Below, piece by piece: positions 1 to 64,000 of a stretch of 64,000 nucleotides of DNA (position 1 is its first letter; each line of letters opens with the position of its first letter). The notes under the pieces are model-generated. The model ran no database searches. It had not been told where the DNA came from and was given only the letters and a program-made list of their open reading frames with translations. The DNA is from Deltaproteobacteria bacterium (GTDB lineage Bacteria; Desulfobacterota_D; UBA1144; Nemesobacterales; UBA2774). Location: the NCBI GenBank assembly GCA_040223695.1, contig JAVKFU010000013.1, positions 126,641 through 190,640 on the forward strand. The letters are read 5' to 3'. Position numbers and translations under genes: made by a program.

Positions 1-2067
1 ATGAGCCAGCAGCCGGAGCTCGATCTGAGAGTAATCGGCGGAAAGAAGCACGAATCCCTCTTCGGGGATAAAAGCTTCCCTGATACGCCTTCCCTGTGCC
101 GTCTTGATCGGGATATTCTGAAGATTGGGGTCGCTTGAGCTCAGTCTGCCCGTTGAAGAACCGACCGGGTTAAAAGATGTGTGAATCCTGCCGGTATTCG
201 GATTTATAAGCTTGGGAAGAGAGTCCACGTAGGTGGATTTCAGCTTTGAAAGGGTCCTGTGCTCAAGCACCTTCTCGGGTACTGAATGAAATTTACCAAG
301 GTCTGTGAGGACCTCGACATCTGTCGAAGGCTCTCCTGTTTTCGTGAGCTTCTTCTGTGGAAGATCGAGAGTATTGAACAAAACATCTCTTAATTGAATA
401 GGTGAGTTCAGATTAAACTCGTATCCGATCTCCGTGTATATCTCCTTTTCGATATCCGCAAGTCCCGATTCGAACTCCTTCGACAATTCCCTGAGTTTTG
501 CCGCGTCAACCTTGACACCGTTCATCTCGATACGAGCCAGAACCTCGATAAACTTGAGTGCAGTATCCCTGAACACATCCGAAACGCCGTTCTCCTCCAA
601 TTGAGGAGCAAGCTCTTTACCGAGCAGCATTGCCGCGTCGGCATCTTCACAGGCATAATCCCGCGCGGCCTCAAGCTCTACCTCATCGAATGTTATTTTC
701 GATTTTCCCGTACCCGTCACATCCTTGTATGAAATCATCTGGTGCCCCAGGTATAGCCTGGACAGCTCATCCAGACTGTAGCTGTTTCTGGATGAATCCA
801 GCATGTGGGCAGCAAGCATGGTATCGAACGAAATACCTCCGAGCCTAATCCCGTATCTCTCAAGCACGACAATTTCGTATTTGAGGTTTTGACCTATCTT
901 ATGAAGCCCCTCGTTCTCGATCGAGGGTTTTAACCTATCGAGCGTAAACCTCAGCTCAAGCTGAGGGGTTGAAGAATCGGCAAGCGACCTGTGAGCGACA
1001 GGGATGTAATAAGCCTCATGGGGAGCGGGACAAAGCGCGATGCCGACAATCTCCGCAATCATGGGATCCCGGGATGTCGTTTCAAGGTCTAACGAGACTT
1101 CCCCCGTATCCTCCATTCTTCGGATCACCCTATTCAAATCTTCTTCATTCAAAATAAGGGAATAGTTATCATAGGAAACCGGATCGTCATCATCCGTTTC
1201 CCTGTCCGCGCTTTCCGAGTCGCCAAGCTCACGAAGGAGGTTTTTGAACTCCAGCTCCTCGAATATCCCCCTCAGTTTTGCCTTATCGAACCCCTCGAAT
1301 CTCAATTTCTCAAGATCCATCTCAATTTCCACATCGGTTTTAATCGTAACGAGCTCCTTACTCATAAGAGCATCGCCCTTTTTTTCCTCAATCAGCTTTT
1401 TTTGTCTCGCCGTGACTTCGTCAAGATTCTCCAGGAGATTTTCGAGCGAGCCGAAATTTTTGATCAGGCTCACAGCGGTTTTCTCTCCTATGCCCTTCAC
1501 GCCGGGGATGTTGTCTACAGAGTCCCCGGCCAGAGCGAAAACATCCGTAACCCTCTCGGGAAGTACTCCGTATTTCTCCATTACATCATGAAGCCCGGTT
1601 TCTTTGTTCTTCATGGTATCAAGCAGGGTTACCTTATCCGAGACCAGCTGGCAGAAATCCTTGTCGCCGGTTACCACAACGACCTCAATCCCCTCTTTCT
1701 CATACCTCCAGGCGATAGTGCCGATGAGGTCATCCGCTTCATAGCCTTCCAACCGAAACTGCGGTATGTTGAACGCATCGACTATTTCATAAATCCTCTC
1801 AAACTGGGGGACGAGGTCTTCTGGAGGCGCCTCTCTGTTGGCCTTGTAGAGCGGATATATCTCGTTCCTGAATGTATCTCCCTTGGAATCGAATACGATT
1901 CCGAGATAATGGGGTTCATAATCTTTTAAGAACTTGAATAGCATAGAGGCAAAGCCGTACGCCGCATTCGTAGGAAATCCTTTAGATGTGCTGAGATGCC
2001 TGATTGCGTAATAGGCCCTGAAAATATAGGAGCTACCGTCGATCAGATACAAAACCTCTTTTTTCAT
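1..2067 (-). CDS. polA: DNA polymerase I (3' end runs off the window)
   Basis: Manual translation of the minus strand from ATG at 2067 gives MKKEVLYLIDGSSYIFRAYYAIRHLSTSKGFPTNAAYG (5'-3' exonuclease start). The frame reaches polymerase motif A, LLSADYSQIELRLLAH, at position 1. It is absent from the ORF track because there is no stop in the window. Confidence 0.97.
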   Translation of the reverse strand, partial: MKKEVLYLIDGSSYIFRAYYAIRHLSTSKGFPTNAAYGFASMLFKFLKDYEPHYLGIVFDSKGDTFRNEIYPLYKANREAPPEDLVPQFERIYEIVDAFNIPQFRLEGYEADDLIGTIAWRYEKEGIEVVVVTGDKDFCQLVSDKVTLLDTMKNKETGLHDVMEKYGVLPERVTDVFALAGDSVDNIPGVKGIGEKTAVSLIKNFGSLENLLENLDEVTARQKKLIEEKKGDALMSKELVTIKTDVEIEMDLEKLRFEGFDKAKLRGIFEELEFKNLLRELGDSESADRETDDDDPVSYDNYSLILNEEDLNRVIRRMEDTGEVSLDLETTSRDPMIAEIVGIALCPAPHEAYYIPVAHRSLADSSTPQLELRFTLDRLKPSIENEGLHKIGQNLKYEIVVLERYGIRLGGISFDTMLAAHMLDSSRNSYSLDELSRLYLGHQMISYKDVTGTGKSKITFDEVELEAARDYACEDADAAMLLGKELAPQLEENGVSDVFRDTALKFIEVLARIEMNGVKVDAAKLRELSKEFESGLADIEKEIYTEIGYEFNLNSPIQLRDVLFNTLDLPQKKLTKTGEPSTDVEVLTDLGKFHSVPEKVLEHRTLSKLKSTYVDSLPKLINPNTGRIHTSFNPVGSSTGRLSSSDPNLQNIPIKTAQGRRIREAFIPEEGFVLLSADYSQIELRLLAH

Positions 2068-2075
2068 ACCCGTAC

Positions 2076-2104
2076 AGTTTAGGTATTAAAGGGAGTGGTG
2101 TCAA
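2076..2104 (-). promoter_or_regulatory. sigma70-type promoter for polA, TTGACA-N17-TAAACT
   Basis: Perfect -35 at 2104-2099 and -10 at 2081-2076. The ATG is 8 nt further on, with no SD. Confidence 0.65.
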
Positions 2105-2517
2105 AGCCGGCTGCGGTCCCGGGAAATGCCCGATGGCCATTGATCCGGTTATTTCTTCAGGAGACGTTTAAAGGAACTCCTAACAATTAGAAATAAACGC
2201 GTCAGGCGGGAATATCCCTCCTCGATATGGACATCAAACAGTATCTATTATCGATGCAGACTTTTAAAATTCCGCCTCCGTTCTTCGATTTACATATCAT
2301 ATTATCGGATTAGGAGAGTTACAGTGGCCAAATGTCCCGATGATAAAATATTACGAAACAAATGACCTTGAAGTAGGACCGCAAATTTATAAATTCACGC
2401 CCCCGTATATCATGCATCTAAACTTTTAAGGGCACTCTTTATCTTTTAACCCAAATTATGAATACTATCAGCGGTATCGAGACAGACCGACAAGCTCTTG
2501 AAATAAAGGGAGGGAGA

Positions 2518-2859
2518 ATGAAAACTCTTTTAATTCAGTGGATCGTAAGCGCCGCAAGCCTGCTCATAGTCGCGCATATAATTCCGGGATTCGTGGTAAA
2601 AGGGATCGGAACAGCTCTGATCGCGGCTATAATTATAGGCTTGATAAACGCCACAATCGGACTCTTTCTTAAGATTATTACACTTCCGCTCTCCATATTA
2701 ACATTCGGCATCTTCCTTCTGATTATAAACGCGCTCATGCTAATGCTGGCCTCTTCTATTGTTTCGGGTTTTCAGGTGGAGGGGTTCTGGACCGCCTTTT
2801 TCGGCGCGGTAGTGCTTGCTCTGGTTAGCATGGTCCTGCGCCATCTGTTAGTGGATTAA
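2518..2859 (+). CDS. 4-TM phage-holin-family (YvlD-like, superfamily IV) membrane protein
   Basis: Four hydrophobic segments and the motif PLSILTFGIFLLIINALML; SD GGGAGGGAG before ATG 2518. No phage genes nearby. Confidence 0.85.
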   Translation: MKTLLIQWIVSAASLLIVAHIIPGFVVKGIGTALIAAIIIGLINATIGLFLKIITLPLSILTFGIFLLIINALMLMLASSIVSGFQVEGFWTAFFGAVVLALVSMVLRHLLVD

Positions 2860-2866
2860 TAACTGC

Positions 2867-3892
2867 TCAGAGATGAGGCTGGATAATAATTTTAATGGAA
2901 TCCCGCGCCTCCTCGACCATACGGAAGCCTTTAAGCGTGTCGGAAAGGGGAAGCCTGTGTGTAACCATATCCCTTACGTTTACCCGGCCCGCTCTGATAA
3001 GCTCGAGAGCGAGTGCGAGATCCGAAGGGGAAGCCGCGTAGGAACTGACTGTCTTAATTCCCGACCACCAGAATTCGTTAAAAGGTATGGAAATAGAGGC
3101 ACCCGGCCCTGAAGGCGCAAAGAAAAGAATAGTTCCGCCGGGCTCCACAAGACCGAAAGACTCCTCGATTGCTGATTTCGCGCCTGTGCAGACAATAACA
3201 AAGTCCGCAAGGCGGCCGTCATTAACCTCCCTTGTGAATGAAGCTACATCTTCCCCTGCCTTAACCGCGTAATCAGCGCCGAAGCGCGCGGCCGCGCTTA
3301 ATCTATAATCGCTGACGTCGGTGGCTATGATCCGTCCCGCCCCCTGCGCGCGAGCGAGCTGTATGTGAAGAAGCCCGGTAATACCGCTACCCATAACGAG
3401 CACGCTGTCAGTGATCTGAAATCCCGCAAGACGCTGCCCCCGGAGAACACAACCGAGCGGCTCTACAAAAGAAGCCTCATCGTATGAAACCTCATCCGGA
3501 AGCTTAAGCACTCCCCGATCGACATTGATTGCGGGTATACGAATATATTCCGAAAAGCCTCCCGGATCGAAATGCGTAGTTCTTAAGGTACCACAAGAGG
3601 AATGATTCCCTCTCAGGCAATGGTGGCAGGTATTGCATGGGACATGATGCGTCGCCATGACCCGGTCACCGGGCTTGAATTCTAGAACCCCCTCTCCCAC
3701 CTCCACCACTTCACCCGCGATCTCGTGCCCAAGAACCAGAGGCGCCTTGGGAAGCCGGTACCATTCCATCAGATCGCTTCCGCAGATACCGCTCGCTTGC
3801 ACCCGTATGAGTATCTCACCGGGCCCTATTACGGGAACGGGAATCTCCTCAAGCCGCACGTCCCTGTTGTTGTAGTACATGGCTACACGCAT
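2867..3892 (-). CDS. Zinc-dependent medium-chain dehydrogenase (sorbitol/threonine dehydrogenase-like)
   Basis: GICGSD, GHE and structural-zinc CxxCxxC...C motifs, plus a Rossmann GxGxxG variant. Start placed at MRVAMYY (3892); 3925 is an alternative. Confidence 0.9.
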   Translation of the reverse strand: MRVAMYYNNRDVRLEEIPVPVIGPGEILIRVQASGICGSDLMEWYRLPKAPLVLGHEIAGEVVEVGEGVLEFKPGDRVMATHHVPCNTCHHCLRGNHSSCGTLRTTHFDPGGFSEYIRIPAINVDRGVLKLPDEVSYDEASFVEPLGCVLRGQRLAGFQITDSVLVMGSGITGLLHIQLARAQGAGRIIATDVSDYRLSAAARFGADYAVKAGEDVASFTREVNDGRLADFVIVCTGAKSAIEESFGLVEPGGTILFFAPSGPGASISIPFNEFWWSGIKTVSSYAASPSDLALALELIRAGRVNVRDMVTHRLPLSDTLKGFRMVEEARDSIKIIIQPHL

Positions 3893-3950
3893 ATTGGAAC
3901 TCCGCGCTTTGGAAACTTCAGGCATGGTAAGTATGACTCCGCCTCGGCGC

Positions 3951-4766
3951 TCAGGCGCTGGCCACCTTTTTGGATTCTTCTTCTTTTATAGAAAGAAAAA
4001 GCTCATGAGCCTGCTTTGGTTTATTATTTTCATGAACTATAGACCGTATAGCCCTGATAATTGCCACAGGGTAATCGTTCTGCCAGATATTCCTACCCAT
4101 ATCGACGCCGACCGCGCCCTGCTGTATGGCGTTGTAGGTTATCTCCAGAACATCCATTTCGGTCTCGAGCTTCGGCCCCCCGGCAATTACAATCGGAGCC
4201 GGGCAGCTCGTTGTAACCTTCTCGAAATCTTCGCAGTAGTAGGTTTTCACGATGTGCGTTCCGAGCTCGGCGCAGATGCGGCAGCAAAGGGACAGATAAC
4301 GCGCATCCCTTTTCTCAAGCTCTTTTCCCACGGCGGTTATACCAAGCACCGGAATGCCGTATTCTTCTCCCTTATCGACAAGCTCGGCAAGATTGAGAAG
4401 CGTCTGACGCTCATGCTCGCTTCCTACGAAAACCGATATACCCACGCCGGCTACATTCAACCTTATTGCGTCTTTAAATGATGTGGTAAACCCCTCGTCG
4501 CTAAGATCAGGACCCACAATGCTGGATCCGCCCGAGACTCTGAGCACGACATTTGCGCAGGATTCAGGATCAACCGACGTCCTAAGCACTCCTCTCGTCA
4601 GCATTATCGTATCTGCATACGGCAATAACGGCGTGATCGTGTCCCGGGGGACTTCAAGCCTGTGTGTCGGGCCAAGGAAATATCCGTGGTCGAACGCAAG
4701 CATAACGGCTCTCCCGGTTTGGGGGTTAATAATTCTGGCCATACGGTTTTTCATGCCCCAGTCCAT
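3951..4766 (-). CDS. lsrF: LsrF-like class I aldolase/thiolase (DhnA/FbaB family)
   Basis: MDWGMKNRMARI...AFDHGYFLGPT, catalytic Lys in VKTYY, IAGGPK, GVDMGRNIWQ. SD GAGAGG precedes ATG 4766. Confidence 0.85.
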   Translation of the reverse strand: MDWGMKNRMARIINPQTGRAVMLAFDHGYFLGPTHRLEVPRDTITPLLPYADTIMLTRGVLRTSVDPESCANVVLRVSGGSSIVGPDLSDEGFTTSFKDAIRLNVAGVGISVFVGSEHERQTLLNLAELVDKGEEYGIPVLGITAVGKELEKRDARYLSLCCRICAELGTHIVKTYYCEDFEKVTTSCPAPIVIAGGPKLETEMDVLEITYNAIQQGAVGVDMGRNIWQNDYPVAIIRAIRSIVHENNKPKQAHELFLSIKEEESKKVASA

Positions 4767-4805
4767 ATCAATTACACCTCTCATTTAATGGAATTTATTC
4801 CAAAA

Positions 4806-4834
4806 ACTTTAAAGGAACGGGCAATAGTTGTCAA
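4806..4834 (-). promoter_or_regulatory. sigma70-type promoter for lsrF operon, TTGACA-N17-TAAAGT
   Basis: Consensus -35 and good -10 with 17-nt spacing, about 40 nt upstream of the start codon. Confidence 0.6.
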
Positions 4835-5141
4835 TTAAACACATGGATCTCAGAAAAACAGTAAAACAGGTCTAATCTTTTACCTGATCAGGGTCCTTCA
4901 TGCTGTCTTAATATTAGCAAGCTGTAATATCATGCAGCCAATCCGGGGGAACCCGGAAACCCCGCCCGAAGAGACAAGCAAATGCGTTAAATAGAGAGAA
5001 CAACTTGTTAGCAATTGCACATAAATATCTGTGTACACTAAATTTATTTATGTAATATCAGGGTATTACCTGTTTACAGTTTATTCGCATTTGCAAAAAT
5101 ACTGCTTGACTCCGGGCGGTTTAGCCTTACATTATATACAT

Positions 5142-5612
5142 ATGGATAAAGCCGTGAACAGATATGAAAAGGGTATTGAAAAGTTCAAGGAAATCAAGGG
5201 AGACGGCGCCGAGGGTTCAATAGAAAGGTTAAAATCTCTCAATCCCGACCTTGAGAAATTAATCATGGAATTCGCTTTCTGCGATGTGTACAAGAGGCCT
5301 TCTCTGGACTTAAGATCCAGAGAGATAGCCACAATCGCCTCCCTCGCTACATTGGGGAACGCGCCACAGCAGCTTAAGGTGCATGTGCAGGCGGCCCTGA
5401 ACGTAGGGGTCAAGAAAGAAGAAATCGTAGAGGTGATTCTTCAAATGGCCATATATGCGGGGTTTCCGGCGGCCATTAACGCCATGCAGGCGGCATGCGA
5501 GGTTTTTGACGAAATAGATAATAAAAACAAAACAATTTCAAACGGCAAAAGCAAAAAAATCGAGTTGAACAAAAAAAGTTGGCATCGATATGATAAAACA
5601 CAATTACGGTAA
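5142..5612 (+). CDS. Carboxymuconolactone decarboxylase (CMD/AhpD-like) family protein
   Basis: LDLRSREIATIASLATLG...QLKVHVQAALNVG...QMAIYAGFPAA is typical of CMD. ATG 5142 is preferred over 5031. Confidence 0.88.
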   Translation: MDKAVNRYEKGIEKFKEIKGDGAEGSIERLKSLNPDLEKLIMEFAFCDVYKRPSLDLRSREIATIASLATLGNAPQQLKVHVQAALNVGVKKEEIVEVILQMAIYAGFPAAINAMQAACEVFDEIDNKNKTISNGKSKKIELNKKSWHRYDKTQLR

Positions 5613-6570
5613 AGCCAAAGTTAACGGAATTGATATTTACTATGAAATTCACGGCACGGGCGAGCCGCTCTTACTTGTAGAGGGGCTCGGCTACTCCGCA
5701 TGGATGTGGTACAAGCAGATACCGGAGCTTTCAGAACGCTACCAGTTAATAGTATTTGATAACAGGGGCGCCGGCAATACGGACAAGCCCGATTCAGAAT
5801 ATACAATCGAGATCATGGCGGACGACGCGGCCGGGCTTTTGAGGACGCTCGGGGTTGAATCCGCCCACGTGCTGGGTATATCTCTTGGAGGATTCATAGC
5901 CCAGGAGCTTGCGCTGAGACATCCGGATCTGGTCAAGAGCCTTGTACTGGTTTCGACAAACTCCGGTTCCCGGCGAAATACGATCACAAAGTATTCTCAG
6001 CTCTGGAACGGCTATTTGAAGCTCTGGGGGTTTCTACCGGGAATAATGGAGACGAGCGGAAAGGCAAGTATACCCGGAAAAATTGAGCCCTATTACGGCC
6101 TGCCGAAGGAAGAGAAAATCCGTTACGGGCTCATGTCGGCTTTCACGCCTGAATACTACAGGAATAACCCGGATGAGATCGACCGGATAGTTGAGTGGAG
6201 ATTGAGCAATCCTCAGCCCACATACGCATGGAAGCGTCAATTCAGGGCCGGCGTGCAATTTGATTCGAGCGAGAGAGCATCTCTGATTAAGCAGCCGACA
6301 CTCGTGATTAACGGTTCAGAAGATAAGATAGTCACACCTGAAAGCGCAAAAGCCCTTTCAGATACAATACCGGCCTCGAGATTTGTACTGTTTGAAGAGT
6401 CGGGACATCTTCTGTTTATAGAGCAGTCGGATAAATTCAACTCTACAGTGCTCGGGTTCCTGGACGAGGTAAGCGAAAAATCCCCGGATGATGAATCCGA
6501 ATGGTGGAAGAAAATAAAATCGTTTTTTAAAGACAAGAAAAGAGACGGGGACAGGACTAAGCTGAACTAG
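5590..6570 (+). CDS. Alpha/beta hydrolase (3-oxoadipate enol-lactonase-like)
   Basis: FDNRGAG, nucleophile elbow GISLGG, GSEDKIV, catalytic His in SGHLL. Overlaps the CMD gene end. Confidence 0.88.
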   Translation: MIKHNYGKAKVNGIDIYYEIHGTGEPLLLVEGLGYSAWMWYKQIPELSERYQLIVFDNRGAGNTDKPDSEYTIEIMADDAAGLLRTLGVESAHVLGISLGGFIAQELALRHPDLVKSLVLVSTNSGSRRNTITKYSQLWNGYLKLWGFLPGIMETSGKASIPGKIEPYYGLPKEEKIRYGLMSAFTPEYYRNNPDEIDRIVEWRLSNPQPTYAWKRQFRAGVQFDSSERASLIKQPTLVINGSEDKIVTPESAKALSDTIPASRFVLFEESGHLLFIEQSDKFNSTVLGFLDEVSEKSPDDESEWWKKIKSFFKDKKRDGDRTKLN

Positions 6571-7754
6571 CCATTGGAAGCATTAATAGAATCATAAGCG
6601 GCGCGGAAAGCACGGAGCGCACGCTCAATATGTTCTTCCGTGTGTTTTGCCATCAATGTGGCTCTTATTCTGCACATTCCGACCGGGACGGAGGGAGGCC
6701 TTACAGCGGGCGTGTAAACACCGTGCTCCCTTAAAGCACCCGCAAACTTGAGCGAGGGCTCCGCGTCACCTATTAAAACCGGTATGATAGCCGAGTCGGT
6801 TGGAAGTATTTCAAGCCCGATTTCCTCTATCCCCGACCTGAATTTATTTATCAGAGACCAGAGATACTCTCTTCTCTCCGGCTCGTTCTCGATAATTTCT
6901 ATCGCCGCCAAAGAAGCGGCGAGCGAAGGAGCCGGCAGGGAAGTATCGAATATATAGCTACGCACCCGGTTTCTTATAAAATCTATCAATTCCCGACTTC
7001 CCGCTATGTACCCTCCGAGAGAACCTATGGCCTTCGAGAGAGTTCCCATAACGATTGGCACGCTGTCCTCAACGCCGTAATGTTCTGTTGCCCCGCTTCC
7101 CCTCTTGCCGAGAACACCGGTTGCGTGCGCCTCATCTATCATTAGCATGCAGCCGTACCTCTCGGACAGTTGAACCAGCTCGGGCAGTGGAGCGAGGTCC
7201 CCGTCCATACTGAACACCGTATCGGTTACTATCAGCTTCTTACATCTACGACCCTGATCCGCTGAAACGAGGGAATTCAGATGATCGAGATCCAGATGCC
7301 TGTATATATTAACTTTAGAGCGCGACAGCCTGCATCCGTCAATGATGGACGCGTGGTTGAGCTCGTCGCTGTATATTATGTCCTTCTCTCCCATAAGCGA
7401 GGAGATTGTGCCTATATTTGCGAGGTAACCTGAACTGAAAAGAATGGCGGCCTGGGTATTTTTAAACCCGGCGATACGATCTTCAAGCTCCCTGTGGAGA
7501 TCCGAGCTTCCGCTCACGAGACGCGAGCCGCCGGAGCCTGTGCCGTATTTCTGAAGGGCTAGTGTTGCGGCCTCAATAACCTTTGGATCCACCGACAGGC
7601 CCAGATAGCTGTTCGAGCCGAAGAGTATATAGCTCTTGCCGCCTATAATAATTTCAGGAGACTGCCCCGTCTCAATTTCGGTGAGTATACGGAAGAGACT
7701 TTTATCTCTTATAGTTTTTAAATCTTCTTCTATCCATCGAAGAGGATCATGCAT
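6567..7754 (-). CDS. bioF: 8-amino-7-oxononanoate synthase
   Basis: SNSYLGL, GSGGSRLVSG, SDELNHASIIDG, DEAHATG, PLP Lys in GTLSKAIG, VRPPSVP. Confidence 0.95.
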   Translation of the reverse strand: MHDPLRWIEEDLKTIRDKSLFRILTEIETGQSPEIIIGGKSYILFGSNSYLGLSVDPKVIEAATLALQKYGTGSGGSRLVSGSSDLHRELEDRIAGFKNTQAAILFSSGYLANIGTISSLMGEKDIIYSDELNHASIIDGCRLSRSKVNIYRHLDLDHLNSLVSADQGRRCKKLIVTDTVFSMDGDLAPLPELVQLSERYGCMLMIDEAHATGVLGKRGSGATEHYGVEDSVPIVMGTLSKAIGSLGGYIAGSRELIDFIRNRVRSYIFDTSLPAPSLAASLAAIEIIENEPERREYLWSLINKFRSGIEEIGLEILPTDSAIIPVLIGDAEPSLKFAGALREHGVYTPAVRPPSVPVGMCRIRATLMAKHTEEHIERALRAFRAAYDSINASNG

Positions 7755-7810
7755 ATATCAGGCGGAGTAAAACTTTTTATTTTGACTCTAAGAAATTCTC
7801 GTTCGTAGGA

Positions 7811-9169
7811 TCACTGTCCTTCTGTAGCTTCTTTGATTGAATTATACGTTACGCGGACAAGTTTTTTCAAATCCTCCATCGGTATCCCTATAGGAGGCAT
7901 CAGAACCACAACATTGCCGAGGGGCCGAATCAGCACTTCATTCTCCATAGCCAGCTCAGCTACCTTCCAGCCCATTTTCATTTCAGCAGGGAAGGGAGCT
8001 TTTTTCTCTTTGTCCCGCACAAGCTCTATTCCCGCCATAAATCCCTTGTTTCTCACATTGCCCACGTGCTTAAGACCGTTAAATTCTCGGAGCTCGTTTT
8101 CCAGATACTCGATTTTTTCTTGAAGGTTATGGAGGGAGTCGTAATTTTCAAAAGCCTTCAGGTTTCCCCTTGCAGCAGCGCAGGAGAGTGGATTTCCGGC
8201 GTAGCTGTGACCGTGAAAAAATGTTTTAAACTCCTCGTAATCCCCCAAAAACGCATCGTAAACATCCTGAGTCGTTATTGTGGCTGAAAGAGGCAGATAT
8301 CCTCCGGTCATGCCCTTTCCGAGAACCAGAATGTCGGGCGTCACGCTTTCATGTTCGCACGCGAACATCTTGCCTGTTCTGCCGAAACCGGTCGCGACTT
8401 CATCTAGTATCATAAGGACGCCGTACTTATCACAATACTCACGCACCTTTTTCAGATAACCGGGGGGAGAGACGATCATGCCGCCCGCGGCCTGCACATA
8501 GGGCTCGAATATTATTCCCGCGACCTCCTCGTGGTGTTCTTTTAATATTTTTTCAATCTCATCGGCGCAGGCGATACCGCATGAAGGGTAGGTTTTACCG
8601 AGGGGACACCTGTAACAGTAATATGACGGCGCCTGAAAAGTCTCGAACAGAAGAGGCTTGAACGCGGCGTGGAAAAGATCTATTCCGCCCACCGAGACCG
8701 CACCAAGTGTATCGCCGTGATAACCGTTCTCAAGACAGATAAACTTCGACTTGCCTGTCTTTCCCTTGTGCCGCCAATATTGATAGCTCATTTTAAGCGC
8801 GACTTCGACCGCGCTCGCGCCGTCGCCCGAGTAAAAAACCTTCTTTAATCCGGGAGGACAAATCTCTATAATCTCTTTTGCAAGCTCCGCCGCCGGTGGG
8901 TTCGTAACGCCCAATAACGTGCTATGGCTTAGTCTGTCGACCTGCTCTTTAATCGCATTATCTATCTCGGGAACTTTATGGCCGTGGATGTTGACCCACA
9001 GTGAGGACACTCCGTCTATATACCTTTTGCCCTCAGAATCAATCAGATACGCCCCATCCCCCCCTTCGATAACTAAAGGATCCTTTTTTTCGTATTCCCT
9101 CATCTGGGTGAAGGGATGCCATACGAACTCTTTATCATACGCTCCTAATTTTTTCGTTCTATCGGACAT
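7811..9169 (-). CDS. bioA: Adenosylmethionine-8-amino-7-oxononanoate transaminase
   Basis: WHPFTQM, DGVSSLWVNIHGH, GYHGDT, DEVATGFGRTG, GKGMTGG. The likely start is MSDRTKK at 9169. Confidence 0.95.
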   Translation of the reverse strand: MSDRTKKLGAYDKEFVWHPFTQMREYEKKDPLVIEGGDGAYLIDSEGKRYIDGVSSLWVNIHGHKVPEIDNAIKEQVDRLSHSTLLGVTNPPAAELAKEIIEICPPGLKKVFYSGDGASAVEVALKMSYQYWRHKGKTGKSKFICLENGYHGDTLGAVSVGGIDLFHAAFKPLLFETFQAPSYYCYRCPLGKTYPSCGIACADEIEKILKEHHEEVAGIIFEPYVQAAGGMIVSPPGYLKKVREYCDKYGVLMILDEVATGFGRTGKMFACEHESVTPDILVLGKGMTGGYLPLSATITTQDVYDAFLGDYEEFKTFFHGHSYAGNPLSCAAARGNLKAFENYDSLHNLQEKIEYLENELREFNGLKHVGNVRNKGFMAGIELVRDKEKKAPFPAEMKMGWKVAELAMENEVLIRPLGNVVVLMPPIGIPMEDLKKLVRVTYNSIKEATEGQ

Positions 9170-9236
9170 TATTAAATCTATACAGGGTGTTTTTGAAATC
9201 AGGGCGGCGGTCTGAAAGTTCCGACTCTGGTCCGGA

Positions 9237-10205
9237 TCAATTGACGTCTGTTCTGACAGGCATTTCCAGGTCATCGAGCATTCTGAGGTCCTCTTCGGGC
9301 GATCTGCCGGTCGTTGTGAGATAATTTCCCAGGATCATGGCGTTCGCTCCGGCAAGAAGCCCCATAGCCTGCAAGTCGCGAAGAGTTACTTCCCTTCCTC
9401 CGGCAGTCATTAGTATTTTATCGGGCAGAATGAGCCTGAAAATCGAGATGGTTTTTACGGCCTCAAACGGCGGCACGGTGGATAATTTTTCAAAAGGAGT
9501 CCCGGGTCGAGGATTTATGAAGTTGATCGGGACCCAGCTTGGACCCAGCTCCCTCAACTCGAAGGCCAGCTCGAGCCTTTGCCTGACGGACTCTCCCAAG
9601 CCCAGTATACCCCCGCAGCAAAGGTTCATACCCGCTCTTTTTACGAGCTCTGCTGTCTTGACCCTGTCATCGTAAGTGTGAGTAGTGCAGATATTGGGGA
9701 AGTAGCTTCTACATGTCTCGAGATTATGGTTATAACGCCATACTCCGTGTTCCTTCAGTTCGTATGCCTGTTCTTCTTTAAGGTCGCCAAGGGAGCATCC
9801 GATCTTCAGACTTGTTTCCTCGCGCAGCAGGTCAACAGCTTCAAGCACCTTTTTAAAAATCCTTGGGGTAGGCCCCTTTGCGCTGATTACTATACAAAAA
9901 TCCATCGCCCCCATCTTTTCCGCCTGCTTTGCCGCCAACAGTATTTTCTCGGCGGCCATCAGCGGGTGGGCGTTAACCTCCGTATCAAAATGCGTCGACT
10001 GAGAACAAAAAGAACAGTCCTCGGGACAGTTCCCCGTCTGAGCGCTGATTATCGAACGAAGGAATACCCCGTCGCCCTTATACTTCAACGTGACTTTTCT
10101 CGCCAGCGATAGCAAGTCCGGAACCTGTGACTTGGGAATTTCTGTTAAACTCAACGCTTCATTAAAAGTAATAGGTTCCCGATTGACCAAAAGCTTATCC
10201 GACAC
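9237..10205 (-). CDS. bioB: Biotin synthase
   Basis: Radical SAM motif CPEDCSFC, YNHNLET, CCGGILG, VPINFINP, GNYLTTTG. The start codon is uncertain (GTG 10205). Confidence 0.95.
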   Translation of the reverse strand: MSDKLLVNREPITFNEALSLTEIPKSQVPDLLSLARKVTLKYKGDGVFLRSIISAQTGNCPEDCSFCSQSTHFDTEVNAHPLMAAEKILLAAKQAEKMGAMDFCIVISAKGPTPRIFKKVLEAVDLLREETSLKIGCSLGDLKEEQAYELKEHGVWRYNHNLETCRSYFPNICTTHTYDDRVKTAELVKRAGMNLCCGGILGLGESVRQRLELAFELRELGPSWVPINFINPRPGTPFEKLSTVPPFEAVKTISIFRLILPDKILMTAGGREVTLRDLQAMGLLAGANAMILGNYLTTTGRSPEEDLRMLDDLEMPVRTDVN

Positions 10206-10564
10206 CGAATCCAGTATTGAGATGAGATTTCTCCTTTTCTCTTTTCAGAAAGTTTTAGATTACTGGAAGAGGACTTATTGTCAATAATGTTAATATTGTC
10301 CGTATTAATCTTCCCGCTGCCCATGAAACCGCCGCCGGTAAATTTCCTCTTGCTTATGATTCTTTGCAGACTTTTTCTCATAAGTAGTATAAACTGTATA
10401 TAAATTTTCCATGATCGGCTAGCAAAATTCATATTTATGAAGTCATCTGTGTGTAGATCCAAATTTTCGGCGATATGATAAACATTGATAAATTATATTA
10501 ATTCTTTGTATAATAGTCTTAGCAAATAGTTTATTTATCAAAAACGTAGTAGGGGGTAAATCAA

Positions 10565-11122
10565 ATGGAGCAAGTATTGACGCTTGAAGAGGCTGCGCAA
10601 TATCTTAAAGTTGCAAAGCCTACTCTGTACAGATTACTTGAAGACGGCAAAATTCCCGCGTTCAAGGTCGGAAATCAATGGAGATTCACCAGAGAATTGA
10701 TCGACAAGTGGCTCTGGAATCAATTACCGAAGAAAAAAAGCGTGTTGGTCGTAGATGATGAGAAGTTAATATCGATGGACCTTAAAAAGATTATAACTTC
10801 TCAGGGTCACGATGTACTAACGATTCATAGTGGACTCGAAGCATCAAGAATAATCGAAGATATGAGCTTCGATCTTGTATTTCTTGACCTGATGTTACCG
10901 GATATAAACGGACTCGAAGTTCTGAAGGATATTAAGAAGTTGAGAAGTGATCTGCCTGTAGTAATTATTACAGGTTACCCGGACAGCGAGGTAATGAACC
11001 AGGCCCTTGAACTTGGGCCGATCTCAGCCCTGAAGAAACCGTTCAACAGGCAGCAGATTCGAGATTTGCTAAAAATATTACTCGCTCCTTCAGCCCGAAC
11101 GATGAGGGAAAAAGCCGGATAA
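10565..11122 (+). CDS. Response regulator with N-terminal excisionase-like HTH (HTH_17) and C-terminal receiver domain
   Basis: LTLEEAAQYLKVAKPTLYRLL...KVGNQWRF, followed by VLVVDDE, FLDLMLPD, IITGY and LKKPF. SD GGGGGT. Confidence 0.88.
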   Translation: MEQVLTLEEAAQYLKVAKPTLYRLLEDGKIPAFKVGNQWRFTRELIDKWLWNQLPKKKSVLVVDDEKLISMDLKKIITSQGHDVLTIHSGLEASRIIEDMSFDLVFLDLMLPDINGLEVLKDIKKLRSDLPVVIITGYPDSEVMNQALELGPISALKKPFNRQQIRDLLKILLAPSARTMREKAG

Positions 11123-11289
11123 TAAATAATATTCAGTTAAGGTACGTCAATAAGGCGTAAATATTATTGAGTGTAAATATGATCCGGTTCATATTGGACC
11201 GAATAATACATTTTCCAGCATTCATTTGTGAACAAATGAATGGAATATTTGCTGCCGAATTTGTACGAAGCTCGATCGGGAATCGACAG

Positions 11290-11440
11290 TATCGAAGCTT
11301 AAGGACATACTCTCTGTTCGGATAAGGGACCTGTTATTTAGCTTACCGCCGCCAGCCTGCCATAGGATCGGCAGAAAAAGACCTATTGGCTGCGCTTTGA
11401 AACCACCCGCCGCGGAGAACTCAGAGAGTCTCTTCGACAT
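11290..11440 (+). ncRNA. Candidate structured ncRNA (compact 6S RNA-like rod); strand uncertain
   Basis: Nested long-range complementarity seen by eye: 11292-11297 with 11432-11437, 11309-11316 with 11422-11429, 11353-11357 with 11388-11392, and 11362-11366 with 11382-11386, around an unpaired centre. Confidence 0.35.
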
Positions 11441-11597
11441 AGCGTTAAAAAGCACCCTTTTGAATACTGGATACATTGTCCAGCCCAAACCAGGCGATAG
11501 AAACCGATAAAATACGATGCTGCAATACTACTCAATAGCCTATGCCTTAAAAATTTGATAGAATTTTCTAAAAATCCGAGTATGGGGGTACGAAATT

Positions 11598-13073
11598 TTG
11601 AGCACTAAACTTAGAAAATACGGATTATTCATAAATGGGAAGGAAACAGACTCAGTATCGGGAAAAACCTATATAAGAGAAAATCCCGCAACGGAAGAAC
11701 CTTTTGCGGAAATTGCAGAAGCGCAAAAAGAGGACATTGATAAGGCGGTTAAAGCCGCACAGAGCGCATTTGATAAATGGTCAAAGAAACCTGTTTCCGA
11801 AAGGGTCCGACTAGTTCATAAAATTGCCGGGCTTCTTGAAAAACACGGGGAGGAAATCGCTCTGACCAATACGCTTGAAACGGGAAAACCTATACGTGAA
11901 AGCCGCCTCGTAGAGGTGGGGGGCTCGATAAGAACACTCGAATATTATGCCGGGGCAAGCGCCGGGTTGAACGGGGAAAGTATATCGATTTCCGAGAACC
12001 AGCTGACGGTTACGCTCAGGGAGCCTATCGGAGTCGCGGCACAGATTATTCCCTGGAATTTTCCACTTCTTCTGTCATTCTGGAAAATAGCCCCTGCTCT
12101 TGTGGCGGGCTGCACTATAGTTCTGAAACCGGCCGAATACACACCGTGCGGGATAATTGAGGCTGCGAGAATATTCACGGAAGCAGGACTGCCCGACGGC
12201 GTGTTTAACGTTGTACCCGGTGAAGGGGAAGTCGCGGGGCAGGCTTTGGTAGAGCATCCGGGTGTGGGGAAAATTGCGTTCACAGGCTCGACGGAAGTAG
12301 GAAAGATAGTAATGAATACCGCTTCCCAAACAATAAAGAGGGTGTCTCTCGAGCTTGGAGGCAAGGCGCCCTGTATAGTATTCGATGACGCGGATATAGA
12401 AAACACGATAGAGGCTACTCTCAGGGGAGGTTTTTTTAACCAAGGAGAGAACTGTACCGCTGTGACAAGACTGCTCCTGCACGAGGATATTTACGACAAA
12501 TTTCTTCCGCCTTTTATAGATAGAGTAAAAAAGATACGGATCGGCGACCCCACAAAGGACGACACGGAGCTCGGGTCCGTCATTTCGAGGGAGCATTTTG
12601 ACAGAGTCAAGTCTTATTTCCGAAAAGGCGTAAAAGAAGGGGGCCAGGTGCTAAACGGCGGGGGTCGTCCCGAAGAACTCAAGAAGGGTTATTTTTTCGA
12701 GCCCACGGTGCTGGCGGATGTAGAGCGCGATTCAACTATTGCATGCGAGGAAATTTTCGGCCCCATAGTAGCGGTTATTCCCTTCAGAACCGAGGAGGAG
12801 GCCGTCAGTATAGCGAACGACACCATTTACGGCCTTGCGGGGGGAATCTGGACTCAGGACATAAAAAGGGCCCTCAGGGTCGCAAAAGCCGTAAAAGCAG
12901 GCTACCTCTGGGTAAATACTTACGGAGGCATAGTCCCCGAGACCCCGTACGGGGGTTTCAAACAGAGCGGAGTAGGCAAGGAGCTTGGCTCCGCGGGACT
13001 TGACATGTATCTCGAAACAAAGGCGGTCAATATATTTATCGGGGATAAGATACCGGCATGGTACAAGGGTTAG
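11598..13073 (+). CDS. NAD-dependent aldehyde dehydrogenase (betaine/aryl aldehyde dehydrogenase-like)
   Basis: IIPWNFP, FTGSTEVG, ELGGKAP, catalytic Cys in NQGENCTA, EEIFGP, PYGGFKQSG. TTG start. Confidence 0.93.
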   Translation: MSTKLRKYGLFINGKETDSVSGKTYIRENPATEEPFAEIAEAQKEDIDKAVKAAQSAFDKWSKKPVSERVRLVHKIAGLLEKHGEEIALTNTLETGKPIRESRLVEVGGSIRTLEYYAGASAGLNGESISISENQLTVTLREPIGVAAQIIPWNFPLLLSFWKIAPALVAGCTIVLKPAEYTPCGIIEAARIFTEAGLPDGVFNVVPGEGEVAGQALVEHPGVGKIAFTGSTEVGKIVMNTASQTIKRVSLELGGKAPCIVFDDADIENTIEATLRGGFFNQGENCTAVTRLLLHEDIYDKFLPPFIDRVKKIRIGDPTKDDTELGSVISREHFDRVKSYFRKGVKEGGQVLNGGGRPEELKKGYFFEPTVLADVERDSTIACEEIFGPIVAVIPFRTEEEAVSIANDTIYGLAGGIWTQDIKRALRVAKAVKAGYLWVNTYGGIVPETPYGGFKQSGVGKELGSAGLDMYLETKAVNIFIGDKIPAWYKG

Positions 13074-13130
13074 ACAAGATCCACAAAGCGCTTACTGCAC
13101 CAATATATAGGAGAAATTTTGAAAATGCAG

Positions 13131-14615
13131 TTAGGGTAAATTAGTCGAGCCCATCAGATAGCGGTCGCATTCCCTTGCGGCCTCACGCCCTTCGTTTATA
13201 GCCCATACAATGAGACTCTGGCCGCGCCGCGCGTCACCCGCTGCAAATACGCCTTCTATATTTGTCGTATATTTTCCGTATTCAGCCTTCGCATTGGAGC
13301 GTTCGTCACTCTCGACATTCATCTGCTCCAGAAGATAAGCTTCAGGACCGAGAAACCCGAGCGCAAGCAATACAAGCTGCGCCGGCCATACCTTTTCGGT
13401 CCCCGGCACCTCCCTGAAAGAGGGGCGTCCGTTATCCCCTTTTTGCCACTCTATCTCTATTGTATGTAACTCCTTAACGTTTCCATGGCTATCGCCGACG
13501 AATTTTTTTGTCAGCACCTGATACCTTCTCGGGTCTTCCCCGAAAACGGACATGGCTTCTTCCTGTCCGTAACTGAGCGTATAGACCCTCGGCCACTGCG
13601 GCCAGGGATTATCGAGCGCCCGTTCGAGCGGCGGCCTCGGCAGGATTTCGAATTGAAGCAAGCTCCTGCAAACGTGACGCATTGCGGTGGCGACACAGTC
13701 GGTACCCGTATCACCGCCGCCGAGCACAATCACGTCTTTGTCTTTAGCGGATATGTAGTTTCCGTCTTCAAGATTGCTGTCAAGCAAACTTTTCGTATTT
13801 GCTTTGAGATATTCCATGGCGAAGTGAATTCCGCCCAGCTCCCTGCCCTCCACCGGAAGGTCGCGCGGTTTTGTAGCGCCGGTGCAAATCACCACGGCGT
13901 CATACTCGTTCGTTAGCTTGTCCGCCGGGTAATCCCTGCCTATCTCCGTTTCGGTGACAAACTTTACTCCTTCCTCGGCCAGAAGATCCACCCTGCGCTG
14001 GACGATCGCCTTGTCAAGATGAGGATTGGGGATACCGTACATCAGAAGTCCGCCTATTCTATCGTCCCTCTCATAAACCGTAACTGAGTGCCCAGCCTTA
14101 TTCAGCTGTGCGGCGCAGGAAAGACCGGCGGGCCCCGAACCTACAATAGCAACCTTTTTCCCGGTCCTCGTCTCGGGAATCTCGGGACGGACCCACCCTT
14201 CTTCAAATCCCTTGTCTATTATAGCGCACTCTATTGTTTTGATAGTAACGGCGGGCTCGTTAATGCCCAGCACACATGACCCCTCACATGGCGCGGGACA
14301 GACCCTGCCCGTAAATTCGGGGAAATTATTGGTTTTATGAAGACGCTCCAGCGCTTCTTTCCATAAGCCCCTGTATACGAGATCGTTCCATTCGGGAATA
14401 AGATTATAAACGGGACAGCCGGACGTCGAACCGTTCAGCATAGTCCCGGTCTGACAAAACGGAATACCGCAATCCATGCACCTTGATCCCTGAACTTTCA
14501 ACTTTACTTCCGGCAGGTGTTTATGAAACTCCTTCCAGTCCTTTATACGCACGGAAGGTGAACGATCAGGCTCAAGCTCTCTATCATGTTCCATAAAACC
14601 AGTGGGGTCACCCAT
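13131..14615 (-). CDS. gltD: Glutamate synthase small subunit
   Basis: [53 protein letters not shown]. Confidence 0.97.
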
Positions 14616-14688
14616 TAAACTTCCTCCAGTTAATTGTTCGATCCGATTTTGTGGAGATCAAATAATCATTAGTATGGTTAAGGGAGAA

Positions 14689-17600
14689 TTAATTGCCGCT
14701 GACTCGGGCCAGGTCTCTTTTATTTTCTTCAAATGCAGCCATAAGAGCCTCATCCCCGCTAAGACCGGTTTCCTGCACCTTCTTGATGGCTTCAAGCATT
14801 CTCTTATAGTCCTTGGGCATTACTTTTACAAATTGACTGGATATCTGCACCCAGCGTGCAAGAATCTCTCTACCTCTTTCACTGTGTGTATATTCAACAT
14901 GCCTTTTTATCATATCCTTGATTTCTTCTGTATCTTCCTGGTCGGGGGTATCGAGGTCCACCATCTCATGATTGCACAGTATCGGGAAATTACCCTTTTC
15001 ATCCAGAACGTAAGCTATTCCACCCGACATGCCCGCCGCAAAATTCCTGCCTGCCGGGCCGAGCACAACTACACGCCCCCCGGTCATATATTCACAGGCG
15101 TGATCGCCTACTCCCTCAACGACAGCCCTCACTCCGCTGTTGCGCACACAGAACCGCTCTCCGGCCTTGCCCTTGATATACGCCTCGCCGCCTGTGGCGC
15201 CGTAAAACGCTACGTTTCCTATGATAATATTTTCTTCGGCTTTAAATGTGGATCCTTTCGGCGGATATACGATTATCTTTCCGCCGGAAAGCCCCTTGCC
15301 AATATAATCGTTGGAATCCCCTTCCAGTATCATTGTCATAGGTTTGGGTACGAAAGCCCCGAAACTCTGACCAGCGGACCCGTTGAAGTGGAGGCGTACC
15401 GTGTCCTCGGGCAGACCTTCTGAACCGTACCTTCTCGTGAGCTCGCTCCCCAGTATAGTTCCAACGGTCCTGTTAACATTTTTTATCGGTATTATGGCCT
15501 CTATAGGTTCTCCCTTCTCGATCGCCGGTTTGCAGATTTCTAGCAGGACCTTGTTATCGAGCGCTTCAGTGAGCCCATGGTCCTGCTCCATTTGAGAGTA
15601 CCTGCCCCAATCCGAAGGCACATCGGGCTGATACAGGATATCGGATAAATCGAGTCCCTTCGCTTTCCAGTGATCTACTACCTTCCTCATCTCGAGCTTG
15701 TCGGTTCTTCCGATCATTTCATTTATTGTTCTGAATCCGAGCTGAGCCATAATTTCTCTCACCTCTTCCGCAATAAACCGCATGAAATTGACCACATGGC
15801 CCGGGTCGCCCGTGAACTTTTTACGCAGCTCCGGGTTTTGAGTCGCCACTCCCACGGGACAGGTATCGAGGTGGCACACGCGCATCATAATGCACCCGAG
15901 GACGATCAGCGGAGCTGTGGAGAATCCGAATTCTTCTGCGCCGAAGAGCGCCGCAATTACAACGTCTCGCCCGGTTTTCATCTGACCGTCGGTTTCGAGA
16001 ACAACCCTGCTCCTCAGATTGTTCACAAGCAGGGTCTGATGAGTTTCCGCGAGCCCGAGTTCCCAGGGAAGACCGGCGTGCTGAATGCTGGTTTGAGGTG
16101 ACGCTCCGGTGCCCCCGTCGTAACCGCTTATAAGAATTACATCCGCATGCCCCTTTGCCACGCCAGCCGCTATAGTGCCCACACCGACCTCAGACACGAG
16201 CTTGACGTTTATTCGCGCCTTATGATTCGCGTTTTTAAGGTCATGAATAAGCTCGGCCAGATCCTCGATTGAGTAAATATCGTGATGAGGCGGCGGCGAA
16301 ATCAATCCGACTCCCGGAGTTGAAAGCCTGACTTTAGCTATCCAGGGGTATACCTTCTTACCCGGAAGCTGCCCGCCCTCACCCGGTTTCGCACCCTGGG
16401 CAATCTTGATTTGAATCTCCTCCGAGTTGACAAGATACTCGCTTGTTACTCCGAACCTTCCGGATGCCACCTGCTTGATCGCGCTCTTTCTGGAATCCCC
16501 GTTTGAATCCATTGAATACCGCGCCGGGTCTTCTCCACCCTCCCCCGTATTACTCTTTCCGCCGATTCTGTTCATGGCGATGGCAAGGCCCTCGTGGGCT
16601 TCCTTGCTTATCGCGCCATACGACATAGCGCCTGTTTTAAAACGCTTGCAGATAGATTCAACGGACTCGACTTCATCAAGCGGAATAGGGGTCGGTTCGA
16701 ATTTAAGATCCAGCAGGCCTCTTAAAGTGCATAGCTGTTTGGATTCGTCGTTTACAAGACTTGAAAATTTCTTAAAGCTTTCATAACTATCGGAACGGCA
16801 CGCGTTCTGGAGCATATGAACGCTTCTGGGATTAAATGCATGATGCTCTCCCCCGGGACGCCACTGATAAATTCCTCCAACATCGAGAGTATCCGTTTCT
16901 ACATCGCGCTCGGGGAAAGCCACTTCGTGCCTCATCCGTATCTCTTCGGTAATTATCTCAATCCCGGCGCCTTTAATTCTCGTAGGGGTCCACGTGAAAT
17001 ATTTGTCCACAAACTCGTGGTTAAGACCTATAGCCTCGAATATTTGAGCGCCGTGATAGCTCTGCACGGCTGAAATGCCGATTTTGGACATCGTTTTTAC
17101 AACGCCCTTTACAATGCTCTTTATATAGTTCTTTACGGCTGTTTTTTTATCTATATCCTCTAACATCCCCTCGTCTATCATATCGCCGAGCGTCTCGTAC
17201 GCAAGGTAGGGATTTATCGCGCTTACTCCGTACCCTATAAGGAGAGCGAAGTGATGCACCTCTCGAGGCTCGCCCGACTCAAGGATCAAGGCTACTTTAA
17301 GCCTGTTTCCGTTTCTTATAAGGTGATGATGCAGGCCCGAAGAAGCCAGAAGCGCGGGAATGGGAGCCCTGTTTTTATCAAAACCCCTGTCGGAAAGGAT
17401 TATCAAATTCGCTCCTTCGGAAATTGCCCTATCAGCCTCTTCAAATAAATTCTCAAGCGCATTTTCAAGCCCTTCGCTGCCGCCGGACGGATCAAATAGA
17501 ATCGGCAGGGTAACGGACTTAAAGTCTTCGTTATCAAGTGCCCTTATTCGTTCCAGCTGTTTATTGGTCAGTATCGGGCTGTCTAGCTCGATCATGCGGC

Positions 17601-19293
17601 AGTTCTCAGGCTGCGGGTCGAGTATGTTACGCTCGAGGCCTATCGTAACGGCTGTTGCCGTGATGAGTTCCTCTCTAATAGCGTCGATTGCGGGGTTAGT
17701 GACCTGAGCGAACAACTGCTTGAAATACTCATAGAGGAGTCTGGGCTTGCTTGACAGAACCGCAACCGGGGTGTCTTTTCCCATCGATCCCAGAGGCTCA
17801 ACGGCGTTACTTGCCATGGGCCCCATAATTATTCTCAGGTCCTCAAACGTATAGCCGAAAGTTCTTTGTCTTTTCAGTATCTGTTCATGACTGAATTCCC
17901 TGATTTCCACTTCTTCATCAGGGTCGGGTATATCGGCAAGGTTTACCAGATTATCGTTCAGCCACTTCCTGTAGGGTTTTTCCCCGGCAAGCTTGTTCTT
18001 AAGCTCCTCATCCTCGACTATCCGCCCTTCCTCGGTGTCGATTAAAAACATCCTGCCCGGCTGAAGTCTGCCCTTTTGCAGTATCATATCGGCCGGAACC
18101 TCCAGCACTCCGACCTCAGAGCCCATAATTACGAGGTCGTCCTTGGTCACATAATAACGGGAGGGACGTAGTCCGTTCCTGTCCAGAACCGCGCCTACTT
18201 TGGTGCCGTCTGTGAAAGCGATCGAGGCAGGTCCGTCCCACGGTTCCATGAGACAGCTGTGATATTCGTAAAAAGCCTTCTTCTCATCGCTCATAGTCTC
18301 ATGGTTAGACCACGGCTCGGGGATCATCATCATTACAGCGTGCTCAATGGGGCGTCCGGCAAGAGTCAGGAACTCAACGCAGTTGTCGAAATTAGCCGAG
18401 TCGCTGCCGTCGGGCTGAATAATCGGAAATGTTTTTTCCAGCTCATCTCCGAATAAATCCGAGGAAAGAACGGCTTCACGCGCGTGCATCCAGTTAATAT
18501 TGCCTCTTAATGTATTTATCTCGCCGTTGTGGATTATATATCGGTAGGGGTGTGAGCGGTCCCAGCTCGGAAATGTGTTGGTACTGAAACGCGAGTGGAC
18601 GAGCGCTATGGCCGATTCCATATCCTCGTCATTTAATTCAGGGTAGTATTCTTCGAGCTGCCATGTAGTCAGCATTCCCTTATAAACAACCGTTTTGTTC
18701 GAAAGACTCGTAATATAGAAATACTCGCCTCCATTAATGCCGGAAAACCGTATTTCATTCTCGGCGCGTTTTCTTATTATATAAAGCTTACGCTCAAAAT
18801 CCATATCATCCGCAAGCTCGGGCCTCCGGTATATAAAAATCTGCTTTATATACGGCTCGCAGCTTTTAGCAGTATGACCCAGAGACGAATTATCGGTAGG
18901 AACATCCCGCCAGCCTATTACGGACAATCCTTCTTCCTTTATAATCTTCTCAAAAGTATTTATGCAATCTTTTCTGTCGGCGGCATTCGGCGAGAGAAAA
19001 ATTATGCCGGTTCCATATTCTTCCGAAGATGGTAGCGAGATTCCCGCCTCTTCAGCAACCTTTTTAAAGAATTTATGGGGCTTTTGCATCAGAATTCCGG
19101 CTCCGTCGCCGGTGTTTTCCTCGCACCCGCATGCACCCCGGTGCTGGAGATTTTTGAGCACAGTAATAGCGTTTTTTACTATATCGTACGACTTTTTACC
19201 TTTAATATTGACAACAAACCCTATACCACACGAATCGTGCTCAAACTGTGGGTCGTAAAGACCCTGTTTTGTCGGATATCCAACGGGCTTCAT
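14689..19293 (-). CDS. gltB: Glutamate synthase large subunit
   Basis: EHDSCGIGF (Ntn Cys), [46 protein letters not shown]-terminal domain; 1534 aa. Confidence 0.98.
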
Positions 19294-19493
19294 AACAACA
19301 CCTTCCTACCGCTCTAGTATATAAGAATTAAATAAGTTTAATTAAAAGGACTGGCCCTAAATCAGGGCCTAATAGCCCCCTCAATTATGTTAGATGAAAA
19401 AAACCGCAAGTCAACACGGGATAATTTACTCACCGACCCCTGCAGCGCAGTATACCATAAAAACTAATAAGGCGCATTATAGAGCCGTACCGG

Positions 19494-21233
19494 TTACTCT
19501 CTGTACAAATTGGTGATTGGAAAGCGGCGGTCTTTGCCAAATGCCCTGGGGGTTATCTTGATGCCCGGAGGAGCTTGTCTTCTTTTATATTCGTTGCTAT
19601 CGACCATTCTTATAACCTTCTTTACAACGGCTTCCTTAAATCCGAGTGAAACAATCTCCCCGACGCTGAGGTCATCTTCAACGTATGCCTTCAATATGGG
19701 ATCCAGAACTTCATACGGAGGCAGCGAATCCGTATCCAGCTGATCGGGCCTGAGTTCGGCCGAGGGGGGCTTGTGTAAAATCGATACCGGTATCATTTCC
19801 TTATTCTTCGATGAATTGTAGTACTCGGAAAGTTTGTAAACCATAGTTTTCGGCACGTCCTTAATTACCGCAAACCCGCCTGCCATATCACCGTATAGCG
19901 TACAGTACCCAACGCTCATCTCGCTCTTGTTGCCAGTGGTGAGAACAAGCCAGCCGAATTTGTTGGATAGCGCCATGAGAATATTGCCTCTAATTCGAGC
20001 CTGGAGGTTTTCTTCCGTACTGTCCTGTTTCGTTCCCGAAAACACTTCGTCAAGCATATCGGCAAAGGCGCCGAATGCTTTCTCTATCGGTATCCTGATA
20101 ACCTCTATCCCAAGATTTTTCGATAATTTCCGGGAGTCTTTTATACTGCCTTCCGAGCTGTATCTGGAAGGCATCATTACACCTATAACGTTATCTTTTC
20201 CGAGGGCTTCCCTGGCCACCGCGGAGACGAGCGCCGAATCGATTCCGCCGCTCAATCCGATCACAGCCTTTTTAAAACCGTTTTTAGTTACATAGTCCCG
20301 TGTTCCTAAAACAAGCGCATTGAAAATCTCCTCCTCTACTGTGAAAAAATCCTCGGTCTTGGGCTTTATTCCGGATTTACGGGCTTTTTTATTTTTCTTT
20401 ACCTCGATATTTATTACTTCCGCTTTCTCCTCGTGAACTTTGAGAACAAGCTGCTCCTTTCTCCTTCTGGGATCGTGGATTCGGGATCTGAAAACCCTGT
20501 TGATGTTAATATCGGAAACAATCATATCTTCCTCAAACCCTTTCGCCCTTGCGAGTATTTCACCGCGTTCACTCACAACGACGCTGTGGCCGTCAAACAA
20601 AAGCTCATCCTGCCCCCCGACGAGGTTACAAAAAGCGACAATTACGGAATAGTCCTTAGCCCTTGTTATTAGCATCTGCTCTCTTGCCCTTACCTTGGAA
20701 GAGTAATAGGGGGAGGAGGAAATATTTATTATTAACTGGGCGCCGCCGTTAAGCGACTGGCTTCTGGCCGGATCCCCGGGATACCAAATATCCTCGCAAA
20801 CGTTCACGCCGAATATCAATTTGCCCATCTTATAGACAGGCGCTCTCACACCTGACTGAAAATACCTGTTTTCATCAAACACACCATAGTTGGGGAGATA
20901 ATGCTTTCGATAAATATCTACTATTCTCCCGTTGTGCAACACTGCGGCCGCGTTATAGATATCTTCTCCCCTGTCGGCAAAACCCACCACAACCACAAGC
21001 CCTTCTGAAGACTTTCTTACTTCCTCAAGCGCATTCAGGTTATCGCTTAAGAATTTCGGCTTGAGAAGAAGATCCTCGGGGGGGTAACCGGTTATCGCGA
21101 GCTCCGGAAAGCACAGGATGTCCACATCCGACTCTTTGGCAGATTTTATGTGCCCGAGGATCTTATCGAGATTACCCCAGATATCCCCTACACTTACATT
21201 TATTTGCGCAAGACCGATCCTGAACGTATCCAT
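19494..21233 (-). CDS. nadE: Glutamine-dependent NAD+ synthetase
   Basis: Nitrilase domain (FPEL, YRKHYLPNY, VCEDIW) followed by synthetase domain (GLSGGIDSA, TGNKSE, SAELRPDQ). Confidence 0.96.
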   Translation of the reverse strand: MDTFRIGLAQINVSVGDIWGNLDKILGHIKSAKESDVDILCFPELAITGYPPEDLLLKPKFLSDNLNALEEVRKSSEGLVVVVGFADRGEDIYNAAAVLHNGRIVDIYRKHYLPNYGVFDENRYFQSGVRAPVYKMGKLIFGVNVCEDIWYPGDPARSQSLNGGAQLIINISSSPYYSSKVRAREQMLITRAKDYSVIVAFCNLVGGQDELLFDGHSVVVSERGEILARAKGFEEDMIVSDININRVFRSRIHDPRRRKEQLVLKVHEEKAEVINIEVKKNKKARKSGIKPKTEDFFTVEEEIFNALVLGTRDYVTKNGFKKAVIGLSGGIDSALVSAVAREALGKDNVIGVMMPSRYSSEGSIKDSRKLSKNLGIEVIRIPIEKAFGAFADMLDEVFSGTKQDSTEENLQARIRGNILMALSNKFGWLVLTTGNKSEMSVGYCTLYGDMAGGFAVIKDVPKTMVYKLSEYYNSSKNKEMIPVSILHKPPSAELRPDQLDTDSLPPYEVLDPILKAYVEDDLSVGEIVSLGFKEAVVKKVIRMVDSNEYKRRQAPPGIKITPRAFGKDRRFPITNLYRE

Positions 21234-21370
21234 ATCGCTCCCTTAACAGAAATTATAATACTCAAAGAAGTAAAATAATTACAGTAAATTAACCAATGCC
21301 TGTGAGAACGTATAATTCCCGCGCTCTGTAAAACCGCTCTTGAGCCGCGGCAGACGAAACTACATTTTCA

Positions 21371-21982
21371 CTACGACAGGCCGACCGAGATATGAACGAG
21401 ATTGGCAAGGAAATGAAACAGTATGCTTGCCCAAAGGGTGCCTGTAACGTAATACAGGTATCCCATTACGAGCGAGGGAAAGAAGGTGAGCACAGCTTGG
21501 GAACACACGGCCAGGCCGTGTCCTCCGCCCAGGCAGAGCGTGACAAAATGCCCGAGGGCGAAGAGGAGACTCACAATTATTATGCCTTTTATGCTGTTCC
21601 CGATTTTTTGCTGAAGGTAACCCCTGAAGAACACCTCTTCGGGCAAAGCGACGAGAAAGAGCTGCAGGAGAATGAATGAAAAAGAAAGATTATTTAAAGT
21701 GAGCGTTTTTCCGTAAAAAAAACCGTATGCGGCTAATACAGCGAGATAAATAAGTAAAATAACCGCCGACACCGCGACTCCGAGTAGCACCCCCCTCAAA
21801 TCCCACCCGAGATCGTTCATATCAGCTTTGAGAACTAGGGGAATTGAGAGCATCAAAAGCGCTGAAACGGAAATTACGTATTGCCAGGGTAAAAATAGAT
21901 TCAGAGTGAAGACAATTGAAATCAGCAGGGCGTAGAAGAATAAAGGAACCAGGTACTTACTTGTCTTGTAATCTGTTTTCAT
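21371..21982 (-). CDS. CPBP (Abi/Rce1-like) glutamic intramembrane protease, myxosortase-like
   Basis: QLFLVALPEEVFFRGYLQ, LLFALGH, TFFPSLVMGYL and FHFLAN motifs. Family assignment is confident; the subfamily is by recalled resemblance. Confidence 0.85.
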   Translation of the reverse strand: MKTDYKTSKYLVPLFFYALLISIVFTLNLFLPWQYVISVSALLMLSIPLVLKADMNDLGWDLRGVLLGVAVSAVILLIYLAVLAAYGFFYGKTLTLNNLSFSFILLQLFLVALPEEVFFRGYLQQKIGNSIKGIIIVSLLFALGHFVTLCLGGGHGLAVCSQAVLTFFPSLVMGYLYYVTGTLWASILFHFLANLVHISVGLS

Positions 21983-22049
21983 TTAGAGGGTGCTGAAATG
22001 AGCGATTTGAATATTTACAGCGTAAAAATACATAACCGGCTCATTCCGG

Positions 22050-23288
22050 TCAATAAAGCCTGTACCACCCAAATATGTTTATAAATAATACTCCCCAGAT
22101 ATTGACCAGGATGCCGAGAATTATCAAAAGTCTGTGATACCATTTTAGTTTATCTCCGATATCTATTACAGTAAGCAGAAGAAGAAACGGGTAGAAGTCC
22201 ATTGCGTACCGGTACCCGAATTGCGTCCATCCCGTCCCGCTTTTAATAAAGATAAGAAAGGCGATCGGTATGATAGCCGACCAGCACGCTATAGTCAGCC
22301 TGTTTCTCCACCCGGCAAAAAAAGCGAATATGAAAGCAGGCGTAGTAATAAAAACCGAAAGGCCTGCTTTTGAAGGAATTACATAAGGCCAGCTGTCGAT
22401 AAAAACGGGGGGGTGAAGCAGAAAAACATATAGATGGTGCCGAATATACGAAAGACTGAATAAACCCTTGTTAAACCAGGGCGAGACTTTTTCCTTGGCA
22501 GGAGTTATCGTATGAAGTGCATATGCTACATCAAACGGAGATCCGAACCTCAAATAGTTATAGAGAAAATTTAGCAGAATGAAAATGCCCAAGCCCGCGC
22601 AAAGGAGCAGAATCGGTCTTATTCTAATCTTTTTAAGGACAGAAAACTCCTTTTTATCGGGAAAAGACAAATTTGAAATCATGATAATAAAAAAAGGCAG
22701 GCTCAGTACAGTAGTTAACCTGGACCAGTATGAAGCGCCCAGAAGAAGGCCTATCAATAAAGAGCTTCGTCCGCTGAGCGTCGAGTGCACGGCAAGAAGC
22801 AAAAAGAACATGGAGGTTATCTGGGCGAAATACCATACGGAGCCCACTGTCGCCGTATACCAGTGAATAGAGCCGAACCCGAACAAGAGAGTGATCCAGA
22901 ACTGAAGCTCCCTGTTCCCCGTTAATCTCCTCGTTATCAGATAAACCAGTGAAATATTGACACCGCCCAACACGAGCGACGCGAGAGCCTGATTGAAGGA
23001 AGTTCCCCAAACGGCTACAAAGGGCATGATTAGCACAGCCGGCATGGGAGGATATATCACGTATGATTTTCCGTCCCTTATAACAAGCTCCTCGAAATAG
23101 AAAGGTGTGTCCGTTACGTACAACCTTCCGTGCAGAAAAGCATCGGCAAGATAGGTGAAATAGTTAAAAGGGTTCTCGGTTCCGGGCTGCGTCAGAAAAT
23201 AGACCAGAAATCCCGTCACGCAAAAAAGAAGGGCAAGCAACAAAGGGGAATATTTATTATCCCGTGGAGCGTATAGATTCATAGACAA
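22050..23288 (-). CDS. GT-C-like polytopic membrane protein, paralog 1 of 3
   Basis: About 10 TM segments. Shares LADAFLxGR, GASYWxRL, ITTPAF and QFGYRxAxDFYPF with 25287 and 26560. Confidence 0.7.
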   Translation of the reverse strand: MSMNLYAPRDNKYSPLLLALLFCVTGFLVYFLTQPGTENPFNYFTYLADAFLHGRLYVTDTPFYFEELVIRDGKSYVIYPPMPAVLIMPFVAVWGTSFNQALASLVLGGVNISLVYLITRRLTGNRELQFWITLLFGFGSIHWYTATVGSVWYFAQITSMFFLLLAVHSTLSGRSSLLIGLLLGASYWSRLTTVLSLPFFIIMISNLSFPDKKEFSVLKKIRIRPILLLCAGLGIFILLNFLYNYLRFGSPFDVAYALHTITPAKEKVSPWFNKGLFSLSYIRHHLYVFLLHPPVFIDSWPYVIPSKAGLSVFITTPAFIFAFFAGWRNRLTIACWSAIIPIAFLIFIKSGTGWTQFGYRYAMDFYPFLLLLTVIDIGDKLKWYHRLLIILGILVNIWGVLFINIFGWYRLY

Positions 23289-23403
23289 TATTGAAATAAT
23301 TATTCAATAATCGAGAAAGTTAGATTAACATAATATACGAATATTGAATTCGAGTAAAAAACTCTGTATTAGTTTTCGGTCAGAGAATAATTAGCCCAAT
23401 ACG

Positions 23404-24507
23404 ATGAAACTCAATAGTCCGCTGAGAGAATTATCCGTAATAATAATCGTCACGATAATCGGAACCTTTTTTCTTGCCTATGCGGCTTTTGTTCTACTTG
23501 AAGACACGTTCCCCGACTCTGTTATATCAATATGGAACACATGGGACACTCAGCATTATCTGGATATAGCGCAGTACGGTTATACAAACTCAGCAATCGA
23601 CGAAAAAAAATTGCAAATAGTATTCTTCCCTCTTTACCCCTTCATTATTAAAATCTTTTCGTTTGCATTTAAAGATTATCTGTTCTCGGCGCTTCTGGTC
23701 TCTAATATCGCATATGCCGGGGCGGTCGTTTACCTCTTTAAACTGGTCAGGATTGATTACGATGACGACGATGCCTTAAGAGCGGGAATATATATCTCCA
23801 TATTCCCAACCGCATATTTCTTTCACGCGCCTTATACGGAGAGTCTTTTTTTAGTGTTTACCGTAGCGAGCCTTTACTACGCGAGAAGAAGTAAATGGGC
23901 CCTTTCGGGAACCGCGGGAATGCTGGCTGCGGCGACCAGAATAACCGGCATTATCCTCCTGCCCGTCCTGGTAATCGAGTATCTGTATCAAAATGAATAC
24001 AAGATAAAAAACACAAGAAAAGAAATTCTGTGGCTGGGAGCAGTGGGCTTGGGTCTGTTATTCTATCTGGTTATCAATTACGTGACCTTCGGCGATCCGT
24101 TCAAATTCCTGGAATTTCAAAAAGGGCATTGGTCAAAAGAACTCGCCTTGCCCATTAAGGGGTTTTTCTCCGCCTGGAGCGGTATTTTCTGGCGTAAACC
24201 TGCAGATGCGCTTCTCGGAGGCTGGGCGGAAATCATATTCGCTGCTCTGGGGCTAATTTTAATTATTTATTCCTTTTTCCGTCTGCGTCTGTCTTACGGA
24301 GTATATGCCCTTCTGACATGGCTCACGGTTACTTCTACTTCATTCTGGCTGAGCATACCCAGATATACCCTTTCGATTTTCCCTATATTTATAGCGTTAT
24401 CCATCCTGGGCAGGCGGAAGGAGGTTAACTATCTAATCATATTTTTATCGCTTGTTTTCTACGCGCTTTTCCTCTCTCTCTTTATCAGATTCAGATGGGC
24501 CTTTTGA
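23404..24507 (+). CDS. PIG-V/GT76-like mannosyltransferase (GT-C)
   Basis: WNTWDTQHYLDIAQYGY...FFPLYP, YTESLF, RITG, SIPRY. Confidence 0.8.
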   Translation: MKLNSPLRELSVIIIVTIIGTFFLAYAAFVLLEDTFPDSVISIWNTWDTQHYLDIAQYGYTNSAIDEKKLQIVFFPLYPFIIKIFSFAFKDYLFSALLVSNIAYAGAVVYLFKLVRIDYDDDDALRAGIYISIFPTAYFFHAPYTESLFLVFTVASLYYARRSKWALSGTAGMLAAATRITGIILLPVLVIEYLYQNEYKIKNTRKEILWLGAVGLGLLFYLVINYVTFGDPFKFLEFQKGHWSKELALPIKGFFSAWSGIFWRKPADALLGGWAEIIFAALGLILIIYSFFRLRLSYGVYALLTWLTVTSTSFWLSIPRYTLSIFPIFIALSILGRRKEVNYLIIFLSLVFYALFLSLFIRFRWAF

Positions 24508-24583
24508 GATAATATTCAAAGAGATAATTGTTGAATTATACAAATGAGGGTAACTTAGCGATTTAACGCCCGGCATCAAAAAA

Positions 24584-25276
24584 ATGGACATAACCTTAAT
24601 CGTACCGACATATAACGAAGCAGAAAACATACCCCTTCTGGTCGAGTTAATATTCAGAAACTTCGAAGAGGCAAACCTCGAAGGGAGCGTAGTTATTGTA
24701 GATGACAACTCCCCGGATGAAACCTGGAAGAAAGCAGAGGAGCTCAAAAAGAGCCACACCAGGCTGGCAGTAATGCGGAGGCTTAATGAAAGGGGGCTTT
24801 CCTCCGCGGTATTGGAGGGCTTCCGAGCCTCCCGCAGCAAAATATTAGGGGTCATGGACGCGGATTTAAGCCATCCGCCCGAGAAAATACCTGAACTGGT
24901 CAATCCCATTATAGAAGGGGAAGCGGACATTGTAATCGGGAGCAGATATATAAACAGGGGGGAAATCGAGGAATGGTCTTTGAGCAGAAAAATATCTTCC
25001 AGACTGGCTACATTGGCGGCTTGCGGGCTTACCAGTATCAAGGACCCGATGTCGGGATTTTTTTTTCTGAAGCGCGATGTGATTGACAACGTCGAGTTAA
25101 ATCCGAAAGGGTTTAAAATAGGGCTTGAGATACTTGTAAGGGGAAACTACGAGAGGGTAATCGAGGTCCCTATAACGTTTCGGGACCGTATGTACGGGGA
25201 AACCAAATTAAACAGCAATGTAATTCTCGACTACCTGATCCAGGTAGCCGGACTATACATATATAAAATCTTTTAA
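24584..25276 (+). CDS. Polyprenol monophosphomannose synthase (DPM1/Ppm1-like GT2)
   Basis: VPTYNEAENI, VDDNSPD, VMDADLSHPP, GSRY, DPMSGFF, GFKIGLEIL. Confidence 0.88.
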   Translation: MDITLIVPTYNEAENIPLLVELIFRNFEEANLEGSVVIVDDNSPDETWKKAEELKKSHTRLAVMRRLNERGLSSAVLEGFRASRSKILGVMDADLSHPPEKIPELVNPIIEGEADIVIGSRYINRGEIEEWSLSRKISSRLATLAACGLTSIKDPMSGFFFLKRDVIDNVELNPKGFKIGLEILVRGNYERVIEVPITFRDRMYGETKLNSNVILDYLIQVAGLYIYKIF

Positions 25277-25286
25277 CACCGGACAG

Positions 25287-26516
25287 ATGATGAATCTTAC
25301 CCGAATCATTCAAAAGCGGACCTATTTATTAACGGCACTTATCTTTTTTTCAGTAACATTTTTAGTTTATTTCCTGACGGGAGAAGGGGAAAAAACACCG
25401 TACCACTACTTTGTACCCCTTGCCGATGCATTTCTGCACGGAAGGACTTATCTCTTAGAAAATATAACGTGGCTTAACGAACTAATAAATATTGACGGGA
25501 GATACTATGTAATTTATCCACCCATGCCGGCCTTCTTTCTCCTGCCCCAGGCCGCCATATCCGGTATGGAAGCCAACCAGACACTGGCCTCCGTTTTTTG
25601 GGGGAGTCTAAACGTGGCACTCGTATTTTTTCTGATGAGGCGGGTAACGAATAATCTGCGACTTCAGATCTGGATGACGATCCTGTTCGGATTCGGGACT
25701 ATACACTGGTATCTGGCGAGCATAGGCAATGCATGGTTCTTCGCTCACGTGGCATCGTTCTTCTTCCTTACCGCCGCAATTATCGAAACGCTGGGTAAAA
25801 AACGCGCTTTATTAATCGGCCTATTACTGGGAGCGTCATACTGGTGCCGATTGCCGGTTATTCTGTCGGTTCCTTTCTTTCTGATAATGCTCTCCGGTTT
25901 ATGGGTCAAGAGTGTAAATACCTCCAACCCCCTGAAAAGGGTTGATTTTATCCCCCTGCTTAAATTCGGCCTCGGAGTCGGTATATTTATAATTCTGAAC
26001 TTCGCTTATAACTACCTGAGGTTCAACACCATATTCGACATCGCATACGATATTCAAGCGGCAAGAGAGCCCTGGTTCTATGATAAAGGGTTATTCCACA
26101 TATCCTATATTCCGGATCACCTGTGGACTTTTCTTCTTAAACCCCCCGTATTTAGCTCGGCGGCGCCGTACGTCAAACCCGATTACATGGGCATGTCTAT
26201 TTTGATAACCACACCCGCGTTCATTTATTCCCTTTTCGCCGGAATCAGAAATAAATTCTCTTTAGCATGCTGGTCGGCAATAATACCCATCGCTGCCGTA
26301 TTGTTTATACACGGCGGGGTGGGATGGAAACAGTTCGGTTATCGATTCGCCGTTGACTTCTACCCCTTTCTCTTAATATTGACGGCTCTCGGAATAAAGA
26401 AGAACCTTACAGACATATCAGATTTGACATGGGACCAGAAAGCACTTATTTGTATAAGCGTTCTGGTTAACATGTGGGGAGTTGTCTGGATAAACAAATT
26501 CGGTTGGGTGCTATAA
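25287..26516 (+). CDS. GT-C-like polytopic membrane protein, paralog 2 of 3
   Basis: Same motif set as 22050 and 26560; ends WINKFGW. Confidence 0.7.
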   Translation: MMNLTRIIQKRTYLLTALIFFSVTFLVYFLTGEGEKTPYHYFVPLADAFLHGRTYLLENITWLNELINIDGRYYVIYPPMPAFFLLPQAAISGMEANQTLASVFWGSLNVALVFFLMRRVTNNLRLQIWMTILFGFGTIHWYLASIGNAWFFAHVASFFFLTAAIIETLGKKRALLIGLLLGASYWCRLPVILSVPFFLIMLSGLWVKSVNTSNPLKRVDFIPLLKFGLGVGIFIILNFAYNYLRFNTIFDIAYDIQAAREPWFYDKGLFHISYIPDHLWTFLLKPPVFSSAAPYVKPDYMGMSILITTPAFIYSLFAGIRNKFSLACWSAIIPIAAVLFIHGGVGWKQFGYRFAVDFYPFLLILTALGIKKNLTDISDLTWDQKALICISVLVNMWGVVWINKFGWVL

Positions 26517-26559
26517 TTCTTCATAAACAATAATAACAAGCCCAACCTTTTTTCTGAAG

Positions 26560-27774
26560 ATGGAAAATCAAAACCCAAGCGGTGATACTCATAAAATCGC
26601 CGTAGCCGCTCTTTTAATATTTTCCGTTACATTCGTTGTTTATTTTTTAACACGGGTGGAACTCCCGACTCCGTATAATAACTTCGTGCGTCTGGCAGAC
26701 GCCTTTTTAAACGGGCGCCTTCACCTTAACGAAAATTTAAACTGGCTCGAGCTCGCCCCCTACGAAGGTAGATATTATATTATACCGCCGCCTCTTCCGG
26801 CAATATTGATTCTACCGGTGGTCGCCCTATTCGGCCTGTCCACAGATCAGACATTAATATCTATTTTCTTCGGGAGCATCAACGTGGCCCTGGCTTTCCT
26901 GGCCGCAAGAGCGCTCACAAAACAAACAAGCGTTCAGATCTGGTCAACCGCAATGTTCGGCTTCGGTACCCTGCACTGGTGGGTAGCGACAGCAGGCGGT
27001 GTCTGGACGTTCTCACAGACGGTGTCAACGACATTCTTGCTAATCGCCATCCTGTGCGCCTTAAAAAACCGCCATCCTATTCTCGCAGGAGCAGCCCTGG
27101 GAGCCTCATACTGGTCGCGCCTCCCTACGATACTCTCGTTTCCATTCTTCCTGGCGATGTACTCGGGGGAGTGGCTCCATAGCGAACGGACAAAAAGTAT
27201 TATCGGAAGAATCAATTTACGACCCCTTGTCTGGTTCGGAGTGGGAGCCGGCATTTTTGTAATGTTTAATTTTGCTTATAACTATATGAGATTTGATACA
27301 CCACTGGATATTTCCTACTACCTGATACCCGGAGTACTCGAAGAACCCTGGTATCAGAAAGGCATATTCGATGTCACATACATACCGAGACACCTGAAAG
27401 TGATATTTCTCGGTTTCCCCAGGATAATTGATGAATTCCCGTACATAGTCCCCGGATGGCACGGAATGGCAATCTGGATTACGACGCCTGCATTCATTTA
27501 TGCCTTCTTTGCAGGCATAAGAAACAAAATTGCAGCCGGGTGCTGGCTCTCAATTATTCTTATCGCGTTTGTAGATTTCTGCCACGGCACCTGGGGATTC
27601 GCTCAGTTCGGATACAGATTTGCACTGGACTTCTATCCGTTTCTCTTCTTGCTTACGGTAAAAGGAATGGGTAACGATGTGAAATGGCATCACAAAGTAC
27701 TGATAATAATCGGCGTTCTCGTGAACCTGTGGGGGGTACTTTGGATAAACAAATTCGGCTGGGTAGTATATTGA
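26560..27774 (+). CDS. GT-C-like polytopic membrane protein, paralog 3 of 3
   Basis: Same motif set; ends WINKFGW. Confidence 0.7.
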   Translation: MENQNPSGDTHKIAVAALLIFSVTFVVYFLTRVELPTPYNNFVRLADAFLNGRLHLNENLNWLELAPYEGRYYIIPPPLPAILILPVVALFGLSTDQTLISIFFGSINVALAFLAARALTKQTSVQIWSTAMFGFGTLHWWVATAGGVWTFSQTVSTTFLLIAILCALKNRHPILAGAALGASYWSRLPTILSFPFFLAMYSGEWLHSERTKSIIGRINLRPLVWFGVGAGIFVMFNFAYNYMRFDTPLDISYYLIPGVLEEPWYQKGIFDVTYIPRHLKVIFLGFPRIIDEFPYIVPGWHGMAIWITTPAFIYAFFAGIRNKIAAGCWLSIILIAFVDFCHGTWGFAQFGYRFALDFYPFLFLLTVKGMGNDVKWHHKVLIIIGVLVNLWGVLWINKFGWVVY

Positions 27775-27775
27775 G

Positions 27776-28393
27776 CTATTTCTTAAAAACCAGATATTTA
27801 TAACCCAGGAAATCCCAGATTATTACAAAGACAATTGACGCGAATGCCCCGATATTTGCCCATATAATCGGCGATATATTACCCATGGGCCCTATCACAT
27901 TGACTATGAAAGACGCGACAGTCACATTAATGACAAAACCGATAAAGGATACGATTATGAATTTAAAAAACTGCTTTCCCATGCCTCTCGTTTCTCTGCT
28001 TTCAAATGTCCAGAACTTATTCCACGCGTAGCTGTTTGTCGCCGCGCATAGAAACGAGACGCTTTTAAAAATAGTATACAGAATTCCCTTCTCTTCACCC
28101 GAAATGAAAATCAAAAAATTCAACACACCGAAATCGATAGCAGTATTGGACACTCCGATAGGAATAAATTTGCCGAACTGAAAAAGAATATTCCGTCTGG
28201 TTTCGAGGTGAGAGGCCAAATAGACCCATAGAACGACGAAGACAGGAGGAATTATCAGCAGGGGCGGCCAAATAAAATTAAAGGAAATATTCCCTATATA
28301 TATTTCGCTTCTCAGCGTTCGCAAAATCGCAATGAAAAATATGGAAATTATAAAACCGATGATAAGCGAGCTGAAAAAATCCGTTCTCTTCAT
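27776..28393 (-). CDS. GtrA family protein (polyprenol-phosphate-sugar flippase-like)
   Basis: [21 protein letters not shown]...[11 protein letters not shown]...FFKFIIVS...KYLVFKK, with two extra N-terminal TMs. Confidence 0.88.
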
Positions 28394-28475
28394 ATAATCA
28401 TCCGAAAGACCGATAAACGGTCCCGTAGAAAATCAACAGGCCGGGGATAAGGATTCCGGTGAAAACTCTCAATAC

Positions 28476-29786
28476 CTATCTCCAGGTTTTCAGCCACATA
28501 AAACGGGTGAGCTCCGCATCCTTTACCGGAACCGCGGCCACTACCGGATAGAAATAGATAAAAACTCCCGCCGCCAAGAAAAAATATATTATCACCAGCA
28601 ACTTACCTTTCTTTGACCTAGACCACAAGCTGTTTAAAAAATAAGAACTGATCAAAAGAATAAAAAGGAATGAAGGCATAAAATGATAAAGGAAAACTAT
28701 TTTTCTTGGCGAAAATGCCCAGGGGAGCCAGTAGGCGAGAACGCTTACAACGGCAAACACAAGCGACGGCATCTCTTTTCTTATAACCTGAACAACGCCG
28801 AGGATAAAAAACAGAAGCCCGGTCCACCATATAAACGGGTTGCCCAGCATATATATATTAGAACGCAGGCCGTTACTCAGGTCCTCAAAGTGCAGATATA
28901 CGGGTCTTATTAATAAAGGCCATTGCCACCAGGCCGACTGGTATGGATGAGTATCCGTCACACCGCCGTGATAATTGTACATATTAGCTTGAAGTGAAAT
29001 GAAATCACCAAGCGAATTGCCGTAATAGAAAAAGGGTATGTATGTCGCAATATAAACTATTAAGGGAATCACTCCGAAAGCCAGAATCATTCTAGGAATT
29101 ATCTTCAAAATAGAGGCAACAAATGACTTTCCCCGAGACTCGGATGTGTAGACCTCAAAGTAATATATCAACAAGAAAGCCACCCCGGCCAGAAATTCCG
29201 TTATATACACTCCGCTCCACTTTATAGACATCGCCGCGCCGCAAAAGAATCCGGTCAGTACCAGGAATAAATTCTTTCTAGTCCTTGCGTACTTAACAAT
29301 AAACAGAGAGGCAAGGAGCAGAAAATCGGCCATAAATATATCGACCATGGTAATACGGCTTAACACGAAAAGAAAAGAATCAAAGCTGTAAAGAAGCGCT
29401 GCTATCAAACCGGCTCCTTTGCTCTGAAACAAATTTTTCCCGAGCAGATAAATAAACAGAGCCCCGAGTCCGCCGAAGAGAGCCTGGAAGAATCTCCAGC
29501 CAAAGGTATTGTTGCCGAATATCAAAATTCCCAGCGCGCTTATTTCCTTTCCGAGAGGCGGGTGGGTCCATTCATATGCCAGGTCCTCAGGCGCCTCGTG
29601 GTAGCTCTCCCACGCTGCTCTGTTTCCCTTGGCCATTTCCTGAGCGGTAAAAGCATAGTACACTTCGTCAAAGTAGTAACTCTTCGGAATTTCCAGACGA
29701 TACAATCTGACGCCGATACTAAAAATTAGTATCAGAAGAAGAAACAGCTCATATTTATACTTAATTATTGAAGATTGTAGTGACAC
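28476..29786 (-). CDS. Protein O-mannosyltransferase (PMT/GT39 family)
   Basis: YFDEVYY (catalytic DE), HPPLGK, FGWRF, SIKWSG, HPYQSAWWQWP, GNPFIWW, FLYHFMP. Confidence 0.85.
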   Translation of the reverse strand: MSLQSSIIKYKYELFLLLILIFSIGVRLYRLEIPKSYYFDEVYYAFTAQEMAKGNRAAWESYHEAPEDLAYEWTHPPLGKEISALGILIFGNNTFGWRFFQALFGGLGALFIYLLGKNLFQSKGAGLIAALLYSFDSFLFVLSRITMVDIFMADFLLLASLFIVKYARTRKNLFLVLTGFFCGAAMSIKWSGVYITEFLAGVAFLLIYYFEVYTSESRGKSFVASILKIIPRMILAFGVIPLIVYIATYIPFFYYGNSLGDFISLQANMYNYHGGVTDTHPYQSAWWQWPLLIRPVYLHFEDLSNGLRSNIYMLGNPFIWWTGLLFFILGVVQVIRKEMPSLVFAVVSVLAYWLPWAFSPRKIVFLYHFMPSFLFILLISSYFLNSLWSRSKKGKLLVIIYFFLAAGVFIYFYPVVAAVPVKDAELTRFMWLKTWR

Positions 29787-29801
29787 TTTTCTCCGTGAAT
29801 A

Positions 29802-31133
29802 TCAATTGCGAGGGATAACCGAATTTACAGGATTCTTATACTTAACCGTAATTATTATAAAGTGAATCAGCACTATGATAAAAGCGCTAAGATAGAGAGA
29901 AAACATTGCGGCCCTCATAACCAGATCTACATTTTCCGGGACTCCGCTGTATTTAGTCGTAAGCTGTATATAGGAATAAATCATGTTGATTACGTAAACA
30001 CACGACACAATAGCATACATGTACCAGAATATCCAAGTACGAAAGGTAATTAACGTAAAAAAGACTATCGCAGGTAGAAGGTGGCGCTCATGCGCCCGCG
30101 TTACAAAAAGAAAAAGTGAAAAGAGAACAAGGGCGATTGTTTCAAATATCAAATAAGTGAATTCTTTACCTTCCCTGTGACGCCGGAGTAATGTTGACCT
30201 GAGCAACAATCCCATTAGCAGAGCGTAAATTGATCCGAATATTAAAGTTCCCCATGTCTTGTACGACAAGCCCAGAAATAAAATCTCATCATTAACCCAC
30301 ATCGCAAAAGAGCCCCAGAAGTTAAACGCATTTAGTGAAGTGAACTCATACTGCTTGTACGCTGTTTCAAATCTTTCCCTTATCAAATCGACAGGACCCG
30401 TAATGAGGTAGCCGAGAGAATCAAGATCGTCCCAGATGAAAGGAAGCGTTATTATAATCAATGAAAATATTATTGCCATCACGAATTTAACAGCGGGGAT
30501 ATAATGTCTGAACCCGATTTTTGGGAGCGAATCCAGAACGGGCTTAATCGCAATAAATCCTATTACCGGGAAAATTACTATGCTCTGCGGCTTAATCATA
30601 AATGCCGTAGCGGCAAAAAGACCCGAAAGGACAAAATGTTTCCTCAATCCTAAAAACACGGAAAACAATATAGGCAGAGTATGGAAAGAATCCACCTGCC
30701 CCCAGAAAGTGGAGTTGGAGAGAGAAGCAGGATTAAACAAATAGACCGCGGCTGCGATCATCGCGTTCCTGACACTGGTAATGTCTCTAAGGGCAAAGAA
30801 TATCAGCGCTGATATGCCGACATCGGAAAGATTAGCCGGAAGCTTGAATAGGATTTCCGGAGATAGGGCGGGGAATGTCCTATGAATATTGTCAAGCAGC
30901 CAAAGCACGTAGAGATAGCCCGGCATATAATCACACCAGTATCTGTCGTAAAAACCGCCGAAGCCCGCGATCGCGATCTGACGACCCCAGCCTCTCCAGA
31001 CATCGAAATCAGGCTCATAGGTCAGAAACATGGAAAGAAACAATCTGAGGATAAAGCCACCAAGGAGTATCACGGATAAAAGAACATAGGGATTCCTCAG
31101 ATAGTTCAGTTGTTTATCCGTCTCTGAGTTCAT
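29802..31133 (-). CDS. GT-C membrane glycosyltransferase (ALG6/GT87-like)
   Basis: DFDVWRGW, DYMPGYLY, FKLP, NSTFWGQVDS, IKPQ, NAFNFW, HERH; polytopic. Confidence 0.7.
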   Translation of the reverse strand: MNSETDKQLNYLRNPYVLLSVILLGGFILRLFLSMFLTYEPDFDVWRGWGRQIAIAGFGGFYDRYWCDYMPGYLYVLWLLDNIHRTFPALSPEILFKLPANLSDVGISALIFFALRDITSVRNAMIAAAVYLFNPASLSNSTFWGQVDSFHTLPILFSVFLGLRKHFVLSGLFAATAFMIKPQSIVIFPVIGFIAIKPVLDSLPKIGFRHYIPAVKFVMAIIFSLIIITLPFIWDDLDSLGYLITGPVDLIRERFETAYKQYEFTSLNAFNFWGSFAMWVNDEILFLGLSYKTWGTLIFGSIYALLMGLLLRSTLLRRHREGKEFTYLIFETIALVLFSLFLFVTRAHERHLLPAIVFFTLITFRTWIFWYMYAIVSCVYVINMIYSYIQLTTKYSGVPENVDLVMRAAMFSLYLSAFIIVLIHFIIITVKYKNPVNSVIPRN

Positions 31134-31818
31134 TTCTAAGTTTCCATGATTCCCTGAACATTTTAAGAATTACATGAATATCGGCTCCGGACTGGTCCCC
31201 GAATTTGCGGGGAAAATGACGTACGGGAACTTCTATCAGATTGTATCCTTTTTTCTTCAGTTTTATAAGGAATTCTGCGCTGAATAGCGCTCCATCAGCC
31301 TTTATGGGTTTTACAGATTGATAAGCCTTTTTAGGAAAAATTTTAAACGCGCAATCCATATCCTTTACCCCGAGTCCGAAAATTAATCTGATATACATAC
31401 TGTAGAGCCAGGCGTTTAAAGAACGTATCATGGAATCCGCTCTATTCTCCCTGTAACCTATAACGATCTCTTTTTCACCCGCGTGCCGAAGCAGCCGGTC
31501 TAGGTCCAGAATATCGAACTGTCCGTCACTATCCATAAAAAATATATATTCCAGCGTAGCAGCGTCAAAACCGCTTCTGAGCGCTGATCCGTATCCCCTG
31601 TTTACATCATGATTAACCAGAATAATTTTAGAATTAGCCAAGGAGAGTTCATTCACAATAGCCCGGGTCCTATCAACAGAGCCATCATTTACGACTATAA
31701 CTTCATATCCCCCGGCCATATTTTCAAGATAAAGAACACAATTGTCCACAGTTCCTTTTATATTTTCTTCCTCATTATATGCGGGGAGAATAACGCTAAT
31801 GGAAAAATTTTTGCTCAT
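31114..31818 (-). CDS. GT2 family glycosyltransferase (polyprenol-phosphate-sugar synthase-like)
   Basis: LPAYNEEENI, VNDGSVD, NRGYG, FMDSDGQFD, DMDCAFK. Confidence 0.9.
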   Translation of the reverse strand: MSKNFSISVILPAYNEEENIKGTVDNCVLYLENMAGGYEVIVVNDGSVDRTRAIVNELSLANSKIILVNHDVNRGYGSALRSGFDAATLEYIFFMDSDGQFDILDLDRLLRHAGEKEIVIGYRENRADSMIRSLNAWLYSMYIRLIFGLGVKDMDCAFKIFPKKAYQSVKPIKADGALFSAEFLIKLKKKGYNLIEVPVRHFPRKFGDQSGADIHVILKMFRESWKLRNELRDG

Positions 31819-31865
31819 ATTTCAAATTTAGAGACTTGATCCACAACCCGCAATCGGGTTCCCGA

Positions 31866-33419
31866 TCAATTTGATGCGATTATCTCACAGTTAATTTCAC
31901 GGATTGTAAACCATTTGCGCTTTTCGACGGGTACTTTTTCAAATGAACAATTTTTCCCGCTGGGCCATTTTACGTTGATATCTACTTCAGTATGCTTCCC
32001 CGCGCCGAAATAAACCGGAAGCATATCCTGCTCGCAGCAGCCCCTGCCTCCGGATACCTCCCTTATCTGCAAGCCGTCGGGGGTGGATACTTCCACACGC
32101 GCCCCGATAGCCAGACTGTTGCTGAGAAGACCGTCCCCCACAAGTTCAAGCGTTACAGAGCTATTAGAATTACCGCTATTTCTCATAAGGGCAGTTCCAA
32201 TATGGCCGTTTAAATAAACATCCATAAATCCGTCACGGTCGTAATCTCCCCACGTCGCCGCGAAAACATCAATTGGCGAATCCACCCCGGCCTCGGGCGC
32301 GACATCCGAGAAAGTTCCATTTCCGAGATTTCTGTAAAGTTTTGTCGGCTTTACATGATTGGTCGTAAAAAGATCGATTTTCCCGTCAGCGTCGAAATCA
32401 ACCCACGCGCATGTTCTACCGTCACCTGCATCGCCCGTATTAGTTTCCCATGTAACATCCTCAAACGTGCCGTCCCCGTTATTTCTGTACAGAGCGTTGC
32501 TTTTCGCTTTACCTATATTCGTTACGTAAATATCCAAAAAGCCGTCCCCGTTATAATCCCCTGTGCAGGCCGCAGCGGTCTTCCAATAAAACTCCCCGCC
32601 AAGCCCGGATTTAGTGGTAACGTCTGAGAGTGTGCCGTCGCCGTTATTAACGTAAAGCTTATTCAATCCGCTGTTTGCGAGGAAAATGTCGGGATAACCG
32701 TCATTATTATAATCGAACCAGACGGCGGAACTAGTATTTATTCCCTCGGCCAGACTCATAGAATCTGAAACGTCCTCAAAACTCCCGTCTCCCTTGTTTC
32801 TATAGAGGACAGACTCGCCCCTGCCGGCCTGAAACAAATCGACCATACCGTCTCTGTCGAAGTCCGCCCACAAAACATGACTGACCGAAGATTTCGGATT
32901 TTTTAACCCGGATGCTTCAGTAACATCAGCAAAAAATATTCCGTCTTTGTTTTCAAAAAGAAGTGGAGGACTTTCGGTGCTTATGGTGGAAATAGCGAGG
33001 TCCGGGAAGCCGTCATTATTATAATCGGCCCAGGAAGCGGCGCTTGAATTAACATCGGGAAGTTCGGAAATAGAACTTATCTCATCGAATCCGCCGTCGC
33101 TCCGTCCGGCAAATAGAAACATGCTTTTATTTCCAGTGTCGAGATTTAATGCTCCGCGGGCTCGAAAACGGCTTCTCCTTCCGTCTGATCTGCGTGAGCC
33201 CCTGTTAATATTGGTTATTAAAATATCCAGCCAGCCGTCAGCGTTGTAATCGCCCCATACAGCGCTCTGGCCCAGCCTGACGGGCGGATTTAATCCCGCC
33301 TGATATTTGAGGTCCTTGAACTCGGGTATGCCTTCTTCATCAGATGACTCATTTTGAGCAGTTGACTGGATAGAGTAAGCGAAAACCACGAAAATAAGAA
33401 TTGTAAATGCGATACGCAT
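31866..33419 (-). CDS. Exported FG-GAP/VCBS repeat beta-propeller with ASPIC/UnbV C-terminus (CRTAC1-like)
   Basis: Signal peptide; about seven DxxxDGxxD repeats; C-terminal AIGARV...SGGRG...YFG...WPSG. Confidence 0.9.
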   Translation of the reverse strand: MRIAFTILIFVVFAYSIQSTAQNESSDEEGIPEFKDLKYQAGLNPPVRLGQSAVWGDYNADGWLDILITNINRGSRRSDGRRSRFRARGALNLDTGNKSMFLFAGRSDGGFDEISSISELPDVNSSAASWADYNNDGFPDLAISTISTESPPLLFENKDGIFFADVTEASGLKNPKSSVSHVLWADFDRDGMVDLFQAGRGESVLYRNKGDGSFEDVSDSMSLAEGINTSSAVWFDYNNDGYPDIFLANSGLNKLYVNNGDGTLSDVTTKSGLGGEFYWKTAAACTGDYNGDGFLDIYVTNIGKAKSNALYRNNGDGTFEDVTWETNTGDAGDGRTCAWVDFDADGKIDLFTTNHVKPTKLYRNLGNGTFSDVAPEAGVDSPIDVFAATWGDYDRDGFMDVYLNGHIGTALMRNSGNSNSSVTLELVGDGLLSNSLAIGARVEVSTPDGLQIREVSGGRGCCEQDMLPVYFGAGKHTEVDINVKWPSGKNCSFEKVPVEKRKWFTIREINCEIIASN

Positions 33420-33429
33420 CGAAAAAAGA

Positions 33430-35079
33430 TTAACCTTTTTTAAGATCTTTTAACAGAAGATCAGCCGCGCGTAAACTGAGTGCTTCGATTGTCAATGAAG
33501 GTGCTTCTCCTCCACCGGAGGTGGGAAATACGCTTGCGTCCGTAACGAGCAAATTTGATATGTTGTGTACCCTGAGTGACGAATCAACAACAGATGTTTC
33601 GGGATTATCACCCATACGGCAGGTTCCGTAAACGTGCGTAGCCGAAAAGTAATCGTAAGAAGATACCTCTTCAACAATTTCTTCAGCGCCGCTCGCATTT
33701 AATATTTCCTTTGATTTCTTTTGCATGAATTCAATGCTCTTAAGCTCGGGTTCCCCAAGAAAAGACTGTATTTTTGCGACAGGCACACCGTACTCGTCCT
33801 TTACCTTTGAATCTACAGTCACAAAGGTATCGTCATTAGGGAAGAATTCCGCAATCCCCCCGACCGCTATTGCATGTCCGAACCACTTATCCATTTCGCT
33901 GACAAACTCCTTACCCCAGCCCTCGAAGTAACGCATAGCGTAATTTACCGGTCCCATGGCGCTCCCCACCATAGGGAACAGTCTCAGCCCCCCCGGGAAT
34001 CCACGCTTCGGATCAGGATTATTCCACTTCCATACGACGCTATCGATCGGTATTCCCCTGTAGGAATCTGTCCTCTCGGGATGAAAAGCGACTGTTTCAT
34101 AAAAAGTGGTCTCCATGAAGTTTTTTCCGACGATGCCGCCTTCATTGATTTCAGAGTTCAAGAGAAGCCTCGGAGTCTCGACAGCTCCGCAAGCAACTGC
34201 GACATAATCGCCTTCTACAAAATGCTCCTTGCCGCTTTTGTCGTAATATACAACTCCCTTGACTTCGCTTTTTTCCTTTTTCTTCTCCACTTCAATACGT
34301 GTTACATAGACATTTTCGAGTATTTCACAATTTCCGGTATCCTCGATAAGAGGAATAAAAGTAACGTCAACGCTTCCCTTATCTTTTCGCGGACAACCCC
34401 AGATACATCCATTGCAGTAATTACAGGGAGGCGCGTCTCTATAAAGACTTGAAAGAATAGCGACAGAATTCGGTAGAAGATCAATTCCCTGTTTTTTACA
34501 TCCCTTTTCAACTATTTGGCTCGCGTAGCTCAGCTGGTGCGGCTTTAGAGGATAGGGCTTGTTTTTCGGACGATATGGAATCTTGGCGGGGCCGGCTACG
34601 CCGATTATCTTTTCAGCTTCGGTGTAATAGGGCTCAAGGTCTTTGTAGTCAATGGGCCAATCCACAGCCACACCGAATTCGCTCTTCATTTTGAACGCGT
34701 TCTCATTCAGTCTATGGGCCTCGCCCTGATAATGAAGGGTAGTGCCCCCAATGCCCGATACCTGCTGATATTTATGATATCTTCTTTCTTTTCCGTGATT
34801 AAGCTTTCCTGAAGCTTTGTTCCAGGATCTGAGATTTTCATATTTAGTGTCAAGAGTCTGCTTTTCGCCGAACGTGTAGCGGATTTTCCTCTTGTAAGGA
34901 AATCCCTTTAATTCCCAATCCGTCTCATCAAGTGCGTAGTCTTTGTAGGGATCGTAACGAGGTCCCGCCTCGAGCAGTAGCACGCTCATCCCACTTGAAG
35001 CAAGTTTCCACGCAAAAGGAGCCCCACCGGGGCCCGATCCTATAACAAGACAGTCATATTTTTTTTTCTTTGAGGGCAT
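33430..35079 (-). CDS. GMC-family FAD oxidoreductase (gluconate 2-dehydrogenase flavoprotein-like)
   Basis: VIGSGPGG, GIGGTTLHY, CNYCNGC, ACGAVETPRLLLNS, HVYGTCRMG, DASVFPT. No signal peptide. Confidence 0.92.
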   Translation of the reverse strand: MPSKKKKYDCLVIGSGPGGAPFAWKLASSGMSVLLLEAGPRYDPYKDYALDETDWELKGFPYKRKIRYTFGEKQTLDTKYENLRSWNKASGKLNHGKERRYHKYQQVSGIGGTTLHYQGEAHRLNENAFKMKSEFGVAVDWPIDYKDLEPYYTEAEKIIGVAGPAKIPYRPKNKPYPLKPHQLSYASQIVEKGCKKQGIDLLPNSVAILSSLYRDAPPCNYCNGCIWGCPRKDKGSVDVTFIPLIEDTGNCEILENVYVTRIEVEKKKEKSEVKGVVYYDKSGKEHFVEGDYVAVACGAVETPRLLLNSEINEGGIVGKNFMETTFYETVAFHPERTDSYRGIPIDSVVWKWNNPDPKRGFPGGLRLFPMVGSAMGPVNYAMRYFEGWGKEFVSEMDKWFGHAIAVGGIAEFFPNDDTFVTVDSKVKDEYGVPVAKIQSFLGEPELKSIEFMQKKSKEILNASGAEEIVEEVSSYDYFSATHVYGTCRMGDNPETSVVDSSLRVHNISNLLVTDASVFPTSGGGEAPSLTIEALSLRAADLLLKDLKKG

Positions 35080-35096
35080 GGCAATAAGCGGTTGAT

Positions 35097-35125
35097 ACTA
35101 TAATGAAACTATTGCTTTATGTCAA
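35097..35125 (-). promoter_or_regulatory. sigma70-type promoter TTGACA-N17-TATAGT for the GMC operon
   Basis: -35 at 35125-35120 and -10 at 35102-35097; leaves a leader of about 10 nt without an SD. Confidence 0.65.
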
Positions 35126-35179
35126 TTTATAAGTTATACATTTTGCTTTAACTTGCCAGCTTTTAACAAGGAGATATTT

Positions 35180-36037
35180 ATGAAAAGGATTATACCGCTT
35201 CTGCTACTAACGGTCATGTTCTCATTTGCATGCAGCCAGCCGGAGGAAAGCGAAAACAGTACAACCACGAATTCTGAAAATACGGTTGAAGTGCAACAGA
35301 AAGATTCCGCAGAAAAACAGCAAACGGATGCTCAAACCGAGAATCAAATAAAAAGGGTAAAACCGGAGAAAAAAGGCAAAGTAGTAGCGCGAGTCAACGG
35401 TGTGCCGATTTATGAGGACGAGATAAACGGTAAGAGTCTCAATTCAGCTATAACCGATGAAATCCTTTATCAGGAAGGCCTGAAACGCGGCCTCGACGAG
35501 AAATATGAAGATAGAGTCATGGAATACCAAATGTCCCTAGTTGTAAGGGATATGAAAAGCCGCATTTTAGGGGATTTACCTCCAACTAAAGAGGTATCAA
35601 ACGAGGAAATAGAAGAGTATTATGAAGCCAATAAAGATAAATATATGAATATAAAAATGGAGGAAATAAATTTTTCTGACAAGGAAAAGTCAGAGGAGAT
35701 AAAAAAAATGGTCGGGGACGGTAAAGATTTTAAGGAAATAGAAAGTCAATACCCGGAATCCGATGTAAAATTTAATGATTTAGGCTATAACAAAAAGCTA
35801 ATGAGATATTTCGATACCAAAGAAGTCGGAGCCGTTACCGAGGTAATTGAAAAAGGCGACGGAACCTATAGCGTGTTGAAAATTGTGGAAATTAAGGAAA
35901 TACCCACACATCAAGTCAGAAACTCTATCAAGCATAGTCTTGAAGCCCGCGCGAAGGCACAGGCATACAATGACTTTGCAGAGAAGATTAAGGAAGAGAG
36001 CAGCGTGAACATCGAAATTATCAATGAATCCAATTAA
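35180..36037 (+). CDS. Lipoprotein, PrsA/PpiC-type foldase (degenerate parvulin domain)
   Basis: SD AAGGAG, lipobox FSFAC, VVARVNG, ILYQEGLKRGLD, parvulin-like C-half. Confidence 0.7.
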   Translation: MKRIIPLLLLTVMFSFACSQPEESENSTTTNSENTVEVQQKDSAEKQQTDAQTENQIKRVKPEKKGKVVARVNGVPIYEDEINGKSLNSAITDEILYQEGLKRGLDEKYEDRVMEYQMSLVVRDMKSRILGDLPPTKEVSNEEIEEYYEANKDKYMNIKMEEINFSDKEKSEEIKKMVGDGKDFKEIESQYPESDVKFNDLGYNKKLMRYFDTKEVGAVTEVIEKGDGTYSVLKIVEIKEIPTHQVRNSIKHSLEARAKAQAYNDFAEKIKEESSVNIEIINESN

Positions 36038-36046
36038 AAATTAGAT

Positions 36047-36583
36047 ATGGAAAATTCAAGAAGAAAATTCCTCAAAACACTGGCCGCGGGCGCAATAGGC
36101 GGGGAAATAATGACAGCTCTGCCTGGTAATGTATTGGCAAAGAAGGAACCCTCCGGCGGTGGATTCGAGATTCAAAAGGGATTCAGGGTATTTAACGAGG
36201 TTACCCAAAAGAACATGCTAAAACTGGCAGAGGCTTTTGTGCCTGGATCCGAAGATATAGGGATCAAGGAAAAAGTAATGAACCTGGTGAGGAATGACAA
36301 GGGAGCAGCGGGCTTTCTGGATGCGGGCTTCTGGAATATCGATGCCCTTTCACGTGCAAAATTCGATAAGCCCTTTTACGCCCTTGAAAATAAAGAAGAT
36401 ATAGACCGCATAATTAAACACGTTAGTGTGAGGAACAGAACTTTTTTCCTTCAATTCAAAGGTATCGTTATGAAATTTTACTATTCCGACCCGAGTGTCT
36501 GGAAGAAACTGTCTTACCAGGGTCCGCCTCAGCCCAGGGGTTTTATGGATTATACGGAAGCTCCTAAAAAGCAGGGAGGTTAA
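36047..36583 (+). CDS. Gluconate 2-dehydrogenase subunit 3 family protein with Tat signal
   Basis: SRRKFLK twin-arginine motif; FYYSDPSVWKKLSYQGPPQPRG C-terminal motif. Confidence 0.75.
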   Translation: MENSRRKFLKTLAAGAIGGEIMTALPGNVLAKKEPSGGGFEIQKGFRVFNEVTQKNMLKLAEAFVPGSEDIGIKEKVMNLVRNDKGAAGFLDAGFWNIDALSRAKFDKPFYALENKEDIDRIIKHVSVRNRTFFLQFKGIVMKFYYSDPSVWKKLSYQGPPQPRGFMDYTEAPKKQGG

Positions 36584-36621
36584 TATCCAGTAATAGAGCC
36601 GATGACAGGTTCTTATCGGTT

Positions 36622-37770
36622 CTAATAAATTTCCCGCACCGATAGCAGGTTCAGCGTATTCTCAACCACACCCTCAATATTTATAGACTTTTCAAGTTCT
36701 ACAATTCTGCAGGCATTCGCTTTTGTTCTCGGGTTCGAGCTGATTATCGAACAGCAATCCTTGTATGACTCTATCGACATATCATACGTGCCGATATATT
36801 TAGCGAGATCGACAATCTCCTGCTTATCGTAAGTCAGTAAAGGTTGAAAAACCGGAATCGACACCGCACTTTTTAAAAGAGTAATATTCTCTATGGTTTG
36901 CGAGGCAACCTGACCCAGGCTGTCTCCGGTCACGAGCGCACCGCATCCCGTATCTGTTGCAACTTTTTCGGCTACTCTGGCCATGAATCTTCTGAATATT
37001 ATTAATTCATACCCTCTGGAATTTGAATTCGAGAGAAGGGCAGTTTCAAAGGGGTAATAAGGCGCCAAATGTATTCGAACGGGGCGCCGGTACGCCGTAA
37101 AGTACCTGAGCAATTTGCTTATCTTGGTACTTTCAATTTTTGCATTATCAGTAAATACATGGAAGTGGATAAAATCAACCTCACACCCCCGCTTCATCAT
37201 CAGAAAAGATGAAACAGGCGAATCTATACCGCCTGAGAGAAGGGAGAGCACCCTGCCGCTCACGCCCACGGGGAAGCCGCGTAAGCCCTCTTTTCTGTCG
37301 AAGTAAAAATAAGCCTCGTCGGCGACCTCAATGAATATACTCAAATCCGGATTTACGAGATCGACTTTCATGCCATATTTTTCAGATATTTCACGGCCGA
37401 TTCTATCGGCTATTTGCATAGATGTATAAGGAAATTCCTTGTCAGACCTCTTAACATATACGCCGAAGCTGGAATTGTTTCTCAATCGGGTTTTTATACA
37501 TTTCAAGACCTCCTTTTTTATAGACTCAATGTCTTTCATTACCCTGAAGGCCTCAGCGTACCAGGCGACGCCGAATACCCTGCTGAGAGCGTCTCTCTGA
37601 CCGCCTTCGAGAACAAAACGGCCCCTGAACCTCTTTACCGTCCCCCCTGCCGCTTTTTCAATATTCTGCTTAAGCTCTATTTCAAACAGACTTCTGTTTC
37701 TGCCTTTAAGAGACAATTCGCCATAATGGATTAAGGTAACCAGGTCTGCATTCATATTTTTAGATTCCAA
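36622..37770 (-). CDS. thiI: tRNA 4-thiouridine synthase (THUMP + PP-loop, no rhodanese domain)
   Basis: HYGELSLKGRNR, LLSGGIDSPVS, TGDSLGQVASQT, DKQEIV, DCC. The likely start is ATG 37755. Confidence 0.93.
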   Translation of the reverse strand: MESKNMNADLVTLIHYGELSLKGRNRSLFEIELKQNIEKAAGGTVKRFRGRFVLEGGQRDALSRVFGVAWYAEAFRVMKDIESIKKEVLKCIKTRLRNNSSFGVYVKRSDKEFPYTSMQIADRIGREISEKYGMKVDLVNPDLSIFIEVADEAYFYFDRKEGLRGFPVGVSGRVLSLLSGGIDSPVSSFLMMKRGCEVDFIHFHVFTDNAKIESTKISKLLRYFTAYRRPVRIHLAPYYPFETALLSNSNSRGYELIIFRRFMARVAEKVATDTGCGALVTGDSLGQVASQTIENITLLKSAVSIPVFQPLLTYDKQEIVDLAKYIGTYDMSIESYKDCCSIISSNPRTKANACRIVELEKSINIEGVVENTLNLLSVREIY

Positions 37771-37886
37771 AGAAGTATAAATTACCAGAGACCCCGCCGG
37801 TTAATAATACATGTTTAAATAGCCGGAGAAAAAAGATAACTCCGTCACTCCGTTATACTCGCAAAGCAGAGTTCTCGGCTCTTCAT

Positions 37887-37925
37887 AAAAAAAACCGGAA
37901 GAGCCTGTTATGGCTCTTCCGGTTT
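37887..37925 (-). terminator. Intrinsic terminator downstream of the surface-protein operon
   Basis: Perfect 14-bp stem AAACCGGAAGAGCC / GGCTCTTCCGGTTT with a 6-nt loop, running into a U8 tract on the minus strand. Confidence 0.85.
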
Positions 37926-38020
37926 AACTTTTAATGTTTATTCTCTTCGTTTTAAATCAGAAAGAAATATTCGGGTGGCAGAACCACTTCCGCCACCCGT
38001 GATTGATTATTCAAATTCTT

Positions 38021-40024
38021 TTATTTCTTTCTTCTTCTTACAGCTCTGACACCGAATGCAAAGGCTACAGGAATTAAAGGTATAAGAACGTTAGCCATTG
38101 CTGTACCAAGCTGTATCGGGTTTCCGGCAATTGCGCAACTGCTGCTTCCGCCACCGCCAGTAGGAGTAGGCGTCGGGGTAACAGGAGGAATAGTCGGTCC
38201 GATTGTCGGAGGCGGTCCAGTCGTAGGCGTAAGAGTCGGCGCTACGAAATCTTCGCTAATTACTACACTAGCGTCCACTCCGAGCCTTGTGAAACAGACT
38301 CTAGCGTCTCCGCAGCTTGTGAACTCTTCAAATTCGTCCCAAATACCGACCTGGGCGTCTATGAATGCAGCCAGAGGCCTGTACCTCGGGAAGTACTCAT
38401 CCGCGAAGTTGATGTGAACAACGTCAGCACCTGCTGCGCCGTTCTGCACGTTGAACTGGCCGGCAAACTCATCCGGCACCTGGTCGTTCAGGAATGAGTT
38501 GAACCCGTTCAGGATATTCAGACCATCACCTTCAAAGGCGCAAAATCCGCCAGCCTCTTCGAGAAGGGTGAAGTTGTCAACAACCGCGCCGTTCGTGGGA
38601 CGGTTGACTATGTCAGAGTTCTCGAAACAGCTTCCAAACGCACCACTTTCTACCTCCTGACCGGTTATAACCTGCAGGACATAAGTCTGTCCTCCGGCAA
38701 CAGACAGACTATCCGAATCAATAGGAGTTTTACCTCCCTGGAATTCTACAGGCGAGCCTGCGAGGGAGTACTGCTGACCATCGTCACCGAGCGCAGCACA
38801 GCCGAATGTGCCATCGACCAATCCTGCTCCGGTGCCGTTATAACAATTACAATCCGCGAAAAACCAATTGAGCGGATCGGGGTCTGTTATGTTTATAGCG
38901 CAAACCACCGTATAGTTGTCACATGCGACAAGCAGAGGATCATTCGGATTGAATACCTGAAAGTCGTAAGAAACAGAACTACTCAAGGTAGGCGTGAATG
39001 AAGCGCTCTGAAAAACAGATACATTGGTTTCAGTTGACTGTCCAATCAGCGATGTAGTGGCCAAATTAGTAGCTATACCCCCGCCATATGTACCGGACGG
39101 GGAATTATCATCGTCGGAATATACGAGAGCCTGGAATAAATCAGCGTCCGAATCGGCACAATCAGGATTGTCCGGGTCGTCGCAAGGAGGAACGGGGACA
39201 GGCGGGTTAAAATCACCCTCGGTGACTATATCCGTGTTACCCTGCGTTGCACCCCAATCGGCAGATCCATTCTGGAAGCTTCCATTGGCGATAATGTTAT
39301 CGAAGAATATATCGTCGAAACATACGCCGACTCTGGTGTATGTATTTATACCATATAGATAGTCAGCTGAATCGAGCATATACATAGTGCCGGCCAGGAA
39401 ATTATAATCTATAGCCTGGTCGGGCGAAGGACACTCGTCAACGGCAGTAATTGTTACGAACCCTTCTTTGCCCTGAAGAATGGTGTCGTCGGGGGTATCG
39501 CCCTCGTTATCTACAAGGTTGCCAAAGTCATAAACGTGTGTGTCCTCTACTGTATAAACATCACAGAAGTCTCTGATTTCAACACAATTTTCGTCCAGGA
39601 TACGGACATGAACATTCACAAAAGGCACGCCGAAAATATCAGTTTCGGGCCCTTCATCATAATTGGTAACCTGAATGTATGTGTTTCTGCCGTTTTTCTG
39701 GCTCCACCACGTTATGAGCTGAGCGCCCACTTCGTTGGTAGGCCTCAGGTGAAAAACATCAGTGAAATCAACATGCTGCCAATCAAGCCCAGCCACGTTA
39801 GCGCCACCGAAACCTTCGACCGTCCCTATAAGGGCAGCCGAAAAATCAGGCGGTGCGGTTGAAACCGGGTCAATTTGGGTATCTAACCAACCGTTAGTTA
39901 CCGGCACACCCGGGCAGAACTGCAAATCAGTGCCGGGCTGTCCTTTAGCCTGGTCTTGAAGACCGAAGCCGAAAAGGACAAGCATTAATACAGCAATCAA
40001 TGAAAACCTTAACTTGCTTATCAT
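38021..40024 (-). CDS. Large acidic exported protein with Pro/Thr linker and C-terminal Gly-Cys/TM/RRRKK sorting signal (S-layer-like candidate)
   Basis: SD AAGGAGGA before ATG 40024; signal peptide; Asp/Gly/Cys rich; ends PTPTPTGGGGSSSCAIAGNPIQLGTAMANVLIPLIPVAFAFGVRAVRRRKK. The ORF is certain, the function is inferred. Confidence 0.8.
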   Translation of the reverse strand: MISKLRFSLIAVLMLVLFGFGLQDQAKGQPGTDLQFCPGVPVTNGWLDTQIDPVSTAPPDFSAALIGTVEGFGGANVAGLDWQHVDFTDVFHLRPTNEVGAQLITWWSQKNGRNTYIQVTNYDEGPETDIFGVPFVNVHVRILDENCVEIRDFCDVYTVEDTHVYDFGNLVDNEGDTPDDTILQGKEGFVTITAVDECPSPDQAIDYNFLAGTMYMLDSADYLYGINTYTRVGVCFDDIFFDNIIANGSFQNGSADWGATQGNTDIVTEGDFNPPVPVPPCDDPDNPDCADSDADLFQALVYSDDDNSPSGTYGGGIATNLATTSLIGQSTETNVSVFQSASFTPTLSSSVSYDFQVFNPNDPLLVACDNYTVVCAINITDPDPLNWFFADCNCYNGTGAGLVDGTFGCAALGDDGQQYSLAGSPVEFQGGKTPIDSDSLSVAGGQTYVLQVITGQEVESGAFGSCFENSDIVNRPTNGAVVDNFTLLEEAGGFCAFEGDGLNILNGFNSFLNDQVPDEFAGQFNVQNGAAGADVVHINFADEYFPRYRPLAAFIDAQVGIWDEFEEFTSCGDARVCFTRLGVDASVVISEDFVAPTLTPTTGPPPTIGPTIPPVTPTPTPTGGGGSSSCAIAGNPIQLGTAMANVLIPLIPVAFAFGVRAVRRRKK

Positions 40025-40081
40025 TAATTTATCCTCCTTTTTTAAATTTATTTCGTGTTTGAAATTCATTGTTGTTTATCC

Positions 40082-41044
40082 TTAGAGCAGCTCGAAGCTA
40101 ACTCCCCACCAGGAATCCATGGAGCCCGTGCCGTTTCCGTTGTTGAGCCCGAGATAGCCGACGAAGAAAACGTCGAAGAAAAACTCACCAGTGGTTGTGT
40201 CACAAACAGTAGGGTCAGTGCAAACATGGGTTATAAACGGTAGAAGTAGCCAACCCGCGTTATTCCCTTCGTTCAAGATGCTCGCGTTACAAATTCTCGG
40301 ATATCCCTGGCTGTTCGGAATAGAATTATCTATACCTTTGTTCAGGCTGGTAGGGCCTCCTTCAACACAGGCAAATATCGCCGGGCTGCAGGATATAGGA
40401 AACTCATTCGCATCGAATATAAAGTTCTGAAAAGATATAGACTCGCCGAACTGGGTACCCAGATTCGGGGAAGCGAAGGTCTGAATGCTGTCTATAGATG
40501 CGTAAGTAAGACCGACAACATCCGACAGGTTGTTTCCGTTTACGTCGTTGAAGTTGAGGACATAATCCGCAAAGTCGTCAAAATCAAAAAATTCCGTGTC
40601 CGCGGCGTTAGTCCTGTATTCATAACCCGAATCGTCTATTACCCTGAACATTCCGATTATCGATCCGGATGGGCCGGAAAAAGCCGATACCGTAACGAAT
40701 CCCGTAGTCCCTGAAAGACTAGGGTTACCGGGCAGATTTTCGACATCATAAATGTTGGTATCACCAGGCGTCAATAAATCAAAAAAGTCCACCTCGTTAC
40801 AGTTCTCGCTGGCATTCCATACCTGAACGTGAATGTCAACAAAGTCATCCGACGTGTTCGTCACCTGTATAAATGTCGATCTGCCGATAGTGTCGTAGAA
40901 ATTAACCAGTCTGTCCACACCGGTGTCGGTTTGATCAATCGGCTCAAAAAATGCCGAACTTCCGGCAAATGCCTGCATTGGCACAACCAGCATCAAAGCA
41001 AGCACCAGTGAATACTTAATCTTGGATATAATATCCTGTAGCAT
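40082..41044 (-). CDS. Acidic exported protein, paralog of the 38021 gene core, no membrane anchor
   Basis: SD AAGGAGGAGAGG before ATG 41044 (a second in-frame SD+ATG lies at 41095); signal peptide ending MQAFA; shares blocks with the neighbour (TFIQVTN, GFVTVSA, DVV). Confidence 0.78.
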   Translation of the reverse strand: MLQDIISKIKYSLVLALMLVVPMQAFAGSSAFFEPIDQTDTGVDRLVNFYDTIGRSTFIQVTNTSDDFVDIHVQVWNASENCNEVDFFDLLTPGDTNIYDVENLPGNPSLSGTTGFVTVSAFSGPSGSIIGMFRVIDDSGYEYRTNAADTEFFDFDDFADYVLNFNDVNGNNLSDVVGLTYASIDSIQTFASPNLGTQFGESISFQNFIFDANEFPISCSPAIFACVEGGPTSLNKGIDNSIPNSQGYPRICNASILNEGNNAGWLLLPFITHVCTDPTVCDTTTGEFFFDVFFVGYLGLNNGNGTGSMDSWWGVSFELL

Positions 41045-41239
41045 TGAACCTCTCCTCCTTGTTTTGATATTGTTTATTGTATTTCCTTTTTGCATAAAAG
41101 AATCCTCCTTCAAAGTTTTACTCTAAACAGCAATGAAAATCGCTCTGGATTTGTTCTTTCAGGCAACCTCCATCTCCTCAAACAAACAATTAAATACAAA
41201 TACTCAAAAGATAGTCATACAAATTCACAACTGCACAGA

Positions 41240-41268
41240 ATTACAACACAGAAAAAGGTTAATGTCAA
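41240..41268 (-). promoter_or_regulatory. Promoter P2, TTGACA-N17-TGTAAT
   Basis: -35 at 41268-41263 and -10 at 41245-41240. Confidence 0.75.
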
Positions 41269-41344
41269 GTCCTTTTCTCAGGCGTAAGGAGAGAAAAATG
41301 TGGACCAGTGACATCACGTTCCTTCCTCCTTTAAAATTAAAGCA

Positions 41345-41373
41345 ATTACATCATAAATAATACACCTTGTCAA
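41345..41373 (-). promoter_or_regulatory. Promoter P1, TTGACA-N17-TGTAAT
   Basis: -35 at 41373-41368 and -10 at 41350-41345. The hexamers are identical to P2, 105 bp upstream. Confidence 0.75.
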
Positions 41374-41472
41374 GACTTTCCGGCAACAGAAGAAATTTAA
41401 GGCCGGCGCCCGCCAGGCCGCTTGAAAAACAGGCGCACAACGCCGGTCCAAACAACGGGTCTTCATACAATA

Positions 41473-41940
41473 TCACTCATAATAGTAACGAGGCTCGGTC
41501 CTTTCGGACTCGCATACTTCCCTTACCTCGTCTTTTACGAGCCTGCCCTCCTGCCATACGCGTTCCCGAACCTTATTGCACCTGGTTTCTTCGTCGTACC
41601 CGACCGGAGAAGCCTCGACCCTCTGAAAACCGTCATTACTCTGATAAACGACCGGCCTTCCCTCGGCCGCGGCTTCACGGGAAGCCCTCTGCGATATTTC
41701 AGTTACCGTGCCCCCGAGCACTCCTCCGAGAAGACCTCCGATTAACGCGCCGCGCCATCTATTGTCGTTATCTATAAGAAGACCGGCCACGGAACCCACC
41801 GCGGCCCCAGCGGCCGCGCCCTGTGTGGTTGCGGGGGAAGGCCCCGTACCCGCCGCGCATGACGAAAGCACGAGCGGCGCCGAGGCGAGTGAAAATAACA
41901 TGGTAAAACCCATTAAAGCGGATAAATATTTTTCTTTCAT
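41473..41940 (-). CDS. Glycine-zipper outer membrane lipoprotein
   Basis: Lipobox LSSC; GAAAGAAVGSVAG...GALIGGLLGGVLG zipper. Confidence 0.85.
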   Translation of the reverse strand: MKEKYLSALMGFTMLFSLASAPLVLSSCAAGTGPSPATTQGAAAGAAVGSVAGLLIDNDNRWRGALIGGLLGGVLGGTVTEISQRASREAAAEGRPVVYQSNDGFQRVEASPVGYDEETRCNKVRERVWQEGRLVKDEVREVCESERTEPRYYYE

Positions 41941-42334
41941 TCGTAACCCCTTCCTTCTTTTCCTAAAAACCTAGCACACGGTTATCGTATTTTCTATAAC
42001 TTTTTTACCCCTGGAATCCTAAGCCGGAAAAAACCTTTTGTCATATTTCACTTAAAAACAGCTATCAGCCAGGACTTTGTAGTATATATAAAATAGATTA
42101 TATATATTCAGTCCCTCAGTTTAACTCGACACAAAAGAACATTTGGAGGAAAAATCTGTTAGAATTATTACATTATCATAAAAGCCCCGGAGCAATAACC
42201 CGGAAATCGTGAAATGAATTTGAAAACGCACCGCCGGAATTACCATACATACCGGGTTATTATTTGATTGCCCGCGTGTATGGTGTGATAATATTTAGAA
42301 AAACCGATCTATAGAAACTGAAGGAGAGCAAATT

Positions 42335-45268
42335 TTGAAAAGATTTTCCAATTCGCTAAAACAACTTTTCGTCGTATCAGCGTTACTCGTATCCATAACG
42401 TACATACTCCTTTTCTCGCCGAGCCTCGGGAATTTCGGACAAAAGGCCGAAGCCGATAATCTCAATATTACGAATGTCGTGATGCAGTATGTGAAAAGGT
42501 ATTACGTCGATAAATCCGTAATCGATCCCAAACATATGCTCATAGAGGGACTCGGAAGACTGGAGCAGATAGTGGATCAGGTGCTGGTTGATTTCCCTGG
42601 CGGGGAAGACGGCGGAGAATTCGAAGTTCAGGTAGTCGACGAAAAAGCGGTATTCGATATGAGCGGAGTAAGGGATCTGGATGACGTGACCAAAACAATG
42701 GAGCAGGTATTCACATTCATAAGCCCCCATATGTCGCCCAATGATCCGGAGATAAGCGAAATAGAATATTCAGTCCTCGACAAAATGCTAAGCTCTCTCG
42801 ACCAGCACTCGAGCATAATAACCCCTCAGGTATATAAGGAATTCATGATAGAGACCGAAGGGAGCTTCGGAGGGCTCGGAATAGTAATAGGCGTGAGGGA
42901 CGGGGAGCTGACAGTAATTTCACCAATAGAAGGAACCCCGGCATACCGCATTGGAATAAAACCTAACGACAAGATAGTCCAGATCGAAAATGAATCGACC
43001 ATAAATATGTCTCTCATAGAGGCTGTAAGTAAACTAAGGGGCCGTAAAGGCACGGAGGTATCCATCCACGTAATGAGGGACAGTTTTAACTCCCCCCGGG
43101 AATTTAAAATAGTGCGCGATACCATTGTAATAGAGAGCGTTGAGACTTTTGAGCTTGACGGCGGCATCAAATACGTGAGGATCAGGGACTTCCAAAAAAA
43201 TACGCTCGACAGCATTATTCAAAATATCAAAGACGACACAGACAATGCCAGGGGCATGATTCTTGACCTGAGGGGCAACCCGGGCGGTTTGCTCGACCAG
43301 GCGGAGAGAATCTCCGATCTGTTCCTGACCAGCGGCGTTATAGTTACAACGAAAATAGGCAATTCCGCGAAAAGATACCACGCAAACGATAAGGACCATC
43401 AGTTCGGCGGAAATATCGTCGTGCTCGTCGATTCCGGAAGCGCAAGCGCTTCGGAGATCGTGGCGGGAGCGTTAAAGAACAACGAAAGAGCCATCGTAAT
43501 AGGGGAAAGAACTTTCGGCAAGGGGTCCGTACAGCAAATATTCGATCTGAACGACGGATCGGCGCTTAAACTTACAATTGCTCAGTACCTCACTCCGGGC
43601 GACATATCAATACAGGATGTAGGGGTTACGCCGGATATCATTCTCCACCCGGCGATAATCAACGACGAATTGATAACATTTCACCCCAACCCCGATAACC
43701 GTCTGAACAAACCGGACAAAAAAGGGAAAAAAGAGAGCATAAACCTGGATAAGCCTACATATTCCATTACTTATCTTGATAACAGGGTAATCGACAATGA
43801 AGGGGAACCGACCCCTGAAGAGGCCCTAAGCAAAGAGGAAAGAAGACAAAAGCTGGAAGAAGACTTCTACGTCTCCCTCGCAAGAGAAATCATCCAGTCC
43901 TCAAGCGAACCTTCCAGGAATCAGTCCCTGGGAGAAATTCAGGTCGGCATTACGGAGATTTCCAAGAAAGAGGAAAACAAGATAGTGGACAAATGGCGGC
44001 TTATGGGAGTGGACTGGTCATACGAAAAAGTTAAGCCGTCCAAACCCTCCATTTCAGTTTCTGTTACCCCTGAGAAGCCGCAGGGAAAAGCCGGGGGCGA
44101 GATCGAGGCTACAGTCGAGGTTGAAAACACGGGCACAGAACCGCTTTACAGATTATTAGCTACGACCAAATCCGAAAACCCGGTTTTCGAAGGAAAGGAT
44201 CTAATATTCGGCAAACTCAACCCGGGCGAAAAGAAATCTTGGAGCACGAAATTCGAGATACCCAAGTGGAGTCTTACCAGGGACGATCTCGTCACGCTTG
44301 AATTCGAGGACGCAAACAAATCATCGATACCGGATTTCAGCTTCAATCTGGATACGTCCGGGCTCGACAGACCCCTTTACGCGTTTAATTACGAGATAGT
44401 CGACGACGGCAGGTACGGCTCATCGGGCAACGGTAACAGCATTCCGGAAACGGGCGAGAAAATCGCCCTTCATGTACGGGTGAAAAATATCGGCCCGGGG
44501 GCATCGGAAAAAACGATCATAAGCCTTAAGAATAATTCCGGGGACAACGTTTTTCTTGAGAAGGGGAGAGCGGAAATTGAGAACCTTGCGCCCGGAGGAA
44601 TCAAGGACGCAAGCTTTATATTTTCTGTAAACGGTCCCGACTCATTGATAGAAGTCGAACTTCAAATTATGGATGACATTTTCAAGGAAGGGCTGTTCAG
44701 CAATTTATTGATCCCTGAGAACAAACCCGGCGCCGATTTCTCAAAAGAAAAACTGCGCGTTACAGTTCCCGGGGGTAATGTATTTATCAGGGGGGGTAGT
44801 TTTAAGGAAGCCCCTATTATAGCGATGTCTGAGACGGGCGCAGCATTCAGCAGCATTGGACAGAACGGGAAATGGATAAAGATTAACCTCGATGAGAACA
44901 GAGCCGGCTGGATAAGAAGCGACAAGGTCCGGATTTCAAAGCCGCTTAGCTCGCAAGGGGAATCAGACAGCGCCCTCTACCAGGAAATTTTCGAGGCCCC
45001 GCCAATAATCAGCGTCACAGGTCCGCCCATCTCCACAAATTCTCATATCATCACACTAACCGGTGACGTAAACGACAAGGACGGTATAGAGCTTGTCTCA
45101 GTATTCCTGGGAGAAGACAAGGTCGCGCTCCTGCCTTCGACAAAAACCGAAGTGCCTGTGTCTCTTGAGCTTAAACTTGAGAACGAGATAAATCTTATAA
45201 CGATAATTGCCAAAGATTCCAAGGGACTTCTGTCAAAGCAAAGCTTCGTAGTTAGAAAAGAAGGTTAA
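42335..45268 (+). CDS. S41 C-terminal processing peptidase with PDZ and long C-terminal extension (Ig/CARDB-like and SH3-like)
   Basis: GSFGGLGI (PDZ), LDLRGNPGGLL, SASASEIVAGAL, TFGKGSVQ, TPDI; about 450 extra residues after the catalytic domain. Confidence 0.9.
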   Translation: MKRFSNSLKQLFVVSALLVSITYILLFSPSLGNFGQKAEADNLNITNVVMQYVKRYYVDKSVIDPKHMLIEGLGRLEQIVDQVLVDFPGGEDGGEFEVQVVDEKAVFDMSGVRDLDDVTKTMEQVFTFISPHMSPNDPEISEIEYSVLDKMLSSLDQHSSIITPQVYKEFMIETEGSFGGLGIVIGVRDGELTVISPIEGTPAYRIGIKPNDKIVQIENESTINMSLIEAVSKLRGRKGTEVSIHVMRDSFNSPREFKIVRDTIVIESVETFELDGGIKYVRIRDFQKNTLDSIIQNIKDDTDNARGMILDLRGNPGGLLDQAERISDLFLTSGVIVTTKIGNSAKRYHANDKDHQFGGNIVVLVDSGSASASEIVAGALKNNERAIVIGERTFGKGSVQQIFDLNDGSALKLTIAQYLTPGDISIQDVGVTPDIILHPAIINDELITFHPNPDNRLNKPDKKGKKESINLDKPTYSITYLDNRVIDNEGEPTPEEALSKEERRQKLEEDFYVSLAREIIQSSSEPSRNQSLGEIQVGITEISKKEENKIVDKWRLMGVDWSYEKVKPSKPSISVSVTPEKPQGKAGGEIEATVEVENTGTEPLYRLLATTKSENPVFEGKDLIFGKLNPGEKKSWSTKFEIPKWSLTRDDLVTLEFEDANKSSIPDFSFNLDTSGLDRPLYAFNYEIVDDGRYGSSGNGNSIPETGEKIALHVRVKNIGPGASEKTIISLKNNSGDNVFLEKGRAEIENLAPGGIKDASFIFSVNGPDSLIEVELQIMDDIFKEGLFSNLLIPENKPGADFSKEKLRVTVPGGNVFIRGGSFKEAPIIAMSETGAAFSSIGQNGKWIKINLDENRAGWIRSDKVRISKPLSSQGESDSALYQEIFEAPPIISVTGPPISTNSHIITLTGDVNDKDGIELVSVFLGEDKVALLPSTKTEVPVSLELKLENEINLITIIAKDSKGLLSKQSFVVRKEG

Positions 45269-45282
45269 AAGGATAGCCGGGC

Positions 45283-46215
45283 TTGATTGGCAAATTTATT
45301 CTAAGCCGCGCCCTGACCGGAATCTTCGTTGTGCTGGCGGTAGCGACTATAACGTTTTTTCTCCTGAGAACACTGCCGGGAGGCCCTTTCGACACCGAAA
45401 AAAAGCTTCCGCCACTGATCAAAAAAAACATTGAGGCCAAGTACAGTCTCAATAAGCCCCTCGTAGAACAGTACCTTACTTATCTGGCAAACGTGACACG
45501 CGGCGACTTCGGCCCATCCTACAAATACATAGACAGGTCTGTAAACGATATAATCAGGGAAACCCTCCCTGTATCCGTTCAGCTTGGACTGATAAGCCTG
45601 TTTTTTGCTATAGCGCTCGGAACCATGATAGGGGTATTATCCGCAACAAGACCCGGGGGGATTTTTGATTTCTTTTCCGTCTCAATCGCAACGGCTCTGG
45701 TATCGGTTCCGAATTTTGTCGTAGGAGCTTTATTAATCTACCTGTTTTCGGTCAAGCTCAGGTGGCTTCCCGCCGCGCTCTGGGGAGGGCCGTCGCACAT
45801 TCTTCTGCCCGCGCTCACCCTCGCCGCAGGCCCTGCGGCCTACCTCGCACGCCTTATAAGAGCGAGCATGCTCGATACCTCACAAGCCCTCTTCATAAGA
45901 ACGGCCCGGGCAAAGGGACTCAGCAGTTTTCAAGTAACAACAAAACACATACTTAGAAACGCGTTGATACCCGTAGTTACGGTACTGGGTCCGATAACCG
46001 CGTTTCTCGTTACCGGATCTTTCGTCGTGGAATATATATTCGCCATACCGGGAATCGGGAGATTTTTTGTCCTCGCAGTATCTAACCGCGACTACCCGCT
46101 GGTGATGGGAATTACTATCGTATATACCATAATGCTGGTACTGGCCAATCTTGTTGTTGACATATTCTACGTAATACTCGACCCGCGCATAGAATTCGAC
46201 AAGGGCGGAATCTAG
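45283..46215 (+). CDS. oppB: Oligopeptide ABC transporter permease
   Basis: PGGPFD, GDFGPSY, EAA loop FIRTARAKGL, FAIPGIG, NRDYP, LDPRI. Confidence 0.9.
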   Translation: MIGKFILSRALTGIFVVLAVATITFFLLRTLPGGPFDTEKKLPPLIKKNIEAKYSLNKPLVEQYLTYLANVTRGDFGPSYKYIDRSVNDIIRETLPVSVQLGLISLFFAIALGTMIGVLSATRPGGIFDFFSVSIATALVSVPNFVVGALLIYLFSVKLRWLPAALWGGPSHILLPALTLAAGPAAYLARLIRASMLDTSQALFIRTARAKGLSSFQVTTKHILRNALIPVVTVLGPITAFLVTGSFVVEYIFAIPGIGRFFVLAVSNRDYPLVMGITIVYTIMLVLANLVVDIFYVILDPRIEFDKGGI

Positions 46216-46953
46216 TTGACAAGAAACATTAAGCTCGTCATAGAGTACGAAGGAACAAACTATCTCGGATGGCAGAGACAGCCGCACGGTTTAACTATAC
46301 AGGAAGTAATAGAAACTTCCCTTGAGCGCATTACCGAGGAGAACATAAAGGTTATAGGCTCGGGGAGGACGGATTCGGGTGTCCACGCCCTGGGTCAGGT
46401 CGCAAATTTCAAAACCCGGAGCAGGTTGAGCACGGAGGACTTTCAAAAAGGGCTGAATTCGATGCTCCCCAAAGATATAGCCATAATTCAGGCGGGAGAG
46501 GCGGATGCCGAATTCCACGCACAATTTTCGGCCAAGAGCAAGGTTTACGTATATAGAATCCTGAACCGCGATTTTCCCTCTGCTCTCCTGAGAAAAAGAG
46601 CCTGGTTTATCCCGTATCCGCTCGATACAAAACTGATGAATGAAGCCGTATTAATGCTTAAAGGAGAGCATGACTTCAGGGCGTTTGCTCTAACCGGAGC
46701 GGAAGTCAAATCAACAGTGAGAACGGTTCAGGATGCCGCGATAGAAATGCAAAACGGTTTACTGGAATTCCGGATCGAGGCCAATGGCTTCCTTAAAAGA
46801 ATGGTAAGGCTTATAGTGGGGACTCTGGTGCAGGTAGGAAAGCAAAAGATAACACCCGTACAGTTTCGGGATATCCTGGCGGCGGGGGAGAAAATGAGAT
46901 ACGTATACTCAGCCCCTCCGTGTGGACTCTACTTAAAAGAGGTGAAGTATTGA
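46216..46953 (+). CDS. truA: tRNA pseudouridine(38-40) synthase
   Basis: YEGTNYLGWQRQ, GSGRTDSGVHALGQ, GFLKRMVR, APPCGLYL. Confidence 0.96.
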   Translation: MTRNIKLVIEYEGTNYLGWQRQPHGLTIQEVIETSLERITEENIKVIGSGRTDSGVHALGQVANFKTRSRLSTEDFQKGLNSMLPKDIAIIQAGEADAEFHAQFSAKSKVYVYRILNRDFPSALLRKRAWFIPYPLDTKLMNEAVLMLKGEHDFRAFALTGAEVKSTVRTVQDAAIEMQNGLLEFRIEANGFLKRMVRLIVGTLVQVGKQKITPVQFRDILAAGEKMRYVYSAPPCGLYLKEVKY

Positions 46954-47012
46954 ATATTGTATAATCTTCGACTTGAATTAATGCGTCAATATTATAATCA
47001 GGAGACAAACGT

Positions 47013-47771
47013 ATGAAGATTCTTAAATTCGAAGCGGATAATAAACAGGTTTACTACGGTGTCCTGGAGGAAACGGTTATCAAAGAGATCGAGGGCGATA
47101 TCTTCGCGGAATACAGGGTAACGGACAAAACACACAGCCCGGAGGATATAAAATGGCTACCGCCTACCAGCCCGACAAAGATCGTGGCCGTAGGGCTGAA
47201 TTACAGGGATCACGCCGAGGAGATGGATAAGGCTTTACCTGAAGAGCCCAGAATCTTCCTCAAACCCGGAACCTCGGCAATCGGACACGGAGATAACATA
47301 AACTATCCCGGACATATGTCCTCACACGTGGACTACGAAGGGGAGCTCGCGGTAGTTATAAAGAAAAAAGCGAGCGGAATCAAGGAGTCCGAAGCGCTCG
47401 ATTATGTGCTCGGTTACACATGCCTGAACGATATTACTGCAAGAGACCTGCAGGCAAGAGACATCCAATTCACAAGAGCAAAGGGTTTCAACACATTCGC
47501 TCCGTTCGGGCCTGTTATCGAGACAGAAATCGATCCGGGCGATCTGGAAATCTCGACCTATTTAAACGGCGAAAGAAAGCAGCACTCGAGAACTTCCAAC
47601 CTGCTTTTCAATATTCCTACACTGATTAATTTCATCTCGAGCGTCATGACACTCCTGCCGGGGGACTTGATATCAACAGGCACACCTTCCGGAGTGGGAC
47701 CGATAAAAAGCGGTGACAAGGTAGAGGTCGAAATCGAGGGGATAGGAACACTCACCAACTTCGTGAAATGA
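47013..47771 (+). CDS. Fumarylacetoacetate hydrolase family protein
   Basis: VGLNYRDH, DYEGEL, LNDITARD, KGFNTFAP, ISTGTPSGVG. Confidence 0.93.
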   Translation: MKILKFEADNKQVYYGVLEETVIKEIEGDIFAEYRVTDKTHSPEDIKWLPPTSPTKIVAVGLNYRDHAEEMDKALPEEPRIFLKPGTSAIGHGDNINYPGHMSSHVDYEGELAVVIKKKASGIKESEALDYVLGYTCLNDITARDLQARDIQFTRAKGFNTFAPFGPVIETEIDPGDLEISTYLNGERKQHSRTSNLLFNIPTLINFISSVMTLLPGDLISTGTPSGVGPIKSGDKVEVEIEGIGTLTNFVK

Positions 47772-47811
47772 AATTCGGGAGCTTGAATGATCCGAATTCG
47801 TAATTGCGGCA

Positions 47812-49752
47812 TTAATTGCCACTCAGAATCGCTCTGGCTTCCTTTACGTCGTTGGCGTCTTTTGAGTTTAGAGCTTCCAGCGCTTGCTCGCGCGCTTTAT
47901 CCTTCTCGCCAAGCGCCAGATAAACCTTTGCCAAATAAATTCGAGCCTTTGAAAATCCGGGTCTTATTCTCAATGCCTTCTGTAGCGATTTCTCCGCGAG
48001 CCTGTATTTATCAGCCGAATTCTCCCGCCCGGCCTGGTAAAAGTAAATCCCCCCTAGGAGATAGTGCGCGTTAGGATTTCCGGGATTTAACTGAGTGGAT
48101 TGCTCAAAATACCTCCTGGAATTCGATAAATCATTCTTTGCCAAAAAGATATAGCCCATGTAATAGTTAAAATCACCCTCGTATTCGGGGTTATAATTAA
48201 GGGCAGCCTTGAACGACTTTTCCGCCTTGTTATAATCACCTTTATCAATATAAGAAACCCCGAGTCCGTGGGCCGCAAGCGACTTACCCCGATTGTCGCC
48301 GCTAAATTCAGGGCTGAGCGCCTTTTGAAATTGCCGAATAGCCTCGTCTGTTCTACCGGCATTCCTCAGCTGATCTCCGTAATTTAACAGTGGTGCCATC
48401 TGACCGGGGGATTTACGGGCCGCGTGTTCCCAGAAAATAAAGTTGTCTTTCCATACTTCCTGACCCCTGACGGTCACGAAAACAAATGACGCGAATAAAA
48501 CTCCCCCCGCCGCCCAGCCGACCCATTTGAGCCTGCTCCTGATCCCCGCCTGAATCAGCAAGTAACCTAGCAAGAGGCAGTAACCGGCCGAGGGAACATA
48601 CGTAAACCTCTCCGCATATCGCGTAATGGCCAGGGGATAAAGAGCGATCATTACGGCCGGACCGAGCGTGGCGAAAACCCACAGTATCGAGAAAGCCGTA
48701 ATATTCTCTTTTTTTCTGAATGAAACAACAAACGCGAGAGAGGCCGCCCCTATCAATAATAAAGAAAGAATCAAATGAATGGCCCCGCCCCCGGTAATGG
48801 TGCCTATGAAGTGGTTCAGGTCATAGGGGTAAAGAAATTTCTTCACATAAAACAGATACGTATTAAGGAATATGTTGACAGACTCCCATAGTCCGGCTGG
48901 TCCGTGGATGATTTGAAAATCGCCCTTCCCCAGGAGATCGGCAAAGCTCACGAATCCCCTGGATCTCATATATATATAAAAAGCCAAGATAGATCCGAGA
49001 ATGAGGTATTTAAATATATTCACGCGCTTGAATAATTTTCTGCTTATTAGATCGAAACCCACAACAAGAATCGGAAAAGAAAAAGCCACCTCCTTGGACA
49101 AGAAAGAGAGGTAAAGGAAAAAGCCCGCAAGGACTATAAATAAAATATTTCTGTAGGAATATATGTAAAATATAAGGCAGAGCAAAAAAAACAACGCCGC
49201 GAGTATATCCCCCCTGGCGGCAATAAAAGAAACCGATTCAACGTGAAGGGGATAGACCGCGAACAACATACACGAGAGAAACGCCTCCTTGTCCCCCCGG
49301 CCCCTCCCTAATTCTCTGAACAGTAGAAGAATTAAAAAATAAAGGAGAACCGTCGTTACGGAATGTAAAACAACATTGGTTAAATGAAATCCGCGGGGCG
49401 ATCCGTTCCATATTTTGTTGTCTATATCCAGAGAGGCTCCATAAACGGGTCTGAAGTATTTGCCTCTCTTCCCTTTTTTCTCTTTAGGAATGAATTTGTT
49501 GAATTTCGTCCAGGAGGAATAATGGTTATTGGCTGCTTTCTCAACATAAGAGTTATCATCCCAAACCAGCCCGTTATGTATAGACGGGATGAATACGGCA
49601 AAAGAAATAATAAACAATAAAAGTGCCGCAAAAGCCCTGTGCGTGAAAATAGTTTTAATCCTTCCGTACTCTCCGAGCGTCCCGGAAGGGGGATGCTCAG
49701 GGCCAGTATCCGATATATCTTTTTTAGCTTTCTTCCCTTTTTTCCCGCTCAT
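47812..49752 (-). CDS. TMTC-like GT-C membrane protein with C-terminal TPR repeats
   Basis: WDD, YFRPV, FHLTNVVLH, YPLHVESV, SKE, AERFTYVPS, then TPR helices. Confidence 0.82.
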   Translation of the reverse strand: MSGKKGKKAKKDISDTGPEHPPSGTLGEYGRIKTIFTHRAFAALLLFIISFAVFIPSIHNGLVWDDNSYVEKAANNHYSSWTKFNKFIPKEKKGKRGKYFRPVYGASLDIDNKIWNGSPRGFHLTNVVLHSVTTVLLYFLILLLFRELGRGRGDKEAFLSCMLFAVYPLHVESVSFIAARGDILAALFFLLCLIFYIYSYRNILFIVLAGFFLYLSFLSKEVAFSFPILVVGFDLISRKLFKRVNIFKYLILGSILAFYIYMRSRGFVSFADLLGKGDFQIIHGPAGLWESVNIFLNTYLFYVKKFLYPYDLNHFIGTITGGGAIHLILSLLLIGAASLAFVVSFRKKENITAFSILWVFATLGPAVMIALYPLAITRYAERFTYVPSAGYCLLLGYLLIQAGIRSRLKWVGWAAGGVLFASFVFVTVRGQEVWKDNFIFWEHAARKSPGQMAPLLNYGDQLRNAGRTDEAIRQFQKALSPEFSGDNRGKSLAAHGLGVSYIDKGDYNKAEKSFKAALNYNPEYEGDFNYYMGYIFLAKNDLSNSRRYFEQSTQLNPGNPNAHYLLGGIYFYQAGRENSADKYRLAEKSLQKALRIRPGFSKARIYLAKVYLALGEKDKAREQALEALNSKDANDVKEARAILSGN

Positions 49753-49766
49753 ATAAAAAACTCGCT

Positions 49767-51524
49767 TCAGTTTTCGGTCTCCAGTATCTTCCTGGCCTTA
49801 CGTGCGGTTGAATCCGTGAGCCCGCTTTTTAAAGCAAGCTCGGCATAACTTTTTGCTTTTTCCGTATCGTCGAGCTCGACGAAGACCATCGCCAGCAATA
49901 AATACGCTTTCCCATAACCGGGACGCAGTTCGAGCGCCCTTTTCAGGTAATCCTCCGAAACCCCGTAGTATGAATTCTCATTCTCCGAGTACCCCTTCAT
50001 GTAGTTAACAAGTCCGAGGTGATAGTTCGTTTTATAGTAATCGGGATCATAGGCATAAGCTCTCAAAAACCAATTCTCGGCACTTCGAAGATCTTCTTTA
50101 TTAATATATACAACTCCAATGTTATTTGCCGTAACCGACATTGCCTCATTACTTGCATCGACACCGCTGCCAAAATTTTTAAGAAGCTCTTTCAGCGCTT
50201 CGTCCTCTCTGCCCGCATCAAGAAGTGCCATTCCGTAATTTATATGAGGTATAGGGCTTGTCGCGGATTTCCTCGATGTATCCTCCCAGAGGGAGAGCCT
50301 GTCATTCCACACACCCTGCCTTTGAACAGTAAAGAATAGATACACCGCCAGGAGTAAGGACGCAAAAACCCATGAAGCCCTGTTTGTCAGGATTCCGCTC
50401 CCCGGTCGAAAAATATAATAGCCTAATAAAATACACAGGCCCGCAGACGGAATATAAAGATACCTTTCGGCTGCGGGCGTTGAGGCTAAATCGAATAAAG
50501 ACACGAGTACCGAGGGAATTAACGTAATAAGAATCCACAGGATGGAAAAAGCCGTAATCCCTCTATATTTCACCGCTGAAATGAATGCTGTAATGAGCAG
50601 CATCGCGAGAACGGCAAGCGACGAAATTATATAGTAAAAACCGTGCGGCACTGATTCAATAAACGCGTTGAACTCAAACGGGAAGATGAGCTTCTTGAAG
50701 TAAAGGAAATACGAGCCCAGTATTACCTTAATTACGCCTGTAATTTCCGGTAATGCTCCTGCGCCCGGCGACACGTAGGACTCAGGCGCTATTCTCCCGC
50801 CGGAAAGCTCGGGAATATTCACAAAACCCCTCCCCCTTAAATAGATGTAAAGTAGCAAAAGGCCAGTATAGACCCCATATCTCGGTATACTGCTGAACCT
50901 CGCGAGCCTTCCGGTGAGAAAATCCAATATAAGAACAGTAAGGGGGAAAATAACGGCTACCTCTTTAGAGAGCAGCGAAAGCGAAAATCCGACCGCCGCA
51001 ACAAAAAGGAGATACATATGTTTGAAAGAGAGAATATGAGCTATAAAAGCGAGAAAGAAAAAGAGCCCGCATATCACATCGGTTCTGCCGGAAACCCATG
51101 AGACGGACTCCACGTGCATAGGGTAAAAGGCAAAAAGCAATGCCGAGACGAAAGCCGCAGAATGGTATCTTCCGATTTGAAATTCCTTTAACAGGAGCAA
51201 AACCAGCAAATAAAAAAGAACGGTCGAAAACGCGTTAAATATTATATTGCTTAAATGAAATCCCAGAGGGGATACCCCCCAGACCCCCTTATCCAGAACC
51301 ATGGATGCGTAAATTAACGGACGATAATAGAGAGCTTTCTTTTCCTCTCTCTCACCGGGAATTATTATCGAGCTTATGCTTGAGGCCTGAAAAGCGAAGT
51401 AACTGTTTTCGATCGTCTCGACGTCGTCCCAGACGAAATCACTGCCGGCCGAGGGGATATATATACCGAGCGAGACGAGGAACAAAAAAAGTGAAACGAG
51501 CCATTTCTTCTGGAGTAATCTCAT
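49767..51524 (-). CDS. TMTC-like GT-C membrane protein with C-terminal TPR repeats (tandem paralog)
   Basis: WDD, YYRPL, FHLSN, YPMHVESVSWVSGR, SKE, AERYLYIPS, TPRs. Confidence 0.82.
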   Translation of the reverse strand: MRLLQKKWLVSLFLFLVSLGIYIPSAGSDFVWDDVETIENSYFAFQASSISSIIIPGEREEKKALYYRPLIYASMVLDKGVWGVSPLGFHLSNIIFNAFSTVLFYLLVLLLLKEFQIGRYHSAAFVSALLFAFYPMHVESVSWVSGRTDVICGLFFFLAFIAHILSFKHMYLLFVAAVGFSLSLLSKEVAVIFPLTVLILDFLTGRLARFSSIPRYGVYTGLLLLYIYLRGRGFVNIPELSGGRIAPESYVSPGAGALPEITGVIKVILGSYFLYFKKLIFPFEFNAFIESVPHGFYYIISSLAVLAMLLITAFISAVKYRGITAFSILWILITLIPSVLVSLFDLASTPAAERYLYIPSAGLCILLGYYIFRPGSGILTNRASWVFASLLLAVYLFFTVQRQGVWNDRLSLWEDTSRKSATSPIPHINYGMALLDAGREDEALKELLKNFGSGVDASNEAMSVTANNIGVVYINKEDLRSAENWFLRAYAYDPDYYKTNYHLGLVNYMKGYSENENSYYGVSEDYLKRALELRPGYGKAYLLLAMVFVELDDTEKAKSYAELALKSGLTDSTARKARKILETEN

Positions 51525-51710
51525 ACTATCCGTATGTCGGATAACGCCTCCCCGTTCAGGGGGGAATTTTTTTCTATCAACGAATTAAGACTATTCTACG
51601 CTCAAGCCGCCTTATTTCAAACTTCGGATCACCTGAGAAAGGGACTTCCCCTATATATCTACGGTGGGTAAAATACGATGCGTTTAAATTCAGGAAAAAG
51701 GAGAGATAGA

Positions 51711-52787
51711 TTGCCTAAGGTACTTGTGCTTCCGGGCGACGGAATCGGAGTTGAAGTTACTAACGTGAGTCTGGACATACTTAAAATCATCGGAGAAAAA
51801 TACAACACCGATTTCGAGACGAAAACCGCTCTCTTCGGCGGGAGCTCGATCGACGAGAGAGGGGTGCCGGTAACAAAAGAGGTGCTTGAGAAAGCGAAAA
51901 CCTCGGACGCAGTGTTAATGGGAGCTGTCGGCGGACCGAAATGGGAGAATCTCGAGCACGAGAAAAAACCCGAAAGCGGTCTCCTGGCGCTCAGAAAGGA
52001 ACTGGACGCATTCGCCAACCTCAGACCCGCGGTCGTCTATTCCGCTCTTGCCGACGCCTCGACATTAAAGAGAGAAGTGGTCGAAGGGACGGACATAATG
52101 GTAGTGCGGGAACTCACGGGCGGAATATATTTCGGCACGCCGCGCGGGATAGAAAATATATCCGAGACTGAACAAAAAGGCTTCAACACACTCGTTTACA
52201 CCACAGGGGAGATCGAAAGAATAGCAAGGGTCGCTTTCGATATAGCGAGGAAGAGGAAAAAGAAAGTGACTTCGATCGATAAAGCGAACGTTCTCGAGGT
52301 TATGCAGCTCTGGAGGACTGTCGTAAGCAGGATTCAAAAGACGGAATACCCGGATGTGGAGCTTGAGCACCTCTATGTGGATAACGCGGCCATGCAGCTT
52401 ATCAGGAGGCCCGGGAGCTTTGATGTAATGCTCGCGGGGAACATGTTCGGAGACATCATAAGCGACGAGGCGGCTCAGTTGACGGGCTCACTCGGGATGC
52501 TCCCTTCCGCCAGCATCGGGAAAGGGGCGATTTATGAACCGGTGCACGGCAGCGCTCCCGACATTGCCGGGCGGGATATTGCGAACCCCATCGCCTCTGT
52601 CCTCACGACAGCGATGATGCTTAAATATTCATTCGATATGGACCGGGCTTCGAGCGATATAGAGAGTGCGGTACAAAGAGTGCTTGAAAAGAGCTACAGA
52701 ACCGCCGATATATACCAGGAGGGAACTGTACAGGTAGGATGTATCGAGATGGGCAAGCTCATAGCAGAGGAGCTTAGCGGACAGTAG
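51711..52787 (+). CDS. leuB: 3-isopropylmalate dehydrogenase
   Basis: PGDGIG, GAVGGPKW, NLRP, RELTGGIYFG, DKANVL, EPVHGSAPDIAG. TTG 51711 with SD AAGGAG is preferred; 51678 is an alternative. Confidence 0.96.
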   Translation: MPKVLVLPGDGIGVEVTNVSLDILKIIGEKYNTDFETKTALFGGSSIDERGVPVTKEVLEKAKTSDAVLMGAVGGPKWENLEHEKKPESGLLALRKELDAFANLRPAVVYSALADASTLKREVVEGTDIMVVRELTGGIYFGTPRGIENISETEQKGFNTLVYTTGEIERIARVAFDIARKRKKKVTSIDKANVLEVMQLWRTVVSRIQKTEYPDVELEHLYVDNAAMQLIRRPGSFDVMLAGNMFGDIISDEAAQLTGSLGMLPSASIGKGAIYEPVHGSAPDIAGRDIANPIASVLTTAMMLKYSFDMDRASSDIESAVQRVLEKSYRTADIYQEGTVQVGCIEMGKLIAEELSGQ

Positions 52788-52808
52788 CAAGTCGGTATAC
52801 TAATCCGG

Positions 52809-55800
52809 GTGAATACCAAACCGCAGTTCAATTCCACAAGCGTCGGTAAATCGCTCTGGGTCAATGATAAATTTAAAGAGCTGTGCAAAAAGATAGATGG
52901 CGGCGAAAAAGACCTGTATATCTCCGGACTCCGCGGCTCTTCAAAATTCTTTCTTGTGCACGCTCTTTGGCTCAAGATTCAAAGACCTGTATTATTCGTA
53001 TCGCCGACAGCAAAAAAGGCCCGGGCCGCTTCCCGCGATTTCTCCTTTTTTTTGAACAAAACTCCGCCTGTGCTTTTAAAAAGGGAGTTCGGGAGCGCGG
53101 AATCCCTGTTTTCGTCGAACACACGGAGCTCTTCAGCCCGGATTCACTGGCTCAATTCGGCACTACAAGGCGGGCTTGTTATAGCCGAGGAATCCGCTCT
53201 TTACGAAAAAACCGTCCCAAAGAAAATATTTGAGCATTCCGTTATCAGTATCGAAAAGGGAAATATTCTGTACAGAGAGGAATTAATCGAGGGGTTAATT
53301 CAATCCGGCTATACCCGTACCGACTTTGTACAGAAGGAAGGCGAGCTTGGTGAAAGAGGCTCGATAGTCGATATATTTTCCCCGGGGCAAGACAGTCCCG
53401 TGAGAATCGAATTCATAGGGGACGAAATCGGCTCGATAAGACTGTTCAATCCGGAAGATCAGAAATCAAGAGATAAGATCGAAACTGTGACTATCCTTCC
53501 CGGAAGCGAGGTTATATTAAACGCGGACTCTATCAAAAGGGCCGTAAGATATCTGAAGCATAAAGCCGGAGAAGAGGGGATTACGGCACGGAACAAGCTC
53601 GCTCTCACCGAGGAAATAGGGAAGGGAAACAGGCTGGCAAATATAGAGTGGCTGCTCCCGGCATTCTATAAGCCTCCAGGCTCAATATTCGAATACCTGC
53701 CGGAGAGCACGATTATCGTAACCGAAGATGAGGACGAATCTCCAAGAGCGGCCGAAGAGTACATGAAAGCGCGAAACAAAACCGAGCCCCTTATAAAAAG
53801 ACACCTGAAGGTAGCGCCCGGTGCCGGAGAGCTATTTTTTAATTTATCGGAAATCGACAAAGAAAGAGCCGGTTATCAACAAATCTTTCTGAGGGAACTT
53901 AACATTGAAGAGACGGGGTTCAAATCCATAGAGTTTAACGGTGAGCGCGTTTTCATAGAAGCTGCACGAGGTACGGATTCGCCGCTCGACGCGCTTTCCG
54001 AAGAAATAGAGGGCTGCAGGCAAAAGGGTTACTCGCTCCACCTCTCATTTCAAACCGCAACCGAAAGGGAAAAACTGGTTAACATCCTTAAGGGGCGCGG
54101 AATTACAGAAGTAAACGCGCATGTAAGCGAGCTTTCACACGGGTTCAGGCTCCCTGAGGCGAAAATTGAAGTCCTTACGGAATGGGATATCCTCGGGGAG
54201 AAGAAAGAAAGGGGAACCCGAAAAAAGGGCGCCGACGTTCCTTCCGCATTTATAACTTCCTTCAGCGAGCTTAAACCCGGGGATTATATAGTGCATGTGG
54301 ATTTCGGGGTCGGTATTTTCAGAAGCCTGAAGAGGCTTAAGATAGGGGACTCGGAGGGGGACTTCATCCAGTGCGAATATGCGGGCGGAGACAAGATATA
54401 CGTCCCGATAGACAGACTCAAACTTGTTCAGAGATACATAGGGGACGGCAAAAAGCCCAAGGTGGACCGACTAGGAACCCAGAGCTGGAATACAAGGGTA
54501 AGGAAAGTAAGAAAAGCGGTAGAAAATGTAGCAAGGGAGCTTCTCGAACTCTACGCGAGGAGAAAAGCCATGAAAGGGTACGCCTTTACGCCCGGTGACG
54601 AGCAATTCCGGGAGTTTGAGCTTGCATTCACCTATGAAGAAACACCCGACCAGGAAGCCGCTATTGAGGAAGTAATAAGGGATATGGAGGCCTCCACGCC
54701 GATGGACAGACTTATCTGCGGGGACGTAGGATTCGGAAAAACCGAAGTCGCGCTGAGGGCCGCCTTTAAAGCTGTCTCCGACGGAAAGCAGGTCGCTTTT
54801 CTCGTCCCCACCACGCTGCTTGCCCAGCAGCACTATAAAACCTCTCTAGCCCGGCTTAAGGATTATCCGCTTGTGATAGAATCACTGTCCAGATTTAAAA
54901 CCGGCAAACAGGCAGCGGGGATATTTTCGAAACTCGAAAACGGCAAGATCGATATTATTATCGGAACCCACAAGCTTCTCGGTGAAAAAATCAAATTTAA
55001 GGACCTCGGACTCGTTATAATCGACGAGGAGCACAGATTCGGGGTATCCCAGAAGGAAAAACTCAGGAAGATTAGAGAAGGGGTGGACACTGTTTCAATG
55101 AGCGCCACCCCGATACCGAGAACTCTCCAGCTCTCGCTCGCAAAAATTCGCGATATAAGCCTTATAAACACCCCGCCCGAAGGGAGGCAGGCAATCGAGA
55201 CCTACGTATATCAGTCAACCCCGGACATCATCAAGGAGGCCGTTACAAGGGAGATCGACCGCAAGGGATCGGTATATTTCATACACAACCGCATCGAAGA
55301 TATTCACCGGGTCGCCGAGAGGCTCCAGAAACTATTTCCGGGCGCCAGAATAGAAGTCACGCACGGAAGGATGAGGGAGAAAGCGCTTGAAAAAACGATC
55401 ACAAAATTCATCGAAGGCGATCTTGACATTCTGGTCACGACCGCGATAGTAGAGTCGGGACTCGATATACCGAGGGCAAATACCATTATCATCGACGACG
55501 CCCACACTTTCGGGCTTGCCGATCTTTACCAGCTGAGAGGAAGGGTCGGGAGGTCGGAAAAAAAGGCCTACGCGTATTTATTAATCCCGTCACGATCATC
55601 ACTGTCGCCGGAAGCGAGAAGGAGGCTGCGGGCAATTTCAGATCTAAAGGAACTGGGTTCGGGCTATAAGCTCGCCCTTTCCGACCTGGAAATAAGAGGG
55701 GCCGGGCACCTGTTCGGAACCGAGCAGTCAGGCCACATCGCGGATGTCGGAATCGAGCTCTATCTGGATATGCTGGAAGGGGCGGTAAGGAGGCTCGAAG

Positions 55801-56234
55801 GCAAGAAGGTCAAGGAGGAAATCGAGACCGACATCTCGGTGAGCTCTCCCGCTTTCATACCGGATGACTACATATCGAACGACACGGAGAGGCTTCTTTT
55901 CTACAAAAGATTATCCGCTGTTAACGACGAGGACAGCCTTCGTGAAATTACCTCCGAGTTAAGGGACCGCTTCGGCGAAATCCCGGGACCGGCGGCCTCG
56001 CTCGTAGAACTGATTGAACTAAAAATAATGATGAAAAAACTCCTGATCAAAAAAGCTGAGATTGGAAGCAAGAAAGCCGTTATAACATTTTCCGAAAACT
56101 CCCCCTTGTACGCAAAATATCCACGATCGGGAAGAACGGAAATATACTTCGAGGCACAAGAACCGCTGGCTGAAATAAAAAGGATTATTCACAAACTCGG
56201 TAGAACCCAAAAAGAAAAAAGGCCGGAAAGATAG
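52809..56234 (+). CDS. mfd: Transcription-repair coupling factor
   Basis: UvrB-like N-terminus, CarD-like RID (VHVDFGVG), GDVGFGKTEVA, DEEH, SATPIPRTL, QLRGRVGR, TRCF domain. Confidence 0.97.
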   Translation: MNTKPQFNSTSVGKSLWVNDKFKELCKKIDGGEKDLYISGLRGSSKFFLVHALWLKIQRPVLFVSPTAKKARAASRDFSFFLNKTPPVLLKREFGSAESLFSSNTRSSSARIHWLNSALQGGLVIAEESALYEKTVPKKIFEHSVISIEKGNILYREELIEGLIQSGYTRTDFVQKEGELGERGSIVDIFSPGQDSPVRIEFIGDEIGSIRLFNPEDQKSRDKIETVTILPGSEVILNADSIKRAVRYLKHKAGEEGITARNKLALTEEIGKGNRLANIEWLLPAFYKPPGSIFEYLPESTIIVTEDEDESPRAAEEYMKARNKTEPLIKRHLKVAPGAGELFFNLSEIDKERAGYQQIFLRELNIEETGFKSIEFNGERVFIEAARGTDSPLDALSEEIEGCRQKGYSLHLSFQTATEREKLVNILKGRGITEVNAHVSELSHGFRLPEAKIEVLTEWDILGEKKERGTRKKGADVPSAFITSFSELKPGDYIVHVDFGVGIFRSLKRLKIGDSEGDFIQCEYAGGDKIYVPIDRLKLVQRYIGDGKKPKVDRLGTQSWNTRVRKVRKAVENVARELLELYARRKAMKGYAFTPGDEQFREFELAFTYEETPDQEAAIEEVIRDMEASTPMDRLICGDVGFGKTEVALRAAFKAVSDGKQVAFLVPTTLLAQQHYKTSLARLKDYPLVIESLSRFKTGKQAAGIFSKLENGKIDIIIGTHKLLGEKIKFKDLGLVIIDEEHRFGVSQKEKLRKIREGVDTVSMSATPIPRTLQLSLAKIRDISLINTPPEGRQAIETYVYQSTPDIIKEAVTREIDRKGSVYFIHNRIEDIHRVAERLQKLFPGARIEVTHGRMREKALEKTITKFIEGDLDILVTTAIVESGLDIPRANTIIIDDAHTFGLADLYQLRGRVGRSEKKAYAYLLIPSRSSLSPEARRRLRAISDLKELGSGYKLALSDLEIRGAGHLFGTEQSGHIADVGIELYLDMLEGAVRRLEGKKVKEEIETDISVSSPAFIPDDYISNDTERLLFYKRLSAVNDEDSLREITSELRDRFGEIPGPAASLVELIELKIMMKKLLIKKAEIGSKKAVITFSENSPLYAKYPRSGRTEIYFEAQEPLAEIKRIIHKLGRTQKEKRPER

Positions 56235-56247
56235 CGTAAGGAGGCAA

Positions 56248-57147
56248 ATGGTAAAGATGAAATTAATTATCTTTTTATCGGCACTGGCAGTACTTGCCGG
56301 ATGCGGCGATTTCAATAATTTTTACAGGGAGAAAAAGACGAATTCTGAGTCGAGACCCGGAGGCCCCGGAGTTGTGGCAGTCATAGGCTCTGAAGGGATA
56401 ACGCTAGATGAATTAATGGAGGCGGTTAACAAACTCCCGCTCAAGAAGAGAAAAATGTATTTATCTTCCGGAGAGAAGCTGAATGAATTCCTGGACTCCT
56501 ATATAAACCAAAAGATTATCTACGAGGAAGCGCTCAAAAGGGGAATCGACCGCAGGGAAGATATAATCGAGAGGACAGAGAGCTTCAAAAAACAGCTCGT
56601 GGGACAGGCGTTTGCTCAGGATATATTGAATGACATCAACATCGGTGAAAGGGATATTCAGAAATATTATGACACCAACAAGGAAGACTTCGAGCGCGTA
56701 GGTATAAGCGTAATATTTATTAAGCCCAAGCCGAAAGAAGGTCTCACGAAACAGGACGCATTCGCACGGGCCGAGATGGTTTCAGAAAGGGCTCAGGCCG
56801 GAGAAGACTTTGAAAAGCTCACCCGTGAATACTCCGATGATATGGAGTCGATTAAAATGGCGGGCAAGGTAGGCTACGTTGAGAAAGGCCGGTACCCTGT
56901 CCACATCGAAGAGAAAATTTTCTCTATGGCACAGGGAGAAATATCAAAACCGCTGGAAGTTGAAGACGGATTCTATATAATTAAAATAGACGAAACGGCG
57001 GGCACTGTCCCGGACGGACAGATAAAAAGAAAAATACGGTCCGAATTAGTCAATAAAAAAGTGATAGAATACGTCAACGGTTTGAGGAAGGATTGGGGCG
57101 TTTTGACCTATAAAGAGAGATTAGAGGAGAAAGTTAAAAGTGACTAA
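56248..57147 (+). CDS. PpiC-type peptidyl-prolyl isomerase lipoprotein
   Basis: Lipobox LAGC; GEDFEKLTREYSDD...GFYIIKI. Confidence 0.85.
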   Translation: MVKMKLIIFLSALAVLAGCGDFNNFYREKKTNSESRPGGPGVVAVIGSEGITLDELMEAVNKLPLKKRKMYLSSGEKLNEFLDSYINQKIIYEEALKRGIDRREDIIERTESFKKQLVGQAFAQDILNDINIGERDIQKYYDTNKEDFERVGISVIFIKPKPKEGLTKQDAFARAEMVSERAQAGEDFEKLTREYSDDMESIKMAGKVGYVEKGRYPVHIEEKIFSMAQGEISKPLEVEDGFYIIKIDETAGTVPDGQIKRKIRSELVNKKVIEYVNGLRKDWGVLTYKERLEEKVKSD

Positions 57148-58135
57148 CAAAAAAACAGGATTTTTGACAGCATTAGTTCTCTTACTTATTTTGCCTGTCT
57201 TTAAGACGGCAGAGTCACGAGAGACAGTGGACAGGGTCGTAGCAATCGTCAATGATGACATCATCACACTGTCAGAAGTCAGAGAGATGGCTCTCAGCAT
57301 CAACCTGACATCAACCGAGGAGATAAACGAACGATCGGTGCTCCAGCAAATGATCGAACAGAAGATCTTTGAACAGCAAGCAGAAAAACTCGGCATCAAA
57401 GTTACGGAAGCCGAACTCGATGCGAGCATAGAGCAGGTAAAGAGGAAGTACAATCTGAATGATGAGCAGATGGAGGAGGTTTTAAAGAAACAAAACCTGA
57501 CCCCCGAAAGCTTCAGGGAGCAGTGGAGGCTTCAGACACTCGGGAACAAACTTCTCGATTCACAGTTAAAAAACCGAATTGTAATCACGGATGCCGAGAT
57601 ACAAAGATACTACGAACAGAACTACGGCGGTGCCGGATCGACATCGATTACGGCAAGTCCGGCAGAGTCCGGCGAAGAGGTAAAAATAGCGCACATACTG
57701 ATATCGACAAACAGCCCCGACGCCGCACAAAAAGCCCGGGAGGTAGCCGAGATGGCTAAATCCGGCCAGGATTTCGGTGAATTGGCGAAAGAATATTCGG
57801 ACGACGCACTGTCGGCCGAGAAGGGCGGAGATATAGGTTACTTCAAAAAAGGCGATTTAATTCAGGCCCTGGAGGTAGCGGTTGAAAACACACCTGAGGG
57901 AAAAGTTTCCGGCCCGGTCGAATCTCCCGCCGGTTATCACATAGTCAAGGTTCTCGAAAGGACGAATGCCGAGAAGTCCGATGACTCGGACCCGGAATCC
58001 TCAAATGAAATCGCAATCGACGAGCAAACCAAACAGGAAATCAGCGATATTCTCTACAGGCAAAAAGCGGAAGTTCAGCTGAGAGACTGGCTCGACGGAG
58101 TTAAGAAAGAAGCCTATATTGAAGTAAAACTTTGA
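57140..58135 (+). CDS. surA: SurA-like periplasmic chaperone/PPIase
   Basis: VDRVVAIVNDDIITLSE, IAHILI, FGELAKEYSDD, GGDIG, GYHIVKV. Confidence 0.85.
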   Translation: MTNKKTGFLTALVLLLILPVFKTAESRETVDRVVAIVNDDIITLSEVREMALSINLTSTEEINERSVLQQMIEQKIFEQQAEKLGIKVTEAELDASIEQVKRKYNLNDEQMEEVLKKQNLTPESFREQWRLQTLGNKLLDSQLKNRIVITDAEIQRYYEQNYGGAGSTSITASPAESGEEVKIAHILISTNSPDAAQKAREVAEMAKSGQDFGELAKEYSDDALSAEKGGDIGYFKKGDLIQALEVAVENTPEGKVSGPVESPAGYHIVKVLERTNAEKSDDSDPESSNEIAIDEQTKQEISDILYRQKAEVQLRDWLDGVKKEAYIEVKL

Positions 58136-58137
58136 TT

Positions 58138-58641
58138 TCAAGGTGTCAGCTTCTCTATATAATCCTCATGCCGGGGAAATCGCTCTATTAATTCTTTTCT
58201 GTCTCCGAGCTCGAAATCCGAGAATTCGAAACCGGGCGCGACGGTAGCCCCCATCAACGCGAATTCACCCCCTTCGAGCAAATAACAGCCGAACCAAAGA
58301 CCCGCCGGTACGGCGACCTGAACGAACTGACCCGCTTTGAGATCCTGGCCTAAGAAGATGACTTTGATTGTTCCGCTAGGGTGTATCATAATCATCTGAA
58401 CGGGATCGCCCAGATAGAAGTGCCATACCTCATCACTCTTGAGCCGGTGCAAATAAGACCTGGTATCGTGTGTAAGAAGGTAAAGGATTGCCGTGGAGTG
58501 GTCTCTGTCGCCCGTGTACCGCTCCGGAAGCGAGTCTTTTTTGATCCCCTCTTTGGCGCGGTATGTTTCTACATAGTAACCCCCTTCTTCAGGATGGGGC
58601 TTCATGTTGTAAAGCTTGATTATCCTCTCTGCCGTTATCAT
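58138..58641 (-). CDS. Cupin_5 (DUF985) family protein
   Basis: PHPEEGGYY, TAILYLL, SDEVWHFYLG, VAPGFEFSDFE. Confidence 0.93.
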   Translation of the reverse strand: MITAERIIKLYNMKPHPEEGGYYVETYRAKEGIKKDSLPERYTGDRDHSTAILYLLTHDTRSYLHRLKSDEVWHFYLGDPVQMIMIHPSGTIKVIFLGQDLKAGQFVQVAVPAGLWFGCYLLEGGEFALMGATVAPGFEFSDFELGDRKELIERFPRHEDYIEKLTP

Positions 58642-58777
58642 TATCGTCCTCCTTTAGAGCGCATATGATTATCATAACCATAATTTTATAATAGTTAAAA
58701 AACAGTCCTTGACTCCCCCGAAACCGTGACTATTTTCAAAGTAAGAAGGCAAAATCAGAAAATCAGGAGGCACAAAA

Positions 58778-59209
58778 ATGAGAGTAAAAGTATGGGAACC
58801 GTTCAGGAGCTTTAAACCGTTTTACGGAGATTTCGGCAGGTGGTTCGACGAAGCAGCCGAAGGCACGGCTGAAGAGGGTCATTGGCATCCAAGTGTGGAT
58901 GTATATGAAACGGGTAACAGCTATGTCCTGAAAGCCGACCTTCCGGGCGTGAGTAAAGAAGACATAAAAATCGACGTCAACAAGAATACCCTTACGCTTA
59001 AGGGCGAGAGGAAGTCCGAAGAGAAGGTCGAGAAAGAAAACTATGTGAGAGTCGAGCGCAGCTACGGAAGCTTTTCCAGATCGTTCTCCCTTTCGGACAA
59101 GGTGAATACGGAAAGCATCAAGGCGAATTACAAAGACGGCGTGCTTGAAATCACGCTTCCGAAAAAAGAGGAAGCAAAACCAAAGGAAATTAAAGTAGAA
59201 GTCAACTAG
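58778..59209 (+). CDS. Hsp20/alpha-crystallin small heat shock protein
   Basis: PSVDVYET, ADLPGV, GERK, ERSYGSFSRSF, YKDGVLEITLPK; SD AGGAGG. Confidence 0.95.
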   Translation: MRVKVWEPFRSFKPFYGDFGRWFDEAAEGTAEEGHWHPSVDVYETGNSYVLKADLPGVSKEDIKIDVNKNTLTLKGERKSEEKVEKENYVRVERSYGSFSRSFSLSDKVNTESIKANYKDGVLEITLPKKEEAKPKEIKVEVN

Positions 59210-59219
59210 AGACCTAATT

Positions 59220-59240
59220 GCGGCCCCTCCAGGGGGCCGC
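59220..59240 (+). terminator. GC-rich hairpin between converging genes
   Basis: GCGGCCCC-TCCAG-GGGGCCGC 8-bp stem just after the hsp20 stop; weak U tract. Confidence 0.55.
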
Positions 59241-59266
59241 TTAGTTCTCAATCCTCTTTATTCGTT

Positions 59267-60181
59267 TTAAATTCCGAGTTCCTCTCTGTATAAAACGTCT
59301 GCAGGTTTATTCTTGTCCCAGTAATCGGTTATGAGAATTTTATTTCTCACGGCCTGCGTCGTAAGCCATTTTGCGTCGGTGCCGAATCCGCTAATATAAG
59401 TTTCTTTCCACTACATAATCTCGTATGGGAATGCTTTCTCGAATGTAATTTCTAGAGAGCGGCCCGAGTCGGGATAATTCAGCTTATAAACCATCGATGC
59501 GGTATCAGCCGGATTCTCTTCCAGTGAGGCCCGGGCGGTTTCGACCTTCAAAGCTCTGTGCGTTAATCTCGACGCCATCGCGCCCGGTATTATCTTAATC
59601 TTCCCTGCGGGAAGACTGCGGGGGGCAAGCCTTATCCGCGTCCATACCTCATCCTCGAGAAATTCATCCTCCGGACTAAACTCCCTGTCCCCTTCGGACT
59701 CGAAATAAGAAAAGCTTTTCACATTGTATTCGTCATCGACCAGATTTAACTGCGTGCAAGTGCTGCCGCACCATTCCTGGGAAGAGGACGAAATCTTGAG
59801 CGTGTCGGGATACTCTTCTATATCGACAGGGGTAAAGACGGAATTCATCATGGAATATCGGTAGATTCCCGTATTGAATTTTTTTATATTGTTGAGTTTT
59901 AGCACTTTCATCGCGTCTTCTTTTGAGTTCCCGGGGCTATCGAGTTTCACCTGCTTCTTTTTTGAAAAATCTTCAGAGACAAAGATAAGGACCGCATAGC
60001 CGTCGTGCAGCTGTCCGTACCTACCCTGTTTAAGTTCGTAACTCGTTATCTCCGCTTTCCCGGAGTACCAGTAATCTGTGAACTCTTTGTTATCCGTGAC
60101 TGCCGAAGCACTGTCCTGAGCGACGGATTTAACGGCGAACGAAAGAATAACCATGATCACAATGAGCAATTTCGGTAACAT
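59267..60181 (-). pseudogene. Exported protein gene interrupted by a single in-frame TAG (59413-59411)
   Basis: ATG 60181 with signal peptide; WYSGKAEITSYEL...SSQEWCG. After FPYEIM-TAG the frame continues 47 codons (WKETYISGFG...DYWDKN...ELGI) to TAA at 59269-59267. Confidence 0.7.
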
Positions 60182-60670
60182 AAATTTACCTCTCCATAAG
60201 GATAAAAGTGTAGTATACGAAGTTCCGGATACCGGTAATAGTAGATGAATAATGAAGGAAGAAGGTGCAGATATCAGAAAAAAACAAGGGTAAGCCAGCG
60301 AAATCGTATTTCGCCGGCTCACCCTATGGAGGATGATGGCTCTACAACGTTACTTTCCCTGAATTAAGAACTAATAATCCTTTTAACAACCTCAAACAGA
60401 CCCGAACCAATCAGCCATCACCTATGATTTAATATAATCCCAATCATCTGAATAATTAAGAGGACAATAGTACTTATTTTATGTATTAAATTTTCTATAT
60501 GCATATAATATTCTAATACTATAGTATTAAGTCTATAGTATTAATAAAACGTCCTGTGAATACCGCAAATACCGTAATAATGTCATCCAAAAAAACAAAA
60601 ATAATTATACAAATAATTTATCCGGGCATGTCCTACAATTGCTGGAAACTTGTGGTAGTTTAATAATGCT

Positions 60671-61672
60671 GTGAAGAAAGTAATAAACAATTGGGTTCAC
60701 ATCCCCGGCCTCCACTGCGGCTCGGTCACGCTAAGGGACATTATGACTTACTACGGATACCCGTGGTCGGAGCCGATGTGCTTCGGCGTGGGCGGCGGAC
60801 TCGGTTTCTATTATTCTGTCAGGGAGAACCTAAGCCCTACGAGGATGATATTCGTAAGAGGCCCCGGAATGGAGTCCGCTTTCTTCAGTCTCACGGTGAA
60901 ACCGACTACATGGAAACACGCCCGGAAAAATTCCATCGACACTGTCAAGAAACTGATTGATCGCGGCGTGCCCGTAATAATACAGACCGATATTTTTTAC
61001 CTCGACTACTATAATTCCTCCACCCACTTTCCGGGACATATTGTGTCCGTATGGGGATACGACGACGAAAAGGGGACAATGCTCGTAGCCGATAACCATT
61101 TCGAGGGATTGAAAGAGGTTCCGTACGACGCGTTTGAATCGGGCATGGCGTCAAAGGATCCGTCCAATCCGCTGGATAACAATTACATGGACATCGTGCC
61201 TGACAGAGGCGTCAGGCCTCTGGAAGAGGTAATATCTGAGGCGATTCGTTCAAACGCCTTGAAGATGCTCCGGGGAACCAAGGGAGGAAGGGGAGAGTCG
61301 GGGGTGAGAATGATCAAATTGTGGTCGGATGATCTCCCGAACTGGAAAGAGGCCCCCGACTGGAAGTGGTGCGCCAGATTCGGATATCAGGTCATAAAGA
61401 AAAGGGGTGTCGGAGGAGCGGGTTTCAGGTGGATATACAGGGATTTTCTCATAGAAGCAGAAGACATGATCCCGCCGCTTAAGGAGCTGGGGCTCTCCCG
61501 CAAAATGGATTTAATCGGAAATAGGTGGAGCGATGCGGCCATGGTTCTTAAAAATATAAGCGAAAGGGAGCATCCGTCCCGGAAGCTTCTGCACGAAGCC
61601 TCCGGGACGGCACACGAGCTATGGGAGCTCGAGAGCGATTTTTACGAGACGGTACTTGAGAAAGTAAACTAG
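60671..61672 (+). CDS. BtrH N-terminal / DUF4872 domain protein (papain-like fold)
   Basis: HCGSVTL, MCFGVGGGLGF, DIFYLDYY, HFPGH, VWGYD, GGAGFR. Confidence 0.8.
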   Translation: MKKVINNWVHIPGLHCGSVTLRDIMTYYGYPWSEPMCFGVGGGLGFYYSVRENLSPTRMIFVRGPGMESAFFSLTVKPTTWKHARKNSIDTVKKLIDRGVPVIIQTDIFYLDYYNSSTHFPGHIVSVWGYDDEKGTMLVADNHFEGLKEVPYDAFESGMASKDPSNPLDNNYMDIVPDRGVRPLEEVISEAIRSNALKMLRGTKGGRGESGVRMIKLWSDDLPNWKEAPDWKWCARFGYQVIKKRGVGGAGFRWIYRDFLIEAEDMIPPLKELGLSRKMDLIGNRWSDAAMVLKNISEREHPSRKLLHEASGTAHELWELESDFYETVLEKVN

Positions 61673-61681
61673 GTAGAGAAG

Positions 61682-62359
61682 ATGAAACTCCTTTTATTTG
61701 ATATAGACGGAACTATACTCCTCACGAACGGAGCGGGCACAAGGGCCGCCAACCGTGCATTCGAGAAAATATACGGTCTGAAAGACGCCATGACGGGCAT
61801 AGACGCGGCTGGAAAAACCGACCCTCTGATTCTGGGTGAAATGTTTATGAGAAGTCTCTCAAGGGAATACACGTCCGAGGAAGCACAGGCTCTATACCGC
61901 GATTATGTAATATATCTTGAAGAAGAAATAGTGAAATCGCCCATTGACATAATGCCGGGCATACCTTTCTTGCTGGAGAGTCTTTCAGTGAGGAAAGATA
62001 TAATCATGGGAATCGCTACCGGAAATATAGAGCACGGGGCGTGGATAAAGCTACGGCAGTCGCGTCTCCACAGCCACTTCAAGTTCGGCGGATTCGGATC
62101 GGATTCGGGAAGTAGAGAAGGGCTTATCCGGAAAGCGATCGAAAGAGCCAAAAGCCACTTAAAGCGGAAGGATGATTTCGACAAGGTATTCGTCATAGGC
62201 GACACACCCTACGACATCATTCACGGAAGGGCGGCGGGGGCGGTCACAGTGGCAGTCGCCACCGGAAGCTATTCAGCCCGGGAGTTGGGGAGCCACAACC
62301 CGGACTATCTATTCGACCATCTCGAAGATTACGGGAGCGTCATAAAAATATTCGATTAA
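61682..62359 (+). CDS. HAD-family hydrolase (phosphoglycolate phosphatase-like)
   Basis: LFDIDGT, ATGN, IGDTPYD, VATG. Confidence 0.92.
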   Translation: MKLLLFDIDGTILLTNGAGTRAANRAFEKIYGLKDAMTGIDAAGKTDPLILGEMFMRSLSREYTSEEAQALYRDYVIYLEEEIVKSPIDIMPGIPFLLESLSVRKDIIMGIATGNIEHGAWIKLRQSRLHSHFKFGGFGSDSGSREGLIRKAIERAKSHLKRKDDFDKVFVIGDTPYDIIHGRAAGAVTVAVATGSYSARELGSHNPDYLFDHLEDYGSVIKIFD

Positions 62360-62369
62360 GAGATGCCCG

Positions 62370-62939
62370 TTACAGCACTCGCCTTAATATCGAACTGAGC
62401 CTTTCATAATCGTCTCTGAAAAATCTTGATAAGCTTTTTCCCATTCTCACCATGTAGTCCTTGTCCTTTTTCCTTACGTTCTGCGCGCTATAAAGGGATG
62501 AGATAATGAGATCGTCTACGGGCACATTCGAAGAAGAGACAATAGCCCGCAGGAAAAAATCCTCGGAGCTCAGCTCCTTCTTTTCCTCATCCGAGCACAT
62601 GTGGACGAAGGTGTGTATGGGAGGGGGAAGAGGCGAGAGGGCAAACCTGATTTTGCCCCCCTCAAGATAGGCAAGGGTCAAAACATGAAACTCGGTTTTC
62701 AAAAGCTCGAATATCTGCGGCTGCTCACGCCTGAGCTCTTCAATGCTCATATCGTATGCAGTCGGTTTTCTTCCGGGCTCCTTGCTTCCCGTTAAAATTT
62801 CGTAGACTAGACCGTAAACGCGGGGTTCCGAGTCCGTCCTTACAAAACTGCCGAAAGAAGGAGATTCCCCCATCCTCGGAGAACGGGCTATAAACCCTTT
62901 CGTGCTCGATTCCACTACTTCGCCTATATGTTCCATCAC
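62370..62939 (-). CDS. Stand-alone HAS-barrel domain protein (HerA/NurA associated)
   Basis: IGEVVESST, PSFGSFV, EPGRKP, EQPQIFELL, PPPIH, DYERL; overlaps the nurA stop. Confidence 0.75.
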   Translation of the reverse strand: MMEHIGEVVESSTKGFIARSPRMGESPSFGSFVRTDSEPRVYGLVYEILTGSKEPGRKPTAYDMSIEELRREQPQIFELLKTEFHVLTLAYLEGGKIRFALSPLPPPIHTFVHMCSDEEKKELSSEDFFLRAIVSSSNVPVDDLIISSLYSAQNVRKKDKDYMVRMGKSLSRFFRDDYERLSSILRRVL

Positions 62940-64000
62940 ACACCCGGCATCCTTTTGGACAGCCCTTTTCTCGACACTGCAACGGTAAAATCAGACCGGA
63001 CGAGCGCTTCACGTATCAGATCGAAGAAAAAGTCCCTGTCCTTACCCTTGACGACAGCCTGCTCATGCGCCTCCGCGATGGCGATGGGGTAGCCCCCGCC
63101 CTTTTTAGCCTGATCGAAAACCAGCGTATGAGTAAGCTTCAACAGTTGATCGTTTTCCGCCACCCATTCGGGAATTTCCACCCTGACTATTTCCTCCCCC
63201 GTGTTCATGTAGAAAAAGCATATTCTATGCTCGCCGTACATCTCGAGTATCCTGGAGGAGCTTCTGAAGACGGAGGATATTTCGCCCGGTTTCAGGAATG
63301 TCGAAAAAAGAAACCTGTCGGTCAAGCCCTCGATCGGAGCGCACGGAAGCTCGGGAAGGTCCGTATAGGGGCACTGATTGCAGTAGCTCACTTTTTCGGG
63401 ACAAAGACCGACCCTGAGCGCGTTAATTACGTCCGTGCTCCCGGGAAAGCTTATATACCCCGCAACCGGTATCTTCAGATTTTTGAACTCATTCATAATA
63501 GCGAGAAACGGGTTCAGCATTTCCGATTTGAAGTCCGCGGGCGCGGCTTCGAGCCTCCACAAAATAAGTGTTCCGTCCGAAAGGGCTATAGTCTTCCCGC
63601 TCCCCCCGTTTTCCCTGGCCAGTTCGAGAATCCTCCCGAATTCCATTAAAGTCCTCTTAAGGGATATGACTTCGGTGTCTGCGGGTATTTTTTTGCCTCC
63701 CCATGTCGTAAACCTGTCTTCATCGTTGTGAAAAAGAACGGGCGAGGAGCCGAGCGACGCTCTTGCGCGGGCTCCGTATTCAAGAACAATCGAGCTTATG
63801 TTAATCAGGTAGCAGGGGAGGGCCTCGTGTCTGTCGGGAAAAATCTGCGAGCCGTCAGAAGAGACAGCCGTATAGTCAGGCGGTCTGTCCGGAAGCGAAT
63901 GCGCCATGTCGAGGGGGGACGAAATCCCCGCCACTAGCCAGGAAGTCTTGCTCAGCTCGACCTTCTCCGAAAGTTTTTCCCATTCCCGGGACTGGGCGTC
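62936..64000 (-). CDS. nurA: NurA-family 5'-3' nuclease (5' end beyond the window)
   Basis: SDGSQI, DGTLI, RVEIPEW, GYPIAIAEAHEQAVV. The frame stays open to base 64000 (DAQSREWEKLSEKVELSKTSWLVAGI), so the real start is outside the window. Confidence 0.88.
   Translation of the reverse strand, partial: DAQSREWEKLSEKVELSKTSWLVAGISSPLDMAHSLPDRPPDYTAVSSDGSQIFPDRHEALPCYLINISSIVLEYGARARASLGSSPVLFHNDEDRFTTWGGKKIPADTEVISLKRTLMEFGRILELARENGGSGKTIALSDGTLILWRLEAAPADFKSEMLNPFLAIMNEFKNLKIPVAGYISFPGSTDVINALRVGLCPEKVSYCNQCPYTDLPELPCAPIEGLTDRFLFSTFLKPGEISSVFRSSSRILEMYGEHRICFFYMNTGEEIVRVEIPEWVAENDQLLKLTHTLVFDQAKKGGGYPIAIAEAHEQAVVKGKDRDFFFDLIREALVRSDFTVAVSRKGLSKRMPGV

Follow-up and report, generated by a model that had tools for sequence, protein, structure and literature searches.

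What does a CPBP-family protease do next to a cluster of glycosyltransferase genes, and does it act on the exported, C-terminally tailed protein encoded nearby? This question is raised by a 64-kb stretch of DNA (the window) from a Candidatus Dadabacteria MAG. A sequence-only reading had proposed that these genes form one pathway that cleaves, anchors and then glycosylates an S-layer-like coat. Its elements (the protease, a 67-bp gap, the glycosylation island and the tail protein about 16 kb away) are all present as it had described them, and the end of the span that it marked, 41044, is an internal ATG within a partner gene (40082–41113). We analysed the locus by an exhaustive search for protease homologues among 1.84 billion representative proteins, a survey of the tail pattern in 185,579 species representatives and a Pfam scan of the window ORFs at 2.9–58.1 kb.

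The protease and its relatives

The protease gene (21371–21982, minus strand) encodes a 203-amino-acid CPBP (Rce1-like) glutamic intramembrane protease, which matches Pfam PF02517 at 70.5 bits against a cut-off of 22.4 and has intact EExxxR, FxxxH and HxxxN motifs. Its top NCBIfam matches are all Mrt models, each under its own cut-off (MrtP, 71 versus 250; Mrt_core, 66.9 versus 100; MrtS, 59 versus 130; MrtC, 55 versus 195; MrtJ, 37 versus 75), and these rank first although NCBIfam also contains non-Mrt CPBP models. A generic CPBP used as a control, MmRce1, scored only 16 bits on Mrt_core. Among the 1.84 billion representatives, only 787 proteins reached E ≤ 1e-3; the closest relatives are MrtP, MrtC, MrtX and MrtS proteins, and among the best 138 the tallies of matches at E ≤ 1e-25 were MrtP 65, Mrt_core 58, MrtC 55, MrtX 29 and MrtS 11. 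CPBPs from MYXO-CTERM genomes number only 89 of 14,477, and the specificity peaks of MrtX are VVALPEEFFYRGY and RLSVFFPALIFGW (Haft 2023, bioRxiv 10.1101/2023.06.07.544157). Both segments are matched in the window CPBP, by LVALPEEVFFRGY and AVLTFFPSLVMGY. Scored against myxosortase and generic models, the protease thus groups with the myxosortases, as had been suspected, with Mrt scores that stay sub-cut-off. Because its nearest relatives are myxosortases and both MrtX segments are present, we read it as myxosortase-type and propose, from these comparisons, that it is a sorting protease of a new myxosortase-like subfamily.

Three sister-clade CPBPs (L036, L037 and L038), from Thermodesulfovibrionales-type contigs, are 37–43% identical to the window CPBP over the full length. 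They are likewise short, share its FFPSL(V/I)MG and PEExFFRG motifs and score 60–71 bits on Mrt_core, below threshold and spanning the value of the window protein. All three genes abut or overlap genes for secreted GGGC-tailed proteins, namely S8 peptidases and a 1,509-aa adhesin, with T2SS or secretin genes beside them at two of the three loci. The client tails run from GGGC[AS]I.G through a spacer and a TM helix with PL to a basic cluster, the same design as in the window tail. In contrast to the window, however, these proteases directly adjoin their clients, the clients lack a Thr/Pro linker, and linkage to nadE was not seen. No T2SS genes were found among the window ORFs scanned (2.9–58.1 kb), a point against the sorting reading.

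The tail protein, its partner and the proposed fate of the tail

The proposed client is encoded 16,039 bp from the CPBP gene (38021–40069, minus strand). On the basis of its homologues and an AF2 model, it is an exported, acidic, Cys-rich, all-β surface protein of 682 aa, with a predicted signal peptide, a Thr/Pro linker and a C-terminal tail; translation probably starts at M16 (40024), where the database copy P0121 begins. Pfam and NCBIfam searches gave no match, and its 84 homologues come nearly all from Dadabacteria-type MAGs. The model (pLDDT 85) shows CBM-like β-sandwich domains, including a variable middle domain, and no known S-layer fold; the best Foldseek matches, with low TM-scores, are CBM22, MAM and gingipain adhesin jelly rolls.

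Alignment and hydropathy define a tripartite tail at residues 637–682 (38024–38161, minus strand), of sequence GGGGSSSC-AIAGNPIQLGTAMANVLIPLIPVAFAFGV-RAVRRRKK. A Gly/Ser run leads to the invariant Cys645 (38135–38137), followed by a spacer (AIAGxPxQLGTA), a Pro-containing TM helix and the basic RAVRRRKK. The hydropathy maximum lies at residues 652–676, the helix holds an invariant AN..PL..P..AF..G, and nine tail columns (C, G, A, N, P, L, A, F and G; alignment A1) do not vary. Across 61 orthologues no part of the protein is better conserved than the tail, whose mean identity is 80% versus 37–60% for the body, more than chance would give. By Haft's argument, conserved residues within a TM helix point to recognition by an intramembrane protease. 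The tail pattern is confined to Dadabacteria-type genomes in the survey, and only one ORF in the window bears it. Some observations run counter to a sorting role: the CPBP lies under every curated Mrt cut-off and none of the NCBIfam CTERM models hits the tail at E ≤ 10; and because the canonical tail is limited to a single protein family in most Dadabacteria, its conservation could mean a family-specific TM function. Other bearers, which the sequence-only reading had expected, do occur in some relatives on unrelated proteins; one Dadabacterial genome encodes two proteins, of 826 aa (L024) and 758 aa (L031), with looser GGGGC–TM–basic tails.

Directly before the tail lies a Thr/Pro-rich linker (residues 609–636; 38162–38245, minus strand), a candidate O-glycosylation region by composition and AF2 confidence. 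The 50 residues before the Cys contain 21% Thr and 22% Pro, versus 8% and 6% in the body (79 homologues), and the AF2 block means drop from 69 to 50 over residues 611–640.

The tail-protein gene is co-transcribed, across a 12-nt gap, with a gene for a tail-less exported partner of 343 aa (40082–41113, minus strand; likely start 41044), and the two proteins have an ‘IQVTN’ N-terminal β domain in common (BLASTP E = 1e-9). This gene pair is kept in every Dadabacteria locus examined; OZ244991.1 carries it amplified as a block, and in L007 its two genes are fused, giving a single 1,041-aa ORF. Just downstream of the tail-protein gene are two strong terminator-like hairpins (37892–37999, minus strand; consensus matches only), with stems of 12 bp and 14 bp, eight GC pairs in each, and T-rich tracts behind them. 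Divergent from the pair is a gene for a 977-aa S41 C-terminal processing peptidase (S41/PDZ; 42335–45268), whose position is kept in L007, L024, L028, L030, L035 and L040.

The nearest relatives of the CPBP, the MrtX segments, the sister-clade clients and the tails on unrelated proteins bear out the suggested pairing of a myxosortase-type protease with a Cys-containing C-terminal sorting signal. We consider it reasonably likely that the window encodes a myxosortase/Cys-CTERM protein-sorting system in a Dadabacterial version, in which, by analogy, the CPBP probably cuts the tail off the surface protein.

Could a different enzyme process the tail? Its Gly run, TM helix and basic cluster resemble GlyGly-CTERM, the Gly-rich signal of rhombosortases, and the S41 peptidase is a conserved neighbour. 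We give this idea very little credence, since the GlyGly-CTERM model has no match at E ≤ 10, no Rhomboid-family Pfam match exists among the window ORFs at 2.9–58.1 kb, and CPBP-processed signals have an invariant Cys as a hallmark. Moreover, S41 peptidases act on free periplasmic C termini, whereas the C terminus of the tail is predicted to be cytoplasmic, and the position of the S41 gene belongs to the general synteny.

Gene context bears on a further alternative, that the tail is a permanent, uncleaved inner-membrane anchor and the CPBP a housekeeping protease. The CPBP gene neighbours nadE in eight of eight lineages, which makes nadE its deeper conserved partner; this constant neighbour is itself uninformative on sorting. 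Speaking for sorting, divergent lineages with CPBP orthologues also have a Cys-tail gene near the CPBP gene, at a distance of one gene in L034 and roughly 4 kb in L035, compared with 16 kb in the window; speaking against it, in the divergent lineages L032 and L033 no tail protein was found within 10 kb of the CPBP. Because the entire region is syntenic across the phylum, the conserved proximity of protease and tail protein carries little weight; also counting against sorting is the separation of the CPBP from its client, as their 16-kb linkage lies inside this block. The permanent-anchor explanation, which would treat the proximity as inherited synteny, draws as well on the sub-cut-off Mrt scores and on the near restriction of the canonical tail to one family. 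We nevertheless think it improbable: it leaves unexplained the invariant Cys after the Gly run, the same tail design on unrelated proteins, the sister CPBP genes that overlap those of GGGC-tailed clients and the myxosortases as nearest relatives of the CPBP.

The glycosylation island and its possible link to the tail protein

The island (22050–31818) encodes one PMT-family protein, five further predicted GT-C-type proteins (three paralogues, one PMT_2/Mannosyl_trans2-like and one weakly GT87-like), two GT2 proteins and one GtrA protein. The gene closest to the protease (22050–23288, minus strand), upstream of it, encodes a 412-aa polytopic membrane protein; by coordinates the gap to the co-oriented CPBP gene is exactly 67 bp, as originally described. 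Position and orientation of this neighbour hold, whereas its designation as a GT-C gene is weakly backed: 48 versus a cut-off of 200 for the NCBIfam LA_3751/LA_3752 putative glycosyltransferase, an hhalign probability of 29% (E = 6e-4) against the PMT profile, and a low-confidence AF2 model whose best Foldseek matches (E 0.05–0.9) are all GT-C enzymes (AglB, ArnT, PIG-M, Pmt4, DPY19 and ALG3). Its tandem paralogues of 409 and 404 aa (25287–26516 and 26560–27774, plus strand; 435 and 399 bits) occupy a site that holds one copy each in L001 and L002. The 367-aa PMT_2/Mannosyl_trans2 (PIG-V-like) GT-C protein (23404–24507, plus strand) matches Pfam PMT_2 at 36.7 bits, and its orthologues have a precomputed PF04188 match. 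The first GT2 (230 aa; 24584–25276, plus strand; Pfam Glycos_transf_2, 114 bits) is of the Dpm1/AglJ/polyprenyl-phosphate-sugar synthase type and, judged by its sequence matches, a likely donor synthase (NCBIfam AglJ, 84, and dolichyl-phosphate hexose transferase, 44, both under cut-off). Next come a 205-aa GtrA/DPMS-TM family protein (27776–28393, minus strand; PF04138, 72.6 bits) and the 436-aa PMT-family (GT39-like) GT-C glycosyltransferase (28476–29786, minus strand). The latter matches Pfam PMT (PF02366) at 84 bits, PMT_4TMC at 90 bits and PMT_2 at 67 bits, and the NCBIfam protein O-mannosyltransferase model at 120 versus a cut-off of 800; it lacks a MIR domain and aligns with yeast Pmt1 (6P25) such that its FDEV falls on the Pmt1 FDEV loop-1 motif, leaving the DE motif intact. 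The weakly GT87-like 443-aa polytopic membrane protein (GT-C; 29802–31133, minus strand; 18.9 bits, cut-off 25) has a conserved place beside the PMT, seen in 17 of the searched loci, and the start of its gene is overlapped by that of the second GT2 (234 aa; 31114–31818, minus strand; Glycos_transf_2, 98 bits).

The PMT/GT39 enzymes so far characterized are protein O-mannosyltransferases, and from the family of the window PMT it is reasonable to infer that the Thr/Pro linker may be O-mannosylated. In its full form, the one-pathway proposal holds that PMT-type enzymes O-mannosylate the linker of a protein that is also cleaved and anchored by the CPBP, itself co-transcribed with the GT-C gene. 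In favour of this, the island is real: the PMT has its DE motif, a donor-synthase-type GT2 and GtrA accompany it, and Thr and Pro are enriched directly before the tail. The gap between the CPBP and GT-C genes is 16–67 bp in core Dadabacteria, to which their adjacency is restricted; in the divergent lineages L025, L027 and L040, PMT or GtrA genes occur close to the tail protein, and L032 has PMT_2 and GtrA genes, differently arranged, no more than 5 kb from the CPBP. Furthermore, L035, which has the same synteny with protease and tail protein and is the sole lineage lacking the island at the site, carries an Asp/Cys/Gly-rich rather than a Thr/Pro linker; this correlation of linker and island hangs on one negative case. 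The coupling itself fared less well, as the linkage is lineage-specific: the island is not beside the CPBP in L033, L034 or L035, nadE is the deeper partner, L039 keeps the Thr/Pro-linker gene pair with neither PMT nor CPBP found within 10 kb, and the sister-clade clients have no such linkers. We therefore regard a single coupled pathway as doubtful, and the link between island and protease as positional and lineage-specific, plausible but unproven.

A stronger contender, which we place somewhat short of even, is that the island makes a non-protein glycoconjugate (a lipoglycan, an exopolysaccharide or an envelope lipid modification) separate from the tail protein. Simple O-mannosylation would need less machinery than six predicted GT-C-type proteins (including the three paralogues), two GT2 proteins and GtrA; there are weak matches to ‘cell surface glycopolymer formation protein’ and Leptospira putative glycosyltransferases, and the island is dispensable at the L035 locus. 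Against this stand the alignment of the PMT with Pmt1, the protein substrates of characterized family members and the presence, 6–16 kb away in most lineages, of a Thr/Pro linker like those that Actinobacteria mannosylate. Within the sorting reading, we propose that the island works as a module of its own, drawing on polyprenol-phosphate sugars at the periplasmic face, and that sorting does not require it; this module may O-glycosylate the linker.

A model for sorting and comparison with known systems

In the model that we infer for cleavage, lipidation and surface display, which builds on the observed family relationships, motifs, tail conservation and gene contexts, Sec would export the tail protein and its tail-less partner, and the C-terminal TM helix would keep the former in the inner membrane with RRRKK in the cytoplasm. 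The invariant Cys just outside the helix would be modified, probably lipidated by analogy with MrtX/TraA, and the 203-aa CPBP would cleave C-terminal to it, removing the helix. The product would be a lipid-anchored surface protein, and transport to the cell surface may follow.

The nearest precedent is MYXO-CTERM with myxosortase MrtX (also MrtC and MrtP) of Myxococcota and Bradymonadales (Haft 2023, bioRxiv 10.1101/2023.06.07.544157; Guo, Haft and Wall 2025, PMC11980579); cleavage of MYXO-CTERM by MrtX depends on the Cys, in E. coli as well (PMC11980579). Each of the two signals has three parts, a Gly-rich motif that contains an invariant Cys, then a TM helix, then an Arg/Lys cluster, and the window CPBP has the motifs of MrtX as well as the segments LPEExFFRGY and FFPxLxxG. 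Outside its own clade, its nearest relatives are bona fide Mrt proteins. However, it is only 203 aa long and below all curated cut-offs, and its proposed signal has a roughly nine-residue spacer, a single Cys instead of a GCGC motif, no MYXO-CTERM model match and a TM helix with two invariant Pro residues, whereas MYXO-CTERM helices contain no Pro. Clients also belong mostly to one family in Dadabacteria, compared with dozens per genome for MYXO-CTERM. A single invariant Cys and conserved TM residues including Pro are found in JDVT-CTERM/MrtJ and Synerg-CTERM/MrtS; JDVT systems similarly have few clients per genome, and MrtS is short (model length 170) and among the top NCBIfam matches of the window clade (up to 80 bits in relatives). 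These systems differ in signature motif and lineage, the window protease scores below their cut-offs, and MrtJ is adjacent to its client in 16 of 17 cases, in contrast to 2–16 kb in Dadabacteria.

For the island, the closest parallel is actinobacterial O-mannosylation by Pmt/GT39 and the polyprenol-phosphate-mannose synthase Ppm1: the window has a PMT plus PMT_4TMC protein without MIR and with the loop-1 DE motif, a nearby GT2 donor-synthase candidate and a plausible acceptor in the Thr/Pro-rich linker. In contrast to actinobacterial Pmt, the window PMT is far below the equivalog cut-off and accompanied by five extra predicted GT-C-type proteins, in a candidate phylum outside Actinobacteria. 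A Thr-rich, probably glycosylated region also precedes the C-terminal sorting signal of the Haloferax S-layer glycoprotein, a PGF-CTERM/archaeosortase A substrate that loses its signal and receives a lipid anchor instead, as we propose for the window protein. Archaeosortase A is Cys-active and unrelated to the glutamic CPBP, a PGF motif is absent, and an S-layer lattice is at most a possibility here. If the sorting reading is true, a recently discovered protein-anchoring mechanism gains a further phylum, Dadabacteria.

Gene neighbourhood of the protease

The CPBP-family protease, an Rce1-like protein of 203 aa (21371-21982, minus strand), is encoded between nadE (19494-21233, −), beyond which lies gltB (14689-19293, −), and the gene for a GT-C-like protein of 412 aa (22050-23288, −). 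The latter gene opens an island of nine glycosylation-type genes (22050-31818), the others encoding a PMT_2-like protein of 367 aa (23404-24507, +), a GT2 protein of 230 aa (24584-25276, +), two paralogues of the 412-aa protein (409 and 404 aa; 25287-26516 and 26560-27774, +), a GtrA protein (27776-28393, −), a PMT of 436 aa (28476-29786, −), a weakly GT87-like membrane protein of 443 aa (29802-31133, −) and a GT2 protein of 234 aa (31114-31818, −). Beyond the island are genes for an FG-GAP/ASPIC protein (31866-33419, −), a PpiC-type protein (35153-36037, +) and ThiI (36622-37770, −), followed by those for the proposed client, which we denote the tail protein (682 aa; 38021-40069, −), and its tail-less exported partner (343 aa; 40082-41113, −). 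An S41/PDZ peptidase gene (977 aa; 42335-45268, +) is divergent from this gene pair. The sequence-only reading had singled out the CPBP, the GT-C-like gene, the island and the tail protein, and each was found where it had been placed, the GT-C-like gene 67 bp from the CPBP and the tail protein 16 kb off. A GMC oxidoreductase gene (33430-35079, −) and a gene for a TAT-signal gluconate-2-dehydrogenase subunit 3-like protein (36047-36583, +) also lie between the island and the gene pair; this position recurs in most Dadabacterial loci compared, and their products have the look of a periplasmic dehydrogenase acting on a sugar or alcohol.

The names of homologues assign the window to Candidatus Dadabacteria, a group listed by NCBI within Thermodesulfobacteriota. 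Comparison with loci from relatives (L001-L041) revealed that one block, reaching from the S41 peptidase to gltB/gltD, keeps its gene order in full throughout the phylum. Linkage inside the block is uninformative, and we therefore dropped conserved synteny as functional evidence and treated only the divergent lineages as informative. The most conserved linkage of the CPBP is nadE, which follows it directly on the same strand in 8/8 lineages (window 19494-21982; L001, L002, L032-L035 and L041) and overlaps it by 4 nt in L034. Because promoter and terminator scans around the window CPBP gave counts near the shuffled expectation, we make no operon claim from motif scans.

Affinity of the protease with myxosortases

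The window CPBP scores 70.5 bits against PF02517 (cut-off 22.4) and contains the EExxxR, FxxxH and HxxxN/D catalytic motifs. In an alignment of 138 relatives, the E, E, R, F and H residues are invariant and the H and N residues nearly so, and the window protein has all of them. It falls under every curated Mrt cut-off in NCBIfam (Mrt_core (NF040914), 66.9/100; MrtP, 71/250; MrtS, 59/130; MrtC, 55/195; MrtX, 46/180; MrtJ, 37/75), as do its orthologues and nearest clades. By this profile test, it belongs to none of the named Mrt families.

The top NCBIfam ranks for the protein are nevertheless Mrt models only, with non-Mrt CPBP models lower or without a match, and this ranking is not forced, because NCBIfam also holds non-Mrt CPBP models. 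An exhaustive search of 1.84 billion representatives yielded 787 proteins at E ≤ 1e-3 and nine at 1e-30. Among the best 138 representatives, at E ≤ 1e-25, MrtP is matched by 65 (best 1e-107), Mrt_core by 58, MrtC by 55, MrtX by 29 and MrtS by 11; CPBPs from MYXO-CTERM genomes have been counted at <1% of all CPBPs (Haft, bioRxiv 10.1101/2023.06.07.544157). About 790 kb of relatives' loci contains no second CPBP and hence offers no within-lineage negative control, so we took MmRce1 as the generic CPBP control; its Mrt_core score is no more than 16 bits. Phmmer did not find MmRce1 against the PDB, and the window CPBP had no PDB sequence match. Two segments of MrtX have been identified by SIMBAL as determining substrate specificity, VVALPEEFFYRGY and RLSVFFPALIFGW (Haft, bioRxiv 10.1101/2023.06.07.544157). 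The window CPBP has LVALPEEVFFRGY in place of the first (10/13 identical) and AVLTFFPSLVMGY in place of the second, keeping the FFP.L..G core. Scoring the protease against Mrt and generic CPBP models, as the sequence-only reading had proposed, thus places it nearer to Mrt proteins than to other CPBPs, though below the cut-offs. Dadabacterial CPBPs contain a Cys-bearing, lineage-specific insert that separates FxxxH from the FFPSL segment and is not found in sister-clade CPBPs; in the window protein it reads TLCLGGGHGLAVCSQ (aa 149-161).

The tail protein as a candidate client

The tail protein carries a signal peptide and a Thr/Pro linker and ends in GGGGSSSC-AIAGNPIQLGTAMANVLIPLIPVAFAFGV-RAVRRRKK, with its hydropathy maximum at residues 652-676. 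Among 61 full-length orthologues, the mean identity of the tail is 80%, compared with 57% for the N-domain, 37% for the variable middle and 60% for the C-domain; as its conservation exceeds that of the rest of the protein, the tail is no chance feature. Nine tail columns are invariant in the alignment, comprising the Cys, an AN pair, a Pro-Leu pair and AF..G within the helix, and of the conserved prolines of the transmembrane helix, P28 is invariant and P31 is present in ≥90% of sequences. Conserved residues within the helix have been taken to indicate recognition by an intramembrane protease (Haft, bioRxiv 10.1101/2023.06.07.544157).

In having three parts and an invariant Cys, the tail shares the design that defines MYXO- (TIGR03901), JDVT- (NF033191), Synerg- and CGP-CTERM, and no NCBIfam CTERM model matches the window tail, even at E ≤ 10. 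The closest approach to MYXO-CTERM is the looser tail of an unrelated 1027-aa protein in L034, a relative with a divergent orthologue of the window CPBP, which scores 15.8 bits (cut-off 20). In MYXO-CTERM, the transmembrane helix lacks Pro and charged residues and a GCGC motif is frequent, whereas the Dadabacterial tail has a spacer of ~9 residues, one Cys and two conserved Pro residues in the helix, and so departs from the features specific to MYXO-CTERM.

Across one genome per species (185,579 species), the pattern G[TS][AG][MLF]AN[VI]L[IL]P occurs at 28 loci, all in Dadabacteria-type MAGs. Most genomes have one copy of the tail protein, and a regex scan of the 64-kb window for further tails returned only one tail-bearing ORF. 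With few exceptions, the canonical tail belongs to a single protein family, in which the variable middle domain distinguishes long from short forms. In one divergent Dadabacterial genome, it also comes after a 1532-aa ORF of no relation to that family, beyond an apparent frameshift (L031), and looser GGGGC-TM-basic tails end unrelated proteins of 826 and 758 aa. A tail-profile homologue search gave 8 short fragments only and is unfit for counting clients, as its word-based candidate selection favours short proteins.

The AlphaFold2 model of the tail protein is all-β (pLDDT 85) and made up of CBM-like β-sandwich domains, with confidence falling across the linker and low in the tail. Its Foldseek matches are jelly rolls of the CBM22, MAM and gingipain adhesin types, with low TM-scores. 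Such a model suggests a surface protein with a binding or adhesin-like role and no recognizable S-layer fold. The protein has no Pfam or NCBIfam domains; the S-layer label is unsupported, and we do not adopt it. In the 50 residues before the Cys, Thr and Pro make up 21% and 22%, respectively, compared with 8% and 6% in the body (79 homologues).

The tail protein and its 343-aa partner form a conserved two-gene unit with a 12-nt gap and two strong terminator-like hairpins 3′ of the pair. In a RIFCSPHIGHO2 Dadabacteria MAG, the two are fused in one 1041-aa ORF (L007:7013-10138), which supports their working as a unit. A 2.67-Mb Dadabacterial chromosome (OZ244991.1) carries at least 15 tail-protein copies in tandem arrays, each after a partner copy (L018, L019, L020, L022, L023 and L026), suggesting a diversifying surface-protein family. 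In MAG AC1.124 (L030:8141-10121 and 14269-18221), the genes for the tail protein, GMC oxidoreductase, FG-GAP protein, GT2 and 443-aa protein are each broken into several ORFs, reflecting either assembly frameshift errors or real decay of the locus.

The gene contexts of relatives proved the most informative. For three sister-clade CPBPs on Thermodesulfovibrionales-type contigs (L036-L038; 179-206 aa, 37-43% identity), a client is adjacent in 3/3 loci. The CPBP gene of L036 is convergent with an S8 peptidase gene beside a T2SS operon (region 8001-11019); that of L037 overlaps the 3′ end of a 1509-aa adhesin gene beside PilO, PilP and secretin genes (region 3488-8621); and that of L038 overlaps one S8 peptidase gene and lies before another (region 6116-10819). 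In all four neighbours, the C-terminus runs from GGGC[AS]I.G through a spacer and a helix containing PL to a basic cluster. Such protease–client adjacency is the arrangement by which MrtJ was recognized (Haft, bioRxiv 10.1101/2023.06.07.544157). The sister-clade CPBPs score 60-71 bits on Mrt_core, a sub-threshold range shared with the window CPBP, and neither their tails nor the proteases themselves reach an NCBIfam cut-off, so that these loci have the appearance of a Cys-CTERM class, in lineages of Thermodesulfovibrionales type, that no model covers. Among divergent CPBP orthologues (42-46% identity to the window protein), the context varies: a Cys-tail protein lies one gene from the CPBP in L034 and a tail-protein pair ~4 kb from it in L035, and in L032 and L033 no tail protein was found within 10 kb. 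A CPBP and a Cys-tail share one contig in the window, L001/L011, L002/L014, L034 and L035.

Two other enzymes were considered as processors of the tail. A rhombosortase is unlikely, as the GlyGly-CTERM model does not match the tail at E ≤ 10 and Pfam gave no Rhomboid-family match for the window ORFs covered (2.9-58.1 kb). The S41 peptidase (42335-45268, +), which has PDZ and CARDB-like regions and keeps its position in L007, L024, L028, L030, L035 and L040, was likewise judged an unlikely alternative. Myxosortase-like sorting of the tail by the CPBP is, in our assessment, the best explanation of their link and moderately probable; in this respect the interpretation offered by the sequence-only reading finds support, and its S-layer part is unsupported. 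Family relationships and gene contexts are direct observations, and the mechanism that we infer, at every biochemical step, is drawn by analogy with the MrtX/TraA model. The tail protein would be exported by Sec and held in the inner membrane by its C-terminal helix, the invariant Cys would be modified, and the CPBP would cut distal to it, yielding a lipid-anchored protein that may be exported to the surface. For myxosortase, Cys-dependent cleavage has been demonstrated by co-expression and cleavage assays (PMC11980579).

The glycosylation island and its relation to sorting

The 436-aa PMT of the island scores above the Pfam gathering scores for PF02366 (84 bits) and PF16192 (90 bits) and lacks a MIR domain. 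Its YYFDEVYY segment aligns with VVFDEVHF of yeast Pmt1 (6P25), which includes the catalytic-loop FDEV, and all 11 orthologues compared keep D40 and E41. At 119.7 bits, it misses the NF058602 equivalog cut-off (800 bits); on these sequence criteria, it is a true but distant PMT-family member and not an equivalog. The GT2 proteins are similar to polyprenyl-phosphate-sugar synthases; their matches of the AglJ and Dpm1 types stay below cut-off. The 412-aa protein matches the LA_3751/2 family at 48 against a cut-off of 200, aligns with the PMT profile at a probability of 29% (hhalign) and has no PDB sequence match. An AlphaFold2 model of it built from the three window paralogues is poor (pLDDT 50), its best Foldseek matches being GT-C enzymes, and the protein and its paralogues can be called GT-C-like only tentatively. 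The two tandem paralogues (409 and 404 aa; 25287-27774, +) correspond to one copy in L001 and L002, and thus stem from a recent duplication within the island. As a whole, the island fits periplasmic glycosylation from polyprenol-phosphate sugars, for which the linker, another protein or a lipid are candidate acceptors.

The association of the island with the sorting genes is loose. The GT-C neighbour of the CPBP is present only in core Dadabacteria. The gene order of L035, the locus of a divergent relative, is that of the window (S41, permease, TruA, FAA hydrolase, gene pair, ThiI, PpiC, FG-GAP, CPBP, nadE and gltB), with FG-GAP abutting the CPBP and exactly the nine-gene island missing. Its tail-protein linker (L035:4380-5939) consists of Asp/Cys/Gly-rich repeats (CxDxDCxxxxxC-like) instead of Thr/Pro, a single case suggestive of a correlation between linker type and island. 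PMT or GtrA genes are close to the tail protein in L025, L027 and L040, PMT_2 and GtrA genes are close to the CPBP in L032 in a different arrangement, and the Thr/Pro-linker pair of L039 has neither a PMT nor a CPBP within 10 kb. These contexts indicate that the association is not obligatory, and the 67-bp adjacency of the CPBP and GT-C-like genes is probably incidental. A single pathway coupling sorting to glycosylation, which the sequence-only reading had proposed, is possible from position and composition but rather improbable. The literature searched yielded nothing relevant on Dadabacteria with glycosylation, S-layer or sorting.

The prediction of myxosortase-type sorting dates from 2023 (bioRxiv 10.1101/2023.06.07.544157) and its experimental demonstration, in one organism, only from 2025 (PMC11980579). 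With this locus, the system gains a signal class and a protease subfamily, both new and neither of them in the current curated models; annotation pipelines label such proteases 'CPBP family' and their clients 'hypothetical'. Dadabacteria are an uncultured, globally distributed phylum, and the window locus and the sister clades, taken jointly, suggest that sorting by Cys-tail and CPBP extends far beyond the four named systems. In its broadest form, which we consider rather unlikely, dedicated Mrt-like proteases of ~180-210 aa would serve a multi-phylum Cys-signal class beyond the curated models, spanning Dadabacteria and Thermodesulfovibrionales-type lineages and marked by GGGC[AS]I.G, a spacer, a Pro-containing transmembrane helix and a basic cluster, and the main Dadabacterial client would be a two-protein surface module with a Thr/Pro linker O-mannosylated by the PMT-type GT-C island. 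If true, it would mark the first description, outside Actinobacteria, of a glycoprotein coat that is PMT-dependent and lipid-anchored. The locus provides a concrete client/protease pair that is testable in E. coli, and if the PMT island decorates the linker, it would offer PMT-type O-glycosylation of a protein in a lineage other than Actinobacteria, which is rare, and a manageable system in which to study how a surface protein is both sorted and glycosylated.
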